DNA from: a virus
Reading direction: 5' to 3' (one strand)
Virus record (IMG/VR): IMGVR_UViG_3300049847_000198
Location: 48,082 to 112,081 of that record
Length of the DNA: 64,000 nucleotides
Positions 1 through 64,000 of this stretch are shown in pieces (positions within the stretch are counted from its first letter, which is position 1; every line of letters begins with the position of its first letter). The notes beneath the pieces are model-generated. The model was given only the letters and a program-made list of their open reading frames with translations, made no database searches and was not told the origin of the DNA. The position numbers and the translations under genes were made by a program.

Positions 1-3000
1 GGAAGCATTCTTGCGAGCAAGCATCCCTGCTCGCTTTGTGTCTGATTCAACCTTCTTCTGTGAATCAGTTTTCGGTTCTGCATACAGCCGCCCCGTTGCG
101 TCTTGCGCCTTCTGGGACATGCCACGTCTCTGCATTTGCTTGAGATGCTCTTCTTTGGCCATCTCGCGAAAATCAGGACCAAGCGGCTGCGTGTATGTTG
201 CCGTAGATTTGCTTGACGAGGCATTTGCTCCCATGCCCTTTGTGCCCTGCGAGCGAGGACCGGGCATCGTGAACTCCATCTCGCTGGTTTCTCCACCAGT
301 TCGAGGTTCAAGCATCTTCTTGCGAAGAAACTTCAACGACGATTCATCTGCGCCAACGCCAGAGGCACGCTTCATTGAGTCTTGCGCTCGCTGAGACAAA
401 GCAGAATCCTGGTGCTGATCATAGAGTCGTTCCCCTGCCCCGTAATGGTTCTGGCTATTCCCGCCTGCTCTAAGCTGGCCGAGAGTTGGCAACGGTCCAA
501 CAAAAAGACTGCGACGAGAAATCTTCTCTCGTTCTGCGTTCTTTGCCGCCACCGCTTCCTGTTGTCGTTTTCGTGACGCCTTGAGTTGCTCGTTGCGTTG
601 CTGAAACGGCGTCAGCGACTTCTTGAAATAGGATCTGGATTGAGGAGCGGCTGACGGAATCGCCGGTCCAGCACCGAACGATTCGTGCTGTGGTTTATTC
701 ACCGTTGGGCGAGTTTCTTTTTTCTTTTCCTCAACAGGCTTCTTGTCGTAATCTGGAGCATCGAACCACAATTGGCCGCGACCAGAACCCGCACCCCATC
801 CAAAACCTCCGCCGCCCGCGAATCCCGGAACGCCAGCCTCGCCGAACATCTCCGCTGATCGCTTACCGTTGTTCTGCCCAAGCCGCTCCTGCTGCTGCGG
901 AGTCAGCACGACTTCACCGGGACGCAATCGTGCCGGGATCGTGTCGCGTGCGTCGCCTCGTCCGCCTTCCGCATATCCACGAATCATGCCACCCATCGCG
1001 CTGCCGGGAAACTTAGCCCCTCTGGCAAGGTCGTCTCGCAGAGCCTTGATCTCGTCACGAATCTGTTTTTCAACTTCCAGTGACGGATCGTTATTCAAAA
1101 GAGATGTCTGGATTGTGTTATACAATCCCTCAACGCCCATTACCTGCGCCGTACCCTTCGGGCGTGCGGCGTTATCCAGTTGCTTCAGGATCGTTTGCTG
1201 ATCGCCAGCAGAAGAATCATTAAACGACTCTTTGAGTGCTCCACGACTCTGCTTGATGTCGTCGAGACGGAACAAGCCTTCATTCACGACACCGGGAAGC
1301 ATCTGACTGAAGTTACGCAGTCCTGCTCCGGCGATTCCGAGAGCACGTTTGAACTTTGCTCGCTCTGCGTCGGCTACAAGCTGCAACGCCTCTGGTTCAG
1401 CGTTCAGCTTCTCGTAAGCCTTACGTCGAATCTCTAACTCGACTACCAGCTTTTGACTCTCTTGCTCGATATCTCGCTGAGCGTTGAATTCCGCAAGAAT
1501 TCGAGACTGACCTTTCGTCGTCATGTATTCTTGAGTTCGACGTTCTTTCTCTGGCTTGCTGGTCAGATTGTTATAGGCCGCTTGCGTGACATCGAGTTTC
1601 TCTTTGAGTTCAGGTCCGAGTCGTCTTACTCGCTCTTTCGCCTCCTTGATTGCCGCTTCATTCCCTTGAAGTCTTTCGCTTGCTCGACTGACGGCTTCCC
1701 CGAAAACAGGACGACCAGTTCTTGCTTGCTGGTTCCTTGCCTGCATCAACTCGTCTGATGTTGAGTTCGGATTCTCAGTCGCCTGACGAACGAGTTCCGC
1801 TCGTCCCTTGATGCTGTCGTCTAGTTCCTTCAGGAGAGCTTCAAGCTCCTTGTAAACACCAGCTTCTTTTTCTTTATCGAACTTTGCCTGTAGTTCGTTG
1901 ATATGTTTGCGAGCGCGAACGCGATCAAGTTCCGACATCTCAGTGAAATTCCACAGCTTTGGATTTTCTTTCGCAGCCTGAGAAAAATTCTTCGGAGCGT
2001 TGAATCTCCCTTTTGGTTCATATTTTTCCTCCTCAAGCCCCAGTCGAGCGAAAGTGTCACCGAAAGCTGGACCAATAGACTCAAAGAATCCAGAGAACGC
2101 ATCTTTGAAGTAATTGCCAACCGCTGGAAGTGGAGCACGATTCGGGTCTCGCTTGTCTGGAATGGACTCCTTCTCCATTCGGTTCATCTGTGCCTTGAGC
2201 TTGTTGATCTCCGCGTTGACCGCCATTGGGTCGCCAGAAATCTTCAGGATGTCTTCCGAGATCGAACCTGACGAAGATCGACCACGAATCTTCTCAACCT
2301 TGCCCATCGAGTCAGCAAGACGGTCGATCGAGTCCTTCCATCCCTCTGTTGATTTCTTCGCCTTCTTCGAGGCGATGTCATACAGCGCAGTCACAGCCAA
2401 CAACGAAGCGATGCCAACGCTTGCCGCTGTGCCGCCTACGCCTACCAATGCCAACGCGGGTCCAATGTTGTTCGCTGCACCAAGAAACGCCCTGACAGGT
2501 GATTGCCCTGCCGCGAGAACTTGGAAGAAGTCCTCAACGCCATACGCCGCCTGCTGTGCGGCGAACGTCAGGTTTTGGCCTCCAAACCCCTTTGATGCGG
2601 CATTCGGGTTGCGGACACGCTCGTTCTCTCTGTGTGCCTGAGCGAGTTTTGTTTGCGCAGCCTGAATCTTGTATTTGCTGGCACCGCTTGCTTCTAGGTC
2701 CGCCAAGACATTCTGTGCTTTATCGAGCGCGGCTTGAGCAGGTATAGCCTTCGCGGCGTTTACCGCGTTCATTTTCCGGCGTGTCTTTAGAGTTCGTTTA
2801 TCTTCGGCAGCAATATCTTCCAGTAGCTTAGCTGATTCCGCAGCCGCTGTGTCGCCTCTCGCAGCCGCCGCCGCTCCTGCCTTCCTCTGTTTTATTTCTT
2901 CTTTTTTGGCTGCCTTGAAGTCTCCTACGATAAGTTTATCAGCGTCGCCGTAAGCCGATTCGAGATGCTTAGCAGTCAGACTTCGGTCAACTCCGAAAAG

Positions 3001-4332
3001 ACCGCGTCCTTTGCGTATCTTCTCGGTAGCGTCGTCGTAGGCTTCTTGGCGATCCCCAAAGCGACTTGACGGCTTCGGGGCGTTTGCGGCATTCATCTTC
3101 GCCCACTGTGCTGCATTCGGTGCCGCAGGTCCGAACTGCGGACCTGGTGGCGGCGGTGAGTTTGCCGCTGCATTGGCAGCGTTCATCTTCGCCTGCTGAG
3201 CAGGAGTAGGTGCCGCAGGTCCGAACTGCGGCATTGACTGAGCGGCATTCATTGCCGCTTGTTGCTGCGGAGTCGGAACAGGCGGTCCAGCCGCCTGATG
3301 TGGTCCATAGGTTCCTGTCGGCTGACGGAACTGGTCTCGCTCCTGTTTCTTCTGGTTCTCTTTCTGTTCTCTAATCCAGTCGTCGGCAAACTTCTTATCC
3401 GCAGCCGCTTTTGCCGCCGCAGCCTTAGCGGAAACGTCCGCCGCTTTCTTTGCGTCAGCTTCTTGCTTCTGCCTATTCGCGTTCGCTGACTTAATCCAGT
3501 CGGCGGAAAACTTAGCCGCTGCGTCAGCTTTCTTCTTCTCGGCGTCAGCAGCTTTCTTTTGTGATTTTGCGTAATCAGCTTCTTGCTTCTTTGCGTCAGA
3601 CCGAGAAGAAGCGATCCACTGCTTCGCGAACTCTTCGTCCGCCTTGGCTTTGGCGATGCGAGCGGCTTCCGCCTGCTTCTCGGCAGTAGGCAATTCGTCT
3701 CCGCCAAGAGAGCGTTTAACGCCACCCATCGAGTTTCCTCCGGGAAGAAAACCGCCACCACCAACGGGCGGGTTCTCTCCGGCAGGCAATTCGTAATGGA
3801 CGCGAAACTTCTCTTGCTCTTTCAGGCGATACTTCTGGCGAGCACTTAAAATGCTCCCCGAAGGAAGAGGCTGATTTGGTCCCCCCAAGTCTGGACCGCC
3901 AAAATTAGCCGGTAATGGCCTTTGAGAAGGCGCTGTCGGTGTTTGCTCAATCGGCGGATTCGACGATCCAGAACGCGATTTTCGAGTCTTGGGAGCGTTC
4001 CGTGCGGCATTGGCTGAAGAAACAGCAGTCTTCGCTTCCTTCGCGGCCGCCGCCACGGCGTTCAGGTCCGTGACCATCGCGCTGGATTGCTCGGAAACGA
4101 CGTTCCTGAGACCTGTCTTTGCCTTTTCGCCAGCATCAAGAAAAGCCTCTCCGAGAACTGCGGCAGCGACTACCACACGTCCAAGGCTGTTTTCCATGCT
4201 CTTAGATGCGGATTCCACGGTCTTTGCCAGACCATCAACCTTCGTTTCAGTCTTTTTTGTCGCCGCAGAGAGTTCTTCCTCTGAAAAAAGAACGCCCTGA
4301 ACGAACCGCACGTTTTTCTTTGAATCCGCCAT
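1..4332 (-). CDS. Tape-measure-like long Ala/Lys-rich protein (>1444 aa, runs off the window edge)
   Basis: Absent from the ORF track because there is no stop in the window. ATG at 4332 follows GGAGG (MADSKKNVRFVQ...). Translated stretches at both ends are in the same frame. Helical low-complexity sequence with repeats KFxxDWI and PQFGPAAP and a hydrophobic segment SVGIASLLAVTAL. Confidence 0.6.
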   Translation of the reverse strand, partial: MADSKKNVRFVQGVLFSEEELSAATKKTETKVDGLAKTVESASKSMENSLGRVVVAAAVLGEAFLDAGEKAKTGLRNVVSEQSSAMVTDLNAVAAAAKEAKTAVSSANAARNAPKTRKSRSGSSNPPIEQTPTAPSQRPLPANFGGPDLGGPNQPLPSGSILSARQKYRLKEQEKFRVHYELPAGENPPVGGGGFLPGGNSMGGVKRSLGGDELPTAEKQAEAARIAKAKADEEFAKQWIASSRSDAKKQEADYAKSQKKAADAEKKKADAAAKFSADWIKSANANRQKQEADAKKAADVSAKAAAAKAAADKKFADDWIREQKENQKKQERDQFRQPTGTYGPHQAAGPPVPTPQQQAAMNAAQSMPQFGPAAPTPAQQAKMNAANAAANSPPPPGPQFGPAAPNAAQWAKMNAANAPKPSSRFGDRQEAYDDATEKIRKGRGLFGVDRSLTAKHLESAYGDADKLIVGDFKAAKKEEIKQRKAGAAAAARGDTAAAESAKLLEDIAAEDKRTLKTRRKMNAVNAAKAIPAQAALDKAQNVLADLEASGASKYKIQAAQTKLAQAHRENERVRNPNAASKGFGGQNLTFAAQQAAYGVEDFFQVLAAGQSPVRAFLGAANNIGPALALVGVGGTAASVGIASLLAVTALYDIASKKAKKSTEGWKDSIDRLADSMGKVEKIRGRSSSGSISEDILKISGDPMAVNAEINKLKAQMNRMEKESIPDKRDPNRAPLPAVGNYFKDAFSGFFESIGPAFGDTFARLGLEEEKYEPKGRFNAPKNFSQAAKENPKLWNFTEMSELDRVRARKHINELQAKFDKEKEAGVYKELEALLKELDDSIKGRAELVRQATENPNSTSDELMQARNQQARTGRPVFGEAVSRASERLQGNEAAIKEAKERVRRLGPELKEKLDVTQAAYNNLTSKPEKERRTQEYMTTKGQSRILAEFNAQRDIEQESQKLVVELEIRRKAYEKLNAEPEALQLVADAERAKFKRALGIAGAGLRNFSQMLPGVVNEGLFRLDDIKQSRGALKESFNDSSAGDQQTILKQLDNAARPKGTAQVMGVEGLYNTIQTSLLNNDPSLEVEKQIRDEIKALRDDLARGAKFPGSAMGGMIRGYAEGGRGDARDTIPARLRPGEVVLTPQQQERLGQNNGKRSAEMFGEAGVPGFAGGGGFGWGAGSGRGQLWFDAPDYDKKPVEEKKKETRPTVNKPQHESFGAGPAIPSAAPQSRSYFKKSLTPFQQRNEQLKASRKRQQEAVAAKNAEREKISRRSLFVGPLPTLGQLRAGGNSQNHYGAGERLYDQHQDSALSQRAQDSMKRASGVGADESSLKFLRKKMLEPRTGGETSEMEFTMPGPRSQGTKGMGANASSSKSTATYTQPLGPDFREMAKEEHLKQMQRRGMSQKAQDATGRLYAEPKTDSQKKVESDTKRAGMLARKNAS

Positions 4333-4404
4333 CGCCGCCTCCGTTGAGAATGAGGCGGCAGGTTAGCCGAAAAACGACGGGCGTGTCATCGTTGCGTATT
4401 TGGA

Positions 4405-4418
4405 GTGCCGCGCGGCAC
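4405..4418. repeat. parS-like palindrome copy 1 (GTGCCGCGCGGCAC)
   Basis: Matches consensus TCAGGTGCC-N4-GGCACTCGAAA; directly downstream of the polymerase-like gene stop. Confidence 0.85.
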
Positions 4419-4429
4419 CTGAGTTTCGG

Positions 4430-5971
4430 CTACGCCGGAACGACTGCGACTGTCGGCGATAGGCGGGACTGCCGAAAGCAGTCAACGAGACACTGCTCAG
4501 CGAACTTTGCGTCCGACTCCGTCACCAACAGGCTATCGTGGATCGTGCCAAGAAAACGCTTCGGTCTCGCCTTGAGGAACGCGGCAGCAGCTTTGTGGAT
4601 CACGTACTGGCTTTCGATGTTCTGGAGTAGCTTCGGTAAGACCGAGTGATGTGACCGCTTCAAGGTGCAGATGATCTTCCAGACGTGAGGAAATTCCCTG
4701 ACAAACAAATCTCGGAACAGGCGACCCGGAACGTCTTCTTTTTCGCAGAAGATGCACTCTCTGAAGAATGTCTGTTTGAACTCATGCCGAGCCATTGATG
4801 CGTAGCTGGTGCCAGCAGGCACTAGCTTTTGGAAGTGATCGTAGAGTTGGCCTTCACAGCAGAGCGTGATGTACCGCTCGCACTCTTTCCAGTGATGCTT
4901 TACCAGCCTGATCGCCGACAGAACATCGCTTTCGATGCTCTTGCTCAGAGGAACTGCCGAAGTCGGTTCTTGGTACAATTCCTGTGTGTTTTTGCAGTCA
5001 AAATCACCGTAAGTCGTTTCTTTAGTTGATTTTTCGTTAGATTGTTGCATCATAAGGGTGTGGGAGGGAGAGGGGCTTTCCTGCGGTTGTGTGGCGTTGT
5101 CTTGTGCGTTTGTTACATTTCGCGTCAGACGTTCAGTTGTGACTTTAGCTACACTGTAGTCGTTTTGTAATGAGTACCGTTCGATCTTGTGTATCAACTC
5201 ACGTACCTTGTCAGACTCCACGGTGTCGCTGAGGTTGAAAAGAAACATCAACAGACATCCGAAGATGAACGGCTGGCTGTTTCGGACATCGGTGTTCCAG
5301 AGTGATTCTCCGTGCCATCGCAGGTATTGCCGCAGGTCCGAGGACAGGTTCGTTAGGTTACTATGAACTCGCCCGTACTTGTCTTCCATCAAAAAGAATT
5401 GATGCGTTGAGATCATGGTGATGCTTGACTCGTCCATCCATTGAGCGAACTTCGGGTTCTTGGTTGCCGAATAGTCCTTGGCGAATCGCACATGCCGCAG
5501 AGCCGCTGGCGTGTCGATTTCCAGCCCTCTAAGCAGTTGGTACAGGGATTTGATCGTCGGACTTGAGAACCTGTCCTGCTGATCGTTTCGGAACTTGTCG
5601 ATCTTGCGGTTCAAGCGGCGGTTCTTGACCGGACGGATTACTCCGTAGGCGTATCGGAATGTGCCTGTCATGCGGTAGCTCCTTGAATAAAAACCAGCCC
5701 TATAGCTCAGATCGACCTCGATGACACCATTTTCTCTAAGCCAGTCGATCCACTTCGAGAGTCTCTTCCACGAAACGACCTCCCGTAGCTTGTCGATCTT
5801 CAAGTAAACCCAATCGTCCGGGTCGTATCGCCGCGAGTCGTGCATGAATCGCCCGTAGACGCAGTGAACGATGTAGGCGGCTTCCTCCCAGTGCTTCGAG
5901 AGTTCTGGCGGCGCACGACTGGCGATATCCAGCGTTTCAGGCAGCGTCAGATATCTCTGCGTCCAAGCCAC
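4430..5971 (-). CDS. Family-A/T7-like polymerase-fold protein, paralog 1
   Basis: GRVHSNLTNL, motif A-like DVRNSQP, motif B-like RHEFKQTFF, LQNIES, motif C-like TIHDS; no exonuclease domain seen. Confidence 0.65.
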   Translation of the reverse strand: MAWTQRYLTLPETLDIASRAPPELSKHWEEAAYIVHCVYGRFMHDSRRYDPDDWVYLKIDKLREVVSWKRLSKWIDWLRENGVIEVDLSYRAGFYSRSYRMTGTFRYAYGVIRPVKNRRLNRKIDKFRNDQQDRFSSPTIKSLYQLLRGLEIDTPAALRHVRFAKDYSATKNPKFAQWMDESSITMISTHQFFLMEDKYGRVHSNLTNLSSDLRQYLRWHGESLWNTDVRNSQPFIFGCLLMFLFNLSDTVESDKVRELIHKIERYSLQNDYSVAKVTTERLTRNVTNAQDNATQPQESPSPSHTLMMQQSNEKSTKETTYGDFDCKNTQELYQEPTSAVPLSKSIESDVLSAIRLVKHHWKECERYITLCCEGQLYDHFQKLVPAGTSYASMARHEFKQTFFRECIFCEKEDVPGRLFRDLFVREFPHVWKIICTLKRSHHSVLPKLLQNIESQYVIHKAAAAFLKARPKRFLGTIHDSLLVTESDAKFAEQCLVDCFRQSRLSPTVAVVPA

Positions 5972-6211
5972 GGATCATCCCGAATCGTTCGAGGATGCCG
6001 ATTTCTCGTGGCCAACAAAGAACGATAGCCACACGTCTCCGACAACGTATGGCTACGCCCTGAAATAAAGCCCGTAGGCTGTTGTTCCCTGTCCATACCG
6101 AGTCGGAGTTCGGCATCCAGATTATGCCGCTGCCGTCCGCTCGGATCAAGTCAAACCTATCATTCTCTGGTTTTCAGTAAAACGAACATCGAGTTACGGG
6201 AGATTCCCGAT

Positions 6212-6484
6212 TTACTGGCCAGCCGTTGAAGAAATCGCTGCACTCTGAAAGAACGGATTGTTCGGATTGGCGAACGCAGGCGGGTCGTCCATGCGCACCT
6301 TGTACCGGAACTTCATCTTTTCGGGATCGACCATGACGACTTGGTCTTTCCATTCGCCGCTGATGAAGAAGAACGGCTTCTGACCGCATTCGTCTCGCTT
6401 GAAGTTGCCGGCATTGACTGCCAAGAAATTCTTGTCGCCGTTCATGGCATAGACGGTTCGCAATCGCACTCTACTCATCGGCAT
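6212..6484 (-). CDS. Hypothetical protein
   Basis: 90-aa ORF overlapping the HU stop. Confidence 0.55.
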   Translation of the reverse strand: MPMSRVRLRTVYAMNGDKNFLAVNAGNFKRDECGQKPFFFISGEWKDQVVMVDPEKMKFRYKVRMDDPPAFANPNNPFFQSAAISSTAGQ

Positions 6485-6773
6485 ATTCCTTTTTTGCCAG
6501 TGCCGTGAACTTCCTCGCCAGCGTCGCTGAGGTGTTGAACTTAACGATCAGATTGTCAGGCACTTGAACGCTCTCCCCGGATCGTGGGTTCCTCGCCTTG
6601 TGTCCGGCACGCAGACGAACCTCAAAGACTCCGAGTCCTCTGACATCCACTCGGCGTTCCTCCTCCAGAGAAGCGACGATCGCCTTGAATGTTTTCTCGA
6701 CGAGTTCCCTGGTCTTCTTCTCGGTCAGACCAGTCATGTCCGAGATGGTTGCAATCAGTTTTTTGTTGAGCAA
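6471..6773 (-). CDS. HU/IHF-family DNA-binding protein
   Basis: VDVRGLGVFEVRLRAGHKARNPRSGESVQVP signature; AAGGAG RBS. Confidence 0.9.
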   Translation of the reverse strand: MLNKKLIATISDMTGLTEKKTRELVEKTFKAIVASLEEERRVDVRGLGVFEVRLRAGHKARNPRSGESVQVPDNLIVKFNTSATLARKFTALAKKEYADE

Positions 6774-6811
6774 GACAGACTCCTTGAACTCTCGACCCGC
6801 GAACTACTTTG

Positions 6812-6928
6812 TCAAAAATTGTATGCAGGCTTACCGATCAGCGTCTCGGCAGCGGGCTTGCTGGCAAGCTTAGCAATGAGGCAAGCAGCAACAACGAAAA
6901 AGAGCGTAATGATGCAGAATTCTTTCAT
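6812..6928 (-). CDS. Small membrane peptide (38 aa)
   Basis: MKEFCIITLFFVVAACLIAKLASK...; AAGGAG RBS; shares a 19-bp upstream element with the HU gene. Confidence 0.5.
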   Translation of the reverse strand: MKEFCIITLFFVVAACLIAKLASKPAAETLIGKPAYNF

Positions 6929-7030
6929 TCCACGACTCCTTCTTTAATAACTCTCGACCCGCGAACTCACTAGCCAGACGGGATTGGTTCTGCCCACGAG
7001 TGCTCTTTCTGGCCTTGAGACACATTAAAA

Positions 7031-7103
7031 TGCGACGTGACGGAATCGAACCGCCTTTCAGGGAGTTGAAAATCCCTTGCATGACCAATCTGCCAACGCC
7101 GCA
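7031..7103 (-). tRNA. Atypical tRNA, 8-nt anticodon loop (TTC Glu or TCA suppressor reading)
   Basis: Acceptor TGCGGCGT/ACGTCGCA; D arm GCAG-ATTGGTC-ATGC; anticodon arm AGGGA-TTTTCAAC-TCCCT; T arm GGCGG-TTCGATT-CCGTC; no encoded CCA. Confidence 0.85.
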
Positions 7104-7108
7104 CGAAC

Positions 7109-7606
7109 CTACCCGATCACCCAATACTTCTCGCCCGTCAGCCAGTTATGAAAGTCTGGCGAACCTGGTCGATAGTGAAGAAACTTGTCGATCTTCTTTT
7201 CGAGTCGTGCCGCATCAACCGGACGACTGCCTTTGTTCTCGACTTCCGAATACTTCCTGCCGCGAATGAACGCCAACGCGAGTCCCGCGTACCGAGACTC
7301 TTCTCGAAGTTCTCGAATGCGATGAGAGCGAAGCAGTTCGACGTAGATCAGTCCGCATCGCTTTTCTTCCTGACGGATCAGTCGCGACTCCGCAGCAAGC
7401 GATTTTGCGTTGATCCTGAGCCTATGGATCGCGAAGACTCTTTGGTTGTCCCATTCGCCGGGATGCGCGGCGGCGTAAACCAGTCGCCGTTCCTGACGCT
7501 TGGTTCGCTGCTTGATCTTCTTGCGTGCTCCGAACTGCGGATGACAGATGATGGCAGACGGAGCGAGTTGATTGTGGTTCTGGTTTTCGATGGTTGCTGT
7601 GGTCAT
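7109..7606 (-). CDS. Hypothetical basic protein
   Basis: ATG after AAGGA; 165 aa. Confidence 0.6.
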   Translation of the reverse strand: MTTATIENQNHNQLAPSAIICHPQFGARKKIKQRTKRQERRLVYAAAHPGEWDNQRVFAIHRLRINAKSLAAESRLIRQEEKRCGLIYVELLRSHRIRELREESRYAGLALAFIRGRKYSEVENKGSRPVDAARLEKKIDKFLHYRPGSPDFHNWLTGEKYWVIG

Positions 7607-7693
7607 ATCGTTTTCCTTGGAATTGAAACCTGAGATGGAAGAAAGAAACGTACCGTCGAACACTTCAGGAATCACGGCGGACCTCTCGCGTAT

Positions 7694-8485
7694 TCAGGAT
7701 TCTCCGTCAGGCTTCCATCCGTTACGGATCAAAACAGCGGCGAAGTCAGGCTTCAAATGATCTGGATGTTTTTTGAACTTGCCGTGCTCGTCAACGCTCC
7801 CGTTCTTGATCTTCAGAAGATTGTTTTCGTCTACGACGCTCTGCGCCTCGGCGAGTGGGAATCCGTGCGCGACGGAGGTTCCGACAGCAACGACACTGAT
7901 ATCGGCTACTGCGTCAAGCATTGCGACCAAATCAGGCTTCGCTGATTCCGCTAACCGCATCGCTGGATGAAAGAACAAGTCGTCGAAATCGACTCTTCCG
8001 GTATCGTGTCCAGTCGAAATAAACACCTGAACTGCCGCCGCGTCTGCGTACTCAAGCACTTCTTCTAAAAGAAGTCGCACACGAAGCTCTCGCGTCTTGT
8101 AGTCGGAGACTGTCGGCGACGGCGGGCATTCCTGCCCGAAGCCCTTCATCATCTGCCGCACGCGATCTTCGTGAGACGGCTTATGTGTCGGCCAGCAACC
8201 GATGAGTTTGTCTGCTGGATACGACTGCAAAGAAAACGGTTCGCTCGGTACTCCACAAACGGGAACCAAGTTGCGTCCGGCTGACCCAGAAACTTCACGA
8301 GCAATACCCTCAAGCAAAGACATGCGTCCTTCTCGCGTATAGGCCGTTCCGCTGGCAGACGTTTCGATGTCAAGTTGATCGCACCGCTCATGGTAACTAG
8401 CCACGTCTTCGGCGATCAGCGTTTGCAACGCAACTCCGCTTTCGATCTCTTCTTCCGTAAACGGTTCGGTTGGTTTTTCAATCAT
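7694..8485 (-). CDS. MazG-like/PRA-PH NTP pyrophosphohydrolase
   Basis: LRVRLLLEEVLEY, DAVADISVV, ENNLLK, GKFKKHPDHLKPD. Confidence 0.75.
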   Translation of the reverse strand: MIEKPTEPFTEEEIESGVALQTLIAEDVASYHERCDQLDIETSASGTAYTREGRMSLLEGIAREVSGSAGRNLVPVCGVPSEPFSLQSYPADKLIGCWPTHKPSHEDRVRQMMKGFGQECPPSPTVSDYKTRELRVRLLLEEVLEYADAAAVQVFISTGHDTGRVDFDDLFFHPAMRLAESAKPDLVAMLDAVADISVVAVGTSVAHGFPLAEAQSVVDENNLLKIKNGSVDEHGKFKKHPDHLKPDFAAVLIRNGWKPDGES

Positions 8486-9606
8486 TACCTTGCCTCAATT
8501 AGAGCCATAAGAAAGAAAACGCTGAAGTCCGCGTTACGCATCAGGAACGCACGCGGTTCCGACTGTGGACCACCAGCACACACATGCACAACCAGCGGTT
8601 CTTTGGACGGAAAGCACTTACTCGCCGAAGCCACGATCTCCACGTTCAAGCAAATCGTCACGTCAGGTTCGCCTTCACAACTACACGGCACCGTGGCTTC
8701 CGACTCACCATGCTGTGACTGCATCGACAGGCTGATCGTCTCTTTTTGGATGTGGGTGTCAATCCCCACGATCTCTGGCAGCTTCACCACGGCCATCTGT
8801 TGTGCTGCCAAGAAGAAATCACCAGCCTCTGCGATCGCCACTGGAGACGACTGCCTCAGTTTTCGATAGTTGGCCAGCGTGAATTTGCTGCCGATGTTCT
8901 GATGGCAGCCGACCTCAACAGCCATCTCTTCGCTCTTCGACTGCAATCGGATCGTCTTGTCGCTGGCGTAAACGTCCGCCTTCGTTCCAACACAGGCGTC
9001 GGCCAGCAGAGCGAGCGACTCGCGAGCACAGTTGATCTGCGGGAACTCTTCGCAGTCAGCGTTCAACGAGATACACACGAAGCGAGTCAGTTCGCTGCGT
9101 TCGCTCATGTCGTTACCGAAGACCATCGCCTTGCCAGCATCGCAGAATATGCCGCCTGAACCGATGCCGCCATCCCGCGTCGCTGACGACGAATACCGGA
9201 ACGCGGCACGCAGAACTTCAGGATCAGTCGAGAAGACAAACTTGTCGCTGAACTCCGGCATTGAGCGATTATCTTCTTCGTGCATCGTGTTGATGGTCGT
9301 CTTGCCGCCATCGAATGCGACGCCGATCTTCTCTTTGCCGACGCCGAGTTCTATAACTTCTCCGCGAGCACTCATTACGGCACCGAGAAGTTTTTCTGAC
9401 AGAACGTAGACGCAGAACTCGTCGTCGAACTTCTCTTCAAATGAGACCTCGCAGAACGCCGCCTGTGCATTCATCGCAAACAGAGACAGGACACGGTCTT
9501 TGCACGTCAGTTTGATCGCCTGATAGCACGGGTTCGGACTGCGAACAGCCGTGAACCGCGAGACCAGAGAGACAGCTTTCTTCAATAACTCAGATTTGAT
9601 TTTCAC
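8485..9606 (-). CDS. dnaN: DNA polymerase III beta sliding clamp-like protein
   Basis: 373 aa; N-terminus KSELLKKAVSLVSRF..RSPNP; C-terminal ICLNVE..ASK and FFLMAL pattern. Confidence 0.7.
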   Translation of the reverse strand: MKIKSELLKKAVSLVSRFTAVRSPNPCYQAIKLTCKDRVLSLFAMNAQAAFCEVSFEEKFDDEFCVYVLSEKLLGAVMSARGEVIELGVGKEKIGVAFDGGKTTINTMHEEDNRSMPEFSDKFVFSTDPEVLRAAFRYSSSATRDGGIGSGGIFCDAGKAMVFGNDMSERSELTRFVCISLNADCEEFPQINCARESLALLADACVGTKADVYASDKTIRLQSKSEEMAVEVGCHQNIGSKFTLANYRKLRQSSPVAIAEAGDFFLAAQQMAVVKLPEIVGIDTHIQKETISLSMQSQHGESEATVPCSCEGEPDVTICLNVEIVASASKCFPSKEPLVVHVCAGGPQSEPRAFLMRNADFSVFFLMALIEAR

Positions 9607-9828
9607 TTACTTGCCTTTCTTTGCGTTATCGGAGAACAGTTTTCGGCACTTCTCAAGGATGTCTTCGCTGTCGAAACAAGCCCATGCTCGTTGCTCGAAG
9701 TCTGTCTGGATGATCTCTTCAATCATCGACGCGGCGTCTTCAGGACTATGGCACATCAGCAACTCTTTGTCTGGAATTGTCGTGCTCTGCTTGGAGTTTT
9801 CTGTGCTGATTTCCCAATCAGTTTTCAT
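9607..9828 (-). CDS. Hypothetical protein
   Basis: GAAAGGCAA RBS; abuts the clamp gene. Confidence 0.5.
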   Translation of the reverse strand: MKTDWEISTENSKQSTTIPDKELLMCHSPEDAASMIEEIIQTDFEQRAWACFDSEDILEKCRKLFSDNAKKGK

Positions 9829-10131
9829 TGCTTGCCTTTCGGTTAGATTCGTCACGTTTCGGTCGCGGAGACACAAAAACAACCTCTTCACGACAGGAAG
9901 CCTCGCCATGCCTCACCGCCTTTGAAATCGCAGCGTCGATGGCTGAGATTTCCGTCTCGCCATAAGCACGAGACATCTCGCCGTAGTCCAAGGATTCATG
10001 AAACAACCAGGCAACGTAGGTTCCGTATTTGTCGGGGCCACTCACCACTGAAGTCACGAACATATCGCATTCCAATCGAACCTGGTTGACGTTTTACGCA
10101 ATCGTTTTTTGTTTAACGACTTGCGGCTTGA

Positions 10132-10145
10132 GTGCCACCTGACAC
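10132..10145. repeat. Degenerate parS-like palindrome (GTGCCACCTGACAC)
   Basis: One arm mismatch; flanks GA...TCGAAA conserved; intergenic. Confidence 0.6.
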
Positions 10146-10314
10146 TCGAAAGTTAGCTAAGCAATCGAGCATAGATGTCTCTGGTTTTCAGGAAGTCCGT
10201 GGGTCTCAACCCACAGCGAAATCAATTGATCTTCCCAGCAATCCGAGCACAGACCATAAGGCGAACCGACAGGTTCATCGTAGCGGAACAGTTGTCCGCA
10301 ATCGCAGCGTTGAT

Positions 10315-10560
10315 CTACGTCGAATTGCTCTCGTTCTTCTGGCATGGAATCACCTCGTTCGCTCGCTTCTTGTCGTAGATCTCTTCTCGATCAATCTCCA
10401 CGTTTGAGTCCGCCTCAAAAGATAGCCTGCAAGCACTCGCTTTTCCGTGATCTCCAGTGATTAGCCGAGAAACCTGAATTTCGATCTTCGTTGGCAACAA
10501 AGACGGAGGCACGACAATCAACACCTTCTCGTTCTGTTTTCTCGTAAGAACCAAAGCCAT
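10315..10560 (-). CDS. csrA: Carbon storage regulator CsrA-like protein
   Basis: MALVLTRKQNEKVLI...LSFEADSNVEIDREEIY. Confidence 0.8.
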   Translation of the reverse strand: MALVLTRKQNEKVLIVVPPSLLPTKIEIQVSRLITGDHGKASACRLSFEADSNVEIDREEIYDKKRANEVIPCQKNESNST

Positions 10561-10634
10561 GCCAGCAGTCCTTTGCGTTTGAGATGGCGGATTTTAGCGT
10601 GTTCGTTATAGGAAACGCAAGTCTATTGCGTGGT

Positions 10635-10922
10635 TTATTCCTCTGGATGAAACGCCGACCACAGGTTATCGACCTGCTTCAAGATGTTTCTTGCAATTGG
10701 AAGCTGGAAGCATCTTGACCCATTTCCGGGATCTCCGTCGTAGTGCATTTGAACGTAGCCAGGCTGAACTCCGTCAGACCTGAGATCGGACAAGTAAACC
10801 TCGATGCCTACACGATCATCGCCACGATACAGCACCATACTTCCGAACGTGTGGCATCTCTCAACAATCTTGAAACCATTCTTTATTAGACAGGACTCAA
10901 GAAAAGACAACTCGCGAGACAT
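10635..10922 (-). CDS. Hypothetical protein
   Basis: 95-aa ORF within an operon. Confidence 0.5.
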   Translation of the reverse strand: MSRELSFLESCLIKNGFKIVERCHTFGSMVLYRGDDRVGIEVYLSDLRSDGVQPGYVQMHYDGDPGNGSRCFQLPIARNILKQVDNLWSAFHPEE

Positions 10923-10925
10923 GAT

Positions 10926-11924
10926 TTAATCCTCATCCGGTTCTTCCGGTCTATTACGGGCGTTCCAATAGTCAACGGCTTCTTTCGGCTTCGTGTGTTT
11001 ACGACCCGGATCGTATCCGCAAACTTGGCACGTCATCGTCATGCGAGTGACCAATCCTTGAGGCGGCGCAAGCGCCACCTGAAACTTCCTGAGCCTGACA
11101 TGCTTGCTGTCCTTGCCTGCCTGAAGGCACTTGCGGCATTCCAAAACAAGATGCTTCGTGCCATCAACGTCGATCTCAATCAGCGGCCACTTCGTCTTGT
11201 CGTCCTTGTCTGACCAATCGTTGATGCGCCTGCCTTCAAGAAAAGCCTCTGCCGCTCTGCGATAGATTCGTCTCTGCTGTTCTTTCAGCATTGCTAGTTC
11301 TGGAATCTTCTCGGCAATCAGTTCTTTGTCGATGCCATCATCCAACTCGGACGCACTTGACCGCACCTGCCGCAGCGTGGTCATGGTCATGTCGAGGATG
11401 TCGTCGAGCTTCCAGCTTCGCTCTGAGATGAGCCATGCGATTGCTCCGTCGAGGCTGATCTTTTCTCCCGCTGACGGAGTTCTTTTTCGTAAATCCGAGA
11501 AAGCGGACGCCTCGTCCTGTCCAGAAGCGACCGCCAAGGCTTTGGAAAGAGACTGATAGACCACGACAAGATCATCTGTGTTTTCCAAGGCGAATAACAC
11601 GTCTTCATAGCCGACTCCGTTATCTCGCACTGCCTGCCACAACGAAAAGACTTTACCTTCTGGCGAACCAAGAAACCTCGCCTTGAGTTCTTCTTCACGT
11701 CCCAACCACAGGAATCGGCACTGCTTGATCCACTCGGCAACGAACGTCTTCTTGCGTAAGCACTCGCTTTTTTCTTGAAGCCTGCGAAGTTCATCAATCG
11801 GGTTATACAGCAGAGAGTTCAGGTACGATTCGATCTCGAAGATGTGCCGCAACGTGCGGCCTGAGACGGCAAGTTTCTTGCCACCCAGTTCTATGAATCC
11901 TCCAAACTGAGAGACGCCACGCAT
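10926..11924 (-). CDS. Putative tail assembly chaperone with C-terminal Lar-like Zn finger
   Basis: FLGSPEGKVFSLW and WKLDDILDMT motifs; C-terminal CRKC...CQVCG...EAVDYWNAR. Confidence 0.45.
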   Translation of the reverse strand: MRGVSQFGGFIELGGKKLAVSGRTLRHIFEIESYLNSLLYNPIDELRRLQEKSECLRKKTFVAEWIKQCRFLWLGREEELKARFLGSPEGKVFSLWQAVRDNGVGYEDVLFALENTDDLVVVYQSLSKALAVASGQDEASAFSDLRKRTPSAGEKISLDGAIAWLISERSWKLDDILDMTMTTLRQVRSSASELDDGIDKELIAEKIPELAMLKEQQRRIYRRAAEAFLEGRRINDWSDKDDKTKWPLIEIDVDGTKHLVLECRKCLQAGKDSKHVRLRKFQVALAPPQGLVTRMTMTCQVCGYDPGRKHTKPKEAVDYWNARNRPEEPDED

Positions 11925-12196
11925 TAAAGTTCCAAGAACTGTCTTTCGAGACAGGCAATCTCGTGGTCAACCGCCTTCAAGATCGCCTGACGCAAAAGTC
12001 CGCCAAGTTCGTCTTTGGCGTTGTCTAAATTAAACGTCCACCCAAGGTCGAATTGAATATCGCTGGCAACCTCGACGTGAGCATAGACGCTGCTCTCTGC
12101 TCGGTTCCTGAACTTAGCAAGCTGCTGTATTCTGGATTCGAGTGTCGTCGCCGATTCGACTCTCTGCTTGGCCACAACAAGTTCTTCGGACGTCAT
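11924..12196 (-). CDS. Hypothetical protein
   Basis: Helical 90-aa ORF coupled to the next gene. Confidence 0.55.
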   Translation of the reverse strand: MTSEELVVAKQRVESATTLESRIQQLAKFRNRAESSVYAHVEVASDIQFDLGWTFNLDNAKDELGGLLRQAILKAVDHEIACLERQFLEL

Positions 12197-12425
12197 CGTT
12201 TGGCTTTCTTTTCATAAAACACAAAACCAATCATTCTGTGAAACGAATTCTGGTCTCACGGTCTCGAAGACGCGAGAGATCATCCATTCCACATCCAGAC
12301 ATCCTCGCAGTCGCACAGAACTACCAACTACCGCCAAGGACGCAGTCAGCCACGCCGTAGTTCTCCATGTACCGCTCATTAAATCGCATTGAGTCAGCAT
12401 TGCAGCGTCTTTCTTTTGAGTCGGT

Positions 12426-12453
12426 ATTTTACCAAAACGAACAAGGAACGCAA
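12426..12453 (-). promoter_or_regulatory. Phage promoter motif TTGCGT-N16-TAAAAT with GTTCGTTTTGG spacer
   Basis: Same spacer motif at four other intergenic sites. Confidence 0.65.
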
Positions 12454-12556
12454 GGGCCAGATACTGCGATTGACTCGCATGGCATGGATTTGGGACACAA
12501 CACCCGAATTTGACGCCGAACGGGACCATTAAGCCCGATCAACTAAAACTCTTTTA

Positions 12557-13108
12557 GTGGAGATTCGTACAGTGGGAAATTGCGCGTATTCGAGCGGCTC
12601 GATGGCCAGGGTGTGGTGTACGCAAGTAACCAGCGGGAATTGCAGTAATGCGCCGTTCTCGTCAGGCACTACGTTTTCGCCGTCCTACGCTGGTCTCGAC
12701 ACGACTTCAGCCGACTTTGTCGGTGCATTGGAGTCTTTCAACATCAACTACGGCCGAGAAATCCAGACCGTCAACACGGCCGAGCTTCTCGGAGCAACGG
12801 GCACGGTACGTGGTGTTGCTGGCGGAACCGGAGAAATGGTCGTCGTGACGGATGTTGACAATCCGATCGGAGACATCATCCAGTCTGGCGCTCTGTACGA
12901 CTTTGTCGTCACGGTCGGCAAGCTGGTTTCTGGCGTCGTTGTGCCCGTCAATGCGACAGACGCTGATGCTGAAAAAATCACTGGTCGCGTGCGATTCGGT
13001 CCCTGTCAGTTGACGCTCAACGAGAACGGAGAGGTTATGCGAGGCACGTTCCCGTACACCTGCCACGGACTTGCGTATGGCTTGGTCTTGGGTGCGTCTG
13101 ATTCGTAA
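12557..13108 (+). CDS. Putative major tail tube protein
   Basis: Beta-rich 183 aa; ESFNINYGREIQTVNT...GGTGEM...GTFPYTCHG pattern. Confidence 0.55.
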   Translation: MEIRTVGNCAYSSGSMARVWCTQVTSGNCSNAPFSSGTTFSPSYAGLDTTSADFVGALESFNINYGREIQTVNTAELLGATGTVRGVAGGTGEMVVVTDVDNPIGDIIQSGALYDFVVTVGKLVSGVVVPVNATDADAEKITGRVRFGPCQLTLNENGEVMRGTFPYTCHGLAYGLVLGASDS

Positions 13109-13146
13109 AATGATGACCACTTGACTGTTTAATCTCCAGTGAATAC

Positions 13147-13184
13147 AAGGCTGCCATGAATCATCATGGCAGCCTTTTTCTTTT
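13147..13184 (+). terminator. Intrinsic terminator-like hairpin
   Basis: Perfect 13-bp stem AAGGCTGCCATGA/TCATGGCAGCCTT, then a T tract. Confidence 0.7.
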
Positions 13185-13193
13185 GGAGAACTA

Positions 13194-14678
13194 ATGAACA
13201 TTTCGCGAGAAGATTTACAAAAGCTGATTATTGTCAAGGACTCTGGATGCTGGCACTGGAACGGAACAATTCATCTTCCTCACTACTGCCATGTGATTGT
13301 CGATGGCGAGAAATGCAACGCTCGTCGAGTGGTTAGGCAAGTTTTTGGACCACCATTCAACGAAAATCTTGCCCTGCTAAAGACCTGTAAAAACAACTAC
13401 TGCGTTGCGCCTGCGCATCACCTGACCGGCGATGAACGGTTTCTGAAAAACTACGCCGTCTCGGAAACTGGCTGCCATGAATGGAAGGGCGGGATTACGG
13501 TTAATGGATACGGAGTGACAGGGAACGGAGGTGGTTGCAAAAGAGCGCACAGGAGAATGTGGGAATTGAAGGTTGGTCAAATCCCGCAAGGGATGGTCAT
13601 CAGGCACCTATGCCATAATCGAAAATGTGTTAATATCGACCACTTAGCAGTTGGCACACACCAAGACAATATGGACGACATGGTTAAGGCTGGCAGAGCC
13701 TGTAACGGATGGAAGAACGGCAATTACAAGAAGTCTTACCTAGATGAAAAAGACATCCTCGAAATCAGGCAACTTGCCTCCGAAGACGAGTTTACTCTAT
13801 GGGAAATCGCCGAGGCTTACGGAGCCGATGTAAGCTATATCTCAGACATCGCAAAAGGTGATTGCTGGCCACAGGTTGGCGGACCAAGAACGAAAAGAGA
13901 AGACGATCCGGTTTTCAAATACATCACCAAGGGCAGCGAAAAGTTCAACGCCAAGATCACCGAGTCCGACGCAGTTCGTATCAGAGAACTATGCGACGAA
14001 GGAGTTCTCACACAGGGACAGATTGGAGATCAGTTCGGCATCGACCAAACAGAAGTCTCTGACATCGCTCACGGAATCATCTGGAAACACGTTGGAGGGC
14101 CGATTGTTGAAGGCCACTACCTGCCGACAAACCGAGAATACGACGTTGGCGAAGACCATCACGCAGCCAAGATCACTGAGATCGACGTCAAAGAGATTCG
14201 CAGGCTGTATGCCACAAAAGAAATGAATCAACAGCAGCTTGCCGAGCGATACGGACTAAAGCAGTGCCATGTATCCGACATCGTACTGAGTGTCTCGTGG
14301 AGTCACGTTCCGGCAGAGCATGAGATCAAAAAGAAAACCACTGGCGTAAACTCGCAAGGCAAAGCCTGCAAACTGACAGAAAATGATGTTATTCAAATGC
14401 GAGACTGCTACCGCAACGGAGCATCGTTCTCTGAAATTGCCAAAATGTTCAAAATCTCTCCAGATGCCGCCAGAAGCACGATCATTGGACTACGATGGAG
14501 TCATGTTCCCGGAGCGATTCCCGACGCCGGAAGAAACATCACAGAGAAGGATGCGATCAAGATAAAGGCGATGCTACGAGATGGAGAGAAGCCTAGATCA
14601 ATCGCAAAAGAACTAGGAGTCAAGCCGGGCGTTGTCTACAAAATATCAAGCGGTCAGTCATGGTCTCATGTGTCTTAG
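13194..14678 (+). CDS. HNH homing endonuclease with five C-terminal HTH repeats
   Basis: CHEWKG..GYG..AHRRMW..RHLCHNRKCVNIDHL..GTHQDN; five KxTExD..IR..W-x-HV-type repeats. Confidence 0.85.
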   Translation: MNISREDLQKLIIVKDSGCWHWNGTIHLPHYCHVIVDGEKCNARRVVRQVFGPPFNENLALLKTCKNNYCVAPAHHLTGDERFLKNYAVSETGCHEWKGGITVNGYGVTGNGGGCKRAHRRMWELKVGQIPQGMVIRHLCHNRKCVNIDHLAVGTHQDNMDDMVKAGRACNGWKNGNYKKSYLDEKDILEIRQLASEDEFTLWEIAEAYGADVSYISDIAKGDCWPQVGGPRTKREDDPVFKYITKGSEKFNAKITESDAVRIRELCDEGVLTQGQIGDQFGIDQTEVSDIAHGIIWKHVGGPIVEGHYLPTNREYDVGEDHHAAKITEIDVKEIRRLYATKEMNQQQLAERYGLKQCHVSDIVLSVSWSHVPAEHEIKKKTTGVNSQGKACKLTENDVIQMRDCYRNGASFSEIAKMFKISPDAARSTIIGLRWSHVPGAIPDAGRNITEKDAIKIKAMLRDGEKPRSIAKELGVKPGVVYKISSGQSWSHVS

Positions 14679-15058
14679 GTTGAGACGATTTCGGTGGCCG
14701 TTTTCATTTTCGCAACCTCATCCGGATTCTCGTCACGCCACTGCTGCCAGCTTTCGTCTGTCAGCTTGTGCATGATCCAAGAAGGATGATCGGCAGTTGG
14801 CAAGAACTGTTCTTCCTCATGGAAACATCGCTCGCACAGTTGCAGATGTGAAAGGTGATGTGGCGATGAATGAAACCGCAGATGCTTGGCACAGAAATAC
14901 AATCCGCAGCCATGCTCGCCGCCATACGGTTCACTGCCGCAGACATAGCTGAGTCCACGATCAATCTCGGCCATGCAGCCGGGATGATCGCAGTACGCTG
15001 GTACGGCATATCCGATGTCGCGTAACCACTGACTGTCGTATCCGAGACCCCAAGACAT
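14675..15058 (-). CDS. Conserved phage Cys/His-rich protein
   Basis: RDIGYAVPAYCDHPGC...CGLYFCAKH. Confidence 0.65.
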   Translation of the reverse strand: MSWGLGYDSQWLRDIGYAVPAYCDHPGCMAEIDRGLSYVCGSEPYGGEHGCGLYFCAKHLRFHSSPHHLSHLQLCERCFHEEEQFLPTADHPSWIMHKLTDESWQQWRDENPDEVAKMKTATEIVST

Positions 15059-15062
15059 CGTT

Positions 15063-15266
15063 TCATCCTTCCTTCACTTCATCGACAACAGCGATTGAAA
15101 AATATCCCATCCTGCCGTTCTTCTCAGCGTGAAATTCCATACGACCGACGTTCGGACTTCCTCCGACCAACTGCGCCGATATCGACTGGATGATCTTCAT
15201 CGCTTCGTGTGACGAGACGAGCACCATGATGCCGCTGTCGCCGTGCTCCCATGCTTCGATCTTCAT
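15063..15266 (-). CDS. Hypothetical protein
   Basis: ATGA overlap with the upstream gene. Confidence 0.5.
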   Translation of the reverse strand: MKIEAWEHGDSGIMVLVSSHEAMKIIQSISAQLVGGSPNVGRMEFHAEKNGRMGYFSIAVVDEVKEG

Positions 15267-15649
15267 CGTTGACTCCAGATCGCAACAAAAAGAATCACTG
15301 CTGCCGCCAACGCCGCGACACGCAACCACTTGTTCTTCGGCTTCTCGGCTTCGTAAGCAACGAACGTCGCATCGACATTACCAACATCGCAGCCAAACAG
15401 AACCTGCCTCGGAACTCCAGACATCTTGTAACTCATGTCTGTGAACACGCGAAACTTCATGGCGTTGTAGTCGTCAGGCTTTGGCATCTGCGGTTCAAGC
15501 CACTTGAATTCCATCGGTTCGATTGGCGTGAACACAGATGGCAGCTTCGTCAAGAACTCATCCTCGCACTTGCGGCGCAGCTTCTCTTGCAGTGCAACCA
15601 GTTCTTCGAGGTTCACCTGCGTTGTGGTCGTTGACCAGTTGGTTTGCAT
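15263..15649 (-). CDS. Hypothetical protein with C-terminal TM helix
   Basis: WLRVAALAAAVILFVAIW; GGAGGAG RBS. Confidence 0.6.
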   Translation of the reverse strand: MQTNWSTTTTQVNLEELVALQEKLRRKCEDEFLTKLPSVFTPIEPMEFKWLEPQMPKPDDYNAMKFRVFTDMSYKMSGVPRQVLFGCDVGNVDATFVAYEAEKPKNKWLRVAALAAAVILFVAIWSQR

Positions 15650-15651
15650 TC

Positions 15652-15918
15652 TTATTCTCCTCCGACGTACTTATCGAATCGCTTCTTCGCTCGCTTGACG
15701 ATCCCTTCAAGAACGGCGATGTCATTCTTTGACAACAAATCTTCTTGTGCGGCAAACATGATCGGACACCAGAACCCGAAGTTTTGCTCAAGTTCCGTTG
15801 TCGCAACCAGAAGACCTCTCGCTTCATTAGCGTCCAGTGCTTTCAAAGAAAGCGAACCAACGCCTTTCGATAGACAAACTGACTTTCCACGACCAAACGC
15901 CGTCTTCGTGAGTCTCAT
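15652..15918 (-). CDS. Hypothetical protein
   Basis: GAAAGGCAA RBS. Confidence 0.55.
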   Translation of the reverse strand: MRLTKTAFGRGKSVCLSKGVGSLSLKALDANEARGLLVATTELEQNFGFWCPIMFAAQEDLLSKNDIAVLEGIVKRAKKRFDKYVGGE

Positions 15919-15930
15919 TTTATTTGCCTT

Positions 15931-18885
15931 TCACTTCGAGTTGATAATCCCCAGAACCTCGCTCGGAGCGAGCGGCTTCCACTTGTTGTTCGCCAGCTTG
16001 TCGATCAACGCCGATGCGTGCGTGAAAGAAATCCGGTCAGGGTCGATGCCAGCCTTCGCAATCACCTTCGCCTGCTTGTAAGTGCAGAGCTTTTCTTTTC
16101 TTCGCTGCCCAATCCGATCCAGTGTTGCCGCCGCCATCGTGAACGACATCTTCGACATCTCTTCTGGCTTCACTCCATAGTGACCGAGAGCGTCGATCAT
16201 CTTCTGTGACGGCTTACGATTGCGATGCCACTCTGGTTCACGAATCGCATGGACGTGCAGCACATGAAAAACATCCACCTTCTGTCGCGTGTACGCAACC
16301 TTCGCTTCGATCATCTTCCGCTTATCGGCATCCAACGCAAGACGTGCCATCTCTCGCTTCTGGCGTTCCGCTTCCAGTTCTTCTTCGGCCTTCTCCAAGG
16401 CTTCGACGGCGTTCTTTGGTCCGTTGCCGTCTTTCGCGTTCTCGTTCGCACGAGCAACCACTTCGTCAGGCATGTTGCCACCGAGAATGTCGATAGCAGA
16501 GACGAGCGAGTGTCGTGTGTTTCCCACAAAATCTATGGCAGTCATCGTTTTTTTACCAGACTGCTCAATAGCCGATCTGCGTTCTTCTGGAGTGCCTAGT
16601 CGCCACCAATCTCCGTTCTCGTTTTTTCCTTCGATGACATTCGGAAGAACTCGCGTTCCACGTCCAATCTGCTGAGCAACCACAGAGCGAGACTTAGTTG
16701 GTCTTCCGAGTGCGATATACTGCGTAATTGGTGCATCAAAGCCTTCGACGCAGTTTCCCATCACAGTCACTGTTCCACGCCTTCTTGTGATGATGTTTTT
16801 GCTCTGCGTACTGACGCACCAAACTTTTTCAGATTTCCAGTTATCTTCGACTTGTAGAGAGTGCCCTTTTGTTGTTTTGTGTATCTTGGTTTTCTTTAAG
16901 CAAATCTGATTCAGTCGCCTGCTGTTTTCTCCATTAAAAGAATCGTGAACAGAAGCCCTGTACCCACGACAGCAAGCTATCGCTTGGATTAGATCAAACA
17001 ACTGCTTGTTAGCACCGCACACATAGAAGGAGTCGCCCTCAGGCCGTATGCTGTTTTTGTGGTCCGTTCCATTTGCCATCCACCAACCGTAGAGAAAACA
17101 GTCGAACTGCTCGTTACTGAACCCCCAGTAAAGTTCGCTGCCAGACTTTTTTAGATATGGCTCAAGGCGATAAACGCCACGCCTAGCCTGTGGTCCAGAA
17201 CCAGTTCCGCGAGGCAAAGACCAACTATGTCCATCTGCCTTGAATGTCCCGGATTTCTTGTTCCTCTCAATCTTGTCTATGCCGCACTTATCGAGAAGGT
17301 GATTGACTCGATCTATGATCGCTGGATTCTTGTTTGGTTGGAAAAGTTTGTACTCGATCCCGCCAGTCTTGAGTCGGGATGAAGTTCCGTCGCCAACCCA
17401 AAACCCAATTAACTCACATTCTTCAAGAGTTAATTCCGGTGGATTTGAATACTTAAAACTGGCAAGATATTCGACTCGCCTAATAGCCTCGGCCTTGGCC
17501 TCAGTCTTTCCTAGGCCCCTCTTTCTTAGTTCATAAGAGAGAGAACGTATCTTTGAAGGAGTAACTTTCCTGGTCTCTTGAACTGGTTTCACATTAAATG
17601 GAACGGCAACGCCAGACACAGGCAACTCTACGGACAATCCAGACAACTGCTTGGCTGTTTTTTTCTTGAAATCACCATCCCTGAATGTGCGATATAAGAG
17701 ATCGTGGTCTTCTGTGACTCGAATTGACCTTCTTCCGGTGTCCAGTGACACCATTTTTTCTTCTGGAAGACGATCTCGCTTGATAAGTGAAATAGGCTTC
17801 TCGAACCACGCTTCTCCCTGATCCCAGTTAGCGATGAGGTGCTGGTCGGTGATTGAATCCATTCCAATAAAACCAGAGGATGTCAGGATTTCGGTTTCTG
17901 AATCAAGACATACTCCAACATTCACAAGCTGAGAGAACTCTCCCTTACGGAACGAATTGAATAGCCTTCTACGTCTATCCTTGTCTGAAGAAAGGACGCA
18001 CCACGGATACTCTTTACCGTCGTCAGGGACGCGAGACACGATGGCGTAGCTGGACCCGGATTGCTTGCGGCAGAATATCTCGCTTGTGCGCACCGCCTGC
18101 TCAACTCCAGCAGTGAACACGATCGTTGACTTACCGCCAGAAATGTCCCATGTGGCTTCAGTAACTCTGTGTAGCGGCTTTTCTTTAAGCATCTCCTGCT
18201 CAAGCTGTGAATCAATGAAATCTCCACAAGAGACGCCAACCGCGTCTAACTGAAGGTCTTCGACAAATACAGTTTCCTGTTCAATCGGAACAAGCCATCC
18301 GTCATTGATCGCAGACGGACCTCCGTTTGGACTGTAAAGCTGGTACTCGAAAGCGACCGCTTCAAAACTCTGGCCCAACGCCTGTTCGTCGCTCCTGTCT
18401 GGCGTCGCAGTAACAGACGCGACCCGACAAGCCGGATTGCCTTCAAGAAAGTAGTTCACTATATTTGAGTAAGTTTTGTTCGCCTGAACAAAATGATGGC
18501 CCTCATCAATGATTATCAAACAAATCTCTCGTGGGTCCGGGAATTCCGAACGAAGCCTTTCTAGCCTAAACAAAGTTTGAACGCTGGCAAAAGTGATTCG
18601 AGATTTGAACTTGTTGCCTACTCGCGTCTGTTTCTGTTGTACGATGTCGCCAAAGTCGTCGTACAGATCACGCCACATTGCGTGCGGCTGAGTGACGAGT
18701 TCCTCTCGGTGAGCGAGCCACAGAACTTTTCCACCATCACTGCCGGCCGCAACAGACAGAGAAATGACAGTTTTTCCGCATCCTGTCGGGAGTACGCTCA
18801 AGCATGATCGCTTATTCGTTAGCGTTCCAAGAATCGCGTCCCTGCACTCTATCTGATAGTCCCTCAAGAAGTCGTCACTAATCAT
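15931..18885 (-). CDS. SF2 DExH helicase containing an intein
   Basis: LRDYQ, LPTGCGKT, IIDEGHH, TATPDR, EGFD, QQIGRGTR. Confidence 0.92.
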   Translation of the reverse strand: MISDDFLRDYQIECRDAILGTLTNKRSCLSVLPTGCGKTVISLSVAAGSDGGKVLWLAHREELVTQPHAMWRDLYDDFGDIVQQKQTRVGNKFKSRITFASVQTLFRLERLRSEFPDPREICLIIIDEGHHFVQANKTYSNIVNYFLEGNPACRVASVTATPDRSDEQALGQSFEAVAFEYQLYSPNGGPSAINDGWLVPIEQETVFVEDLQLDAVGVSCGDFIDSQLEQEMLKEKPLHRVTEATWDISGGKSTIVFTAGVEQAVRTSEIFCRKQSGSSYAIVSRVPDDGKEYPWCVLSSDKDRRRRLFNSFRKGEFSQLVNVGVCLDSETEILTSSGFIGMDSITDQHLIANWDQGEAWFEKPISLIKRDRLPEEKMVSLDTGRRSIRVTEDHDLLYRTFRDGDFKKKTAKQLSGLSVELPVSGVAVPFNVKPVQETRKVTPSKIRSLSYELRKRGLGKTEAKAEAIRRVEYLASFKYSNPPELTLEECELIGFWVGDGTSSRLKTGGIEYKLFQPNKNPAIIDRVNHLLDKCGIDKIERNKKSGTFKADGHSWSLPRGTGSGPQARRGVYRLEPYLKKSGSELYWGFSNEQFDCFLYGWWMANGTDHKNSIRPEGDSFYVCGANKQLFDLIQAIACCRGYRASVHDSFNGENSRRLNQICLKKTKIHKTTKGHSLQVEDNWKSEKVWCVSTQSKNIITRRRGTVTVMGNCVEGFDAPITQYIALGRPTKSRSVVAQQIGRGTRVLPNVIEGKNENGDWWRLGTPEERRSAIEQSGKKTMTAIDFVGNTRHSLVSAIDILGGNMPDEVVARANENAKDGNGPKNAVEALEKAEEELEAERQKREMARLALDADKRKMIEAKVAYTRQKVDVFHVLHVHAIREPEWHRNRKPSQKMIDALGHYGVKPEEMSKMSFTMAAATLDRIGQRRKEKLCTYKQAKVIAKAGIDPDRISFTHASALIDKLANNKWKPLAPSEVLGIINSK
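16753..17910 (-). mobile_element. Intein (386 aa) with LAGLIDADG-type endonuclease
   Basis: Starts CLDSETEILT; block B VTEDH; LIGFWVGDG and FLYGWWMANG; ends TVMGN|C; splits motif V (LVNVGV|CVEGFD). Confidence 0.9.
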
Positions 18886-19038
18886 TTACTTTGCCTTTCA
18901 CTATTCGTTCTTTGCAAACAAGCCGACCAACGACTCAAGCGTTGGCACATACTTCGTCGGCTGCCACATCGCTGGCACGTTTTCATCACGCCATTTGTTG
19001 TTTCAATCCGCTGCTCACTTATCTGTGAGCAGAAAAAC

Positions 19039-19362
19039 TTACGGTCGATCCAAGCCTTTTAGTTTGCTCTTGCCGACTTCCGCACCGCAGACCAAGCACT
19101 CGTTAAAAGAATCACTACCACCTGCTGGGTCCGCGTGATACTTCGTGAAATCGTGGTGGCACAGATTGCGTGCGTCTTGCAAGTCCTTCGCCAGAAGCTG
19201 CATCCTCGACTTGTGATCGTCTTCGGCTGTTGCAATCTGCCGTTTGATTCTAGCGACTTCAGACGCGACGTTCTCGCAGGCACCGAGTTTGTTGGTTCTC
19301 TCTTTGCCTGAGAGATGGTCCATGCCGCAGATTTTCTCCACGACTTCGTTGGAGAGTTTCAT
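19039..19362 (-). CDS. Hypothetical protein with C-terminal Zn-binding motif
   Basis: CHH...ECLVCG. Confidence 0.55.
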   Translation of the reverse strand: MKLSNEVVEKICGMDHLSGKERTNKLGACENVASEVARIKRQIATAEDDHKSRMQLLAKDLQDARNLCHHDFTKYHADPAGGSDSFNECLVCGAEVGKSKLKGLDRP

Positions 19363-19658
19363 GTCGTCTCCTTCGGCTGGTGGTAGCCTTGAATCAAAGA
19401 AAGCATCGTTCGATACGGAGTTTCGTTGACCGGAATGAAGACCGCCACGTCGCCACCGCACATCAGTAGTTTGTGATACTCAACGACTTCAAATGCCACG
19501 TTCTCGGCGTATTCTTTGTCCCACACAAGAACTGGTGCCGCTCTGCTCTTCGGGACAGCAACGCGATTCGTTTCCGTCTGAACAAACTTGCCATCAGCAG
19601 GTCCGCCAACCATCAGGTATGGCGGAAAGTTACTTCCGTCTGGTCGTTCCATTTTCAT
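19359..19658 (-). CDS. Hypothetical protein
   Basis: VGGPADG motif; GAAAGGCA RBS. Confidence 0.55.
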   Translation of the reverse strand: MKMERPDGSNFPPYLMVGGPADGKFVQTETNRVAVPKSRAAPVLVWDKEYAENVAFEVVEYHKLLMCGGDVAVFIPVNETPYRTMLSLIQGYHQPKETT

Positions 19659-19941
19659 TGCCTTTCAAGAAACAGATCAGCGACCGGACTGTTTAAGACT
19701 CAGCTTCAGTCTTTCGACCTGAGACGACCCGTAGTTCGTCCCGGCGTGGCTTTTGGAATCCGCCTCCCGTTCCACTTCCGCTTTCGCGGAACACTGACCT
19801 GTCTTTGTTCATTTTAACGAACCACCAAAGAAATAAACAGACCGGGCGAGAAATTCTGCGGGCGTTCCCTCCCGCTGCGGCCCAATGCTGCTACCGATCC
19901 AAACTAGGACTCCCGCAGACATCTCGTCTCGCTGACACCAC

Positions 19942-20259
19942 TCACCTCCGAAGAGGCCGATCTGCTTGTTCGCTCGATTCAATCCAGGATGCAATTATCG
20001 ACATTGCGACTTCTTCGTTTTCAGCATCTGGTGTAACCATCTTATTCAGATTTTCGCGGCAACAGAGAACGAATCCTTCGTCAGAGAATCCGCTCACCAA
20101 TTCATCCTTTGAGAGCGAGTTCCAATCAACGTCAGATTCAGGAGGAACACCAATAACATCGAGAATCCAATCCTGAATTTTCCAATTAGGGTCTGCGTTG
20201 GAGACGATTCTGATTAGGCGAGACAAGTCTCTCGCAGAAACCGTGAACGATGTTTTCAT
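19942..20259 (-). CDS. Hypothetical protein
   Basis: TAATG coupling to the ParB-like gene. Confidence 0.5.
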   Translation of the reverse strand: MKTSFTVSARDLSRLIRIVSNADPNWKIQDWILDVIGVPPESDVDWNSLSKDELVSGFSDEGFVLCCRENLNKMVTPDAENEEVAMSIIASWIESSEQADRPLRR

Positions 20260-21209
20260 TATCTTGCCTCCGGGTGAATCGCACGAAACTGCATATCGCT
20301 CAGCCAACCACTGCCGCCGCATCTCTGGCAGTCGCCGCCCACGCACTTCGGGCATTCCTTCGCTGGCTTCGACACTCGCAGGCACTCCTGCGCCGACTTG
20401 ATGTGTGCCTTCAGTTCATTCGTCTTGATCCGCTGTCCGCCATGCTCTTCCGTCAGGTCTTCGGCATCCCTCAAAAGATCGCCAAGCCGGTTTATCAACG
20501 CCTGAATCTTCCCAGCCGTCTCTTTTGCCACCTGCCACTTCGTCTGCGTGCCCGCAGGAGCGTTCGCGACAGCTTCCGTGAGCGTTTTAGCCTTCCCGGA
20601 CTTCACGGCTGCTACAGCCTCGATTTGGGCCTCTGGCGGCATATCCGCAATCTTCGAGGCATCGTTCACGCTGACGACGCCGTCGTCGACAGCCTTGACG
20701 ACAGATTCGTCAGCTTCGTTCAAAACTTTCGCCGCACGAAAAGCGGACCTACGTGACGCTCCAGTCTCTGTAGCTGCTTGCTCCACAACATCTTCCGTCG
20801 CTCGCTTTTTTCGAGTGCCACGTGGCACCTGAGTTTCTTCGGCTGCTTTGTCGGGTAATCCCTGCGTTCCGTTGCGATACGCAGCAATGCGTGCTGCCGC
20901 CATCGCTCGGTCCTTCGGCGTCAGGTGCCTGCGATTGATATTCTTCGACTTCACGAACTCCAAAAGAGCGGCATCGAGTTCAGCGTCCGACGTGATGCCG
21001 TCTGGAGGTTCCCACTCACGGTACTGCGGAGCGATTCCAGCGTCACGACAGGCGAGTTGGCGGTTCTTACCATCAAGAACTTGCCCTTCGTAAGTCACGA
21101 TCCAGTCTTCAAGCCCGTTGTCTTTGATCGACTCGACAAGATCGTCGTATTCATCGCCCAAAACATGACCGAAAATTTCGCAGTATGGGTGGTGCGGAAG
21201 CAATTGCAT
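20259..21209 (-). CDS. ParB/Srx-family protein with HTH and C-terminal Zn finger
   Basis: LVESIKDNGL..IV..VLDGKNRQLAC, SKNINRRHLT, HTH AATETGASRRSAFRA, CPKC..CQRC; likely start ATG 21209. Confidence 0.85.
   Translation of the reverse strand: MQLLPHHPYCEIFGHVLGDEYDDLVESIKDNGLEDWIVTYEGQVLDGKNRQLACRDAGIAPQYREWEPPDGITSDAELDAALLEFVKSKNINRRHLTPKDRAMAAARIAAYRNGTQGLPDKAAEETQVPRGTRKKRATEDVVEQAATETGASRRSAFRAAKVLNEADESVVKAVDDGVVSVNDASKIADMPPEAQIEAVAAVKSGKAKTLTEAVANAPAGTQTKWQVAKETAGKIQALINRLGDLLRDAEDLTEEHGGQRIKTNELKAHIKSAQECLRVSKPAKECPKCVGGDCQRCGGSGWLSDMQFRAIHPEAR
20815..20828. repeat. parS-like palindrome (GTGCCACGTGGCAC) inside the ParB-like gene
   Basis: Perfect 14-bp palindrome with full consensus flanks; encodes VPRGT. 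Confidence 0.85.
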
Positions 21210-21309
21210 CAATGAGTCCCTTGTCGGATTGTTTTTGTGTTCAAATTCGAGGTCCTGGAATCGAACCAGTCGTTCGCTTGTGTTCCTATGCCACGAACCC
21301 AGCGTAATT

Positions 21310-21588
21310 CTACGCCTGCCCGACCAACGGGCGTCGCCTCGGTTTTCGCTTCTTTGCCTTCTTGATCCAGACTTCGACTTTCTTGCCACACGCAATCAGT
21401 TCACGGCCTTGATGGCCCATCTCTCCGAAGCCGCTGTAGAACTCCATGTGGCGACCAACAAAATCCAGTATCTCAGCGATCTGAACCAGATGCGGTCCAA
21501 CAGTTCTGTAAGGATCACGGAACTTGATCGCCTTCTTTTTAATCGTCGCCCAGTTCGCCTTCTTCGTAGTCATGTTCGCGTGCCTCAA
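21310..21588 (-). CDS. Hypothetical basic protein
   Basis: ORF within an operon. Confidence 0.5.
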   Translation of the reverse strand: MRHANMTTKKANWATIKKKAIKFRDPYRTVGPHLVQIAEILDFVGRHMEFYSGFGEMGHQGRELIACGKKVEVWIKKAKKRKPRRRPLVGQA

Positions 21589-21607
21589 AAACCGTTCTCA
21601 TTCACAC

Positions 21608-22066
21608 TCAGTGGTGACAAAGAATCCGATCCGCCCAGCAGCAGTGCGTCTGCACAATCGTCAAATTCCAGACTGGCTGAACCTCTTCGATCCCGACATC
21701 AACCACGGGCTGCCATGACGCCGACAGGTAATCACTCGCTGCCACCAAAACCTTATCGTCGATCTGCATACTGCCTGCCGGCTTCCAGACTGCCGAACCA
21801 TCTTCGTGCTTCACAAGAACTGGCAACTCCAACGTGCAGACAACTCGCGACGTCAGCGTTGCGAAAGAAACACACATCCGATTCTTGAGTCGCTTGTAGC
21901 GCTCTATCTTACGATAGCACTTCATGCCGTCCCAGATCGTCGCGATTGACTCTGGATGCAAATGCGAAAGTTCATCGACACGCATCGCTCCGATGTCCGT
22001 TTGAATCAGCGTGCAACCAGCGAAACCTTCGTTTCCGAGATGCGGAATGTATAGGTCTGGCGTCAC
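21608..22066 (-). CDS. Stand-alone, apparently inactive Hint-domain protein
   Basis: GFAGCTLIQTDIGAMRVDEL, WKPAGSMQIDDKV, PVWNLTIVQTHCCWADRILCHH. Confidence 0.7.
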   Translation of the reverse strand: MTPDLYIPHLGNEGFAGCTLIQTDIGAMRVDELSHLHPESIATIWDGMKCYRKIERYKRLKNRMCVSFATLTSRVVCTLELPVLVKHEDGSAVWKPAGSMQIDDKVLVAASDYLSASWQPVVDVGIEEVQPVWNLTIVQTHCCWADRILCHH

Positions 22067-22432
22067 TCAGTTTTTCTCCGTGTCTGATCTCAGGTATTCA
22101 TCGGTCATGTCGCAAACCAACTGGTTTACATCAAGCAGCCCGACGATTTCATCTTTTTCTGGAAGTTCGCATTCTTGCAGATCGTTTGGGTCGATCCCAA
22201 AAACATCCCTCTCGTGCGTCGCGATGAAGTTGTATTTCGCGCTGACGCGAACCGTAACAGTGCCATCCTCGTTAAAAGACCTGACTGTGACTCGCTGCTT
22301 AGTGCTTGTCATTCGATAGAGACGATCAACAGGAAGTCGCTCGCAAACAACGCGAACGCAATCAGGACGACTGGCAACCCAATCGCTCCAATTCCGTTTT
22401 TGAACTTCGTCCCACTCAACTACCTTGGCCAT
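22067..22432 (-). CDS. Conserved phage hypothetical protein
   Basis: WVASRP...EDGTVTV...VFGIDPNDL. Confidence 0.6.
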   Translation of the reverse strand: MAKVVEWDEVQKRNWSDWVASRPDCVRVVCERLPVDRLYRMTSTKQRVTVRSFNEDGTVTVRVSAKYNFIATHERDVFGIDPNDLQECELPEKDEIVGLLDVNQLVCDMTDEYLRSDTEKN

Positions 22433-22884
22433 TATTCGTCATCCACTGTTCTCAGCTTATAGAACTCGTTCACGGTCACTGCCCTGCAGCGCGGCAATCG
22501 ACGTTCGATCTCGCGTGCCACGCGAATGTCTTCGTGGCAGCATTGGATTGCCGTCCAACCCCAGCGGTTCATGCCGCCAAGAAAACGGTCCACATCGAAC
22601 GGCTTGTTGAACGTGACGCCTTCTTCTTTCGTCTCAGGATCACCAAGCTGGATGCGAAACCGATCCTTGTAGGTGTTGTATTCGACTTCCACTGCAACCG
22701 CTTTCAGCGGCTTGATGTAGAAGCCGGCATCACCCGCCACAGGCCAGTTCGGAACCCTCACGCTCTGCTTGAACGCGACAACGAGACCGTCAGAAAAACT
22801 CGCATTCGCAAAGACGGTAGCATTTGTCATTACGAGGTCCGAGACGATTGCACGGACCTCGGCGGCATCTTCTTCGGTGAGCAT
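22432..22884 (-). CDS. Hypothetical protein
   Basis: Coupled ORF. Confidence 0.55.
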   Translation of the reverse strand: MLTEEDAAEVRAIVSDLVMTNATVFANASFSDGLVVAFKQSVRVPNWPVAGDAGFYIKPLKAVAVEVEYNTYKDRFRIQLGDPETKEEGVTFNKPFDVDRFLGGMNRWGWTAIQCCHEDIRVAREIERRLPRCRAVTVNEFYKLRTVDDE

Positions 22885-22896
22885 CTTTGTCTTTCT

Positions 22897-23277
22897 TTAG
22901 AAACGTAAACCGGAACTTGTCTTCGGAAGATTCAAAACAACTGCGTCAACTTCTTCTTGTGTGATCCGATTCGGAGCACGTAGTTCAGGATCGCGTATTC
23001 TAAGCCATGCTTGTAAGTCGTAACTCGAAAAATCCCGATCTCGCTTAACGGCCAACTGAACGACGTGGTCGAGAGTATCAAAAACTCCTGAGTGGCACTT
23101 CTCGCATAACTTCAAAAGATTCATCGGGCAATCGCGAAAAGCCGAACTCGAAGCCGAACGCCTTTCGATGTGGTGAACTTGCAGCCCAAGCCATCCACCC
23201 GTCGAACCGCACCACATGCAGCACGCAGGGACCGAATCAACCCAATCGGAAATCTTGCACTCAGAACGGCGTCGCAT
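22897..23277 (-). CDS. HNH endonuclease (next to terminase small subunit)
   Basis: CMWCG...QVHHI...NLLKLCEKCH. Confidence 0.8.
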   Translation of the reverse strand: MRRRSECKISDWVDSVPACCMWCGSTGGWLGLQVHHIERRSASSSAFRDCPMNLLKLCEKCHSGVFDTLDHVVQLAVKRDRDFSSYDLQAWLRIRDPELRAPNRITQEEVDAVVLNLPKTSSGLRF

Positions 23278-23911
23278 CGTGCTTCGCTTCTTCTTTCTTT
23301 TCGATCACCGTCGCCTCGACAGGCTTCGGAACATTCTTGTCCATGATCCGAAGCACGCCCTGCTGTTGCAACATCTCCAGCGAGGCGATCTGCTTCAGTT
23401 CTTCTCGCGATAGATTTTTGAGCGAAACCTGGACATCATGTAAATGGTGCTGGCTGACGTTCAACTGCTTCGGAACCTTCCAGCCATTAGCGTCCAAGAT
23501 CGTTTCCGTTGCCGCCAAAGCCGTGTTCGCCCATCGCGGGTCAGCCCGGTTCTGCTCGATTACAGTTCGCGTCTTCGTTCCAACCACTTCGTCGTACTCG
23601 TCGCCATCGTCTGTCTTCTTTTTTCGGGTGATCGTGTCCACGAACTTCTTGCGTGTCGGCTTCTTGCTCTCGTCGAATTCTCGCCTCGCCATCAGATAGA
23701 TTTCATTCATTCGCTCTGTGTGAAAATCTCTCTGATAGTCCGCTCGCGTCGTGAACCGATCCTCGTTTTCTTTACTGACCTCTTCGCAGATCGCTTTGAC
23801 TTCAACTGGAGACGAAACGTGAAAGAACTTGGCAGCCTGATTGAACGTCAAGCCGTCGATATTGACCGCTCGATGAATCGCGAACTTCTTTTCAGGGCTG
23901 ATTGCTGCCAT
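23261..23911 (-). CDS. Putative terminase small subunit
   Basis: N-terminal HTH; ADPRWANTAL..ILDANG; LKNLSREELKQI. Confidence 0.6.
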   Translation of the reverse strand: MAAISPEKKFAIHRAVNIDGLTFNQAAKFFHVSSPVEVKAICEEVSKENEDRFTTRADYQRDFHTERMNEIYLMARREFDESKKPTRKKFVDTITRKKKTDDGDEYDEVVGTKTRTVIEQNRADPRWANTALAATETILDANGWKVPKQLNVSQHHLHDVQVSLKNLSREELKQIASLEMLQQQGVLRIMDKNVPKPVEATVIEKKEEAKHDATPF

Positions 23912-23923
23912 TGTTCAACGCGC

Positions 23924-24841
23924 TCAGAATGGAACGAAAGTCGAATCCTTCGGGATATTCGTGCCCTCATGGTATCCGTTCTCTGGAACTTGTGAAGACT
24001 GTTGCGGAGCCGGTTGCTGATACTGAGGCTGTTGTTGAGGTGCCGCCTGTTGCGGCGGGAAGTATTGCTGCTGCGGTTGCTGAGGCGGCGGTTGTTGCTG
24101 CTGACTCGTTCCTCGCTGTAGTTCCTCGAATTGACCTGGAGTAAACTGCGCCTTGCATCCGCCGCTTTTGGGATAACAGTATCCACCAAAAAGACCGCTG
24201 TTTTTGGGAGTGTCGTAGGACGACTTTCCGACAGCCTCGACTCCGCAGTACGGACAAACGAGATTCACGAACTTGCCACCGCCTCCCTGTGGTTGCTGCT
24301 GTGGTGCCTGTTGTTGCGGAGCGTTCTGCGGAGGCGGCTGATATTGAGACTGTTGCGGCTGACTCTGTGGTCGCTGAGACGGTGGCGGAGTCTGAAATCG
24401 TGGTTCGCGATTCGATTGCAGTTCGTGCGTCTCGTAGTCTGGATCGACGGCGACAGTCGGAATACAGAGCATCTGAAAAAGCGCGTATTTGTAACCGGAA
24501 CTGAGACTTTTGTTGGAACTTTTGTCCCCACTGTCCATCCCTTCACCAACAACCTGAGTCGAGACACTTGACCCGTCTTCAGCCCAGAACGTGTATTCGA
24601 GGGTCAGCAGCGTGTACGCCATCGTGCCGCCAGCCTTGGTCTGCTTCTCTTCGCGGTGCTGGCCAAGAACCTTGCATGTCGGGAACACGCGATACTTCGC
24701 AAGCAGCGGATGGATCGCCGCGTAGACTTGGTCGATGCCGCGAAACCAAAAGTTCTGGGACTCGTTCTTGCGGTCTTTGCCAATCGCGTCAATCTCGTTG
24801 AGAATGTTCGAGATCGCACCGTAGATTTTGCCTTCACTCAT
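23924..24841 (-). CDS. ERF-family ssDNA annealing protein
   Basis: FRGIDQVY..HPLLAKY, GEGMDSGDKSSNK...YKYALFQ; Gln/Pro linkers, Zn ribbon, VPF tail. Confidence 0.85.
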   Translation of the reverse strand: MSEGKIYGAISNILNEIDAIGKDRKNESQNFWFRGIDQVYAAIHPLLAKYRVFPTCKVLGQHREEKQTKAGGTMAYTLLTLEYTFWAEDGSSVSTQVVGEGMDSGDKSSNKSLSSGYKYALFQMLCIPTVAVDPDYETHELQSNREPRFQTPPPSQRPQSQPQQSQYQPPPQNAPQQQAPQQQPQGGGGKFVNLVCPYCGVEAVGKSSYDTPKNSGLFGGYCYPKSGGCKAQFTPGQFEELQRGTSQQQQPPPQQPQQQYFPPQQAAPQQQPQYQQPAPQQSSQVPENGYHEGTNIPKDSTFVPF

Positions 24842-24851
24842 TTTTTCGCTC

Positions 24852-25139
24852 CTAATACTTTGGTTTGCGTTTCATTGCTTCGGCGACATCAACGATGTTC
24901 GCATCTTTCAAGAACTTCTCAGCGTCTTCTTGGACCTTGTAAAACTGATCGAACGAACCACCAGTGCAGCACAGTCCGCTCGCCGCGTGAGCGATTGCGT
25001 ATACGTCTCCGACAATCTTCCTTAGCGATTTCAGCAAAGAATAACTATCAACGTCGTTCATGTCCGTCGCCAGTCCTTCGATGACCAACAACGCTCGACG
25101 CATTCGATCTTCAGCGGACATTTCTTTGATTGGAGTCAT
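24852..25139 (-). CDS. Hypothetical protein
   Basis: ATGA-coupled ORF. Confidence 0.5.
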   Translation of the reverse strand: MTPIKEMSAEDRMRRALLVIEGLATDMNDVDSYSLLKSLRKIVGDVYAIAHAASGLCCTGGSFDQFYKVQEDAEKFLKDANIVDVAEAMKRKPKY

Positions 25140-25450
25140 GGCTTCTTCTTCGTGAATCGGAACACCGCAGGTCCGGTTTCGTTGTATCCAGGCTTTTCGT
25201 AAAGGACTCCCCATCCAGCCTCTCGGTAAATGTCCTCAACGTCCAAGTAATGCTTGGAGAAAATCTCTTCTCTTGTAGCCGCTAAAGCCGAATCGTGGCC
25301 GACAATCAAAGCGATCACGTCATCTTGCTTGAATGAAGAGTCGCGACCGTCCCATCGCTCAGCGATCAGTTTGTTGAATGCGTCGATTACGAAGTCTGGC
25401 AGCGACTCACGTTTCTTTTCGACAACTTCTTCAGGAGTAATTGGTTTCAT
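25136..25450 (-). CDS. Conserved phage hypothetical protein
   Basis: KPITPEEV...FNKLI...LDVEDIYREAGW.V.YEKPGYNE. Confidence 0.65.
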   Translation of the reverse strand: MKPITPEEVVEKKRESLPDFVIDAFNKLIAERWDGRDSSFKQDDVIALIVGHDSALAATREEIFSKHYLDVEDIYREAGWGVLYEKPGYNETGPAVFRFTKKKP

Positions 25451-26358
25451 TACAGGATCACCACCGCTTGCGTCATCGGGTTAAACAACATCAGGTCGTC
25501 ACGCAGCCTGACCAAAGAACGATCAATCGGTTCTCGCTTCTTCAAGAACTCAAACAGATCGTCATCCACCTTGCGGTTCACAATCGGGAACCCTTCCATC
25601 GTCTTCATCTTCTCGACGGAACCATACGCCTCAAGAAGTGTTGACGCCGTCTGAAGTCCGACGCCGTGGCATCCCTTTACCCTATCCGTCGCATCTCCCG
25701 CCAGCACCTGCATGTCCAAAAACTGAGTCCATTCGCAGTTCCAGTCCGTCGCTGCGTCATCAGCCCGATAAAACTGCCACGACGGAACCCCATACTCATT
25801 CCGAACGCGACGCTGCATGTTCACTTTTCCTGGAACCATACACTGCCGCATATCTTTATCAACACACATCATCACACACTTCTTCTCACGTCGTACTGCC
25901 GCCTTAGCGATCGTCGCCATGCAGTCGTCAGCTTCCCACGCTTGAGCGACGCAGAGTTGGAGTTTATCCTCGAAGTTCTGGTCGATCTCGTTCAACAGGC
26001 ATTGATACATGCCCCAATACTCGGCGGGAACAGCCGAACGCATCCGCTTGTAGTTTGGGTCGATGATCTTTCGTTCCGAGTCGCCTGAATCAAGACAGAT
26101 AAACGCACGCTCTGGTTCAAGCCTCTCAAGCGACCAAGTGATCTCGTTCATCACCGTGTCGATTGTTTTCTCGACCGCATCGGTCGTCAGTTTTTCGTCA
26201 CGCGGATATCCGAGACACTCGTGAATCTTCTGTGCGACTCCGTAGTCCGCCGCATACCACGAATCGTCCGTGTAATACTTGGAGGAGTACGAAGCCCAAC
26301 ACATTCGGGACAACCACGGAAGGTCACAGGCCCACCACAAAGAACTTCCTTCAGCCAT
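25450..26358 (-). CDS. 5'-3' exonuclease / flap endonuclease (PolI N-terminal type)
   Basis: RKIIDPNYKRMR, EADDCMAT, DKDMRQ, LAGDATD.VKG..GVG..TA. Confidence 0.88.
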   Translation of the reverse strand: MAEGSSLWWACDLPWLSRMCWASYSSKYYTDDSWYAADYGVAQKIHECLGYPRDEKLTTDAVEKTIDTVMNEITWSLERLEPERAFICLDSGDSERKIIDPNYKRMRSAVPAEYWGMYQCLLNEIDQNFEDKLQLCVAQAWEADDCMATIAKAAVRREKKCVMMCVDKDMRQCMVPGKVNMQRRVRNEYGVPSWQFYRADDAATDWNCEWTQFLDMQVLAGDATDRVKGCHGVGLQTASTLLEAYGSVEKMKTMEGFPIVNRKVDDDLFEFLKKREPIDRSLVRLRDDLMLFNPMTQAVVIL

Positions 26359-26364
26359 GAACTG

Positions 26365-26766
26365 CTACTCCTTGCCAAGTTCTTTTTCGATCTTCTCGTC
26401 AACCGCCAAGAGCATCTCGCAACACTGACGCTCAACAAGATTTCGTAGAGCACGCAAAGCCTTCAGCTTCGACGAAAACAAATCCAATCCGCCTTGCGTC
26501 GTCGTCTTATTCGGGAACCCTTCGTTCTCGAAGTTTGTCCCGTGATAATGCGACTTTGTAAGCGACGGAAGAACCTTTCGCGTGTATTCGTTGATCGTGT
26601 AGCCGCACAAGAAATCCGAAGAGTTTTTCGGTCGAGGAACGTCTGGTGGTTCAGCCTTGGCCGTCAAATGAAACGCGGACAGAAGACGCAGTTCTTGCGT
26701 GATGTCATCGAACCGCTTCTGTTCCTTCTTGCTGATTGCCATCTTCTTTGCCTTTCGTTTCGCCAA
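26365..26766 (-). CDS. Hypothetical protein
   Basis: ORF track; start uncertain. Confidence 0.5.
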   Translation of the reverse strand: MAKRKAKKMAISKKEQKRFDDITQELRLLSAFHLTAKAEPPDVPRPKNSSDFLCGYTINEYTRKVLPSLTKSHYHGTNFENEGFPNKTTTQGGLDLFSSKLKALRALRNLVERQCCEMLLAVDEKIEKELGKE

Positions 26767-27028
26767 TCACGTCTTCGATCTTCACCGGCACTCCAACGGA
26801 CCATCCGTTCGGCGGCGCAACCACTTGTCCGAACGTCTGTCGATCCAAGCCTTGCTTCGGTCCCGTGAACTCAGTCACGCCTTGGCGTATCTGGTCGCCA
26901 TATCGAATCTCTGGCGGCAAGCACTGCTTGATTGCGTTGCCGAGCGTCATCAAGTCCGCGAGCGAGAGTTCGTGCTCCGTTTCGCCGATCTTGACTTTGT
27001 AGTTGCCGGGACTGATTTCGATGTTCAT
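26705..27028 (-). CDS. Hypothetical protein
   Basis: ATGA-coupled ORF. Confidence 0.45.
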   Translation of the reverse strand: MNIEISPGNYKVKIGETEHELSLADLMTLGNAIKQCLPPEIRYGDQIRQGVTEFTGPKQGLDRQTFGQVVAPPNGWSVGVPVKIEDVIGETKGKEDGNQQEGTEAVR

Positions 27029-27276
27029 TCGCAAATCATTTCGTATCTGGTGTTGAAAACATTCGCCTTGCACGGATAAGCCAGCAATTCGCATCCGGGT
27101 TCGATAATCACCCAGTCCCCATCCGCGAGATACACTTTCTGTCCGTGAATCGTTTCGACGTAGAACATATAGCCGTCACACTTCACGACAGGTCCGCGAC
27201 TCAAGAAGGGGAGCGGCTTTCCATAGAAGAACTGCTCTGCCGCAACAGTGACTGGCTTGTTCCTGTATATCGCCAT
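27025..27276 (-). CDS. Conserved phage protein
   Basis: YRNKPVTVAAEQF...GDWVI...YPCK..VF..RYE. Confidence 0.7.
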   Translation of the reverse strand: MAIYRNKPVTVAAEQFFYGKPLPFLSRGPVVKCDGYMFYVETIHGQKVYLADGDWVIIEPGCELLAYPCKANVFNTRYEMICE

Positions 27277-27422
27277 TGCTTGCCTTTCAAAGCCTCTGCG
27301 TAGTTTTGCGGCTATTTACTACCACGAAGGCGTCAGCCATCGGCGGCTTGCCAAAACCGCAACTCAGAGCACGCCTGAATTTCGTATCGGCATTTTAATC
27401 GCGTTCTCCAAAAGAAACAAGC

Positions 27423-29366
27423 CTACCGTCCAGCGATCACGGATTTCCTCAGTTCCTCCGCCCAGTTCACGGAGCCGAGCGACTGAAAATCCTTGCCGAA
27501 CTTTGCCTCGTACAGTTCTTCGCTGATCGTTTCTTCTTTGCCGCTCCAATACAGAACCTGAACCAGCTTGGACTGCTTGTCGCGGTACACGTCCTTCACC
27601 TCCATCGCTGGATCGAACTGTCGCACGAGGTTGTCGCCGAACTCAGGGAGTTCACGCACGGCTTGAAAAAGCAGCCATGCCGCGTCAGCACGGTCAGACG
27701 AACGTCCGATCTTTTCTTCAACGCTCTGCCGATTATCCAAAGCGACCGTAGACTTCTGTGTCGGCTTCTTGCGTTTGTCGTTCAAGCGATACTGTCCTGG
27801 CTTGCCTGTGAATACCTTCTCGTGAGCGAACAGTTCTTCCCACAACGGAGCGGCATACGAATCGTTCGGAATCAGCCACGGCGTCAGATTCATCTCAGGG
27901 TCAATCGCGTCTGCAAACTCGCCGCAAATCTCCGCACGGCGATTCATGTATTGCATCTTGTCACGCTCGGCGGCAGCGCCGAACTCCACCTTGATGACCC
28001 ATGCTCCGTCCTTCTCAAGATTGTCTGCCAAGCCCTTGCCGACCCCGGTGTAGTCGATGCCAATCGGAACCATGCCTTCGTAGATTCTGAGTCCACGCCC
28101 AAGGCATATCTCAGCGAACGCTCCCTGCAACTCTGCCTGATTCTGAATCTTCTCAAGAACGATCTCTTTGATACCGACGTTGTCGCCAAAAACAAAACAG
28201 CTTGGGTCGCCACGCTTCGATGCGCCAACGTCCACTCCAACCGCTCGTGCCGTAATCAGCGACTCTTTTTCGATCCACTTGTCGCCAAGAATTCGCGGCC
28301 ACGCCGAACCGTAGATTTCAAACTCACTGCCTGTCTTCGGGAACCGACCATACGCTCGCCACTCCCTGTCTTTTGTTTCTTCGACGCTCTGGAAGATGTC
28401 CAGCGTCCCCTGTCCGGGAATCAACGGCTTGATGTCTTTTGTGAACTCGTCAGGAATGAACTCGCCGGGAGCGAACTTCCTGCCACGGACATGAATCCCT
28501 TTCGGCGGCGATATTCGATTCGATAGTCTGTTCGCCTTCACGTTGACGCAGTGCATCAACCCGATCGACTGAAGCCGTCTCGGACCCGTTGAAGAGTTCT
28601 GTGTGATGATTCCTGACTCAAACGTCTTGGCAGCGGCATATGCTCTGTAGAACCAGCCTGACGGAGCACGCGGATTCGAAATGGCGATAAAGAACCGCAC
28701 CTGAGACAAGGCGTCGTTGTAGTAATTTTCTGGACAACCCGATGCCTCGTCCACGCAAATAAGCGTACAGGGGGCGTTAGTATACGAATCATAGCTGTGG
28801 TAGCCAGAAAGTCCTTCGCCAGACTCCGTGTTGACGATCTTGATGAAGTGGCTGTCCTTGCCGATCTCTTCGATACGTTCCTTCTGCACGTCTACCTGAG
28901 AGATGCCCATCTTGTACGACGACATTCGCAGTCTCCACGTCTTCGCTTCTCCAAAAAGATTGTCGCGGACGTGCCCGTTGTTCGGTCCAATCAGGATGAT
29001 CTTGCAGTTCGTGAACCTCTCGAACCAGATATTGACTATCAAGCCTCCGACCGTGAAACCTTTTCCCAACTTCGTTGCACCGCTAACGAAAAGCTGTGTG
29101 TGCCGGTTGTCAAACACCGAGCGGATTGCATCGACCTGAAAGTCATCGAGTCTGAGATCGAGGTTGTCTTTTCTTTCGAGGTGCTTGGCGAACTCAGCAC
29201 GTTCTTCCATGTCCGTGATGATGAGTTCTGGCCACTCGAATCGAATCAGCGGGAACGGGTCTCCTTCTTCAAGGAGATCGAGCATCGCTAATTCGCGAGT
29301 CGCTAGTTTGCTGCGTAGAAGGTCTGCGTCGAAAAGCTGGTACGACGGCTGTTGGTCTTGATCCAT
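27423..29366 (-). CDS. terL: Terminase large subunit
   Basis: Walker A SGATKLGKG, Walker B CVDEASG, ISNP, nuclease GVDVG..GD, IGIDYTGVG, NRRAE, SSDRADA. Confidence 0.9.
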   Translation of the reverse strand: MDQDQQPSYQLFDADLLRSKLATRELAMLDLLEEGDPFPLIRFEWPELIITDMEERAEFAKHLERKDNLDLRLDDFQVDAIRSVFDNRHTQLFVSGATKLGKGFTVGGLIVNIWFERFTNCKIILIGPNNGHVRDNLFGEAKTWRLRMSSYKMGISQVDVQKERIEEIGKDSHFIKIVNTESGEGLSGYHSYDSYTNAPCTLICVDEASGCPENYYNDALSQVRFFIAISNPRAPSGWFYRAYAAAKTFESGIITQNSSTGPRRLQSIGLMHCVNVKANRLSNRISPPKGIHVRGRKFAPGEFIPDEFTKDIKPLIPGQGTLDIFQSVEETKDREWRAYGRFPKTGSEFEIYGSAWPRILGDKWIEKESLITARAVGVDVGASKRGDPSCFVFGDNVGIKEIVLEKIQNQAELQGAFAEICLGRGLRIYEGMVPIGIDYTGVGKGLADNLEKDGAWVIKVEFGAAAERDKMQYMNRRAEICGEFADAIDPEMNLTPWLIPNDSYAAPLWEELFAHEKVFTGKPGQYRLNDKRKKPTQKSTVALDNRQSVEEKIGRSSDRADAAWLLFQAVRELPEFGDNLVRQFDPAMEVKDVYRDKQSKLVQVLYWSGKEETISEELYEAKFGKDFQSLGSVNWAEELRKSVIAGR

Positions 29367-29375
29367 TGCGCAAGA

Positions 29376-29789
29376 CTACGTTGGTTCCACTAGATTCTCA
29401 ATCCGAAACGTCAGTGGACCACACTTGCCAGTGCGTGTTTCGACAGAGTCAGACCAAGTCCAGCGAAAAAGTAGGCAGTGAGTTTCTGAACTTCCATATG
29501 CCAGATTGCCGATCAAAACCGTGTCGTCAGGACCAAGACGCAACGTCAGCGTTCCGTTGCTTGCCACTGCGCCGTTATTGGCGTCCAAGACGTTCTGGTT
29601 CTCGCGACCATTGATGACAGTTCTTGTGTCTCTGTCGTACTGCGTGCAGACCAAAGAAATCAACGCCGCCTTAGCGATTGCATTGCCGTCCATGTCCTTA
29701 AAAACGACGACGAGATTTCCGCTCTCTCCCTCTTGGAAGACTGCGTCCTCGCCATCGCCATCTTGAAGCACCGTCGCCATCGGCTTCAC
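29376..29789 (-). CDS. Putative virion structural protein (Ig-like)
   Basis: Beta-strand-rich; within the fibre gene cluster. Confidence 0.5.
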   Translation of the reverse strand: MKPMATVLQDGDGEDAVFQEGESGNLVVVFKDMDGNAIAKAALISLVCTQYDRDTRTVINGRENQNVLDANNGAVASNGTLTLRLGPDDTVLIGNLAYGSSETHCLLFRWTWSDSVETRTGKCGPLTFRIENLVEPT

Positions 29790-29811
29790 CTATGTTGATT
29801 GAAGCCAATAA

Positions 29812-30231
29812 CTACGCCAACGTGAATACGCCGTTTGTGCCCAGAAGATTCAGAGCATTTCCATCGGTCACGGTAACATCCGCTGGCGTGGCGTCCAAAA
29901 GTGCGTAAGCAAGAACGCGCCCACCGACCTCATAAATGACAGCGAACCTCGCCACGATGGAACCACCGGAAGCGGTCCATGTGTTGTTCGTCAGGCTGAC
30001 GGTAACGGTCGTTGTGCCAGACAGTCCAAGCGTCACACTCTTGCCACCTGTTGTGTAGCCATTGGCGTTCGCGTGCTCGTTCGTCAGACCGGCATACGTC
30101 GTTGATGCCGCACCAATGTTTGACGTTGAAAGAAACAGCGCACACTTCCATGTATCGCTGTCGATGTCGAAAGTTCCGTCAAGCAGTTTTGTTCTGCCTT
30201 CACTCGTGAGTGTCCACGCGCCAGCGGCCAC
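29812..30231 (-). CDS. Putative virion structural protein
   Basis: IDSDTWKCAL, NGYTTGG, WTASGGSIVARFAVIY. Confidence 0.65.
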   Translation of the reverse strand: MAAGAWTLTSEGRTKLLDGTFDIDSDTWKCALFLSTSNIGAASTTYAGLTNEHANANGYTTGGKSVTLGLSGTTTVTVSLTNNTWTASGGSIVARFAVIYEVGGRVLAYALLDATPADVTVTDGNALNLLGTNGVFTLA

Positions 30232-30242
30232 GGCATGTCTCC

Positions 30243-32432
30243 TTAAAACTTAGTAACCACCGCAGTTGCAGTGGGACGTTTCGTTGTTGCTGATGCTTTC
30301 GCTACTTTAGCGACCACTGAAGCCACGGAACCACCAACGGCGGTTGCGACTGCCTTCGGGCGGGATACTACACAATTCGCCTTGGGCGTGAATACCACAG
30401 CCGAAGCAATAGTGACGCCTTCCTCAACCAAGGCGGCAATTGCGTTCTGCATCGAGACCGTGAGCGACGTGTGACTGAAAACGCAATCCACGGGAGTCAA
30501 CGCGATTGCTAATTGACCAGTCAGAGTCATCGAACTTGAGATTGGCGTGACGTTCGTTTCCGTTGTTACGGTCAAGCCGGAACCAGACACGGCCAACGAT
30601 GACGATCCGGGGCTTGCGTTTGTCTCCAAAAACACGACCGGATATGCCGCTGTTGCAATCAGTGATGCCGGGGACGGAATCGCGTCAATTGGCGTCTTTA
30701 CGTCCGCAGGCTGACCAGACACGACAAGACTTGCCGCGTCTGGATGAATGACGATTGCTTCGTTCGCAATCAGCGACTGACCAGAAAGAACCAGAAAAGA
30801 TGCCGATGGAGTTAAGTTGGATTCGGCAGTGACCAGTAGATTTCCGCCACTCGCAGACAACGAGACGGAACTGGGACTGATGTTCGATTCTGTCGTGACA
30901 ATTAGCGACTGGCCTGAAAGAATCAGACTGCCCGCTGTTGGCGAGAGATTCTCTCCAAACGTCACCAATAGCGATTGCCCTGACGTAGCGAGGCTTTGGT
31001 TGACTGGAGTTACGTTCGTTGCAGTCGAGACAACCAGTGCTTGCGAAGAAAGAGTCAGCGAAGAAGCAGAGAAAGAGACGTTCGTGTCCGTTGTTGCCAG
31101 CAGCGATTGACCTGTGAGCGTCAGGCTTGCAGCACTTGGTGATGCGTTTTCTTCCAGAAACACCGTTGGCGACTGCCCAGAAAGCACTAGAGACACGGCG
31201 TCTGGAGTGAGCGTCAAGCCGATAGTGATTTCAAGATTCTGCCCGTTCAGCACCAAACTGCTGGATGATGGAGCAAGATTCGTTTCTGTTGTTACCAATA
31301 AATCTTGCAGAGACGCAGTCAGCGATGCCGACGCAGGGGATACATTTGATTCGGTAGTGACTAACAGTAACCGACCTGACGCAACGAGACTTACGCTAGA
31401 TGGAGTTACGTTAGATTCCGTGGTAACTAAAAGAGACTGACCGGAAGTCGCCAGGGTCGCATTGCTCGGCGATATGTTCGAGTCAGTCGTGATCAGAAGC
31501 GACTGAGGCGTCGTCGCGAGAGACGCCGCAAGAGGCGTTGCGTTTGTCTCTTTTGTGACGACCAGTGATTGACCAGAAGCTGTGAGGCTTGCCAATGAAG
31601 GCGTGACGTTCGTGTCTTTTGTGACAAGCAGCGACTGTCCGCTAGTAATCAGAGACCCAGATGTTGGTGTCACGTCAGTCGGTACAGAAGACGGAACAGG
31701 CCGCAACGCAACCGCCGCGATGGCCCAGACCATGCCCATATCGAGTCCGGTCCAACTCATCGTCACGGCACCAGCCGGAGTTTTCTGGCCCTCGGTTGAT
31801 GAGCACGCTGAACCTGACACACCCGTGATATTACTACGCTCAGTCTGCCCGGCACCGACAGCGACAATCATGTCTGTCGTGGATAGGCAATCGACAACGA
31901 AATCGCCATCAACCGTCGTCGTGACATCGACCGTCGCGTCATCCGAACCCATCCCACCGCCACCGCTGTTTGAACTGAACGCCTCGGACGAGGTCGATTG
32001 ATCGACGTTCGTAAAACTGTTGGCAGTTGCCGCCGAGTCGATGCTCCCAGACAGCGTGACCGTGCAAGATTTCGTGCCACTGTTCGGGGCGACGAGTCCC
32101 CACAATTCCGAACGGCAGATTCCGTTCGTGACTGTTCCAAGTGATGTAAAAGACTGCCCATCTCGCGTGATGCTGCTCACGCTCCCTCCGACACTCATGA
32201 TTCCGACAGAGATGACGAGGTATCTGTTGCTGCCAGAACAGGTCACGTTCCAGGAATAGCTCGACTGGAAAATCTGAGCACCGGAGTTTGATGTCTGGTC
32301 CCAGACGACCGTTGTCGGTGCCGCCGCTGGCATGAGTACCGCAACGCCAGGGGGCTTAGCGACACGATCCCAGCGTTGCCAAAGTCTCTGCCTTGGAAAT
32401 ACTCGCGTCAGCCTGTGGAACAAACCCGGCAT
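30243..32432 (-). CDS. Ser/Thr-rich virion fibre/adhesin with ~22-aa tandem repeats
   Basis: Roughly 18-20 copies of TPSxASLxxSGQSLLVTxExNV. Confidence 0.7.
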   Translation of the reverse strand: MPGLFHRLTRVFPRQRLWQRWDRVAKPPGVAVLMPAAAPTTVVWDQTSNSGAQIFQSSYSWNVTCSGSNRYLVISVGIMSVGGSVSSITRDGQSFTSLGTVTNGICRSELWGLVAPNSGTKSCTVTLSGSIDSAATANSFTNVDQSTSSEAFSSNSGGGGMGSDDATVDVTTTVDGDFVVDCLSTTDMIVAVGAGQTERSNITGVSGSACSSTEGQKTPAGAVTMSWTGLDMGMVWAIAAVALRPVPSSVPTDVTPTSGSLITSGQSLLVTKDTNVTPSLASLTASGQSLVVTKETNATPLAASLATTPQSLLITTDSNISPSNATLATSGQSLLVTTESNVTPSSVSLVASGRLLLVTTESNVSPASASLTASLQDLLVTTETNLAPSSSSLVLNGQNLEITIGLTLTPDAVSLVLSGQSPTVFLEENASPSAASLTLTGQSLLATTDTNVSFSASSLTLSSQALVVSTATNVTPVNQSLATSGQSLLVTFGENLSPTAGSLILSGQSLIVTTESNISPSSVSLSASGGNLLVTAESNLTPSASFLVLSGQSLIANEAIVIHPDAASLVVSGQPADVKTPIDAIPSPASLIATAAYPVVFLETNASPGSSSLAVSGSGLTVTTETNVTPISSSMTLTGQLAIALTPVDCVFSHTSLTVSMQNAIAALVEEGVTIASAVVFTPKANCVVSRPKAVATAVGGSVASVVAKVAKASATTKRPTATAVVTKF

Positions 32433-32435
32433 TGA

Positions 32436-32915
32436 TTATCCACGTTCCTGGAAGTTGAGTTGAACACAGAGGTCGGCAGACGTGATCGTGTTGACTAATC
32501 TCAATCCCCATGTGTCACCCGGAGCAATCGTTTGTCTCTCTTCTGGCGTCGGCTGGTACGCCCATCCTGACAATGACGGGAAACCCTGTAGTCCGTCAGC
32601 GTCAACAATCGCCCCGCCCTGAGCGATAGCCCCGTATGTCGGCTCAGAGGCTGTGACATTCGCTTTGACTGTTGATGCCGCAGCTTGATCGCCTTTCTCA
32701 GCTTTAGTCGGTGTGATCGTCGTTGCGGTCGGCGTTCCCAGAGTAGTGACACGCTGCAAGCAACAAAGAAGCTGCTCGTTCGTTTCGTTAGATTCATTTG
32801 TGACATAGCACGAAAGAATGTCAACGACGATCGTTGATGGAACAGTGATGTAGAGCAGGGTTTTTCCAGTCGTCACGCCTGCAATTCGATAATTCGCGCC
32901 GTAAACGCCACGCAT
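32436..32915 (-). CDS. Putative virion structural protein
   Basis: Jelly-roll-like; YQPTPEER motif. Confidence 0.55.
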   Translation of the reverse strand: MRGVYGANYRIAGVTTGKTLLYITVPSTIVVDILSCYVTNESNETNEQLLCCLQRVTTLGTPTATTITPTKAEKGDQAAASTVKANVTASEPTYGAIAQGGAIVDADGLQGFPSLSGWAYQPTPEERQTIAPGDTWGLRLVNTITSADLCVQLNFQERG

Positions 32916-32919
32916 GATA

Positions 32920-35900
32920 TCACCTTTGGTAAATTGGTTGTCGTTGTCTTCGCATCATCGGAACGATGCTGCTTTGTGGAGGTGCTGAGAAAATCCACCC
33001 CGTGTTGCCGCTTACGTTAGTTGAATTCGCTCCGGCGTAGAACGTCGCTCCGCCTGTCGCGGCTGAGTCCTGGATGCTCATGTAATCGACGGAGATTGTG
33101 CCGCTTGCACACGAGATGGTTGCTGGTGACGCTCCGACTGTTGAGACCAGCTTCGCGAGGTTTCCGGCGGAACCATTCGTCGCAAACCCGGAAACGGTAT
33201 GAGTTACTCCGGCCAGCATTAGCAACCCATTAGTCATCCCAGCAACATTCGCTGTCAACAGGTTATAAGTTCCGGCACTCTGAAGAGTCACTTTATCTGT
33301 GTTGATTGTGACGTTGTTTAGTGTATTTGAATTTGCATCAAAAGTATGTGCTATCGTTGTCGAACCAGGATTTACGATTATCGTTGATGTGCCACTGTTG
33401 ACCGTGCCGTTTGGAAAACTTAATACACTTTGCCGAGTGTCTTCGGCGGTTATTGTGATAACTCCGCTTCTAAAAAATGTCGTAGTTCCAGTTGCAGAAG
33501 CGATACCCCTTGTCGTTGTTAGATTAAACCCATTCAAATCAAACGTCCCGCTTTGCGTATCTACGTTTGTGTTTTGTCGAGTCTCCGACAAATTGTCTCC
33601 AAGTAACACAGTTCCATTTATTGTGTCGCACATAACTGCTTGAGGTAGAGTTACACCGTTGCTTGTGAGTGTCGAATTAACGCCGCGACCTCGGAAATAG
33701 ATTGAGGTTGTTCCTGTTACCGTGACTGCCATCCCTGTCGCGAACGTCAATGAACCGTAAACGTAAGGCCGTGTCGCTGATGTTGAAAACGTCAGTCCTG
33801 TAGAACCAGTGAAATTTACATTTCTGCCAATATCTCCAGAATCTTGTGTAATCGTCTGAGCCGAAAACGCCTGATTGATGACCACGTCATCCTGCGGCAG
33901 TGGGACTCGTGAAGTCCAAGCGTTCGCCGACCAGTTACCTCCACTCGTCCCGCTCCAAGTCTGCGTTGCGGAAGTCGTGAACGTGATACCGGAATTCCCA
34001 CCGCAGTCACCAACAATGCTACCCGACAAGTTCCAGTTTGCCGAACCCGCTCCAGTGATGTCCTCAAATAGAACTTGGGAAGCTGTCACTGTTCCGTTGC
34101 AGGTGATGGTTCGGGTTGTGCCTCGTGTGTTGCTTCCGAAATACATCCTAGAGTTTGTTGAATTAAACCCGGTCAAAACAAGAGCATGGCTGATTGTGTG
34201 GTTTGTTGAGATTAAAACGGTTAGTGCTGCTGTTGGAATGATTGAGAAGTCGTACAACGTGAGTGATGTCGTCGAAATGAAGCCTGTGCAGGTAATTTTT
34301 GAAGTTCCGGCGGTGATCGTTGAACCGCTTGCCGTGAACGTCGTACCTGATATCTGAGATGCTCCGAGGGACTGAGTTCCGCCTGTCATTCCGATTGTTG
34401 AAGAGGCCGTGATGGTCAGGTTAGTCGCAGAGAGCGAACCACTCGAATTGCTGAACGTCGTGCAATTCAGCGACCCTGTCCCCCATACCACCGTGGCTCC
34501 GCTAATTGTAAACGCCGTGCAAGTAACTGCTGAAGAACCCCAGTCAACCGAATTACCGGCGAACAACGTCATCGTACTGGAAGCCGTGACGGTTAAATTC
34601 GTAGCAATGAAAGTCGCCGTCGTGCTCTTAGAGAACGTCGTGCAATTAAGTGAACCAGTTCCCCAAGAAACCGTCGCACCGTTCGCTGTGAATCCCGTGC
34701 ATGTAACGGCTGACGAACCCCACGAAACCGTCCCACCAGACAGACCAATTGTGCTGCTTCCCGTCCACGTCAGATTCGTTGCAGTCAATGAACCGCTACT
34801 CACAGCAAACGTCGTACATCCAACCGTTGCCGTTCCCCACGTCACCGTCGCGTTACTAATGGTGATTGCCCCGCTCGTGAACCCCGACGAACCAAACGCA
34901 ACCGTTCCGCTCGTGCTGATAGTGACCGCTCCGGCTCCCGTAATCGTCAGACTGTCGAATGTGCAAGCCCCGGTCCCTGTAATCGAGACGCTGCCAGCCG
35001 TGATGGCTGACGTTCCAAGCGTTGTCGTACCTGCCGACAGCGAGAACGCTCCCGTCACCGTCACCGCTTTGCTGTTCGTGTTGAGCGTGCCGTTTGATTG
35101 AGTTAAGGAAGTCCCGCTCATGGCGTCGTTGAACAGCCATGAACCGCCAGAACCACTGAATGTGATTGCTGCAATCGTCTTACCACCAAAGTCCAGAGTC
35201 TCTTGAGCAGCTTGCGTCTTGCTGATTGTGATTGCTCCGGCACCAGAATAGGTCATGCCGGACACTAGCTTTAGAAGCACTCCATTGCTGTTTGCTACTC
35301 CACCCGAAAGTGATAATCCATTAGTAGCGGTAAGCGTCCCAGTGTAACCAGAACAGTCTAGGCTATTAGCGATGCAGGAAGTGTCTAATGTAACATTACC
35401 GGAAGTTGAATCAATCAATACCTCGTATGTATTTGTAGGAACGACACCATTGAGCCACGTTCCAGTTGCTGACCAGTTACCACCAGCAGGGACTGGAGTT
35501 GTAGTGAAATATATTCCAGAAACATTTGAAGTTATCAACTTTCCATTTTTTGCTAACCACTTTGCACCACCAGTGCAATTCAAGTCCTTTGTGTTTATGT
35601 AATCAAGTGTCACCGTCCCTGTTGACTTAGATAGGTTTGCCTTGGTTGCCGACACCGTTGTGATAATTCTGCAAAAATTCCCAACAGACCCGTTCGTTGT
35701 CATAGACGTTGTTATCGTCTGGGTAGTAGAGGCTGTTAAAACAGTACCAACAGAACCTCCTGCGTTATTCAAGTTCAGGACGTTAAAAGTGTTAGAACCA
35801 CTGACAGTCACGTTATCGTTTGAAAAAGTAACTACGTTAAAGGTTTTGCCTCCGCCTGCAAAAGTAGTTGAAGACCCGCTTACAATAATCGTTGAAGTGT

Positions 35901-36537
35901 CAGCATTAAACGTCGGAGCGGATGTAGCGAAATCCCAGACTGTGCCAGTACCCGTACAAGTCCACGTCGTTGCTCCGAGAGTCAGAGTTTTGGTGCCGGA
36001 AGACGTGACGTACTTTCCGCAACTGACAGCGAATCCATTAGCGTTAAAGGTGCCTGCCGTGTGTGTGAACGTACCAGTCACCGCGTTCGTGATTGCTGAA
36101 TTTAGTAGATAACTCGATCCGGCCCCGTTGACTGTCAAATTCCCGCACGTCTTGCCACCAAAATCAATCGTCTGCTGTGTCCCGTTTGTGCTGACTAATG
36201 AGAATGCAGAAGTCGTCGTACTTCCAAGCGTGTACGTCATCCCGGAGACTAGCTTAAGAGCGACGTTGCTCGCTCCAGCGGTTCCATCACCTATAGAAAT
36301 CGTAGTGCTGGCGTTGTGCGTAAACGTGCCTGTGAATCCTGTGAAGTTCAGAGAGCGGCAAACGTTCGTTGAGTTTGTCTTCGTGACAGTCACAGCACCA
36401 GAAGATGCGTCGAAGAACACGTCGTCAGCGGCCGCAGGAACAGCCTGACCTCCAGCACCACCTGACGTGAGTGCCCACTTTGTGCCTGCTGTGGAGTCCC
36501 ACGACGCAGTTCCACCAACCCAATATCTGGAAGCTAT
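32920..36537 (-). CDS. Large Thr/Ser/Gly-rich beta-helix adhesin/tail fibre (probable ATA start)
   Basis: Frame extends 39 codons beyond the track start to ATA GCT TCC AGA TAT TGG; WS...VP...DDV motifs; internal repeats. Confidence 0.75.
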   Translation of the reverse strand: MASRYWVGGTASWDSTAGTKWALTSGGAGGQAVPAAADDVFFDASSGAVTVTKTNSTNVCRSLNFTGFTGTFTHNASTTISIGDGTAGASNVALKLVSGMTYTLGSTTTSAFSLVSTNGTQQTIDFGGKTCGNLTVNGAGSSYLLNSAITNAVTGTFTHTAGTFNANGFAVSCGKYVTSSGTKTLTLGATTWTCTGTGTVWDFATSAPTFNADTSTIIVSGSSTTFAGGGKTFNVVTFSNDNVTVSGSNTFNVLNLNNAGGSVGTVLTASTTQTITTSMTTNGSVGNFCRIITTVSATKANLSKSTGTVTLDYINTKDLNCTGGAKWLAKNGKLITSNVSGIYFTTTPVPAGGNWSATGTWLNGVVPTNTYEVLIDSTSGNVTLDTSCIANSLDCSGYTGTLTATNGLSLSGGVANSNGVLLKLVSGMTYSGAGAITISKTQAAQETLDFGGKTIAAITFSGSGGSWLFNDAMSGTSLTQSNGTLNTNSKAVTVTGAFSLSAGTTTLGTSAITAGSVSITGTGACTFDSLTITGAGAVTISTSGTVAFGSSGFTSGAITISNATVTWGTATVGCTTFAVSSGSLTATNLTWTGSSTIGLSGGTVSWGSSAVTCTGFTANGATVSWGTGSLNCTTFSKSTTATFIATNLTVTASSTMTLFAGNSVDWGSSAVTCTAFTISGATVVWGTGSLNCTTFSNSSGSLSATNLTITASSTIGMTGGTQSLGASQISGTTFTASGSTITAGTSKITCTGFISTTSLTLYDFSIIPTAALTVLISTNHTISHALVLTGFNSTNSRMYFGSNTRGTTRTITCNGTVTASQVLFEDITGAGSANWNLSGSIVGDCGGNSGITFTTSATQTWSGTSGGNWSANAWTSRVPLPQDDVVINQAFSAQTITQDSGDIGRNVNFTGSTGLTFSTSATRPYVYGSLTFATGMAVTVTGTTSIYFRGRGVNSTLTSNGVTLPQAVMCDTINGTVLLGDNLSETRQNTNVDTQSGTFDLNGFNLTTTRGIASATGTTTFFRSGVITITAEDTRQSVLSFPNGTVNSGTSTIIVNPGSTTIAHTFDANSNTLNNVTINTDKVTLQSAGTYNLLTANVAGMTNGLLMLAGVTHTVSGFATNGSAGNLAKLVSTVGASPATISCASGTISVDYMSIQDSAATGGATFYAGANSTNVSGNTGWIFSAPPQSSIVPMMRRQRQPIYQR

Positions 36538-36619
36538 GGTTACTGCCCGTCCTTCCTTAAATCAGATTAAAAATCAACGTCGCGCTGATCCGCGTGAATC
36601 GGTCGCGGAGTCGCTCTTT

Positions 36620-36838
36620 TTAGTTCACAACAACCGTGTGCTTGGTATCAGAAATCCGAGTGCATCTATGTGACACACCGCCAACCGTCACGTCAAAAAA
36701 TACGCCCTCTCCGCCGTCGCCAGTCAGTGCCGTCTGTGAATCCAGAAACGGCCACATGAGATGCGTAAGACAGGTAACAGTGGTTCCGTCGTTGGTGGAA
36801 CCATCAAGCGCAGCGAGATCGTTTTGGAGTTGCGACAT
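36620..36838 (-). CDS. Hypothetical protein
   Basis: 72-aa ORF. Confidence 0.45.
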   Translation of the reverse strand: MSQLQNDLAALDGSTNDGTTVTCLTHLMWPFLDSQTALTGDGGEGVFFDVTVGGVSHRCTRISDTKHTVVVN

Positions 36839-36944
36839 AGTGTCGGGATCGTATCAAAGAGAACGCCAACACAGAAAGAGCGGAAGCGGGGGGATCGGGC
36901 TGGATGCCAGCGACATCGACCGGAATCGCTCCCCGCTCGCAGTG

Positions 36945-37715
36945 TCAAACGCCGATATACATCATGTAGCCATTGGACGCGAGGAAGTCGATCATCCCCT
37001 GAGACAGCCCTCCAGTGAACGGAGCGTAATCTGAGTCAAACGTGTTTAGAGTGTACGAATATTCCCCAAGTTTCTCGGATTTTATGCCCGTCGTCGGATT
37101 TGCGATCCTCTGGCGAGCCTGCCAGCGTGCAGCCACTTCGTTGAGTATCTGCGCCTTCAGATCGTAGAAGTCGCCATTGAGATCCGTAGCCGAAAAACCG
37201 CTCACGAACTCGACGCGAATCGTTCCTGCCGTTGAGGGCCAATCCCGTCCTGAGCGAATCAATCCGCCACTCTCACCCCACGCCGTGCCGCCGCTGACGC
37301 CGCGACTGGACTCCAAGTAGTAGTCGGTTTCCGGGTTGAGCAACGAACCAGCCGGAAAGTCATCAGGTCCATTTCCTGCCAATGCGCCTGCATCGACATA
37401 GACGGAAACGATTTCTTTGACCCAGTACGTCGGTAGCTGGATGCGGTTCCTCATGCGCGACTGATAGTACCTGCCGCTAGAAGGCGAATAGACCGCAGAG
37501 ATGTTTGCCGTGCTAACGGTCGTGCCTGTCGGCTTGTTGTATTCTGGCAAAAACGTGACGATCTGTTGCTCTGTGATCTGCCACTTCGCCTGGTTCCTGA
37601 CTGCCGCTTCCACGCCTTTACGCAGCAATTCAACGGTATTCCGAACCAAGTCCGTGGGTTCGGCAATGCCTAGCAAAAGAAAAACGTCGTCGTTTGAAAC
37701 AATGTCCGTGGCCAT
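36945..37715 (-). CDS. Head-tail adaptor / head completion protein
   Basis: IQLPTYWVKEIVSV, IRVEFVSGF, IKSEKLGEYSYT. Confidence 0.75.
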   Translation of the reverse strand: MATDIVSNDDVFLLLGIAEPTDLVRNTVELLRKGVEAAVRNQAKWQITEQQIVTFLPEYNKPTGTTVSTANISAVYSPSSGRYYQSRMRNRIQLPTYWVKEIVSVYVDAGALAGNGPDDFPAGSLLNPETDYYLESSRGVSGGTAWGESGGLIRSGRDWPSTAGTIRVEFVSGFSATDLNGDFYDLKAQILNEVAARWQARQRIANPTTGIKSEKLGEYSYTLNTFDSDYAPFTGGLSQGMIDFLASNGYMMYIGV

Positions 37716-37741
37716 AAAGAGTCTCCGATTTTCGCGGCAGT

Positions 37742-38035
37742 CTACAGATTGCCCGTTCGCTCAGCCAACTCGGAATACGCTCGCATTCGGTCCTGAAGGC
37801 TGTCTTTCAACATCTCGATTTCTTTGTCGCGCAGTGAGAGTTGTTCAAGAAAAGCCTTCCGCTCTCCGCGAGACAGTTCCATTTCAGACAAGAACATCAC
37901 GATGTGCTTCCCTGCCATCAGGTGTCCGTGGCTTCGATGCAGCATCTCTCCAGACGGAGAAACCACACGGAGTTCTTCCTTGTAAAGACTGACGGTCCAC
38001 TTTCCAGTCACGCACTCAACTTCTACTTTTTCCAT
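37742..38035 (-). CDS. Hypothetical protein
   Basis: AAGGA RBS. Confidence 0.55.
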   Translation of the reverse strand: MEKVEVECVTGKWTVSLYKEELRVVSPSGEMLHRSHGHLMAGKHIVMFLSEMELSRGERKAFLEQLSLRDKEIEMLKDSLQDRMRAYSELAERTGNL

Positions 38036-38068
38036 TTCGTTCTTCCTTAAAAAGAGACCTCTTACGCA

Positions 38069-38097
38069 TTGCGATTGTATGTTTGTTTTGGTAGAAA
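38069..38097 (+). promoter_or_regulatory. Phage promoter motif TTGCGA-N17-TAGAAA
   Basis: GTTTGTTTTGG spacer; at a strand-divergence point. Confidence 0.6.
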
Positions 38098-38106
38098 CTC
38101 AACGCC

Positions 38107-38271
38107 ATGGGAGAACTAACGGTGTATCGTCACGTTTCCGTTTTTGATCGTCGTGTCGCCGTCTGCGTCAAGCAGAAAGCAGCCGTTTCGGAATGGCGAT
38201 ACATGCGTGATTCAGCCAAGAAAACCTTGCGTGAACTCTACGTTGGTTCGATTTTCAGGAAGACGAAATGA
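38107..38271 (+). CDS. Small hypothetical protein (54 aa)
   Basis: Follows the promoter; ATGA overlap with the next ORF. Confidence 0.5.
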   Translation: MGELTVYRHVSVFDRRVAVCVKQKAAVSEWRYMRDSAKKTLRELYVGSIFRKTK

Positions 38272-38471
38272 GCGACCGTTACGACGAATCAATCTTTGAC
38301 GAATGGTTTCTGTCTGAAGTGCGAGACGTATGCTCGTTTCCGGGTTGGTGCGTAATGGGGGCTTCGCCACACCTACCCCACGAATGCCTGCATGTTGACG
38401 ATGCCGCACGCTACTACGAAATGATCGAGCAAGAATTCTCGTCCACAGAAGAAGTCAGCGACGAGCCTTAA
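38268..38471 (+). CDS. Small acidic hypothetical protein
   Basis: Coupled ORF. Confidence 0.5.
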   Translation: MSDRYDESIFDEWFLSEVRDVCSFPGWCVMGASPHLPHECLHVDDAARYYEMIEQEFSSTEEVSDEP

Positions 38472-38492
38472 CCACAAGAACGGAGTCCTAAG

Positions 38493-39167
38493 TTGCAATT
38501 TTCATTCACGATGCCGAACGGTGCCACCAAGGAATGCCGTATCGGGTACTCAATCGCCATCGAAGCGAACAAGAAAATCCGCGAACAGCGTGCTGCGGAA
38601 TGGCAATCACGCAACGACATGATCGCCAAGAACTTCCCGGAAGGCGACGCGAAGAAAGAGGCGTTGCTGAACGAACTCAAAGGTTTCTTTGAGACGCAGA
38701 TTCCAAGCGAAGAAGAGGTTCGCGTTTGGTGCATGGAACCTGAAGGGCAACTCTTCTGCTTCGCCACTGGTTCAGGTCTCTCCGTCGAAGACGCCAAGGC
38801 GGCATACGACTCCCTCAACGAAGAACAGCTTCTTGAGATGTGGCACTCGCTGTGGGTCGTGTTCCGTGGAAAATCGCAGGCTGATGCGATCCGCAAAGAA
38901 AGGCAGCTTGCCGCCAAGGCGGACGCCGACAAACAGGAAGTCGAGTACGTTGCGCGTCAGGAGATCATCACGCTGTCGTTCAACGTCCACGCCCAGCTTG
39001 GAACTGAGAAGTACCGAGAACTGATGGATGCGGTCATGTCTGTGCATGGCGTTCTTGGCCACGAAGAAATGATCAAGTCGCTCGGCGATGTTCTCGACAA
39101 GGCAGAGAAGGCTGAAAAAGCGAAGACAACCAAGGAACCGCTTCCTGGTCAGAAAGAGCTTTTCTAA
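38493..39167 (+). CDS. Putative tail assembly chaperone-like protein
   Basis: VWCMEPEGQLFCF resembles FLGSPEGKVFSLW of 10926..11924. Confidence 0.4.
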   Translation: MQFSFTMPNGATKECRIGYSIAIEANKKIREQRAAEWQSRNDMIAKNFPEGDAKKEALLNELKGFFETQIPSEEEVRVWCMEPEGQLFCFATGSGLSVEDAKAAYDSLNEEQLLEMWHSLWVVFRGKSQADAIRKERQLAAKADADKQEVEYVARQEIITLSFNVHAQLGTEKYRELMDAVMSVHGVLGHEEMIKSLGDVLDKAEKAEKAKTTKEPLPGQKELF

Positions 39168-39379
39168 TGTCCGATCGCGTCGTCAAGGAAGGAGGCTGCA
39201 ACTGCCGCAAGCGCAGGAAGCGTGACGAAGAAGTCTCGCTGGAGATCGCCAACGCTCGACTGACAATCTGTGCTGGCTGTGTTCAGTTTGAGAAGAACTG
39301 CAAACTGCTGCCGACGAAAGAGCTGATGGTCGAGGTCAAGAAACTCGTTTCGCCGTGTCCTCTGGGACTGCACCAATGA
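39167..39379 (+). CDS. Small Cys-rich protein
   Basis: GCNC...RLTICAGC...CPLG. Confidence 0.55.
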   Translation: MSDRVVKEGGCNCRKRRKRDEEVSLEIANARLTICAGCVQFEKNCKLLPTKELMVEVKKLVSPCPLGLHQ

Positions 39380-39477
39380 GAAACCACGATTACGCCAAAC
39401 TGGAATGCACAGAATGCGGAGAGATGGTCAGTAAGTACGAATGGGACGCCGGGATATGCTACGAATGCCGCTACTCT

Positions 39478-39777
39478 CTACTCTCCGTCGAAATGACTGA
39501 CGAAGGTGTTGATTATCCAGACGCCGCCACTGGCGAACATCCCGTCGAGAAACCATGAGATACTTTCAGGTGCCACGTGGCACTCGAAAGTTGGACTCCA
39601 GCAAGTCAACGAAAGTGCAAAACCTACCCAAGTCCCCGTACACATCATGCACGAGAACAGTTCGCTCAGCCACTTGCTGCGTGGCTCCAGCCAGTTGCGG
39701 AACGGCTCAAGCTGCTTCGAGTAGACCAAAATCTGGCTCAAGCCGAACGCGGTTATTAGCCAAACGAAGAAGTTCAT
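39478..39777 (-). CDS. DUF1360-like membrane protein
   Basis: PFRNWL...ELFSCMMCTGTWVG; TM segments. Confidence 0.65.
   Translation of the reverse strand: MNFFVWLITAFGLSQILVYSKQLEPFRNWLEPRSKWLSELFSCMMCTGTWVGFALSLTCWSPTFECHVAPESISWFLDGMFASGGVWIINTFVSHFDGE
39570..39583. repeat. parS-like palindrome (GTGCCACGTGGCAC)
   Basis: TTTCAGGTGCCACGTGGCACTCGAAAG, full consensus. Confidence 0.85.
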
Positions 39778-39794
39778 TGGTTAAATCCACTGGT

Positions 39795-40616
39795 CTACCG
39801 AAAGTAATTCATCGCTTTGATTCCGACGTAAGCAAGGATGTCGCTCTCTCCGCGTTCTTTTGCGTCAAGAAAACGGTGCTTGCCTTCGATCACGAGAGGC
39901 CCGTCAATCGACATCGGATATCCAGAATCCACCATGATTGGACCAACGGAATTCGAGCGTCGGCAATACCTGTCCCCGATAATCGAGACATCGCTCATGT
40001 CGATCCGCTTCAGAAAGAAAACTTCTGAAGAAACAACGTCCACCGGGAAAACGTCTTGCATTAAACGGACTTGCCCTCCACTGATCGTTTCCGGGAGTTG
40101 AATTATTCCACAATTCAAGCACCTATCGAAACGAGTTCTCGCATTCTCAATTGCTTCGCACGGCTCATATCGCACGCACGGTTCTCCGCGAACAGCGGAA
40201 GAACTGACGCATCGCAAATACTTCGGAGGTATCAGGAAAATCTGCTTGAGATTTTCGATTGGCGGTGACTCGTATTTAGCCTGAGAGAGACCAGCCTCGT
40301 ACTCGAAGTCTTTTTTGTCTCGAATACCACGAATCAAAGTCACATCAGAATTATGGAATTCGTCTCTTATTGATTTCAGGAACTCGGATATTTCACAAGC
40401 CTTAATGCTTAATCCGATCGGCATCATGCGAAGCAACATTTCGTATCGCTCAGCCTCGCTGTGCCGATGTCTTTTCGTTGGATGCTTTCCGATGATAACG
40501 AAAAACTTGTCGTAATCATGGATCGACTGACAAACGATCCATTTGTGGCCAGCCGTAGGCGGATCAAAGCTGCCTGTAAAAACCCCGATGGTCACTTTTC
40601 TCTGACTCGTTACCAC
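39795..40616 (-). CDS. CoaD/PPAT-like nucleotidyltransferase fused to a ParB/Srx-like domain
   Basis: GSFDPPTAGH, LIRGIR..DFEYE, VSSSAVR; C-terminal VIEGKHRFLDAKERG..ILAYVG. Confidence 0.75.
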   Translation of the reverse strand: MVTSQRKVTIGVFTGSFDPPTAGHKWIVCQSIHDYDKFFVIIGKHPTKRHRHSEAERYEMLLRMMPIGLSIKACEISEFLKSIRDEFHNSDVTLIRGIRDKKDFEYEAGLSQAKYESPPIENLKQIFLIPPKYLRCVSSSAVRGEPCVRYEPCEAIENARTRFDRCLNCGIIQLPETISGGQVRLMQDVFPVDVVSSEVFFLKRIDMSDVSIIGDRYCRRSNSVGPIMVDSGYPMSIDGPLVIEGKHRFLDAKERGESDILAYVGIKAMNYFR

Positions 40617-41491
40617 ATCGTTCCGATCTGATAAGCGTGGATTTCCTCATACGTCACAGGCTTCGTGCCGTAGCGTCCGCTTTTGATCGCTGCCGCAATC
40701 GACGCGACGTGGCAGGCTTCTTTCCAGCTTTCTCCAAGAAGACGCTCAACGACCAACGCGGAAATGAATTGGTCCCCAGCGCCAACGGTGTCCACGGGAC
40801 GCTTGCAATACGCCTCGATCAAGAACTCCATCTGATCTGACATTGCGGGATAGAAGGCGACGCCTCCTGCGCCCATCTTGAAAACCATGTCGTGCATCGT
40901 TCGATAGTTTTGGTCCGTGCAGATTTCTGAGTCACCGCCAACAATCACATGGCTGTTCATGGTTGGGTGCGTCGTCCTACACGGATCAATGAAAGTCGCC
41001 CATTGTTCTTGAGTAACCAGCTTCACGAGATCGCGATTCACGACGCCTTTGCCGTGGTCTTGGATAATGACTGCGTCAGGCTTGAACTCTTGGATTCGCT
41101 TAACGAACACTCGTGCGTCGTTTGCGTCACATTGATACCCGCAGTCCCGGTCGAACCGAGCAACGAGATGACGCTGCCCATCACGGATGTCGAAGTAGCG
41201 TTTCTTGACTGTTGTTGCATGTTCTCCATTTGCGATCAGCTTTGTCTCGATGTCTCGTTGAATGCACTCGTCTGAAATTCTGCCGCCTTGACCGTCTTTT
41301 CCAACGACTCCGCACAGAACAACTTCTGCTCCGAGAGCCTTGCACATCGCGGCGACGTTGCCGGCACCGCCAAGCGAGTATTCTTCGGACTGTTCCTCAA
41401 AAGCGATGACCGGGCCTTCTGAAGCAACCTTCTTCGCTTTGACGAAGATGTTGTGATCCAAAAGAACGTCTCCAAGAACGGCTATTCGCAT
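40610..41491 (-). CDS. HldA/RfaE domain I-like heptose-7-phosphate kinase (PfkB family)
   Basis: VLGDVLLD, LGGAGNVA, TTVKKR, QDHGKG, DTVGAGD. Confidence 0.85.
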   Translation of the reverse strand: MRIAVLGDVLLDHNIFVKAKKVASEGPVIAFEEQSEEYSLGGAGNVAAMCKALGAEVVLCGVVGKDGQGGRISDECIQRDIETKLIANGEHATTVKKRYFDIRDGQRHLVARFDRDCGYQCDANDARVFVKRIQEFKPDAVIIQDHGKGVVNRDLVKLVTQEQWATFIDPCRTTHPTMNSHVIVGGDSEICTDQNYRTMHDMVFKMGAGGVAFYPAMSDQMEFLIEAYCKRPVDTVGAGDQFISALVVERLLGESWKEACHVASIAAAIKSGRYGTKPVTYEEIHAYQIGTMW

Positions 41492-41735
41492 CTCGCACAT
41501 CCTCCGCAATGCTTGCGAAAAACGCGATCAAGACCACCAGACACAAAGTCTCGACGCAACGTAGCAATCGCAATCGCCATTAACTCCATGATCTCTTGGT
41601 GGTTCACCTCAAACTGCCGAACCTCTTTACCGAGTCGCGCAATCCGTTCTTGGACTTTCCAGTCAAGCGGATCATACCCACCACAAGCATCTGCCAGTTT
41701 CTTAGACGCCTTGCAGAACTTCACTCCGTCAGAGT

Positions 41736-42392
41736 TCATGGCACGCCTCCATTCCAAAGAACCCCTAGTCCATGCGGAACGAGGTGATGCGGTATCTCAA
41801 GTCCATGCCAATACGGATGATCTTCTTGCCACTTCGTGAAACCCACACCAACGTCGCCGCCTTCAAGCTGGATGTCGTGAATGAGAATGCAAGAGTTCGG
41901 GAGATTCGACAACCACCAGACAGCGTTCGATATATCCTTGTAGACCGCCTCTGCGTCATGTTGTCCATCAATAAAGATGCAGTCGAACTGCATGACCGAG
42001 TTAGCGCCGATGCGACCTTGGAGAATGTTCTGGCTGTTCGTTCTGTGGTAATGAAACTGGCCGTCAAACCCGCTGTGTCTTGTCCCGCAAATGTTCGAGT
42101 AAAGGAAAGCACCGCTGTCTCGATCTGGATTGTATTCCGCACAGTCCAAGTCGATGATCGAAATCTTTTCCGGTTTCCAGCCGCAGCACTGCATGGCGTA
42201 TGACTCAGTCGTGCCGAATAGCCCGCCAATCGCCAAGTATCGCTTCGGATTCAGCCTGCCGATGATCTCTCCAAGAGAACATACATACGTCTTTTCCATG
42301 ACAGGATCGACATACGGAGACCCGATCGGCGTAGACGCCTTGAGTGAAGAACGCTTGTCTTCGACGTGATTCAAGAAATCAAAGTCGATCAT
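41736..42392 (-). CDS. Class I SAM methyltransferase (Methyltransf_24-like)
   Basis: YLAIGGLFG, FDCIFIDGQH, ILIHD. Confidence 0.75.
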   Translation of the reverse strand: MIDFDFLNHVEDKRSSLKASTPIGSPYVDPVMEKTYVCSLGEIIGRLNPKRYLAIGGLFGTTESYAMQCCGWKPEKISIIDLDCAEYNPDRDSGAFLYSNICGTRHSGFDGQFHYHRTNSQNILQGRIGANSVMQFDCIFIDGQHDAEAVYKDISNAVWWLSNLPNSCILIHDIQLEGGDVGVGFTKWQEDHPYWHGLEIPHHLVPHGLGVLWNGGVP

Positions 42393-42402
42393 TGCGATAC
42401 CT

Positions 42403-43314
42403 TCAAACCGTTAAGACATCAGGAAGAGAGAACGAGACCATGCAATGACTGTTGAGAGTAACGTATGACTTCTTGAGCTTTCCGTGGCCGCAATAAAGAG
42501 CAGACATAACCGCCTTAGCAGTTTTTTTAGGGATGTATTTCCATCCCAGCACTGCCGCGATTTTCTCGATTTTCGATTCATCGTAAAGATTGACGCTTCC
42601 GCCATTCGATACGAGAAACCTAAAAACTCCATGCCAAGCAATCACGTCCCGCCTGTTTACCGGCGACACTCTGTTTTCTTGCGGAGAAGGAATTATCGCT
42701 AACGCCTTAGATGCCTCCCATCCAGCCTTCAGACGATTGAATATCGTAGTCTTGTCAATGCCCGTCTCTTTTGCCCAATCCTCAAGGCACTGCGTCCTGC
42801 CTCCGAATGTAATCCACCTGTTTGTGGATTTATTGAGAGATTGCTCTCGACTGGTAGCCCATCGACAGTTGACGGGTTCGTAGTTTCCGTCGTTCTCAAT
42901 CCTTTCGATGCTGTGCTTTCTTGATGGAGGATGACCCATGTCTTCTAGGAACGCCTCAAACGAATTGAGCCAGCGCTGACACACGCCTATGCCTCTACCT
43001 CCGTAGTCTGGAAACCCTCGACGATTACTGTTTGTGCATCTCTGGATCATTCCATTCCAGATTCCATACGTTCTTGAATTAGACAGACCGTGAGTCGTCG
43101 CTATTTCGCGAATCCTCTGGCTTCTGTAGCAACCACATGAACTTGATTTACCGTTTAACACATTTCTGAGCAGTACGTCTTTTCTTTTTCCGCATTCACA
43201 AACGCAAGACACCTTTGAAATAGAGCGATTTTTGTACCCGTCGCAGATAGATTCTACAACAAAACGACCGAATTTTTTGCCGATATACATTTCGGGACCA
43301 GAAGAATCGTTCAT
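42403..43314 (-). CDS. HNH-type homing endonuclease
   Basis: GKKFGR, CVCECG, SSCGC, YGGRGI.VC.RW, SIERIENDGNYEPVNCRWAT..Q..N. Confidence 0.85.
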   Translation of the reverse strand: MNDSSGPEMYIGKKFGRFVVESICDGYKNRSISKVSCVCECGKRKDVLLRNVLNGKSSSCGCYRSQRIREIATTHGLSNSRTYGIWNGMIQRCTNSNRRGFPDYGGRGIGVCQRWLNSFEAFLEDMGHPPSRKHSIERIENDGNYEPVNCRWATSREQSLNKSTNRWITFGGRTQCLEDWAKETGIDKTTIFNRLKAGWEASKALAIIPSPQENRVSPVNRRDVIAWHGVFRFLVSNGGSVNLYDESKIEKIAAVLGWKYIPKKTAKAVMSALYCGHGKLKKSYVTLNSHCMVSFSLPDVLTV

Positions 43315-43889
43315 GTTTTCCTCAACACAATCGTCAGACTGTAGTTTCCTGGTGAATGCTGCCCTTTGGCTGGAGGATACCAGCCTTCGATGTCCAGTTC
43401 AAAAAACACCTCTTCCGCATCCGGGATCGCTCTTGCAATCGTCGCGCGCAACCCCTTCGTGCAAGGCGGTTCGTCATCGTTCTCTACATAGAAAAATGCG
43501 TGCTCTATATTCCAAACTGAAGGAAGCTCCTTCTTGCGTTCGTAGTGATCGCGTGATGGCACGGAAACACACATGAGGCCATTCGGCTTTAGAACTCGCC
43601 ACCAATTACGGACCGCCGTAATTGGGTCTTTTAGATGCTCCAATACGTGACTGGCGTATAGATGACTGATTGATCCATCTGGAACACCTTCAAGATAAGT
43701 CGCATCACCGTCACCGAATATCACATCCCACGGACGCCAATTTGGAGTCTCGTGGATTCGGTCATGCTGGCATCCGACATCAAGGCCAGATTCGGCGTTC
43801 TCTGGCATGTACTTATCGAACCAGCCTGTCGCCAAGCGGCGAGCACGAACCTTGGACGTCTCGCCGCGAATCACGATTTCTTCAGACAT
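43311..43889 (-). CDS. Class I SAM methyltransferase (type 11-like)
   Basis: GLDVGC, ASHVLEHL, WWRVLKPNG...VP. Confidence 0.85.
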   Translation of the reverse strand: MSEEIVIRGETSKVRARRLATGWFDKYMPENAESGLDVGCQHDRIHETPNWRPWDVIFGDGDATYLEGVPDGSISHLYASHVLEHLKDPITAVRNWWRVLKPNGLMCVSVPSRDHYERKKELPSVWNIEHAFFYVENDDEPPCTKGLRATIARAIPDAEEVFFELDIEGWYPPAKGQHSPGNYSLTIVLRKT

Positions 43890-44785
43890 CACAGTGCTCC
43901 GTTGTAGAACTTCATCTCTTGGTAAGAAAGAACTGGCCGACCAGTGATCTTCGCAATCACTTCCGCCTGATGCTGGCACGACTCGGCAAACATCATCGCG
44001 TTCGGGCGGTCCATGTAGACCCTCGCCTTGCGTGTCGCACTGCCGCCGTTCAGGTCACGCTGCTCTGGCGTGTTGCACGGACACATATTCAACGATTTGT
44101 AGCGTATGCCGTGCTTGGCCAGCCACGCTTCCGTCTGTGGTCGGTACTTCTCAAGCCTGCCTGTCACGATCTCGCCGATCTCAAAAGAAGGTTTCATCAG
44201 CGGCTTCGTGGTCTCCAAGTGCCGCATGTATTCATCAGCCTTGTCGCCTGTCTCGTAAGTGAATGGCCAGTCTTCACACAGTACACCGTCCATGTCTACG
44301 AGCGTGTTCTCCAAGAACCAGTGGTGATGCCAGTTCCACTCAAAAACATGGTCGATGTCGCCGACGTTCAGGAAGTAATGATCGACAATATGTTTCGATT
44401 GCTCCATTGCGTAGACGACGGCGTACTGAATTGGGACGACATCGCCAGTCATTTCACGAGACTCTCTTCCAAGTCTCTGTCTCTCTGTCTGAATTTGACC
44501 ACCGCCGCATACCGTATCGTCAACGACAAGAATCCTTCCGCCGTCTTTTGCGAACTTTGCGTGACACGCACGCCTCTTGCTAGACAACCAAGGCTTCGAT
44601 CCAGACAACAACTCATCCGTGCTGAGCAAGTGAATGTTGCGTTCCGCCATCAACATCGACGCCACGATCATGCCTGAGCGTCCGCTGCCAGCAACAGCGA
44701 TGATGTCTTCAGGAAGACGCCGAGACCATTCTCGGATGTCCTGTGCGAGTTGAGCGTATGTGCGAAACATCAAAGGCTTACTCAT
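43889..44785 (-). CDS. Phosphoribosyltransferase-HAD phosphatase fusion
   Basis: GRSGMI, ILVVDDTVCGG; VDMDGVLC, IVTGRLEKYR..TEAWL. Confidence 0.8.
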   Translation of the reverse strand: MSKPLMFRTYAQLAQDIREWSRRLPEDIIAVAGSGRSGMIVASMLMAERNIHLLSTDELLSGSKPWLSSKRRACHAKFAKDGGRILVVDDTVCGGGQIQTERQRLGRESREMTGDVVPIQYAVVYAMEQSKHIVDHYFLNVGDIDHVFEWNWHHHWFLENTLVDMDGVLCEDWPFTYETGDKADEYMRHLETTKPLMKPSFEIGEIVTGRLEKYRPQTEAWLAKHGIRYKSLNMCPCNTPEQRDLNGGSATRKARVYMDRPNAMMFAESCQHQAEVIAKITGRPVLSYQEMKFYNGAL

Positions 44786-45002
44786 TCACTCTGCCATTCA
44801 AAGTGAGGCGCTCGATTGCGTCGTCTTCTGCTCGTTTGCGATCGCCGTGCCAAGATCGACACCTCGGACGCACATGATTTGTGACTTTTGCAAGCTGCGA
44901 CATCCAGTCAGAACCTGAACCGTAGACGATCGACTCTCTGTCTGTCTCGTCACGAAACACAGTTACATAATAGCCGCGAAAAACTTCTTTCACTTCAGAC
45001 AT
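44778..45002 (-). CDS. Hypothetical protein
   Basis: Coupled ORF. Confidence 0.45.
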   Translation of the reverse strand: MSEVKEVFRGYYVTVFRDETDRESIVYGSGSDWMSQLAKVTNHVRPRCRSWHGDRKRAEDDAIERLTLNGRVNE

Positions 45003-45826
45003 TTATCTACCTCTTCAAAAACCGATTCCGCACTAATCTTCGCGATCTGACCGCAACCATTGCGGTCGCACTTCTTATCGCGAAAAACATTACCATAAAC
45101 GCAACCAGTACACGGATCGTCCTCTGGCGGAGTAATACACGTCACGCAGTCGGCGGCATGGGAGTAAGCGTTCGGTCGAGTCGGACCAAGAACGACAATC
45201 GTTTTCTTGCCAAGCGTTGCCGCAACATGCGCGTACCCAGAATCAATCGCCACGACAACATCCGCCATGTCGATAATCGCCGCCACATTTCCCCACAACG
45301 CCCCACAATTCGCCTTCCTTAAGAACGAGGCCGAACCGAGCAGCTTCAACAGCTTCAAGAATCCATCGTCCCACCGTCTCGATTTGTCCTCGACTTCCAT
45401 GCACAGCAGAATCCTTTTGCCGAGATAGCCGCTCGATCCAGACCACCAGTCCTTCGCGTACTGACGCTCACCTTCCGTGATGTGAAGCTGTGGACGCCTT
45501 GGCTCTGCGTTGATCCTGAAGTGACGGCGGATCAAGTCGATTCGCGGAACCGAACCTCGGCATTCAACCTCGTGTCCGAAAATCGGAGACGGACTTCTGC
45601 CGACGACTCGTTCAATGTTCTCTTCGCCGAGCAGGCTCAAGACATCTTTCTTGTTGTCAGAACGGAGTCGCATTTCGCCTTCTGTGCCCTTCGTGTTGGC
45701 GATAGCGTGAGCTAGAAGAATGACATCGCCAACTCCACAAAAGTTCGGGCCGTGATCGACGTTGATGTAGTTTAGGTATCTCACTTCTGAATCATCTCCA
45801 TCACCATCGGTCCCACCACGTTCCAA
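44990..45826 (-). CDS. GT9 (ADP-heptose transferase-like) glycosyltransferase
   Basis: GVGDVIL, VVAIDSGYAHVAATLG..TIVVLGPT, C-terminal Cys cluster; start uncertain. Confidence 0.85.
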   Translation of the reverse strand: MERGGTDGDGDDSEVRYLNYINVDHGPNFCGVGDVILLAHAIANTKGTEGEMRLRSDNKKDVLSLLGEENIERVVGRSPSPIFGHEVECRGSVPRIDLIRRHFRINAEPRRPQLHITEGERQYAKDWWSGSSGYLGKRILLCMEVEDKSRRWDDGFLKLLKLLGSASFLRKANCGALWGNVAAIIDMADVVVAIDSGYAHVAATLGKKTIVVLGPTRPNAYSHAADCVTCITPPEDDPCTGCVYGNVFRDKKCDRNGCGQIAKISAESVFEEVDKCLK

Positions 45827-46176
45827 TCAACAAACGGTCTTCCGCCGCTTCTTGGGTTTGTCTTCAGCGGGCAACCAAACGCAGCATCGTCGATATAGAG
45901 ATGCGCGTAACACTTCGGGGACGAAGTCCAAGAAGACTGTTCTGGATTCGAGTTGTGCGACCAGAACTCAATGCCACGCTCTTTGCACCACTCGATCGCT
46001 TCTGTCAGCGGATTGAATCCATCTTCCCTGCCGTCGCTTCGCATTGTCCAAAGAACCAGCTTCGCTCCGGCTTCTTGGAACTCCTTGAGATACTTAAACG
46101 CTTCGGGAACCTCGTTTCCGATCTCAGGAAATCGGTGGTCGCAAAGCGTGCCGTCAAAGTCGATCGCAATAATCAT
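45781..46176 (-). CDS. Small HAD-superfamily hydrolase
   Basis: IAIDFDGTL, LWTMR, KCYAHLYIDD. Confidence 0.85.
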   Translation of the reverse strand: MIIAIDFDGTLCDHRFPEIGNEVPEAFKYLKEFQEAGAKLVLWTMRSDGREDGFNPLTEAIEWCKERGIEFWSHNSNPEQSSWTSSPKCYAHLYIDDAAFGCPLKTNPRSGGRPFVDWNVVGPMVMEMIQK

Positions 46177-47078
46177 CGCGGAGTCTTTCCGTGATTGAAC
46201 GCCAATCTCTTCTGCGCCGCCTCAAAGATGTCCTCGGCGTCCGGTTCAGGTCCGTGATACTCAACGAAACTCCAGTCGTCTTTGTTCGCCTCCCAAGCGT
46301 CGTGGTGAATGTCGCTCACCAGATACCAAGCGTTCGGATTCGGGATACAGCAGTGGACTGGTTGAATCTGACGGAACACGCCGAGACACGGAACGTCGGT
46401 AAACGAAGCCAGATGAAACGGTCCTGAATCAACGCCGATCATCAAGTCGCTCATGTAATACAACGCACACAGCCAATCGAGACCGATGCGTCGCCAGTTC
46501 TTGTGCGTCTTCACTCGCTCATGCGGAAAAGACGGTTCCGACTTCACTGCGTTCAACTGCACGATGCTTCCGCCAGTTCGATCCAGCCACATCTCCATGA
46601 ACTGCTTTGTTGTTGAATGGTCGAGGTTTTTCTTGGTTGAAAACGAATCTCCGCAGGTATGCAGCGCCATGATTGGTCGTGGCAAATCCTTGACGAATTC
46701 ATCGACAGCGCAAGACGCCTCTTGTGAGATGCACCCATCAGAAACAATGCGAACATGACAAAGTTCTTTCCATGTCATTTCTGGATCGCCCAACGGAGGC
46801 ATCAGTTCGTCATCAAGACCTTGCATCGGCTTGTTTGTGACCCACACGGGCAGGTCCATATTGCCCCACGACTCGCGATAACGCCACTTGTGAAACGCCT
46901 CGGACGGATTCATCGGAACATGCCGCACTTCGGCGCAATCGAAAATGAAATCTCGATTTTGGTTCACGCTGACATGAATGTCGTATCCGCGTGCTTTGTA
47001 AAGCTGCAACAGGAACGCCATGTGGACCGCGTCGCCCATGCCCGCCTCGAAACGGAAACGAATTTGCTTGTCAGGCAT
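46173..47078 (-). CDS. GT9 (ADP-heptose transferase-like) glycosyltransferase
   Basis: GMGDAV, MIGVDSGPFHLAS..VPCLGVF. Confidence 0.85.
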   Translation of the reverse strand: MPDKQIRFRFEAGMGDAVHMAFLLQLYKARGYDIHVSVNQNRDFIFDCAEVRHVPMNPSEAFHKWRYRESWGNMDLPVWVTNKPMQGLDDELMPPLGDPEMTWKELCHVRIVSDGCISQEASCAVDEFVKDLPRPIMALHTCGDSFSTKKNLDHSTTKQFMEMWLDRTGGSIVQLNAVKSEPSFPHERVKTHKNWRRIGLDWLCALYYMSDLMIGVDSGPFHLASFTDVPCLGVFRQIQPVHCCIPNPNAWYLVSDIHHDAWEANKDDWSFVEYHGPEPDAEDIFEAAQKRLAFNHGKTPR

Positions 47079-47499
47079 TCTTGATTCTTTCAATCATTTG
47101 AGTCGTGCTCTCGTCTGGGCCTTCGAGAAAAACAAGAGGAATCTCAAGTTCTCGGCACAACGCAATCTCAGGCATATTTGATTCGTTCCACGTATCAGGC
47201 TTGCCCTTAGGGAAGCCCTTAAAGACAAGGTTCGGCATCAACCTCCGAATCCAGTCCGATGGTTCGCTATCTGGCATCGGCACAACCAAATCAACGCAAC
47301 GCAGCGACTCAATCATCTGCTTGCGAGTCGCAAACGGGACTATCGGACGAATCGATCCCTTTAATCGAGAAACCGATTCGTCCGTGTTTAGTCCAACAAT
47401 CAACACGTCGCATTGCTGCTTGCATCGCTCAAGAAATGAAACGTGATGCGCTCCAAGCAAGTCGAAACAGCCGTTCGTGAATGCGACAAGGCGAGACAT
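47071..47499 (-). CDS. HldC/RfaE domain II-like heptose-1-phosphate adenylyltransferase
   Basis: FTNGCFDLL..HH, LIVGLNTDESVSRLKG.RP, STTQMIERI. Confidence 0.88.
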   Translation of the reverse strand: MSRLVAFTNGCFDLLGAHHVSFLERCKQQCDVLIVGLNTDESVSRLKGSIRPIVPFATRKQMIESLRCVDLVVPMPDSEPSDWIRRLMPNLVFKGFPKGKPDTWNESNMPEIALCRELEIPLVFLEGPDESTTQMIERIKNA

Positions 47500-47550
47500 G
47501 TACACTGGTCTCTCAGGTTCAAGCCAGACTCAAGGCGACGATCGCTCTCA

Positions 47551-48105
47551 TCACGGAATCAACGAACCAGCCCGACCACGCACATTCGACCTCAACATCA
47601 GCAGTGACGTGTAATCCAAGAAGCACTTGTCGTAGTGACTCTGCGCAGAATCGAACTTAGAAATCGCCAAACTGGAGTTTGCACAACAAGCAGCAAACTT
47701 GAGAACTGCCGTCGTATTGCCCGTTGAAGTTCCGACCAACATCCAACGCCAGCCATCGTTGAAGTTGTCGCGAGCAGCGTTGCGATTAACAACGGCTGCT
47801 GCGAAATAGGCATCTCCATTGGCTCGCTCCGTCAGGAAATCGACGCACAATGTCGCAACATCATTGATTTCCCATGAAGTCACGAGTGGGTCAGTCACAA
47901 TGTCCACTGCGACGCCTGACAGATTCGCCGTGCTGAGAAACAACTGGTACGCCTCAACCACGTTGTATGCTGGATCAACAGGAACGCTCGTATTCCAAGC
48001 GTCTATCGCCGCAATGCCAACCGCTGAGTTGGGATCAGGGAACCACTGTGCCGAGGCTACAGAGGGAACCAAAAACAACAAGAAACACATCATCGCACGT
48101 CGCAT
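47551..48105 (-). CDS. Secreted hypothetical protein
   Basis: Signal peptide MRRAMMCFLLFLVPSVASA. Confidence 0.55.
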   Translation of the reverse strand: MRRAMMCFLLFLVPSVASAQWFPDPNSAVGIAAIDAWNTSVPVDPAYNVVEAYQLFLSTANLSGVAVDIVTDPLVTSWEINDVATLCVDFLTERANGDAYFAAAVVNRNAARDNFNDGWRWMLVGTSTGNTTAVLKFAACCANSSLAISKFDSAQSHYDKCFLDYTSLLMLRSNVRGRAGSLIP

Positions 48106-48254
48106 TTTAGAAACTCCTTCGGTGTAGGTGTCTAAGCCGATAGATCCACCGCGAACAATCAATCGACAGGCAAGCCATCTCAATAGGCTCGGCGTGAATG
48201 GCGTAATTGAACCTTAGTATTTGTCGTTCATTATAGCGAACCGAAACCGAAACT

Positions 48255-49013
48255 TCAATCGGCTGCGTGAATCTCAAGAGATTGCCCAACCGGCTTCCAG
48301 GTGGCACTCACTGTCGCGTTGTCGAAGTAATAGCGATTTTCGTCATCCAGGTTGTTCCCGTCGAGATACCAAGGAATATGCCTCGCACAATACGGAGGTG
48401 AAGACCGGACTGTCGGCACGGCAATCTTTGTTGCTCTTTCATGCGGAGTGTAGCAATCATAAACAGCGAAAGTCGTGTCGATCCACGCAGAAAAGAAACC
48501 ATCCCGAACAGGCTTAGTCCACCACTGCGACTCCCATTCAAAAACAGATGACTGCCAAGAGGGGAGATCGTCGATCCTCAATGACAGCCCGCTCTTTACT
48601 ATCCCGTGGCCCCACGAAAAAGGTTCGGCAAGGACGCCAAGTGCGTCCACTGGGACATCACACAAATCAAGGTCACAGTCAGTGACGACGTACTTCGGTT
48701 GGCCCCAATTCTTAATGAACGATGCTGGTGATGGAATGTGCCTCCAGGGGGCGTGCTTGCCGACATTCTCTCCTAGTTTGAAAACTTCAAATGGGCAATT
48801 TGAAAGATAGTCAACAAGAGGAGGCCACGTAGAGTCATTGTCTACAATGATCGGCACAGCATCATCTAAGCAAGAGCACTGCTCAGACAGAATCCTTGTT
48901 GTCGTCAATCTGTTTCTGACGTTTATGTAAATCGGAATTGGCACTTTCGCCTCTAGCTGTCTTCCATTGATAAAAATCGGGAACAACATGATTTCGCCAG
49001 TAATCAGGACCAA
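48255..49013 (-). CDS. GT-A fold (GT2-like) glycosyltransferase
   Basis: IIVDNDSTWPP, YVVTDCD, IDTTFAVY, ARHIPWY; true start probably near 48945. Confidence 0.75.
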   Translation of the reverse strand: MVLITGEIMLFPIFINGRQLEAKVPIPIYINVRNRLTTTRILSEQCSCLDDAVPIIVDNDSTWPPLVDYLSNCPFEVFKLGENVGKHAPWRHIPSPASFIKNWGQPKYVVTDCDLDLCDVPVDALGVLAEPFSWGHGIVKSGLSLRIDDLPSWQSSVFEWESQWWTKPVRDGFFSAWIDTTFAVYDCYTPHERATKIAVPTVRSSPPYCARHIPWYLDGNNLDDENRYYFDNATVSATWKPVGQSLEIHAAD

Positions 49014-50004
49014 ATGATCTCTGGCTTGCGAAATCGTGGCAAAGGCACGCGGCCTCAGATTCAGAACAGATCAACCCTGGCCACTCCTCGGAGTGCCATC
49101 TCTTATCTGATTCGTACCTCCAATCACGCGAAAAAACATCAGAATTCCTGAACCAATAAAAAGATCCCGCGTAAAACCACTTGTAACGCTGGCGCGCAAA
49201 CAGCGGTTCATGACACTTCATGGGACCGGCAAACGAGTGAGACTTTAATGCGTCTTCTACGCTTAACCAATCAAGGCAAGTATCCCACATCAAGCTGGCC
49301 CACTCTTGCTCAAACCCGCCTTCTTTGTGAGTCACCCCCTTACTGTGACCACGAAGAGTAACCGTATTCTGGTCTTCGTTTTTTATGGTCTCAAGAAGTT
49401 TGTTGAAAGTCAGCGTCTCGGCAAGATTATTGTTCTCCGTTACCACCCAATCGCTCACTGGAACTCCGTTAAACAATTCTTTCACATCATCAATAGACGA
49501 TGTGTATTGGCTAACAGTAACGCCAATCGCAATCTTGCCATTAAAAAGATCGCTTTTTTCTCGAATCTTCTGGATGTGCCAGTGCCAATTCCACTCAGCG
49601 CCAAGCATGGGGTACAGGTGGAAGATCAGATTTCTTTTTGGTTTCACTAGCGGTCTTCGATTCTCGTTATGCCTGAACCACATCCCCGCTGGGCACTGCT
49701 CCGACCTCCACGAAATCTTCCCGCTGTTCAATGCGTTCTTCTTGAGAGGGCATTCGCACAGAGAGCATGTATCATCGACATTGTGAGGGCACGAACGACA
49801 TCGTTCCTGACGAAAAACGACATCAGAAACTAAAGCACTAGCTGTATCGACTGCTAGATACCTCTTCATAGCATCAGCGTACAACTTTGACCGATCTATT
49901 GAACCAAACTTTCTGCCTTGGCCACTTGGTCTACCTCTTGAAGATCGACCTTGCGACTTCCTGAGAATTTCTTTCCTTGGACCACGAACAGTAGAATTAG
50001 ACAT
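48883..50004 (-). CDS. Cys-rich N-terminal domain plus putative glycosyltransferase
   Basis: RCRSCP..C..CEC..CP; HSKGVTH; YAGSFYWFR. Confidence 0.55.
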   Translation of the reverse strand: MSNSTVRGPRKEILRKSQGRSSRGRPSGQGRKFGSIDRSKLYADAMKRYLAVDTASALVSDVVFRQERCRSCPHNVDDTCSLCECPLKKNALNSGKISWRSEQCPAGMWFRHNENRRPLVKPKRNLIFHLYPMLGAEWNWHWHIQKIREKSDLFNGKIAIGVTVSQYTSSIDDVKELFNGVPVSDWVVTENNNLAETLTFNKLLETIKNEDQNTVTLRGHSKGVTHKEGGFEQEWASLMWDTCLDWLSVEDALKSHSFAGPMKCHEPLFARQRYKWFYAGSFYWFRNSDVFSRDWRYESDKRWHSEEWPGLICSESEAACLCHDFASQRSFGPDYWRNHVVPDFYQWKTARGESANSDLHKRQKQIDDNKDSV

Positions 50005-50011
50005 TTGTCAC

Positions 50012-52771
50012 CTACTTATGAATCGCCAACGTCTGCGGTCGTTCTTGGCTACCATGACGAGAGTGTTGATACCAGCGGAACAGTTGCAACCACCAGTTGG
50101 CCGGCAACGCACCGAATTCAGCGGACGTGCGACGTAACGCCACCGGCAGGCTTAGTTGGTCGCGATGCGTGCCTGCTGAGACCTCGGACCACCAAGCACG
50201 ATTGAACTCATCGCACGCACCATGACCGCGACGGATCAGAATACCTCCCAACCAGAGTCCCCAATGTGCCGGGTGTCCCTCTTGGTTGTACCGTTGCAGT
50301 TGGTGTTGCACGTTGCTTGCCACGTCGTCGTGTCGTCGCACCAGTGCCGTCGCCTCGTCGTATATGCAATCGCGTTCTTGGTGTCGGAAGAAGTACATCG
50401 GCTTGTCACCTCCCCACGCCTCGCACTCGGCGAGTACATCCAGAGGATCTACTGCGAGTTGCAATTGTCCGTCGTGGTAGATCGTCCAGTCGGCTTCTGG
50501 GAACAGATCCGGCCCCAGAATCTTCGGCTGGCGTGATCGGTGCTTCGGTGACAGGTGCGTGACGTTTGGCCGCAAGATCTCCCACGGCGAGGGTACGTTA
50601 TTAGCGTCGGTAATCGCGACGTATCGGACGTTCGGATTGACGACGAGAGGCCGTCGAATCTGGTCGTAACCGTTGATGACGACCGTGTAGACAACGATCT
50701 GCTCAGTGACGGCTCGCAGCGGGTCGATCAACTTCGGCATCACCTGCCGATAGTGCTCGACATCATCACCCAGCCACCTCCGCAGCATCTTGAAGTCATG
50801 GTCTCGCACGTCATTGGCGGAACTGCCGCCGCCACTCGCTCGACCGGGCATCTGTTTCATGCCGACGTTCAGCGGTTGCTCAAGATCATGCCGGCGACCT
50901 TTAACAAGATCCCAGAAACGCAAATCAACCGAGCGATGATCGGACTTGCAAGCGGCGATGAACTGCGGAAGCACATCGCGACGAAATCCAGTGCGACAGA
51001 GGCTCGCGTGCTTGTGTGTCGTGTAGATGCGATAACGGCCCTCTCGCGGCCAGTAGTAGGTTGTCAGACCGCAGCCGACAAGAGCGTCATCGTCGAGCCA
51101 GCCGTTCATTCGCTCGATGTATTCCGGAGCGTACCACTCGTCGTCTTCGATGATCAAAACTCGATCGTGCTGGATGTGCGGAATCGCGATTCGCAGGTTT
51201 CGCGAAAGCGTGTGACCCTCGTTTCGTCCCGGCTGGCGGCGAATGTATTGCTGTCCGGCCGTGCATTTCGTCGGCACTCGGCCATCGTCAACCACGATCC
51301 ATTGAATCGGTCCCGTGAATGTCTGGCGAGCCATCCACCGCTCGCATAACGCGAAGGCTTCCGGTCGATCTCCCGTCGGAGTGATCAGCGTAACGCCCTT
51401 CTCGCCATCCACAAACGACTTCGCCCGATGTGCTCCGTTGTTTCCGAGAGTGCTCTGCTGCCCCGTGTGCTGAAGAAGGCTCGGCCAGTGAACGTACTCG
51501 GTGAAGCCCGCGTCCGTCATGCACTGCCAAATCATTCCGTCCACGTTCCGCCAAGCCGGTGAGCGGCCTCCAATCGAAGTGACCTTCTTTGTCAGATGCG
51601 GAGCCGTAAGTAGCGAGGCTATCGCCGCACGATCAAAAACGATGCCCTGCGATCCGAAACCTCGATCGAGTGCAGGCTGCCAACCGTCGTCGGTCAGTCG
51701 CTCGTTTCGTCGCGACGTGTAGAGGTTGAGGTACGCCTCTCCGGGCCACGCCATCGTCTCAAGTCGCGTTCGCAAGTCACGCACGGCTTCAACGTCGTCC
51801 TCAAACATGATGTATCGGTCAGCGTGCGGGAAACGGACGTAGAGTTGCCACAACGACGTGATGAACGACCCGACCGCTCGCAACGCTGGCGAGTAGTTCG
51901 TGACCTCCAATCCCATGCTGCGAATCACCGATACGTCATCAACGCCGTCCGCGAAGATCCAAGGCTTATCAAACCCCGCCGCCGCCAGCGAATCGAGAGT
52001 CGCTTTCAGTGTTCCATCGTCGATCCTCGCCTGCACGGTTCTCACACCGTAAACAAACTCCACTTTGCCGACGTTACTCGCTCGCCCGGAGTGCCGCTCA
52101 CAGGAGAAGCACGACCGCACGCCGTTGATTGCGTGTCGCGTCTGACATTCTCCGAACAACGAACAACCACGCACGTCGAACGTCTTTGTGCCGCCGCCGC
52201 AGCACGTCGGCAAATCAACCGTGCGAACAACGTCACCGAGGTATTGGCAATTGCCGACCACCGGAGGCGACCCTTTATGAATCACTCCTGAACGCAATGA
52301 TTGGACCGATTGCGGTTTCTTCTCTGGAGACCAGCTTGCGATGTACTCCGCCCGTTTCGTTTCGCTGATGTTGACGCCGCGACAAATCTGCACGTCGCGA
52401 GCTTTCATGTCGCGCTTATGACGTGAGCAGAATCCACGGACAGGACATTCGCAGCCACGACCGAAATCTGTCTTATCGGCTTCGGCAGCGTCGATCGCCT
52501 TCGTAACCAGCGTGGGGAATGGATCGAACCAATTCACCTCGAACGCGAGTCCCGTTTGAACAGCCTTCGCCGCCGCTCGAAAGCGAGCACTCCAACCGAA
52601 AGAATCGACGCCGTCACGGAGCCATTGCACGATCTCCGCGTGATGTTCACGACACCCGTTTACGCCCCATTCATCCATCTGCCGGACGTGCTCTGCACAC
52701 GGGCACTCGGCCGTAACGACGATCCCAAGGCTGTTGAGAATGGATTTGAGTTGTGAACCGGGTCCGCTCAT
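50012..52771 (-). CDS. Multidomain glycosyltransferase (Cys-rich + GT25-like + GT2 + DUF616-like)
   Basis: MFEDD..PSLLQHTG; ITPTGDRPEAF, VVDDG, IIEDDEWY; VVYTVVINGYD, HQERDCIYDEA, RDQLS. Confidence 0.8.
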   Translation of the reverse strand: MSGPGSQLKSILNSLGIVVTAECPCAEHVRQMDEWGVNGCREHHAEIVQWLRDGVDSFGWSARFRAAAKAVQTGLAFEVNWFDPFPTLVTKAIDAAEADKTDFGRGCECPVRGFCSRHKRDMKARDVQICRGVNISETKRAEYIASWSPEKKPQSVQSLRSGVIHKGSPPVVGNCQYLGDVVRTVDLPTCCGGGTKTFDVRGCSLFGECQTRHAINGVRSCFSCERHSGRASNVGKVEFVYGVRTVQARIDDGTLKATLDSLAAAGFDKPWIFADGVDDVSVIRSMGLEVTNYSPALRAVGSFITSLWQLYVRFPHADRYIMFEDDVEAVRDLRTRLETMAWPGEAYLNLYTSRRNERLTDDGWQPALDRGFGSQGIVFDRAAIASLLTAPHLTKKVTSIGGRSPAWRNVDGMIWQCMTDAGFTEYVHWPSLLQHTGQQSTLGNNGAHRAKSFVDGEKGVTLITPTGDRPEAFALCERWMARQTFTGPIQWIVVDDGRVPTKCTAGQQYIRRQPGRNEGHTLSRNLRIAIPHIQHDRVLIIEDDEWYAPEYIERMNGWLDDDALVGCGLTTYYWPREGRYRIYTTHKHASLCRTGFRRDVLPQFIAACKSDHRSVDLRFWDLVKGRRHDLEQPLNVGMKQMPGRASGGGSSANDVRDHDFKMLRRWLGDDVEHYRQVMPKLIDPLRAVTEQIVVYTVVINGYDQIRRPLVVNPNVRYVAITDANNVPSPWEILRPNVTHLSPKHRSRQPKILGPDLFPEADWTIYHDGQLQLAVDPLDVLAECEAWGGDKPMYFFRHQERDCIYDEATALVRRHDDVASNVQHQLQRYNQEGHPAHWGLWLGGILIRRGHGACDEFNRAWWSEVSAGTHRDQLSLPVALRRTSAEFGALPANWWLQLFRWYQHSRHGSQERPQTLAIHK

Positions 52772-54417
52772 AAAGTTATCCTGAACATGCAGTCGCCGGT
52801 CGGCCCTGACGGATCACAGCAATCGCAATTGCCAATCACGATTGAACCTGCCGACTGACGAATCAAGTCGCAATCAAACTTAAACTCCAAAACCGGCGGC
52901 GAGCACGTTGACGTTGGTTCTGGCAAGAGCGTTCCGGTCAGCAGATAAGAGTCGAGACCGCAGACCTCAATGAACTGGTAATAGAGACGATACTTCGACA
53001 TATCCACGACAGAACTCGCGTCACATCGCGGGTCGTACTCGTACCAGATGGCTAGACCAAGTTGAAAGCTGCCGCCAAAGCCATCAGCCTCACAGATCGG
53101 GTACATGCCGAGATTGTTCGTGATCGTCAGGCTGTCGGAGACGTAGACCTGGCATGACTCAAGCGGAGCATCGGGTGACGGAGTGAATCCTCCCCTCGAT
53201 TTGAGATTCAAAATCGTTCCGTCAACTGTACATCCTGGAGAGACTACCTCGCACGCCAGTATCTTCTCGTCGCAGCCGAGAGTCGGAATCTCAAACCCCG
53301 GACAAGCTCCGTTGCACGAATCTGGGTCAGTCGCCTCACATCCAGTGCCGCACCGAATCTCTTCGATCCGCAGTTCGCCTGCTCGTGGTCCAGTGTCACC
53401 CTCTTTGTAGACAACGATCTCGAACGCGATGCCGGTGTGATAGAGTTTTGTGTCCGCCTGAGGGTCAGGCTCGCAGATTTGAACGCCCTCGCCAGTCTTG
53501 AAATTTTGCGGGCCGACGCAGGTTTGACCGCCAAGGCACGGATGGCCTCCGTGCTCCAGGTTGTAGACGGTCGGATTGTCGGTGATGTTCAAGTCTCCAA
53601 CCATAACGTCATGCTGAGCGAACACACCGCCGTCGATCGTTGCTGTGATCGAGCACTTATTTTGAAAACGACCAGCGGCGTAGTCTGGGTCGCTCAAGAA
53701 AACACGAACGATATATTCTACACCATCGACGTTGAATTCCGTCGCGGGCAACCAAGTCCGGTCGCAATCGAACTCAAGAATTCGAGAACTAATGCGAGGG
53801 TCGCATTCTTCCAGTGGAATGTCACCCGGATAGAGTCGCAGTGTCGCACACAGCTTGCGAGGAATGATCGTCGCACATGTACACGCCGGGCACTGCTGAG
53901 TCGCCAGCGGGTTCTGAATGTACTCATCCATCCCGCTTCTGACGGTCACGACGTAATGAATTCCCGCTGCGTCGTCGCCCTCAAACGTAAAATCGAAGAA
54001 CCCGCAACCCGAACCATCCACGTCAATCACGATCGGATCGAAGCCACCGAACAACTCCGGGCACCAGACCTTCGTTACGCAGTGTCCATCGACGTTGACA
54101 GGTTTAACGTAGACGTTGAGTTGAAGCGACGGGTCTTGCTCGCAGTGCCCCTGTCCGATCCACGTTTTTTCAAGATACTCGGCTGGGATCGGGTCGCCCT
54201 GTGCATTGTAAACCTCGCACTTGTAGTCGATCGGAAAACGAAATGTTTCGCAGCACTCTGGCTCACTGCCGCTTCCTGGGTACGTCACGACCGCCGTGGC
54301 ACAGATGAACCTTGGCTGGTCGTGCAAACATCCGTTGCAATCACGATCTCGGACGTAGAGGTAGTTTCGATCCATCAGCAGTAGTTCGCCGTGTCCATCA
54401 GTGAAACCACGGTCCAA
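52768..54417 (-). CDS. Cys-rich putative virion protein
   Basis: 549 aa, many Cys pairs, acidic. Confidence 0.55.
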   Translation of the reverse strand: MDRGFTDGHGELLLMDRNYLYVRDRDCNGCLHDQPRFICATAVVTYPGSGSEPECCETFRFPIDYKCEVYNAQGDPIPAEYLEKTWIGQGHCEQDPSLQLNVYVKPVNVDGHCVTKVWCPELFGGFDPIVIDVDGSGCGFFDFTFEGDDAAGIHYVVTVRSGMDEYIQNPLATQQCPACTCATIIPRKLCATLRLYPGDIPLEECDPRISSRILEFDCDRTWLPATEFNVDGVEYIVRVFLSDPDYAAGRFQNKCSITATIDGGVFAQHDVMVGDLNITDNPTVYNLEHGGHPCLGGQTCVGPQNFKTGEGVQICEPDPQADTKLYHTGIAFEIVVYKEGDTGPRAGELRIEEIRCGTGCEATDPDSCNGACPGFEIPTLGCDEKILACEVVSPGCTVDGTILNLKSRGGFTPSPDAPLESCQVYVSDSLTITNNLGMYPICEADGFGGSFQLGLAIWYEYDPRCDASSVVDMSKYRLYYQFIEVCGLDSYLLTGTLLPEPTSTCSPPVLEFKFDCDLIRQSAGSIVIGNCDCCDPSGPTGDCMFRITL

Positions 54418-55262
54418 ACACAGACTTCATCGGAGTCGCTTCCAGAACCGACCGGGCATAGATCCTCGCAGTCCGAACCGCTGCCGATACTGCCACCCTC
54501 GCCAGAGTGCCACCTCGTTTTAGCCGCCCAACCACGCACACCGTTCCATGCGGCTGGAAAGCTTGGAGAATGAGCACCGCCAAAGAAATAGCCCATCTGC
54601 GAATCGTCTCTCAGACAAATTGTGTCGCCCTCGCTGACACCGCTTCCGGAGCATAGCACGCGACGGACTGTGCCTGTCCCCGTCAGCGTGCAGCAATTCA
54701 CCTCGGACAAAGCGAACTCGATGAGTTCGCCTCCAGATGAACCTCCGCCGCCCATTGGACGCAACTCGCCATCCAACAGAATGCAGAAGACGTAATCGCC
54801 ATCAGATGCAGATAGATCCGTTCTTCGATTGACTATCTGGAATTCGTCGCCAATATCAGCGAAAGACAAAGCCTCTTGGTCTGTGTTTACTTTATGGTTC
54901 GTTGGCCTGAGTCGTCTCATCGTCACGACAACAGGATCATCAAGCGGGTCAGTCGATGCTGGCATGTCTTCAAGAAGGATGCCCTCAAAAAACAATCCCG
55001 GCATCTTGAATTCAGGGTTCCCTGAGAAAGCCGCGAAGTTCAGTCCAGGCATCGAACGCTGTAGCTGATTCGGACGCGAAGCCTGCTCGGAGATATCACG
55101 AAGCTGAGACGCCGTTACCGGGCTACCACCAACGAACTTAACGGGCGGAAGCTGTCCAACACCAACGGCGTTGCCTGCTGGAATGTCGCCATTAACGGCT
55201 TTCGGTAGCTTGGATGGTATTGGCACGTCTGGCGGCTTCCATAACTGACTCGATGTTCGCAA
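54375..55262 (-). CDS. Putative tail protein
   Basis: Gly/Cys-rich; start uncertain. Confidence 0.45.
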   Translation of the reverse strand: MRTSSQLWKPPDVPIPSKLPKAVNGDIPAGNAVGVGQLPPVKFVGGSPVTASQLRDISEQASRPNQLQRSMPGLNFAAFSGNPEFKMPGLFFEGILLEDMPASTDPLDDPVVVTMRRLRPTNHKVNTDQEALSFADIGDEFQIVNRRTDLSASDGDYVFCILLDGELRPMGGGGSSGGELIEFALSEVNCCTLTGTGTVRRVLCSGSGVSEGDTICLRDDSQMGYFFGGAHSPSFPAAWNGVRGWAAKTRWHSGEGGSIGSGSDCEDLCPVGSGSDSDEVCVWTVVSLMDTANYC

Positions 55263-55539
55263 AAGAGAACGTGCGGGAGTCTATCGCGGCGGACAACTTG
55301 GTCAAAGTCTGTTCCAGTGCATCACACGGAACGAATTCCGCTTCCGAACCAGACGCATATAGCCATCCGATGTTCGGCATGTAGCAATTGCCGTACTGAT
55401 AAAGGTGCTCGACAAGCGACTGAAAAACATGCTCTATTACGGCGGTTGCGCAAATAGGCGGCGTTCCGAGCATGAGCGAGACGGAATACGCCAACTCACT
55501 GAGGCAACGATCCCTGTCGAGCGATAGGTGGTCCGTCAT
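55192..55539 (-). CDS. Hypothetical protein (weak HU-like pattern)
   Basis: Helical N-terminus then MPNIGWL...FVPC..L. Confidence 0.4.
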   Translation of the reverse strand: MTDHLSLDRDRCLSELAYSVSLMLGTPPICATAVIEHVFQSLVEHLYQYGNCYMPNIGWLYASGSEAEFVPCDALEQTLTKLSAAIDSRTFSFANIESVMEAARRANTIQATESR

Positions 55540-55835
55540 GCTTGCCGTACTCGGTACTCGAACCAGACGGATTTCATTTCAGTCTCAGCAGAGACTGAAA
55601 AATGGTTCTGGTTCTTTTCGCACTGTGTCTTCGCCTGATTCGCCTGTTCCTCAGTCGCATATCGAGTCGATGTGTGCCATTCACGGTCAAGAAAAACCAA
55701 TTCTTTTCGGAAGTCGGGATTCACACGACGCTCAAGAATCCACGGCTTCGTCTTGGCAGCACGCTTTCGGTATCTCGGCTTGTCTCCGTCTGGTTCAGCG
55801 TGCATGTTTACCTTCGTCGAAAAAGATCGGCTCAC
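55536..55835 (-). CDS. Hypothetical protein
   Basis: ATGA-coupled ORF. Confidence 0.5.
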   Translation of the reverse strand: MSRSFSTKVNMHAEPDGDKPRYRKRAAKTKPWILERRVNPDFRKELVFLDREWHTSTRYATEEQANQAKTQCEKNQNHFSVSAETEMKSVWFEYRVRQA

Positions 55836-56018
55836 TCTTCAGCACTTCGTCGTTCCATGCTCTCAGCCAGTACGGGTCGCTGCTGATTTCAGAACACTCG
55901 CACGGCCAATCACTAACTCCACACGGGCACATCGCCTGTAACTTACTCAGTCGTCTCTGCTGGCAAATCTGAGCACAGCGACGCTGCGTTGAGACTGAAA
56001 AACTATCCTCTTCGCACA

Positions 56019-56648
56019 TTACCACGGTCTCTCACCGGACATCGCAGTCAGCCGCTCAAACGACGTCTTCTGCTGCACGAAATCTTCGGTCGGACGCCGC
56101 TTCAGTTCTTCGACGATCCGTGCCTTCATGCTGCCGCGCAGGTTCTTCATGTTACCGACCATCCACTCAAGATAATCGGCAGGCACCTTGGAAATCGCAA
56201 CTCCCGACCACTTCCCAAACGGCATCAGGAACTCAGGTGTCGGTCCAGCTTCCTTTAAGAGCTCCATGCACAGCTTCGTCGCCTCAGCGTTCTCGCTCGC
56301 CGGAATCCACTTGATCGCGACGTTGCGACCTTCCGCCAGCTTCTTGCACTCGGCGATCTTCTTTTTGATCCAAGACTTGTTCACCGCGAACTCGCCGGTC
56401 CATTGGTTTGCCAACATCAAGGCGTCTGAAAAGATCGTCACGTCTCGAATGTCGTCTTCGGCGACCAGCTTCATTGCGGCGAGCAGTCCCTCGTAGCCGC
56501 CATTGCAGTGACTCACGTTCTGGCCGAATCCTGCCGGTCCATTCTCGTCGGCGTAGAACTCGCCGTCTTTTTTCGCGACGAATGCGTAGCACGCAGTTCC
56601 TCCGGGATTCGGAGCACAGTAGCCCTTGACGTAGATTTGGAACATCAC
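56019..56648 (-). CDS. RNase HI-fold protein (catalytic residues altered) with DUF3820-like domain
   Basis: YVKG.C.PNPG, IFSD..L..Q..G, WIP..EN; MPFGKWSG..I..VPADYLEW. Confidence 0.75.
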   Translation of the reverse strand: MMFQIYVKGYCAPNPGGTACYAFVAKKDGEFYADENGPAGFGQNVSHCNGGYEGLLAAMKLVAEDDIRDVTIFSDALMLANQWTGEFAVNKSWIKKKIAECKKLAEGRNVAIKWIPASENAEATKLCMELLKEAGPTPEFLMPFGKWSGVAISKVPADYLEWMVGNMKNLRGSMKARIVEELKRRPTEDFVQQKTSFERLTAMSGERPW

Positions 56649-57259
56649 TTCGCCTCCACTGCCGAATCACTGGCATCCTCTTTGTCTTTGAACGAAAACA
56701 GATCGCACTCAGGATGACGGTATTCAGGGCAGCAATCGGTTCCGTCGTTCGGGAAGTCATAGAGCGACTCGTCTCCCCACTCGGACCACAGATCGTACAT
56801 ATCCTCCAGGGCTTCCTCGACTTCTTCCTGAGTCTTCGTCCCGGAATAAAGAACAGGTCGATCAGTCTCAACAACCTTTCCGACATCTTCCATGAGTCGC
56901 TCGTAGGTCAGCCCGAAGTCGTCGGCGAAACGCTGTATGGTTGCGTTTCTTTTGACTTCCCTCGTCGGTGCCGCAAAAGCGATTTCAGGGTGATCCCAGT
57001 GATGCTGCACGTTCGGAATCTCCGTCTGCGCCATGAGCAACCAGAAGGACTTACCGGTCAGGATTGTTGACTTCAAAAACGGATCAGCGACTCCCGGACC
57101 TTTTTCGTCAGGCACCGCCTCGTTGAATTCGTTCAAGCCGACTCGCGATCCCGGAGCGATTGGCTTGCCAGCCCGCACCGCCACAATCGCGACGTGAATG
57201 GCGTCCTTGTCTCCAAGTTCAGCCGGACTCTTTCCGAGGACGTTCTTTTTGTTAATCAC
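56645..57259 (-). CDS. Conserved phage hypothetical protein
   Basis: DAIHVAI, GVADPFL, FWLLM, HHWDHP; GAAAGGCAA RBS. Confidence 0.65.
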   Translation of the reverse strand: MINKKNVLGKSPAELGDKDAIHVAIVAVRAGKPIAPGSRVGLNEFNEAVPDEKGPGVADPFLKSTILTGKSFWLLMAQTEIPNVQHHWDHPEIAFAAPTREVKRNATIQRFADDFGLTYERLMEDVGKVVETDRPVLYSGTKTQEEVEEALEDMYDLWSEWGDESLYDFPNDGTDCCPEYRHPECDLFSFKDKEDASDSAVEAK

Positions 57260-57306
57260 TACTTTGCCTTTCTGTGAGTTGAAATAGAAGCGATAAGCGG
57301 ACGAGG

Positions 57307-57335
57307 ATTTTACCAAAACGAACAGCGTTTCGCAA
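57307..57335 (-). promoter_or_regulatory. Phage promoter motif TTGCGA-N17-TAAAAT
   Basis: TGTTCGTTTTGGTAAAAT identical to the 12426 site. Confidence 0.7.
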
Positions 57336-57351
57336 CCAAAGACGTTTTCGA

Positions 57352-57365
57352 GTGCCGCGCGGCAC
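57352..57365. repeat. parS-like palindrome (GTGCCGCGCGGCAC)
   Basis: Extended GTTTTCGAGTGCC..GGCACCTGAAAAC; divergent intergenic region. Confidence 0.85.
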
Positions 57366-57496
57366 CTGAAAACTAAGGCTAGAAGTTTTTGATCGGCCCA
57401 TCTAAACTAGAAGCCGCGAGAGGAACGAGTCCAATCGCGGCTTTTTCGTTGTCTGAAGCGTTTCGCGGCGCGTCAGGCGGCAGCTACATCAGGGCA

Positions 57497-59164
57497 ATGA
57501 TGAGCATGACGGATTTTATTCCAGCCACGAAGAAACGTCAATCAGCCAGAAGACCGCATTCATTGACGGTCCCGAAGGAAATTCGGTTTGGCGATTTGCC
57601 GCCAGAATTGGCCAAGCATCCCGAAGAGGGACTCTGGATCGTCAGTTCGCTTTTTAGTCGCTCGCTTTACGATTCGCGGTACGAAAATGCCGATCAGTGG
57701 GTTCCGCTTAGCTCCAAGGTGATGGCGAAAATCGTCCGCAAAGAATGCGTCAAGAAGTGGCTTTCTTTTCTGGAACCAGAATTCATTAAGTGTCGGGGAA
57801 AGTCCTATCAGGCAGGCGTTAAGTCAAAGGAATACAGAATGAGCGACAAGTTCCGCCATCAGTCAGGGAAAACGATTCAAGTTCGAGACAAGATGGTCTC
57901 CGAGAAACTCGACGGCTGGCAGGCTGAACGAGAGGAATGGAAAGGCGACAAGACGCTGGAAATGCTTCTCAAACACCTCGACAAGATCACGATTCGGCGG
58001 CAGGCGGCCACGGACTACATCTACCATGAGAAGGACTACAGCGATCCGAGCATCAAGAACCCGGAGCACGCCAGAAACTGCGACGAGACATCAATCGAGG
58101 CGATGGCCTCAAAGCATCGCTTTTTCATCGTAGACAAGTACCGCAGAATCCACACGAACCTGACGAACATCTCGTCCGACCTGCGGCAGTTCTTGCGGCT
58201 ACGGAAAGGCGGAGACCTGAGCGTCGTAGACATCCGCAACAGCCAACCATTCATCTTCGGCTGCCTGCTTCACGAACTGCTCGGCATGAGCGACGACATT
58301 CGCGACATGGCGACGGCAGAGATCGCTAGGCGAGTTTACGAGTACGCCAACGACGCCATCGCAGAGGACGAAAACGAACGACGCCGAGACGTGAACAAGC
58401 GTAAACGTAGTGAACATCTGACGCCATCAAGTTCCGCTGCCGCCTCGTCCGCTCCCGTTCCCCCGCTCCATCCCACACCCTTATGTGTCGGGTTTTTGGC
58501 ACAAAATGACCACTTTGAGATTCGTAAGTCTGAACAGGAACTGGAGTTACGTCAATTTAATAGCGTGTGTCCACTGCCAGACACAAAAGGCGCAAGTAAA
58601 TACAAGGTAACGACTTACGAAAACACATCTCGCTCAATTCTGTCGATTTCGTCCGAATCCGTGGTCGCGGCGATCAGACTGGCAACGTGGCACAAATCCG
58701 AGATTCAGAGGTATTCAGACCTGTGCTCTCAGGGATTGCTCTACGAGTTTTTCGCGCAGCACTTGGCGACTGGGTCGGAACTCAAAGACCCGTTGAATCG
58801 TCGCCGCCTCAAGGAGTCGTTCTTCCAAGAGACCATCTACTGCAAGAGCGTGACGGCACCTGACAGGCAACTCAGGGATGTTTTTAAGAACGAGTTTCCG
58901 GGAGTCTGGAAGATCGCCTGTCAGCTAAAATCCTCTCACCATTCCGTGCTACCCAAGCTGATGCAGTTTTTAGAGAGCGGATACATCAGGAAGGCCGTCG
59001 AGATATTCGCTCAGAAGCATCAAAATCGCTTTGTAGCCACGATCCACGATTCCCTGATGGTTGAGCACTCTCTGGCTGAAGACGCTGAGGAAGCGATCAG
59101 GGACGCTTTCAGCGGCATTCCACTGATGGTGCATACCGAGCGGCTGTCGTGGCACGCTGGGTGA
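57497..59164 (+). CDS. Family-A/T7-like polymerase-fold protein, paralog 2
   Basis: RRIHTNLTNI, DIRNSQP, RRRLKESFF...Y, LMQFLES, TIHDS; collinear with 4430..5971; ATG 57497 preferred over the track start. Confidence 0.65.
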   Translation: MMSMTDFIPATKKRQSARRPHSLTVPKEIRFGDLPPELAKHPEEGLWIVSSLFSRSLYDSRYENADQWVPLSSKVMAKIVRKECVKKWLSFLEPEFIKCRGKSYQAGVKSKEYRMSDKFRHQSGKTIQVRDKMVSEKLDGWQAEREEWKGDKTLEMLLKHLDKITIRRQAATDYIYHEKDYSDPSIKNPEHARNCDETSIEAMASKHRFFIVDKYRRIHTNLTNISSDLRQFLRLRKGGDLSVVDIRNSQPFIFGCLLHELLGMSDDIRDMATAEIARRVYEYANDAIAEDENERRRDVNKRKRSEHLTPSSSAAASSAPVPPLHPTPLCVGFLAQNDHFEIRKSEQELELRQFNSVCPLPDTKGASKYKVTTYENTSRSILSISSESVVAAIRLATWHKSEIQRYSDLCSQGLLYEFFAQHLATGSELKDPLNRRRLKESFFQETIYCKSVTAPDRQLRDVFKNEFPGVWKIACQLKSSHHSVLPKLMQFLESGYIRKAVEIFAQKHQNRFVATIHDSLMVEHSLAEDAEEAIRDAFSGIPLMVHTERLSWHAG

Positions 59165-59165
59165 T

Positions 59166-59351
59166 TCAGTTCGGCTTGAACTCTTTCCACCAGAACGCAT
59201 CGAACGTCAGCCAGTCTCCGTGTAGTGATCGGTGGAACTGAACCTCGCCAGTCAGGCGATGGCGGCGAGAATCCATCTCGCGGCAGCGACCGTATTGCCA
59301 CGGCCAAAGAACGATGGCTGACCAAAAACGACCGAGCAGGCTACGTTTCAT
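59166..59351 (-). CDS. Small hypothetical protein
   Basis: 61-aa ORF. Confidence 0.4.
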   Translation of the reverse strand: MKRSLLGRFWSAIVLWPWQYGRCREMDSRRHRLTGEVQFHRSLHGDWLTFDAFWWKEFKPN

Positions 59352-59370
59352 TGGACTTTCCGTTTTTCGG

Positions 59371-59384
59371 GTGCCGCGCGGCAC
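59371..59384. repeat. parS-like palindrome (GTGCCGCGCGGCAC)
   Basis: TTCGGGTGCC..GGCACTCGAA; intergenic. Confidence 0.85.
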
Positions 59385-59390
59385 TCGAAT

Positions 59391-59660
59391 TCAATCGGTC
59401 AACTTCTTCCAGACGATTTGCCTTGGTTCGCCACGGATCGGGCCTTTCTTGAGGGCCGCTAAGAAACGATCAACATCTTCGCTCGGAAACGGGATCAAAC
59501 AGCCTCTCGTTGGCGGATATCCGCTGCACTGGCAATCGACATGGCAGTCGTCGGACAGTCGGATTGCCTGCGGTTCGGCGACTTTACCCGTGTCGGGTAT
59601 GCACCCGGCAATCGCAGCAGCCAGAGTGGCTGACGATTTCAGTAGGTCTCTGCGATTCAT
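59391..59660 (-). CDS. Putative Tat-exported lipoprotein
   Basis: MNRRDLLK twin-arginine motif plus lipobox IAGC; AGGAGG RBS. Confidence 0.55.
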   Translation of the reverse strand: MNRRDLLKSSATLAAAIAGCIPDTGKVAEPQAIRLSDDCHVDCQCSGYPPTRGCLIPFPSEDVDRFLAALKKGPIRGEPRQIVWKKLTD

Positions 59661-59890
59661 GCGACGGCCTCCTGTAAAAACGGGATATCGAGGAGAGACC
59701 GAACCTCGGTCTGTTTCATGCCGTTCTTCTTCAGCTTGTCCAAGATCGAACCGTACTCCACGTCCGAGAGTGACATTGCTGGTCCATTGAACCAGTTGAG
59801 CATGTCGGCGTGGGACATTGGCCAATGCGCCGACAACTCCGCGAGAGAACGATTTTGCATTGCGAAACGACTTTCTGTTTGAACTGTCAT
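59657..59890 (-). CDS. Hypothetical protein
   Basis: ATGA-coupled ORF. Confidence 0.5.
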   Translation of the reverse strand: MTVQTESRFAMQNRSLAELSAHWPMSHADMLNWFNGPAMSLSDVEYGSILDKLKKNGMKQTEVRSLLDIPFLQEAVA

Positions 59891-59928
59891 TTTCTTAAAC
59901 CAATGTGGATAAACGATTTAATTCTTAG

Positions 59929-59995
59929 GTGCCAGATGGCACTCGAAAATTCTTGTCAGGTATTCTCTGATAAAAACTCAGGTGCCGCGCGGCAC
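59929..59995. repeat. Two parS-like palindromes (59929-59942, 59982-59995)
   Basis: AGGTGCCAGATGGCACTCGAAAA and CAGGTGCCGCGCGGCACTCGAAAA, 53-bp spacing, AT-rich context. Confidence 0.85.
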
Positions 59996-60670
59996 TCGAA
60001 AAAACAGCAGACTGCAACGCGGCGAAATCAACAGATCAACATTATCCGATTTATCCACGAACTCTTCTTTCGTGGAATCGTACACGAGGCACTCCCAACC
60101 ATCAAATTGTTGTTTCGTCCAGAACGCCGAAACGTCCGTCATTCGGTAATTCGTCAGTTCGTTGATCGAGCAAAAAACAAAGTCCTTCGTTGCCTCTTTT
60201 GCCGCCTCAATCCACTGAAGCGGGCAGTCCGTCAACTCCAGAGAAGTCAGGCACCAGTTCGTTTTTCCAACGGCGAAATTGTGCATGACCGCTGGCCCAG
60301 CACACATCGCGTTGTTTACTATACCGTAACGAGACCCGATTCGCCAGAGTTGCTGGGGACTGTAGACGTTGACGACGATTTCTTGGAACGCTTTTTGGTA
60401 TTCGTCAATCGCTTTGGGAGCAGCCTCTCCGATAATGAGTCCTGTCCCCATATCTCCCGGCTCGTTCCTTCCAAAAACAGCCCTTCTAATAGCTCGGACG
60501 GCTGGCAGGAAACTTCCGCGTCCTCCCAACGTGGCTGAATTCCAGAAGGCGCATCTTCCTGCAAAAACGCCGGACGGGGCAGCGTGAACCTCGCGTGCTT
60601 CGATGAGCTTGAAAATTGGAGATGATACTCTTTTGCGCATGCCGCGTAGATTTTTCGCTTTTCCTGCCAT
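59978..60670 (-). CDS. Hypothetical protein (real start probably near 60451)
   Basis: Overlaps the upstream ORF; C-terminal half looks globular. Confidence 0.45.
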   Translation of the reverse strand: MAGKAKNLRGMRKRVSSPIFKLIEAREVHAAPSGVFAGRCAFWNSATLGGRGSFLPAVRAIRRAVFGRNEPGDMGTGLIIGEAAPKAIDEYQKAFQEIVVNVYSPQQLWRIGSRYGIVNNAMCAGPAVMHNFAVGKTNWCLTSLELTDCPLQWIEAAKEATKDFVFCSINELTNYRMTDVSAFWTKQQFDGWECLVYDSTKEEFVDKSDNVDLLISPRCSLLFFRVPRGT

Positions 60671-61266
60671 AGTTCATCCGATTCTTCAAAGCGACAGACC
60701 AGAATCACGTTACCGGGCGTGATCTCATGCTTAAAACAGAGCAACGCAGAAGCGATCTCGTCCACCTTGCCGGCATAGCCCTTGTTGTTTGACCACACGA
60801 TATCCGTGGCTGGCCCCTGAAGAATGATTGCCGCTGGAGTGACGTGGACCGCGATCCCGGTATTCTGGTGAAAGCTGCTCCACGGACCTTTCAGCCAGTG
60901 CCAGTGCGGGAACGATTCACGAGCGTCTTTTTCCCAAGGCGTACCACGATCAGGGATCAGAGTAGGGTAGTAGCCTAGTAGTTCAGCAAGGTGCATAAAG
61001 CCCGTGTCTGTGGGATGTATTTCAAGAACTGATCGTGCTGCCGATGAACCTTCGTGAAAGAAAGTCCCTGTCGCGAGCGGACTGTCGAGGATAAGTTTTG
61101 GCAACGCCTCGATTGCGATTTGTATCGCACGGGCAAGGAACGAATCCCTGAAATCTATCATCGTCTCCAGAGAGTCGCTGGCTAGTTCAGCATAGCATGG
61201 AGATGCGAGAGCGCGGCCCAAGATGTCTGCGATAGTCGCATTAAGATCGCTGGCTTCGGCACCCAT
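60319..61266 (-). CDS. Hypothetical protein
   Basis: 315-aa ORF; start uncertain. Confidence 0.5.
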   Translation of the reverse strand: MGAEASDLNATIADILGRALASPCYAELASDSLETMIDFRDSFLARAIQIAIEALPKLILDSPLATGTFFHEGSSAARSVLEIHPTDTGFMHLAELLGYYPTLIPDRGTPWEKDARESFPHWHWLKGPWSSFHQNTGIAVHVTPAAIILQGPATDIVWSNNKGYAGKVDEIASALLCFKHEITPGNVILVCRFEESDELWQEKRKIYAACAKEYHLQFSSSSKHARFTLPRPAFLQEDAPSGIQPRWEDAEVSCQPSELLEGLFLEGTSREIWGQDSLSERLLPKRLTNTKKRSKKSSSTSTVPSNSGESGLVTV

Positions 61267-61888
61267 TCAGTTGGTTCCCGTTGAGAGCATTAAACTGGTC
61301 GCGCCCGCAGTTTTTGAAAGAGTGAAAATCCCTTGCAGGAAGTTTCTTCGTCAGTGTCAGTTCGGAATCATACATCCTCTTGTCGTTGCGTCGAGTGGAG
61401 AGATCATTGATGGCAATCGTCGTTATATGGCGTGCCGCGTATGGTCGCACGAAGTTGTTCCAGTAAAGGTCGCGGAATCAAAGCTAAATAGAGACTCGAT
61501 CGTGCGCTTGGCGATATTCTTGAATTCACACAGGAAGCGGCAGTTATCGCTCGCGGTTGGTGACGGTGAGCAATACGACGATCCGGTGCCAGTTGAACCA
61601 GACGACCTGGAGTCGCGCCTCAAACATGCCAGAACCGTTCTGGACTGGAGGATCGAGGACGACATTTCGTTCTCTAAGATAGTTTCCAGAAGACGCGCTG
61701 AGTTCAGTGCCGACTACGAGTCGGTGGTTGAGTCAGCTTTGGAGACGGCGAGGTCTCTGAAATCGTTCTGTTCGCTGTGGGATGATGAACCGCCTCTGCC
61801 TCTAGCCGCTGCTGCCCGCTGTGCCAAGGACGCTTTATTTCAGCTATCCCTGCTTCAAAATTCTTCGAGACGAGAAGTGCTGAAGTGA
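61223..61888 (+). CDS. ParB N-terminal domain protein
   Basis: GIIHPLVV....IIDGNRRYMAC...VVPV...LNSHR. Confidence 0.75.
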   Translation: MSAIVALRSLASAPIQLVPVESIKLVAPAVFERVKIPCRKFLRQCQFGIIHPLVVASSGEIIDGNRRYMACRVWSHEVVPVKVAESKLNRDSIVRLAIFLNSHRKRQLSLAVGDGEQYDDPVPVEPDDLESRLKHARTVLDWRIEDDISFSKIVSRRRAEFSADYESVVESALETARSLKSFCSLWDDEPPLPLAAAARCAKDALFQLSLLQNSSRREVLK

Positions 61889-61889
61889 C

Positions 61890-61918
61890 TGGATTTTTGT
61901 TGTTTGTTTTGGTAAACT
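61890..61918 (+). promoter_or_regulatory. Phage promoter motif (TGGATT-N17-TAAACT), likely leaderless transcript
   Basis: TGTTTGTTTTGG spacer; ATG 6 nt after the -10 box. Confidence 0.55.
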
Positions 61919-61924
61919 GGCTGA

Positions 61925-62260
61925 ATGAAGACCAAAAAGACATTCAAGAGCCTGACCAATCAGGGATTGCTTACCGTCGATCTGTCGCACGGTCCAAATC
62001 CAGACGTTGAGATGCCTGGATCGCCGATGGGTTATTGGTCTACGCCGATTGCTCGTGGATCGTTGATGCGGACTTGCTGCGTGTCTCTGGAGTTCGCGCA
62101 GAAGCGATGTCGCCAATACATCGAACGCAACGCTATTGGTGGCGGCAACTGGACTGGCGGATTGCTGTGCGTTGATGGCGAACCGATTGGTCGCGTCAGC
62201 TACAATGGTCGTGCGTGGGACTTGGAAGACAAAGAACTCACGGAGATTCCGAGACCATGA
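61925..62260 (+). CDS. Conserved phage hypothetical protein
   Basis: IGGGNWTGG...GRVSYNGRAW. Confidence 0.65.
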   Translation: MKTKKTFKSLTNQGLLTVDLSHGPNPDVEMPGSPMGYWSTPIARGSLMRTCCVSLEFAQKRCRQYIERNAIGGGNWTGGLLCVDGEPIGRVSYNGRAWDLEDKELTEIPRP

Positions 62261-62404
62261 AAAAGAAGCCTTCAAACACGAACGATGTTCCGGGAATGGT
62301 TTCGACGGGACGAACAAAAGAGTCCAAGCATGGATTCGTTCTTTACGAAGTTCGACTCAGCGACGGTAGTTTGACTTGGATTTCCGTTCCACCAAACGAC
62401 ACGA

Positions 62405-63388
62405 ATGAATAATCGCATGGACGACGAACAAAGAGTCGAGCAGATGATCGCTGACGGCAAGCAGATCACTCAGCAAGCCATTGAGCACTTCAATCCAATC
62501 GCCGTGATGTCGGCGTATTCTGGCGGCGACGATTCCATCGTCAGCACGCACTTCGGATGCGAGAACTTTTCTTCAGGAGTCGTTCATTGCAGAACAGGAA
62601 TCGGAGTCCAGAAGACTTACGATCATGTTCACGCGGTCTGCGAAAAGAGAAGCTGGAGCCTGTCAGAGTATTTCGCGAAGCCTGAAGGCAAGCGTGCTTA
62701 TGCGAAGGTTCGCAACGCTTCTGGAAAGCTAACCAGAATCCCGTGTGACGGTTCAGTGTTTCCTGGAGGCAAGTGGACTGACGGCGCAACGTCCTATGAA
62801 GAATACGTTCTGAACTTCGGATTTCCGGGACCAGCGCAGCATGGGCGTATGTTTCAAAGACTGAAGCAACGCGGCTTGAACGCCATGCGTCGCGACCTTA
62901 AACGTGGCCACAAGAAAACTGATTGCATTCTGGTTATTAGCGGCATCAGAGGTGACGAGTCAGCGATTCGTGCTGGCTACAAACGGGCTGTTCAGAAAGA
63001 CGGATCACTTGTTTGGGTGAACCCTTTCTACTGGAAGACGGCGGCTGACTTTGAAGCGTATCGTCAAGAGTTCGGCCTGCCGAGAAACCCGGTCAGCAAG
63101 ATCATCGGCATCAGCGGAGAGTGTCTTTGTGGAGCATTTGCCAGTGAAGGCGAACTGAACCTTGTCGAGAAAGTTGATCCGCAGATTGCGGCGTACATTC
63201 GAGAACTTGAGACTCGCGTTGCCGCTCAAGGCTTCCCGTGGGGCTGGGGTTCTGGTGGCCCACCGAATTGGTGGTTGAAGGCGAAGCGTAACGCAAAGAT
63301 CGGACAGGCCGCTCTCTTTGAAGAATATGAACCATCGTTCATGCCGATGTGTGTCGGCTGTGTTCGCAAACGAATTGTGCGTGCGTGA
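62405..63388 (+). CDS. PAPS reductase-family (PP-loop) protein
   Basis: AYSGGDDS, CRTG, LKQR, ISGIRGDESAIR, VNPF..W, SGECLCGAFA. Confidence 0.85.
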   Translation: MNNRMDDEQRVEQMIADGKQITQQAIEHFNPIAVMSAYSGGDDSIVSTHFGCENFSSGVVHCRTGIGVQKTYDHVHAVCEKRSWSLSEYFAKPEGKRAYAKVRNASGKLTRIPCDGSVFPGGKWTDGATSYEEYVLNFGFPGPAQHGRMFQRLKQRGLNAMRRDLKRGHKKTDCILVISGIRGDESAIRAGYKRAVQKDGSLVWVNPFYWKTAADFEAYRQEFGLPRNPVSKIIGISGECLCGAFASEGELNLVEKVDPQIAAYIRELETRVAAQGFPWGWGSGGPPNWWLKAKRNAKIGQAALFEEYEPSFMPMCVGCVRKRIVRA

Positions 63389-63391
63389 CGC

Positions 63392-63419
63392 TTGAAATTC
63401 TTGTTCGTTTTGCTAAAAT
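63392..63419 (+). promoter_or_regulatory. Phage promoter motif TTGAAA-N16-TAAAAT
   Basis: TGTTCGTTTTGC spacer. Confidence 0.65.
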
Positions 63420-63464
63420 ACTCGCCGCGATAAACGAAACCAACACATCGAAAGGAAATCTGAA

Positions 63465-63758
63465 ATGGTAATTGACGGAATCGAGTATCGGCCTGTTACG
63501 GACTCTTCGAGTCCGGTCAAGATTGTCGTGTGTGATCGAGGATTCGTCTTGGTTGGACGAGTCGAGATCAAAGACAGCTACGTCACCATTTCGGACTGCT
63601 CGTGCATTCGCAATTGGGGAACATCGAAAGGTCTTGGCGAGATTGCTTCAGGAGGGCCAACCTCTTCAACAAAGATGGACGCTCAGCCGACAACGCGAGT
63701 CCACGAACTTCAGGTCGTCCAGTTGATTGATTGCGAGGCCAGCAAATGGAAGCTGTGA
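63465..63758 (+). CDS. DUF6948-like small phage protein
   Basis: IVVCDRGFVLVG, IRNWGTSKGLGEIA.GP. Confidence 0.7.
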   Translation: MVIDGIEYRPVTDSSSPVKIVVCDRGFVLVGRVEIKDSYVTISDCSCIRNWGTSKGLGEIASGGPTSSTKMDAQPTTRVHELQVVQLIDCEASKWKL

Positions 63759-63964
63759 TTTCTGTCGGCAACGGCAACGGCGACGGCAACGGCAACGGCA
63801 ACGGCAACGGCGACGGCGACGGCTACGGCAACGGCTACGGCTACGGCAACGGCAACGGCAACGGCTACGGCTACGGCTACGGCTACGGCTACGGCAACGG
63901 CTACGGCTACGGCTACGGCTACGGCTACGGCAACGGCTACGGCGACGGCTACGGCGACGGCTAA
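63746..63964 (+). CDS. Gly-X repeat peptide
   Basis: (G-N/D/Y)n, overlapping the upstream stop. Confidence 0.55.
   Translation: MEAVISVGNGNGDGNGNGNGNGDGDGYGNGYGYGNGNGNGYGYGYGYGYGNGYGYGYGYGYGNGYGDGYGDG
63767..63961 (+). repeat. Hexamer tandem repeat (GGC-[AGT]AC) x ~32
   Basis: Directly visible. Confidence 0.95.
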
Positions 63965-64000
63965 AACTGCCAGGCATCCAGATGTTTGCTGACGAAGAAG

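Follow-up and report, generated by a model that had tools for sequence, protein, structure and literature searches.

Which protein reads a palindrome that recurs at distant places in a phage genome, and what would take place at its sites, is the question raised by a 112,081-bp contig of an uncultured phage (IMG/VR IMGVR_UViG_3300049847_000198), which is known from a metagenome only and is estimated to be 79% complete. The motif is a 26-bp near-palindrome with the core GTGCC-N4-GGCAC, present in 8-9 copies in the 112-kb contig. The window referred to below is the 64,000-nucleotide stretch spanning contig positions 48,082-112,081, and coordinates are those of the window unless marked as contig positions. 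Phages and other mobile elements often encode orphan ParB-fold proteins, few of which have an established DNA target or role (PMC12704722). Judged from sequence comparison, the motif is most likely bound by a ParB-type protein that the phage itself encodes.

The palindrome family and its placement

A search with GGTGCCRCGYGGCAC that tolerates up to two mismatches yields 13 strand-matches where 0.47 are expected, a number attained in 0 of 100 shuffles. The whole-contig PWM scan finds 8 strong oriented copies of 30-48 bits (shuffle maximum 18), and there are 9 GTGCC-N4-GGCAC cores where ~0.1 are expected and shuffles reach 3 at most; this is the sole over-represented palindrome family of the contig. 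The seven cores listed in the first-pass annotation, at 4405(-), 20815(-), 39570(+), 57352(-), 59371(+), 59929(+) and 59982(+), are recovered by the PWM scan, which adds an eighth strong copy outside the window, at contig 30369(-). Two degenerate copies had also been proposed, of which one holds: the copy at 4809 is counted as a ninth core because its arms are perfect (GTGCC-AGCA-GGCAC) and the G...T flank asymmetry is kept, despite missing outer flanks, whereas the copy at 10132 has one arm mismatch (GACAC) and is indistinguishable from chance, since its PWM score of 11.3 falls within the shuffle range. The CACGTG centre, earlier taken as the consensus, is present in only three cores; four have CGCGCG, and the remaining centres are AGAT (59929) and AGCA (4809). 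Oriented flanks, YTCRG/TCGAAA, are present on 8 cores. The G...T asymmetry is strict (9/9 cores, P~0.002) and is a feature that a symmetric dimer fails to explain.

Non-coding DNA makes up 11.4% of the contig and holds seven of the eight strong copies (P=1.8e-6). As first described, two copies belong to polymerase-like paralog 1 (4430..5971, minus strand), which has a winged helix and family-A palm and fingers: one at its flank (4396..4427, minus; core 4405-4418, centre GCGC), 11 nt past its stop and 72 nt ahead of the start of a 1641-aa gene, and the core-only copy inside it (4809..4822, plus). The copy at 39561..39592 (plus; core 39570-39583, centre ACGT) occupies a convergent intergenic gap. 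Four further copies cluster around polymerase-like paralog 2 (57389..59164, plus; true start probably near residue 30), also as reported, and span 2.64 kb. The first (57343..57374, minus; core 57352-57365, centre GCGC) lies in the divergent gap ahead of paralog 2, and the second (59362..59393, plus; core 59371-59384) on its far side, in the gap that separates it from a convergent small Tat-lipoprotein gene, so that paralog 2 is flanked on both sides. The other two form a tandem, with cores at 59929-59942 (centre AGAT) and 59982-59995, 53 bp apart.

The palindromic core would also permit a nucleic-acid hairpin, acting as a hairpin promoter of the N4 type, as an intrinsic terminator or as a regulatory stem in RNA. 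An 11-bp extended stem is possible in three copies, and several copies lie shortly past stop codons. However, 4/7 copies have a 5-bp stem of -4.4 kcal/mol, z-scores against shuffles are near 0, and there are no compensatory changes, arm covariation or U-tract; a single copy is called terminator-like, one lies within a gene and one in a divergent gap, copy orientation is unrelated to gene strand, and there is no Rfam match. A hairpin function is scarcely credible on these grounds. Readings of the motif as a σ54 or σ70 promoter were ruled out by eye and by scan, and recombination-site and nick-site readings were dismissed by reasoning from how the copies are spaced and divided between the strands.

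Neither megablast with a 50-kb part of the window nor tblastn with TerL against INPHARED brings up any match. The exact motif has 0 matches in IMG/VR and 9 in JGI metagenomes, none of the latter homologous to the contig by tblastx, and the contig has no canonical parS, Noc NBS or KorB O_B site. In 185,579 GTDB genomes there are 9 exact matches in 596 Gbp, about the number expected by chance, and 3 of these, in one Rikenella MAG, are an unrelated REP-like hairpin. Mimicry of a host-chromosome site is therefore rejected.

ParB-B as candidate reader

The copy at 20806..20837 (minus; core 20815-20828, centre ACGT) lies within the gene for ParB-B (20259..21209, minus), an orphan ParB/Noc/KorB-type protein by fold and profile. 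ParB-B is made up of an N-domain with GKNRQLA and N..RRHL boxes, an HTH, a long coiled coil and a C-terminal CxxCxGxG zinc motif, and thus has the ParB/Srx N-domain followed by a ParB-type HTH that is expected of a ParABS protein. Its top 30 Foldseek matches are ParB, Spo0J, Noc and KorB, aligned over N-domain and HTH (~210-230 columns), and VIA gives Z scores of 10.1 for pNOB8 ParB, 8.8 for KorB and 8.6 for Spo0J. ParB-B matches PHROG 4715 at 8.7e-14, and its profile match to the Noc/Spo0J N-domain takes in boxes II and III. GKNRQLA and K-N-I-N-R-R-H-L align to GERRWRA and ENLQREEL of Noc, and the catalytic Glu is not conserved; nucleotide specificity of the ParB fold is not predictable from sequence (PMC12704722).

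Consistent with the first description of a full copy ahead of the HTH, the in-gene copy translates as T-Q-V-P-R-G-T-R-K directly before this domain. It encodes T126-K135 of the disordered linker between NTD and HTH, residues 116-135 being the only disordered internal segment of ParB-B. In relatives of 83-85% identity, Q-V-P-x-G-T is kept and the centre is variable, while other linker residues drift. Searches for related loci with single proteins (a 62% polymerase relative; the 83-85% ParB-B relatives) found none.

The comparison was extended to 77 distinct genes from other phages that are homologous to ParB-B. Perfect palindromes accumulate in these genes +10 to +128 nt past box III, where two bins hold 71 palindromes and the other bins 2-10 each, and this is the same linker-coding stretch that holds the motif copy in the ParB-B gene. 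Their arms reach 16 nt and their sequence is specific to each lineage. In one distant lineage (L121/L122/L167), TACGCC-ACGT-GGCGTA encodes I-T-P-R-G-V-I, with the frame and the CCA-CGT-GGC centre as in ParB-B and the arms symmetrically changed, and the 50-kb contig of this lineage has 4 exact copies of its own variant. Two further lineages (L155, L117) also have dispersed palindrome copies, the in-gene one among them. The palindrome is single and in-gene in 38/40 lineages, so the dispersed copies in the phage described here need a separate explanation. The linker position and the family pile-up reproduce the placement known from lambda O and SPP1 G38P, a binding site in the linker-coding DNA of the gene. 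The fold and the conserved, lineage-specific in-gene site both favour ParB-B as the best candidate reader, the role earlier proposed for it.

Two further ParB_N proteins of the contig, ParB-A and ParB-C (contig 28766-29755; window 61223-61888), were overlooked in the first-pass annotation. Its second ParB-like protein, a CoaD fusion (39795-40595), has a short Srx-like tail only, without an HTH.

ParB-A or ParB-C could be the reader instead of ParB-B, as could some other regulator or the winged-helix domain of the polymerase-like paralogs, for which the sites would be priming or promoter signals. Three of 8 strong copies are located no more than ~206 nt from an end of a paralog and paralog 1 itself contains a core (estimated P~0.003), the contig 30369 copy is 613 nt downstream of ParB-A, and the right half of the motif equals the Syn5 RNAP promoter at 9/11 positions, which is a lead only. 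Against such a reader, the polymerase family and the ParB-B family are not found together elsewhere, and the ParB-B lineages have an in-gene site of homologous position, frame and centre, which makes it quite unlikely. A promoter for the paralogs is ruled out by orientation, as the forward direction would give antisense transcription at 5/8 sites, and by the lack of any shared palindrome or motif in 80 polymerase-family loci.

The motif might also be a true partition centromere, with ParB-B acting alongside a ParA from the missing ~21% of the genome or from the host, in a plasmid-like prophage such as N15 or P1. A site within the parB gene is found in B. subtilis spo0J, dispersed SopB sites are known from N15, and the contig is only 79% complete by estimate. 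However, there is no PF01656 or PF13614 match in the 112 kb, which extends to the whole contig the earlier observation that the window has no ParA. The N-terminal ParA-interaction motif [LFI]G[KR]G[LFI], as defined in PMC12704722, is missing from ParB-A, ParB-B and ParB-C, and family members reside in helicase-primase modules rather than parAB operons. A centromere is thus very unlikely. The earlier proposal of an orthogonal phage ParB-parS system keeps its ParB-type candidate reader and loses its partition-type parS, which is unsupported because there is no ParA, no ParA-binding motif, and a single in-gene site in most family members.

Replication context and a candidate origin

The first-pass annotation had also tied the sites to replication, and this link is real because the ParB-B family heads a helicase-Toprim module. 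The module of ParB-like protein, SF2 helicase and Toprim is seen by Pfam, with the helicase in 49/77 and Toprim in 45/77 family loci. In the window, an SF2 (ResIII/DEAD) helicase with a ~375-aa insertion (15931..18885, minus) is orthologous (38%, 34% identity) to the helicase whose gene comes after that of the ParB-B homolog in other phages; a Toprim homolog was not found in this contig. The cultured Acidovorax phage AP1 has a ParB-B homolog in the O-gene slot, ahead of helicase and primase, and this gene carries a near-perfect palindrome.

Clustered iterons with an adjacent AT-rich region are not found at the ParB-B gene, where the copy is single and its surroundings lie at the 38th-71st AT percentile. 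The AT-rich neighbour (70% AT, 99.97th percentile, the second most AT-rich stretch of the contig) belongs to the tandem copies 59929/59982, outside the ParB-B gene, and together with them forms a candidate origin core (59867..60004, plus). The tandem pair sits at the cumulative GC-skew minimum of the contig, which is not independent evidence because gene orientation switches at the same place. Polarity of the sites around the putative origin is not significant (0.375).

ParB-B could alternatively be a KorB-, Noc- or VirB-like clamp, independent of ParA, that regulates transcription or organises the genome; its sites would then serve as operators or for loading, and not as origins. KorB and Noc are matched by both Foldseek and VIA, and in their scatter the sites are similar to KorB O_B on RK2 (PMC5016525; PMC11790492). 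The copy at 57352 is centred at ~-58 of a σ70-type extended -10 promoter, a member of the phage's own promoter family (57307..57335, minus; TTGCGA-N17-TGGTAAAAT), and copies 59929 and 59982 are upstream of a small minus-strand ORF starting at 59890. However, only one to three of the eight copies have a promoter close by, with none found near 4405, 39570 or contig 30369, and the motif is absent from the phage promoter family. The helicase/Toprim synteny and the single in-gene site of most lineages favour replication, and the clamp is accordingly rated unlikely.

Because of the fold, the in-gene palindromes, the module, the missing ParA and the AT-rich tandem, the sites are read here as putative ParB-B loading sites for replication initiation, not partition. 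That the motif is the predicted duplex-DNA site of ParB-B, and that this orphan, heading a helicase module, has a replication role at its sites, is held with slightly better than even confidence. Binding and origin function are what we infer from the recurring motif and where its copies lie, the ParB-B fold, the palindrome within the genes of the family and the synteny. A ParB-B dimer would recognise the GTGCC-N4-GGCAC dyad via its HTH, and the ancestral site would be the copy inside its gene, in the part that encodes the linker, which nearly all subfamily members have. ParB-B may use such sites to start or organise replication, either loading or recruiting the SF2 helicase encoded nearby or, possibly, acting as a nickase. 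The site would have multiplied to 8-9 copies in this large phage, with the tandem 59929/59982 and its AT-rich stretch at the GC-skew minimum as the best candidate for the main origin and the remaining copies as secondary loading sites.

More broadly, the relatives in ~77 other phages suggest that the role of this ParB subfamily is to mark origins of replication and not to partition DNA. A more specific proposal, somewhat short of an even chance, is that an orphan ParB-fold subfamily, which occurs in many temperate phages and large phages, comprises replication initiators whose origin dyad lies in frame in the linker and which load the adjacent helicase and Toprim primase; here, the dyad would have been multiplied into a network of origins or loading sites bracketing two winged-helix family-A polymerase-like genes. 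The analysis yields a concrete, testable site-protein pair and an apparent rule, drawn from ~77 phage homologs, that the cognate palindrome sits in the linker-coding DNA of the gene, and AP1 offers a cultured representative of the family. If the replication reading is true, it would define a new initiator class for phage replication modules and provide a simple origin prediction for uncultured phages. If the subfamily are initiators, the ParB NTP-switch fold would be a replication-initiation device, a role not described in a 2025 survey of this fold (PMC12704722).

Comparison with known systems

Chromosomal ParB(Spo0J)-parS shares with the system described here the N-domain and HTH, a palindrome as the site, whose centre is ACGT in three copies here and in two other lineages, and one site within the parB gene; Lin and Grossman are said to have placed, in 1998, one parS inside chromosomal parB (spo0J). 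In contrast, the arms differ, ParA and the ParA-binding motif are missing, box II of ParB-B is GKNRQLA and not GERRxRA, and the synteny is with helicase and primase. A further likeness is that chromosomal parS comprises several sites clustered around the origin (PMC5016525).

KorB/O_B of RK2 is likewise a ParA-independent ParB-fold protein with a short palindrome scattered over the replicon, some copies of which are at promoters and others far away. It differs in that a KorA-like partner was not found here, the majority of sites are away from promoters and the family is linked to replication genes. Phage N15 also has several dispersed ParB-type palindromes, as its SopB centromere repeats are dispersed and include replication-region sites; PMC5016525 cites the primary papers. 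It is a plasmid prophage equipped with SopA, unlike the phage here, which lacks a ParA and shows nothing that points to plasmid lysogeny.

In lambda, the middle of gene O contains the origin (PMC8508860, section 2.6). Unlike lambda, the in-gene site here is a single dyad, not four clustered iterons, with 8-9 dispersed copies in this phage and putative origin activity, and unlike lambda O and SPP1 G38P, the protein has a ParB/Noc/KorB fold. Iterons of classical origins are clustered, whereas the sites of this phage are kilobases apart. As in lambda O/ori-lambda and SPP1 G38P/oriL-oriR, the predicted initiator has its putative site in its own linker-coding DNA and stands at the head of a replication module, and in SPP1 a second site lies far away.

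The motif family and its placement

The dispersed near-palindrome GTGCC-N4-GGCAC, previously described as parS-like, is a real motif family. Its core pattern gave 13 strand-matches in a pattern search against 0.47 expected, and in a survey of all palindromes in the contig it was the sole enriched family (nine cores; shuffle maximum three). This 112,081-bp viral contig is classed as linear and estimated to be 79% complete, and the window covers its right-hand 64 kb. Once the copies had been oriented by their flanks, a PWM scan of the whole contig recovered eight strong copies at 30–48 bits (shuffle maximum 18): seven in the window, with cores starting at 4405(-), 20815(-), 39570(+), 57352(-), 59371(+), 59929(+) and 59982(+), and one upstream of it, at contig 30369(-). 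The consensus is YTCRG-GTGCC-RCGY-GGCAC-TCGAAA. The first-pass annotation had listed two degenerate copies; that at 4809 has intact arms and counts as the ninth core of the palindrome survey, but lacks the outer flanks, and that at 10132 is not distinguishable from chance in the PWM scan. All seven full copies have a self-complementary centre (ACGT in three, GCGC in four), and since one edge of the core is flanked by G and the opposite edge by T in 9/9 cores (P about 0.002), the site is intrinsically asymmetric.

Coding density of the contig is 88.6% by a codon-usage gene call, and non-coding DNA holds seven of the eight strong copies (P = 1.8e-6). Copies occur in tandem, convergent and divergent gaps alike, and their orientation does not track gene strand. 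The phage has a sigma70-like promoter family, TTGnnn-N5-TGTTCGTTTTGGTAAAAT, in which the -10 is extended and the spacer conserved, located at operon heads (window 12441(-), 38082(+), 57322(-), 61903(+) and 63404(+); contig 6253, 9542, 19998, 27215, 30627 and 37897). The only motif copy adjoining a member of this family is 57352, centred at about -58, and neither promoters nor terminators were found at the remaining scanned motif sites. Folded as single strands, most copies form only the 5-bp core stem (-4.4 kcal/mol, not better than shuffles), and an Rfam search returned no matches for the motif; these results disfavour a hairpin promoter or terminator and argue for a predicted duplex protein-binding site. 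Many REP-like hairpins of the form GGTGCCG-CT/AG-CGGCAC, followed by CTGGGTTTTT, occur in an uncultured Rikenella MAG (CAJTNK01; loci L097, L100 and L103); no other homology is shared, and their resemblance to the motif is by chance.

Cumulative GC skew along the contig reaches its minimum at about 108 kb (window ~59.9 kb), a signal that is confounded, because gene orientation switches at the same point. Among 60- and 100-nt stretches of the contig, the second most AT-rich start at 59867-59876 (70% AT, with the mean at 47.6%; the 99.97th percentile) and adjoin the tandem copies 59929 and 59982, which are 53 bp apart. The surroundings of copy 57352 reach at least the 99.4th percentile of AT-richness.

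Several other elements were seen in the window. A tRNA at 7030-7103 (-) (Rfam tRNA, 48 bits) has an 8-nt anticodon loop and is given by ARAGORN as type undetermined, with anticodon 'ttca'. A gene for an HNH endonuclease with several HTH domains (13194-14678 (+)) lies on the opposite strand to the long block of minus-strand genes that encloses it, and resembles the insertion of a homing endonuclease. A tandem array at 63736-63997, with 12-18-nt periods and GGCAAC/GGCTAC/GGCGAC units, is spanned by a plus-strand ORF (63746-63964) for a Gly-Asn/Tyr/Asp-rich repeat protein.

Polymerase-like paralogs and ParB-like proteins

Motif copies lie near both polymerase-like genes, paralog 1 (4430-5971 (-)) and paralog 2 (57389-59164 (+)), whose products share 37% identity. 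Both have the invariant Asp, Lys and Asp at the motif A, B and C positions, with motif C reading T-I-H-D-S, and a predicted fold of an N-terminal winged helix followed by a minimal family-A palm/fingers, for which the VIA Z scores are about 12 against Pol I and T7 DNAP, compared with about 9 against mitochondrial RNAP and N4 RNAPII. The family is very large (9,750 cluster representatives at E<1e-3), unnamed and without a Pfam model, and occurs in many phages, including jumbo-sized contigs. The motif is not assigned to the paralogs, because 80 family loci from other phages have no palindrome in common and never co-occur with the ParB-B family. A 25-nt inverted repeat, 92% complementary and distinct from the motif, lies inside both genes (5051-5075 and 58461-58485).

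ParB-B (20259-21209 (-)), the candidate reader of the motif, matches PHROG ParB-like families. Its model (pLDDT 73.5) combines a ParB N-domain with a helical HTH region and a coiled coil of 60 residues, and the C terminus carries a CxxCxGxG motif; the best 30 Foldseek matches are ParB, Spo0J, Noc and KorB, with both N-domain and HTH covered, and VIA gave Z scores of 10.1 to pNOB8 ParB, 8.8 to KorB and 8.6 to Spo0J. Boxes II and III of the family profile align to Noc. The main rival to the replication function proposed below is a regulatory or organising role like that of KorB or Noc.

Two further ParB_N proteins are encoded in the contig. ParB-A (contig 28766-29755, equivalent to L094:1447-2436) has its most canonical ParB N-domain, with GHRRLKA and a Pfam ParB_N match above cut-off; the non-coding gap of 1,275 bp after its gene contains the out-of-window motif copy. 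The ParB-C gene (61223-61888 (+)) precedes one for a PAPS-reductase-domain protein (62405-63388 (+)), and we take the two to be an IbrB/IbrA-like pair. What had been read as a second ParB-like gene encodes instead a CoaD-type enzyme that lacks an HTH and has a short Srx-like tail. The lack of ParA noted for the window extends to the whole contig at its estimated 79% completeness, and a ParA-interaction motif is absent from ParB-A, ParB-B and ParB-C.

Palindromes inside ParB-B family genes

The in-gene motif copy encodes T126-K135 of ParB-B, within the sole disordered internal segment of the protein (residues 116-135). In relatives at 83-85% identity Q-V-P-x-G-T is kept, with R, A or H at its centre, as the surrounding linker drifts, a pattern that parallels the invariant arms and variable centre of the DNA; distant homologs are missing this linker segment altogether.

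Repeated palindromes are strongly enriched in 80 phage loci fetched via the ParB-B family alignment (57 families against 2 in shuffles). In one group (L121, L122 and L167) each locus has the 22-bp palindrome AATTACGCC-ACGT-GGCGTAATT inside the ParB-B-like gene and at two other places, with four exact copies in the 50-kb contig. The in-gene copy encodes I-T-P-R-G-V-I where ParB-B has Q-V-P-R-G-T-R, and uses the same linker, frame and CCA-CGT-GGC centre, but its arms are changed symmetrically; the site has therefore diverged along with the ParB lineage, and dispersed copies match the variant of their own genome. L155 and L117 show the same pattern with other sequences.

A count of perfect palindromes (arm length 6-16 nt) covered 77 distinct ParB-B-family genes. 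Two 59-nt bins after the box III arginine codon (+10 to +128 nt) hold 71, compared with 2-10 in each of 13 other bins, and the ParB-B copy lies at about +105 nt. As both the palindrome sequences and the encoded peptides differ among lineages, the constraint is on DNA and not on protein. The in-gene dyad is the sole copy within 10-20 kb in 38/40 lineages, which is more in keeping with an origin than with a scattered centromere; by this pattern the extra copies in the phage studied here, the L121 group, L155 and L117 are a derived condition. Extra tandem palindrome arrays, for example GGAAGGTGC-TACG-GCACCTGTGG three times at 21-bp spacing, lie 0.6-2.4 kb from the ParB-like gene in some family loci (L126 7525-7590; L119 5505-5585; L107 11149-11380), and may be further binding arrays or operators.

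The replication module and phage analogues

ParB-B homologs are followed by an SF2 helicase (ResIII/DEAD plus Helicase_C) and then a Toprim protein, with a same-strand helicase within 3 kb in 49 of the 77 family loci and Toprim within 6 kb in 45. In the window, the strand that carries ParB-B also encodes, 1.4 kb downstream of it, a 984-aa helicase (15931-18885 (-)) that is an ortholog of the module helicase (38% identity in the N-terminal part, 34% in the C-terminal part), its halves split by a ~375-aa insertion (about residues 327-701). An R-K/R-G...N-x-G segment is partly duplicated at the insertion junctions, and the insertion may be either an intein or an additional domain.

The first-pass annotation had proposed an orthogonal phage ParB-parS system. 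The best-supported reading from the sequence comparisons is that the motif is the cognate site of ParB-B and would act in initiating replication or loading the helicase rather than in ParA-driven partition. A survey of the ParB fold describes orphan phage ParBs and their fusions, mentions 'helicase' only for other protein folds and 'primase' never, and describes no in-gene site (PMC12704722). No description of a ParB-B-type gene with an in-gene site was found in the limited collection of literature searched.

A cultured representative is Acidovorax phage AP1 (OM049504.1), in which an Xre repressor and early genes are followed by the ParB-B homolog (UIS65450.1, gene 8605-9429) and then directly by 'helicase' and 'primase'; its linker-coding DNA contains a near-perfect 23-bp dyad, AATCGGGTACT-G-AGTGCCCGATT. 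In SPP1, oriL lies within gene 38 and a second site is far off. The AP1 homolog occupies the slot of lambda O, and the lambda origin is located midway within gene O (PMC8508860, section 2.6). By analogy, the in-gene origins of lambda O and SPP1 would be the closest functional counterparts of the ParB-B family.

Follow-up and report, generated by a model that had tools for sequence, protein, structure and literature searches.

Two TV-Pol-like genes and a shared 25-nt motif

The window, the whole 64,000-nt stretch of phage DNA analyzed here, encodes two proteins that a first-pass annotation had called polymerase-like. Gene 1 (4430–5971, minus strand) encodes P0001, a TV-Pol-like protein of 513 aa with a family-A polymerase fold and no exonuclease domain. 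Gene 2 (57389–59164, plus strand) encodes a TV-Pol-like paralog, P0002, which is 591 aa as listed; comparison with P0003, its closest homolog, suggests that the true start is probably the ATG at 57497 or 57500. P0001 and P0002 are 37% identical, and on the tree some 2 substitutions per site separate them. A Pfam search of the polymerase proteins returned no domain of any kind. The early description is borne out by structure: P0002 as modeled by AF2 (pLDDT 76) aligns with Bst Pol I, T7 DNAP, apPOL and Pol theta (VIA Z 12–13.6, spanning about 260 aligned residues), and its top Foldseek matches are family-A polymerases throughout. Residues R253, D281, K475 and D554 (P0002 numbering) are invariant in a 14-sequence alignment, and R471 is retained in the four closest sequences.

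The TV-Pol core comprises a thumb, a beta-hairpin Arg, a palm with two Asp and RxxxK fingers, with no nuclease domain; these enzymes occur in planctomycetes, bacteroidetes, phages and mobile-element hot spots, and a subset has an extra N-terminal domain (PMC2579912). The proteins described here likewise have the family-A palm, fingers and thumb without a 3′–5′ exonuclease, the beta-hairpin Arg, the two Asp and the Lys of RxxxK. Their TV-Pol-like assignment is based on fold, motifs, size and taxon range, with no Pfam or NCBIfam model matched. The 112-kb record yielded no canonical PolA, PolB or PolIII-alpha. Among the neighboring ORFs, Pfam recognized only an RNase H-like domain, encoded upstream of gene 2, and a helicase gene lies ~10 kb from gene 1. 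The phage also carries RecA, Erf-like and exonuclease genes (recombination), several HNH endonucleases and a TnpB.

Both genes contain a 25-nt motif in a segment that encodes a predicted disordered loop (AlphaFold pLDDT <50), which in P0001 comprises residues 272–338 (4958–5158, minus strand) and in P0002 residues 340–415 (58406–58633, plus strand). Copy 1 (5051–5075, minus strand; CCCCTCTCCCTCCCACACCCTTATG) is read PSPSHTLM in gene 1, and copy 2 (58461–58485, plus strand; CCCCGCTCCATCCCACACCCTTATG) is read PPLHPTPLC in gene 2. The two 25-mers are identical at 23/25 positions and share a 15-nt core, TCCCACACCCTTATG. This pair had been reported previously, as lying between polymerase motifs A and B; the sequences and coordinates are exact and the placement holds for both copies. 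The copies are inverted relative to each other, with a spacing of 53,385 nt, and the similarity does not extend into their flanks. A third copy was not found anywhere in the 112,081-bp virus record, even at ≥17/23 or with ≥12/15 of the core, so a genome-wide repeat is ruled out.

The motif copies are offset by one base in frame. In gene 1 the codons are TCC CAC ACC CTT ATG (SHTLM), whereas in gene 2 they are caT CCC ACA CCC TTA TGt (PTPLC). Within the motif, all the third-codon positions of either gene are identical, and the shared codons include the rare CCC (12%) and TTA (5%). Outside it, the two genes use the same codon at only 95 of 193 identical residues.

The 25-mer pair is the top-scoring 25-nt window between the two coding strands (score 23), above motif A (22), motif C (21) and NLTN-SSDLRQ (21), and is the only one of these aligned out of frame. 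C-rich low-complexity DNA does raise the background of matches, composition-matched shuffles often have 5-mer peptides in common with homologs, and exact 10–12-nt matches between insertions are frequent in shuffles. However, 200 dinucleotide shuffles of the whole genes reached maxima of just 17–20, the 15-mer core is expected 0.03 times in the window, and two more significant copies lie beside other TV-Pol genes (see below). Chance similarity between two C-rich, proline-rich linkers is thus ruled out for practical purposes by the shuffles and the further copies.

Motif copies and related peptides in other homologs

A 20/21 match to the gene 1 copy (CCCACACCATTATGATGCAAC) occurs once in an 8-Mb Planctomycetaceae MAG, in antisense orientation, where it overlaps the end (the stop codon) of the single TV-Pol gene in that genome. 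When 300 random phage 21-mers were compared with the same 721 kb of sequence, none matched at 20/21. In another Planctomycetia TV-Pol gene, L165, a 16/20 match to the gene 2 copy lies within the insertion between motifs A and B, and none of 200 shuffles gave a match as good. The phase of TTATG is 2 in L165, 1 in gene 1 and 0 in gene 2. On sequence grounds, the MAG and L165 copies favor conservation at the level of nucleic acid. The first-pass annotation had argued for conservation of DNA or RNA, not protein, from the phage pair, and the copies in two other genomes agree with the out-of-frame pair in this respect.

Homologs with the N-terminal domain number 9,731 cluster representatives at E ≤ 0.001. 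The insertion between motifs A and B is absent from most homologs, and a disordered insertion of 100–160 aa is confined to a small clade. Frame-independent conservation in the DNA of homolog insertions, which the annotation had named as a check, was found in the third-frame copy of L165; 10 of the 12 other insertion-bearing or neighboring homolog regions had no significant DNA match to the motif. A 12-mer common to L161 and L172 in different frames was not significant against shuffles. Scans of IMG/VR with the 15-mer and two variants of 16 bases each (over 17 positions) gave 23, 9 and 9 matches, none of them near a TV-Pol gene and none with extended similarity, and neither a protein-pattern scan nor a 19-of-20 DNA scan of JGI metagenomes detected anything.

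The closest homologs (P0003, P0020, P0015 and P0042) were compared as peptides, so this evidence is indirect. The out-of-frame peptide PLPPTPL of gene 1 is a 7-mer in P0003, and the in-frame PSPSHTL is a 7-mer in the Gemmataceae homolog P0042; none of 400 composition-matched shuffles produced a 7-mer peptide match. In one well-supported clade, the peptides at the motif site are what a single DNA sequence would give when read in different frames. More distant homologs retain a related peptide (HTL or I-M-L) with synonymous differences, and this synonymous scatter points to an origin of the sequence at the protein level. Conservation in three frames across the family, with the PLRC, YDV and T-M classes as one DNA word, is taken as a lead only.

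One explanation is that the motif is the frameshifted relic of a conserved peptide, a short linear motif of the ancestral loop (PSPSHTLM-like, in frame A), that compensated indels in this tolerant linker moved the lineage of gene 2 and P0003 to another frame, and that short-patch gene conversion between the inverted repeats keeps the phage copies alike. Frame-A peptides occur in divergent homologs (PSPSHTL in P0042, PHTLMC in P0020, PSPHTL in P0032 and AHTL in L058), the HTL codons differ in L058 and L036, and an I-M-L-V-K peptide is found at the same place in Bacteroidota-type homologs. The frame-A residue preceding the motif is Ser in both genes, from different codon families (AGC and TCC). 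The linker is indel-prone, with an Isosphaeraceae homolog frameshifted inside it, and the RecA, Erf-like and exonuclease genes that the phage carries could assist conversion. However, P0003, which comes from another sample and is 62% identical to P0002, already has the frame-C peptide. The frame shift would thus be old, yet the frame-A coding potential of gene 2 is intact. Moreover, there is no flanking homology to back conversion, and neither the non-coding 20/21 copy of the MAG nor the copy that L165 reads in the third frame can be accounted for by conversion within a single genome. On balance we regard this explanation as possible but unlikely; if true, it would illustrate in detail how a disordered loop can be overprinted.

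Proposed origin, translational and mobility roles

Neither site has iterons or direct-repeat families, each gene having a single copy of the motif and not the repeated units of lambda O. Downstream of each copy, at 100 nt, a single 100-nt window reaches an AT content of 57–58%, compared with 42–53% around the copies; this rise is slight, and no clear AT-rich unwinding region is apparent. The GC-skew extremes, at 44.7 kb and 108.9 kb of the genome, follow gene orientation; the cumulative minimum is 1.6 kb beyond gene 2 and coincides with a switch in gene orientation, and gene 1 is not at any extremum. GC skew, suggested earlier as a test for an origin, does not single out gene 1.

The complements of both copies have a canonical G-quadruplex-type pattern of four G3+ runs. 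That of copy 1 lies at 5056–5075 on the plus strand, and that of copy 2 (58454–58480, minus strand) has its fourth G run outside the shared 25-mer. With loops of 1–7 nt these are the sole two such patterns in 112 kb, where 0.38 are expected. One pattern also occurs near the MAG copy, where the background is 68% GC, and the L165 copy is not C-rich.

At the RNA level, no hairpin or Rfam family was found at the motif, and for the copies in gene 1, gene 2 and L037 the surrounding sense RNA folds less than its shuffles do (z +1.1 to +1.2). The alternative frames end 0–8 codons past the motif, and P0002 and P0003 show conservation of the ORF frame on both sides of it. A programmed frameshift or recoding site was rejected because of the weak RNA structure and the early closure of the alternative frames. 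Pairing of the motif as an anti-Shine-Dalgarno sequence with the genes' own ribosome binding sites was rejected because there are no complementary G-rich sites upstream. A quadruplet-decoding tRNA (anticodon ttca) was likewise dismissed as an explanation of the frame offset, since UGAA is absent from the positions concerned.

The ATG is kept in all four DNA-verified copies, and a Met occurs at this place in many homologs. The motif could thus act in translation, as an internal start for a C-terminal product (fingers plus motif C) in gene 1, or as a start-stop, mini-ORF or re-initiation signal in other frames. Gene 1 has ATG ATG in frame with an overlapping frame-C TGA (an ATGA arrangement), and the weakly structured sense RNA at the three folded copies would suit such a signal. 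On the other hand, the ATG opens an ORF of only 8 codons in gene 2 and 4 codons in L165, which leaves the copies without a product in common. Nothing resembling a Shine-Dalgarno sequence is suitably spaced from the ATG, and the MAG copy is antisense to its gene. Split forms were not found among shorter proteins either, and we think a role in translation improbable. An ancestral split-gene junction with a stop/start overlap was also rejected, as the only split homolog, L047/L167, has the conserved peptide upstream of the Met; from its sequence it looks like a frameshifted gene.

The inverted arrangement of the copies, 53,385 nt apart, could also indicate a site of rearrangement or mobility, such as a crossover point at which a site-specific recombinase would invert the 53-kb segment, the target of a homing endonuclease, or a small mobile element's footprint or end, traveling with TV-Pol genes. 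Mobile elements are the typical setting of TV-Pols (PMC2579912), several HNH endonucleases and a TnpB are encoded by the phage, and the region of the MAG copy holds two DDE transposases and a tRNA fragment. But crossover at the core would truncate both genes just past the motif (...PTPL-stop and ...SHTLMCRVFGTK-stop), neither copy adjoins a recombinase or endonuclease gene, and an unoccupied target would not be expected to persist over such divergence. A mobility site appears quite improbable.

A candidate cis element and its known counterparts

The motif keeps its nucleotides independently of reading frame, and it recurs beside other TV-Pol genes. Constant nucleotides under a changing frame are a rare and clean signature of cis function inside coding sequence. 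Our preferred explanation, to which we give a probability of about 0.4, is that this lineage of TV-Pols has a short cis element of its own, which may be a site of initiation. The 25-mer would be a short nucleic-acid element selected in its own right, with a conserved core of about CACA-N-CC-N-TTATG, that travels in or next to one lineage of TV-Pol-type minimal family-A polymerases of Planctomycetia and their phages. The element would be located in an indel-prone segment that codes for a disordered loop, and because of this the reading frame could have drifted across it while the nucleotides were kept. By analogy with CCPol-MP of SCCmec, we infer that the element may be a cis site for initiation by the polymerase or a partner, for example one that is favored for de novo priming, acts like an origin or is bound by protein.

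The first-pass annotation went further and proposed an origin, priming site or promoter recognized by the encoded enzyme, and with it a self-contained polymerase-plus-site module, which we treat as a hypothesis. In its most specific form, which seems rather doubtful, the frame-free 13–25-nt site would be the polymerase's own initiation site, TV-Pols with the N-terminal domain would recognize it, and each gene would be a portable polymerase-plus-start-site unit. De novo DNA or RNA synthesis would then begin on the C-rich strand, and the two inverted phage copies would represent two convergent or divergent start points, on a 112-kb record in which no other DNA polymerase was detected. [quoted passage not shown] The motif supplies a concrete oligonucleotide for assays of binding, priming or origin activity; if active, it would establish the template specificity of polymerases of this class and account for the behavior of such genes as portable replication modules.

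In phage lambda, the origin, like certain others, lies inside an initiator gene (gene O), and consists of four iterons and an AT-rich region read in one frame. The preferred cis element would resemble it in being a replication site within the linker-coding segment of the gene for the protein proposed to act on it. It differs in being a single 13–25-nt site, without iterons and with a drifting frame, and in that the protein has a polymerase fold and, unlike lambda O, is not an initiator. The picornavirus cis-acting replication element (cre), located in the coding region, forms an RNA hairpin whose loop is conserved. It too is a short nucleic-acid element conserved within an ORF, for primer synthesis by the polymerase and not for the encoded protein, but the RNA here is predicted to be unstructured and the genome is dsDNA.

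The core architecture and taxon range of the TV-Pol family (PMC2579912) match those of P0001 and P0002, but no cis motif within its genes is known to have been described, and the disordered 100–160-aa insertion sets the small clade apart. The one characterized TV-Pol, CCPol-MP of SCCmec, initiates primers at positions where the template has C, with a preference for the ori region that adjoins its operon (PMC7581432). Differences from that system are that the site here lies within polymerase coding sequence, or across the stop codon in the MAG, that there are no AAGTG-type iterons, and that no MP-like SSB or Cch2-like helicase gene adjoins at the Pfam level. CCPol also does not have the extra N-terminal domain of P0001/P0002-type proteins (PMC10061031). 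The SCCmec ori word ACCACTTA loosely resembles ACACCCTTA of this motif, which we note as a resemblance only. A close parallel is with SCCmec CCPol-MP/Cch2 (PMC7581432): in both cases a minimal A-family (TV-Pol) polymerase is encoded on a mobile element with a short DNA site in or beside its own genes, which for CCPol-MP is the preferred de novo start.

Polymerase fold and setting of the two genes

Gene 1 (4430-5971, minus strand; protein P0001) and gene 2 (57389-59164, plus strand, likely start 57497 or 57500; protein P0002) encode proteins that are 37% identical, and that fall into one clade of a maximum-likelihood tree (support 100/98) at a distance of ~2 substitutions per site. Neither has a Pfam match or an informative PHROG match. 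The first-pass annotation had described both genes as polymerase-like, and the AlphaFold model of P0002 (pLDDT 76) bears this out: it matches family-A DNA polymerases (Bst Pol I, T7 DNAP, apicoplast Pol and Pol theta) over ~260 residues with VIA Z of 12-13.6, and family-A polymerases stand at the top of its Foldseek list. Invariant in the alignment of homologues are the Arg in RIHTNLT, the Asp of DIRNSQP, the Lys of R...K and the Asp of TIHDS. Both proteins are without an exonuclease domain and carry an additional N-terminal domain of ~200 residues. By modelled fold and conserved residues, they appear to fit the description of TV-Pol, a family of minimal family-A polymerases of transposons and viruses defined by Iyer et al. 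(PMC2579912). In metagenomes the family numbers 9,731 representatives (E <= 0.001), and it is present in Bacteroidota, Planctomycetota and huge phages. Most members have no insertion between motifs A and B, a long insertion being restricted to a small clade. The 25-nt motif lies in this insertion in both genes, as had been reported, within segments modelled at pLDDT <50 (residues 272-338 of P0001 and 340-415 of P0002).

The two TV-Pol-like genes are the sole polymerase folds recognised so far in the 112,081-bp IMG/VR virus record, whose right-hand 64 kb make up the window and which is estimated to be 79% complete; canonical PolA, PolB and PolIII-alpha were not detected in it (Pfam DNA_pol_A, DNA_pol_B and DNA_pol3_alpha unmatched). 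The record also encodes a clamp-like processivity factor (window 8485-9606), a helicase (window 15931-18885), RecA, an Erf-like protein and an exonuclease. Directly downstream of gene 1 is a 1641-aa ORF (window 1-4332, minus strand, continuing to genome position 47488) with no Pfam or PHROG match, and the second gene upstream of gene 2, an ORF that diverges from it, encodes an RNase H-like (RVT_3) domain (window 56019-56648, minus strand). A palindrome family, TTTTCGA-GTGCC-NNNN-GGCAC-TCGAAAA, has eight good copies in the record. Three flank the TV-Pol genes: 3 nt past the gene 1 stop (window 4394-4427), before gene 2 (57341-57374) and after gene 2 (59360-59393). The others are at window 20804-20837, 39566-39588, 59918-59949 and 59974-60004 and at genome position 30369. 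Because a T run precedes and an A run follows in both orientations, the palindrome does not qualify as a canonical terminator. The record's right-hand end carries a long tandem array with a 6-nt unit (CGGC-A/T/G-A; window 63736-63997), and an IS605 OrfB/TnpB-type gene lies outside the window (genome 12901-14106, minus strand).

One nucleotide motif in different reading frames

Rechecking of coordinates and sequences upheld the motif pair: the 25-mers at 5051-5075 (minus strand) and 58461-58485 (plus strand) match at 23 of 25 positions and share an identical 15-nt core, CACANCCNTTATG. Each copy is on the coding strand of its own gene, and the frames across the motif are offset by one base, the same core being read as SHTLM in gene 1 and PTPLC in gene 2. 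We looked for similarity in the flanks of the two 25-mers and found none, and a third copy was absent from the 112,081-bp record even at relaxed thresholds. When the two coding strands were compared along all diagonals, the motif was the top-scoring 25-nt window (score 23), ahead of motif A (22), motif C (21) and the NLTN-SSDLRQ block (21), and it was the only out-of-frame window among the top windows. Dinucleotide shuffles gave best windows of <=20. The match is real and well beyond chance; coincidental similarity is extremely improbable as its source. The copies form inverted repeats 53,385 nt apart. An inversion switch is unlikely, since recombination between them would truncate both genes directly after the motif.

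The proposal that conservation acts on DNA or RNA and not on the peptide is supported by the codons and frames involved, and extends to two other genomes. Within the motif, all positions that are third-codon positions in either gene are identical; among identical residues of P0001 and P0002 outside the motif, 95 of 193 use the same codon. The codons common to both copies include rare ones (CCC, 12%; TTA, 5%). The out-of-frame translation of gene 1, PLPPTPL, is the exact peptide of P0003, a protein from a different sample that is 62% identical to P0002, and the in-frame PSPSHTL also occurs in P0042 (GenBank MBX9584959.1, Gemmataceae MAG). A shared 7-mer arose in 0 of 400 composition-matched shuffles. 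The closest homologues are P0003, P0020, P0004 and P0015 from Logan/ENA assemblies, P0042, and P0032 from IMG. Within the clade, peptides at the motif spot correspond to different frames of the same DNA: frame A in P0001 and P0020, frame C in P0002 and P0003, and probably frame B in P0015.

A related peptide persists in more distant homologues, either HTL or an I-M-L-V-K whose Met is invariant, encoded by different codons, and thus the motif sequence may have originated as a protein motif. That it is now a frameshifted peptide relic, with conversion, we regard as rather unlikely. As a lead, the peptide classes PLRC, YDV and T-M might be three frames of one DNA word. The one DNA-verified pair, loci L161 and L172, has TCCAATACGATG in common in different frames, which is no better than shuffles.

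A translation signal is an improbable role for the motif. Recoding is unlikely because P0002 and P0003 are conserved in the ORF frame both before and after the motif, and the alternative frames end within a few codons. At window 7030-7103 (minus strand) ARAGORN called a tRNA whose anticodon has four bases (ttca), which could serve UGAA decoding or frameshift suppression; we found nothing that ties this tRNA to the frame offset across the motif.

Copies beside TV-Pol genes of other genomes

A scan of the loci surrounding TV-Pol homologues, 721 kb in total, gave two significant matches. The first, CCCACACCATTATGATGCAAC, matches gene 1 at 20 of 21 positions and is in a Planctomycetaceae MAG (complete chromosome OY970189.1), where the site is unique within three mismatches across the 8-Mb genome. 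It is antisense, runs across the stop codon of that genome's only TV-Pol gene and lies where a C-rich tract ends. Of 300 random phage 21-mers searched against the same 721 kb, none scored as high as 20/21. In the neighbourhood of this copy (locus L037), two DDE transposase genes (566-2714) and a partial tRNA (3047-3099; Rfam 27 bits, positions 10-63 of 71) precede a ParB-like gene and the TV-Pol gene, and the region resembles an integrated mobile element or insertion hot spot. A recombination or homing site is, for the motif itself, slightly less probable again than a translation signal.

The second match, CACAGCCTTATGTCTTTGGT, agrees with gene 2 at 16 of 20 positions (shuffles as good, 0/200) and comes from L165, a locus of another Planctomycetia genome. 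It lies inside the insertion of its TV-Pol, translated as QPYVFG; the codon phase of TTATG is 2 here, 1 in gene 1 and 0 in gene 2. The core common to the copies is about CACA-N-CC-N-TTATG. Ten other insertion-bearing homologues gave no significant match. The motif was not found accompanying TV-Pol genes in IMG/VR, nor in a scan of JGI metagenomes. In the phage genome, canonical G-quadruplex patterns occur solely on the strands complementary to its two copies (2 vs 0.38 expected); as the L165 copy is not C-rich, a G-quadruplex is probably not the conserved feature.

In an Isosphaeraceae MAG (L047/L167, G002:C196), a TV-Pol homologue is split over two frames within the insertion. The N-terminal frame closes CAT CCA TAA TGA and the C-terminal frame contains ...NTSIMTQE...; the gene may be a pseudogene or recoded, or the split may stem from an assembly error.

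A candidate initiation site

We tentatively favor a cis element, with a probability of about 0.4. The motif could be an initiation site for TV-Pol, beside or within whose genes it lies and where synthesis would start; origin, priming site and promoter, the roles proposed in the first-pass annotation, are each candidates. It recurs adjoining TV-Pol genes, both in coding sequence and outside it, is independent of frame, and is C-rich and predicted to be unstructured as RNA or single strand. Several observations speak against a classical origin: there is a single site without iterons, the AT rise nearby is only faint, and the extremes of GC skew, suggested earlier as a check, lie at genome 44.7 kb and 108.9 kb and track gene orientation. 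The analogy for an initiation site is CCPol-MP, the SCCmec primase-polymerase, whose primers begin opposite template C and which prefers the origin beside its own operon.
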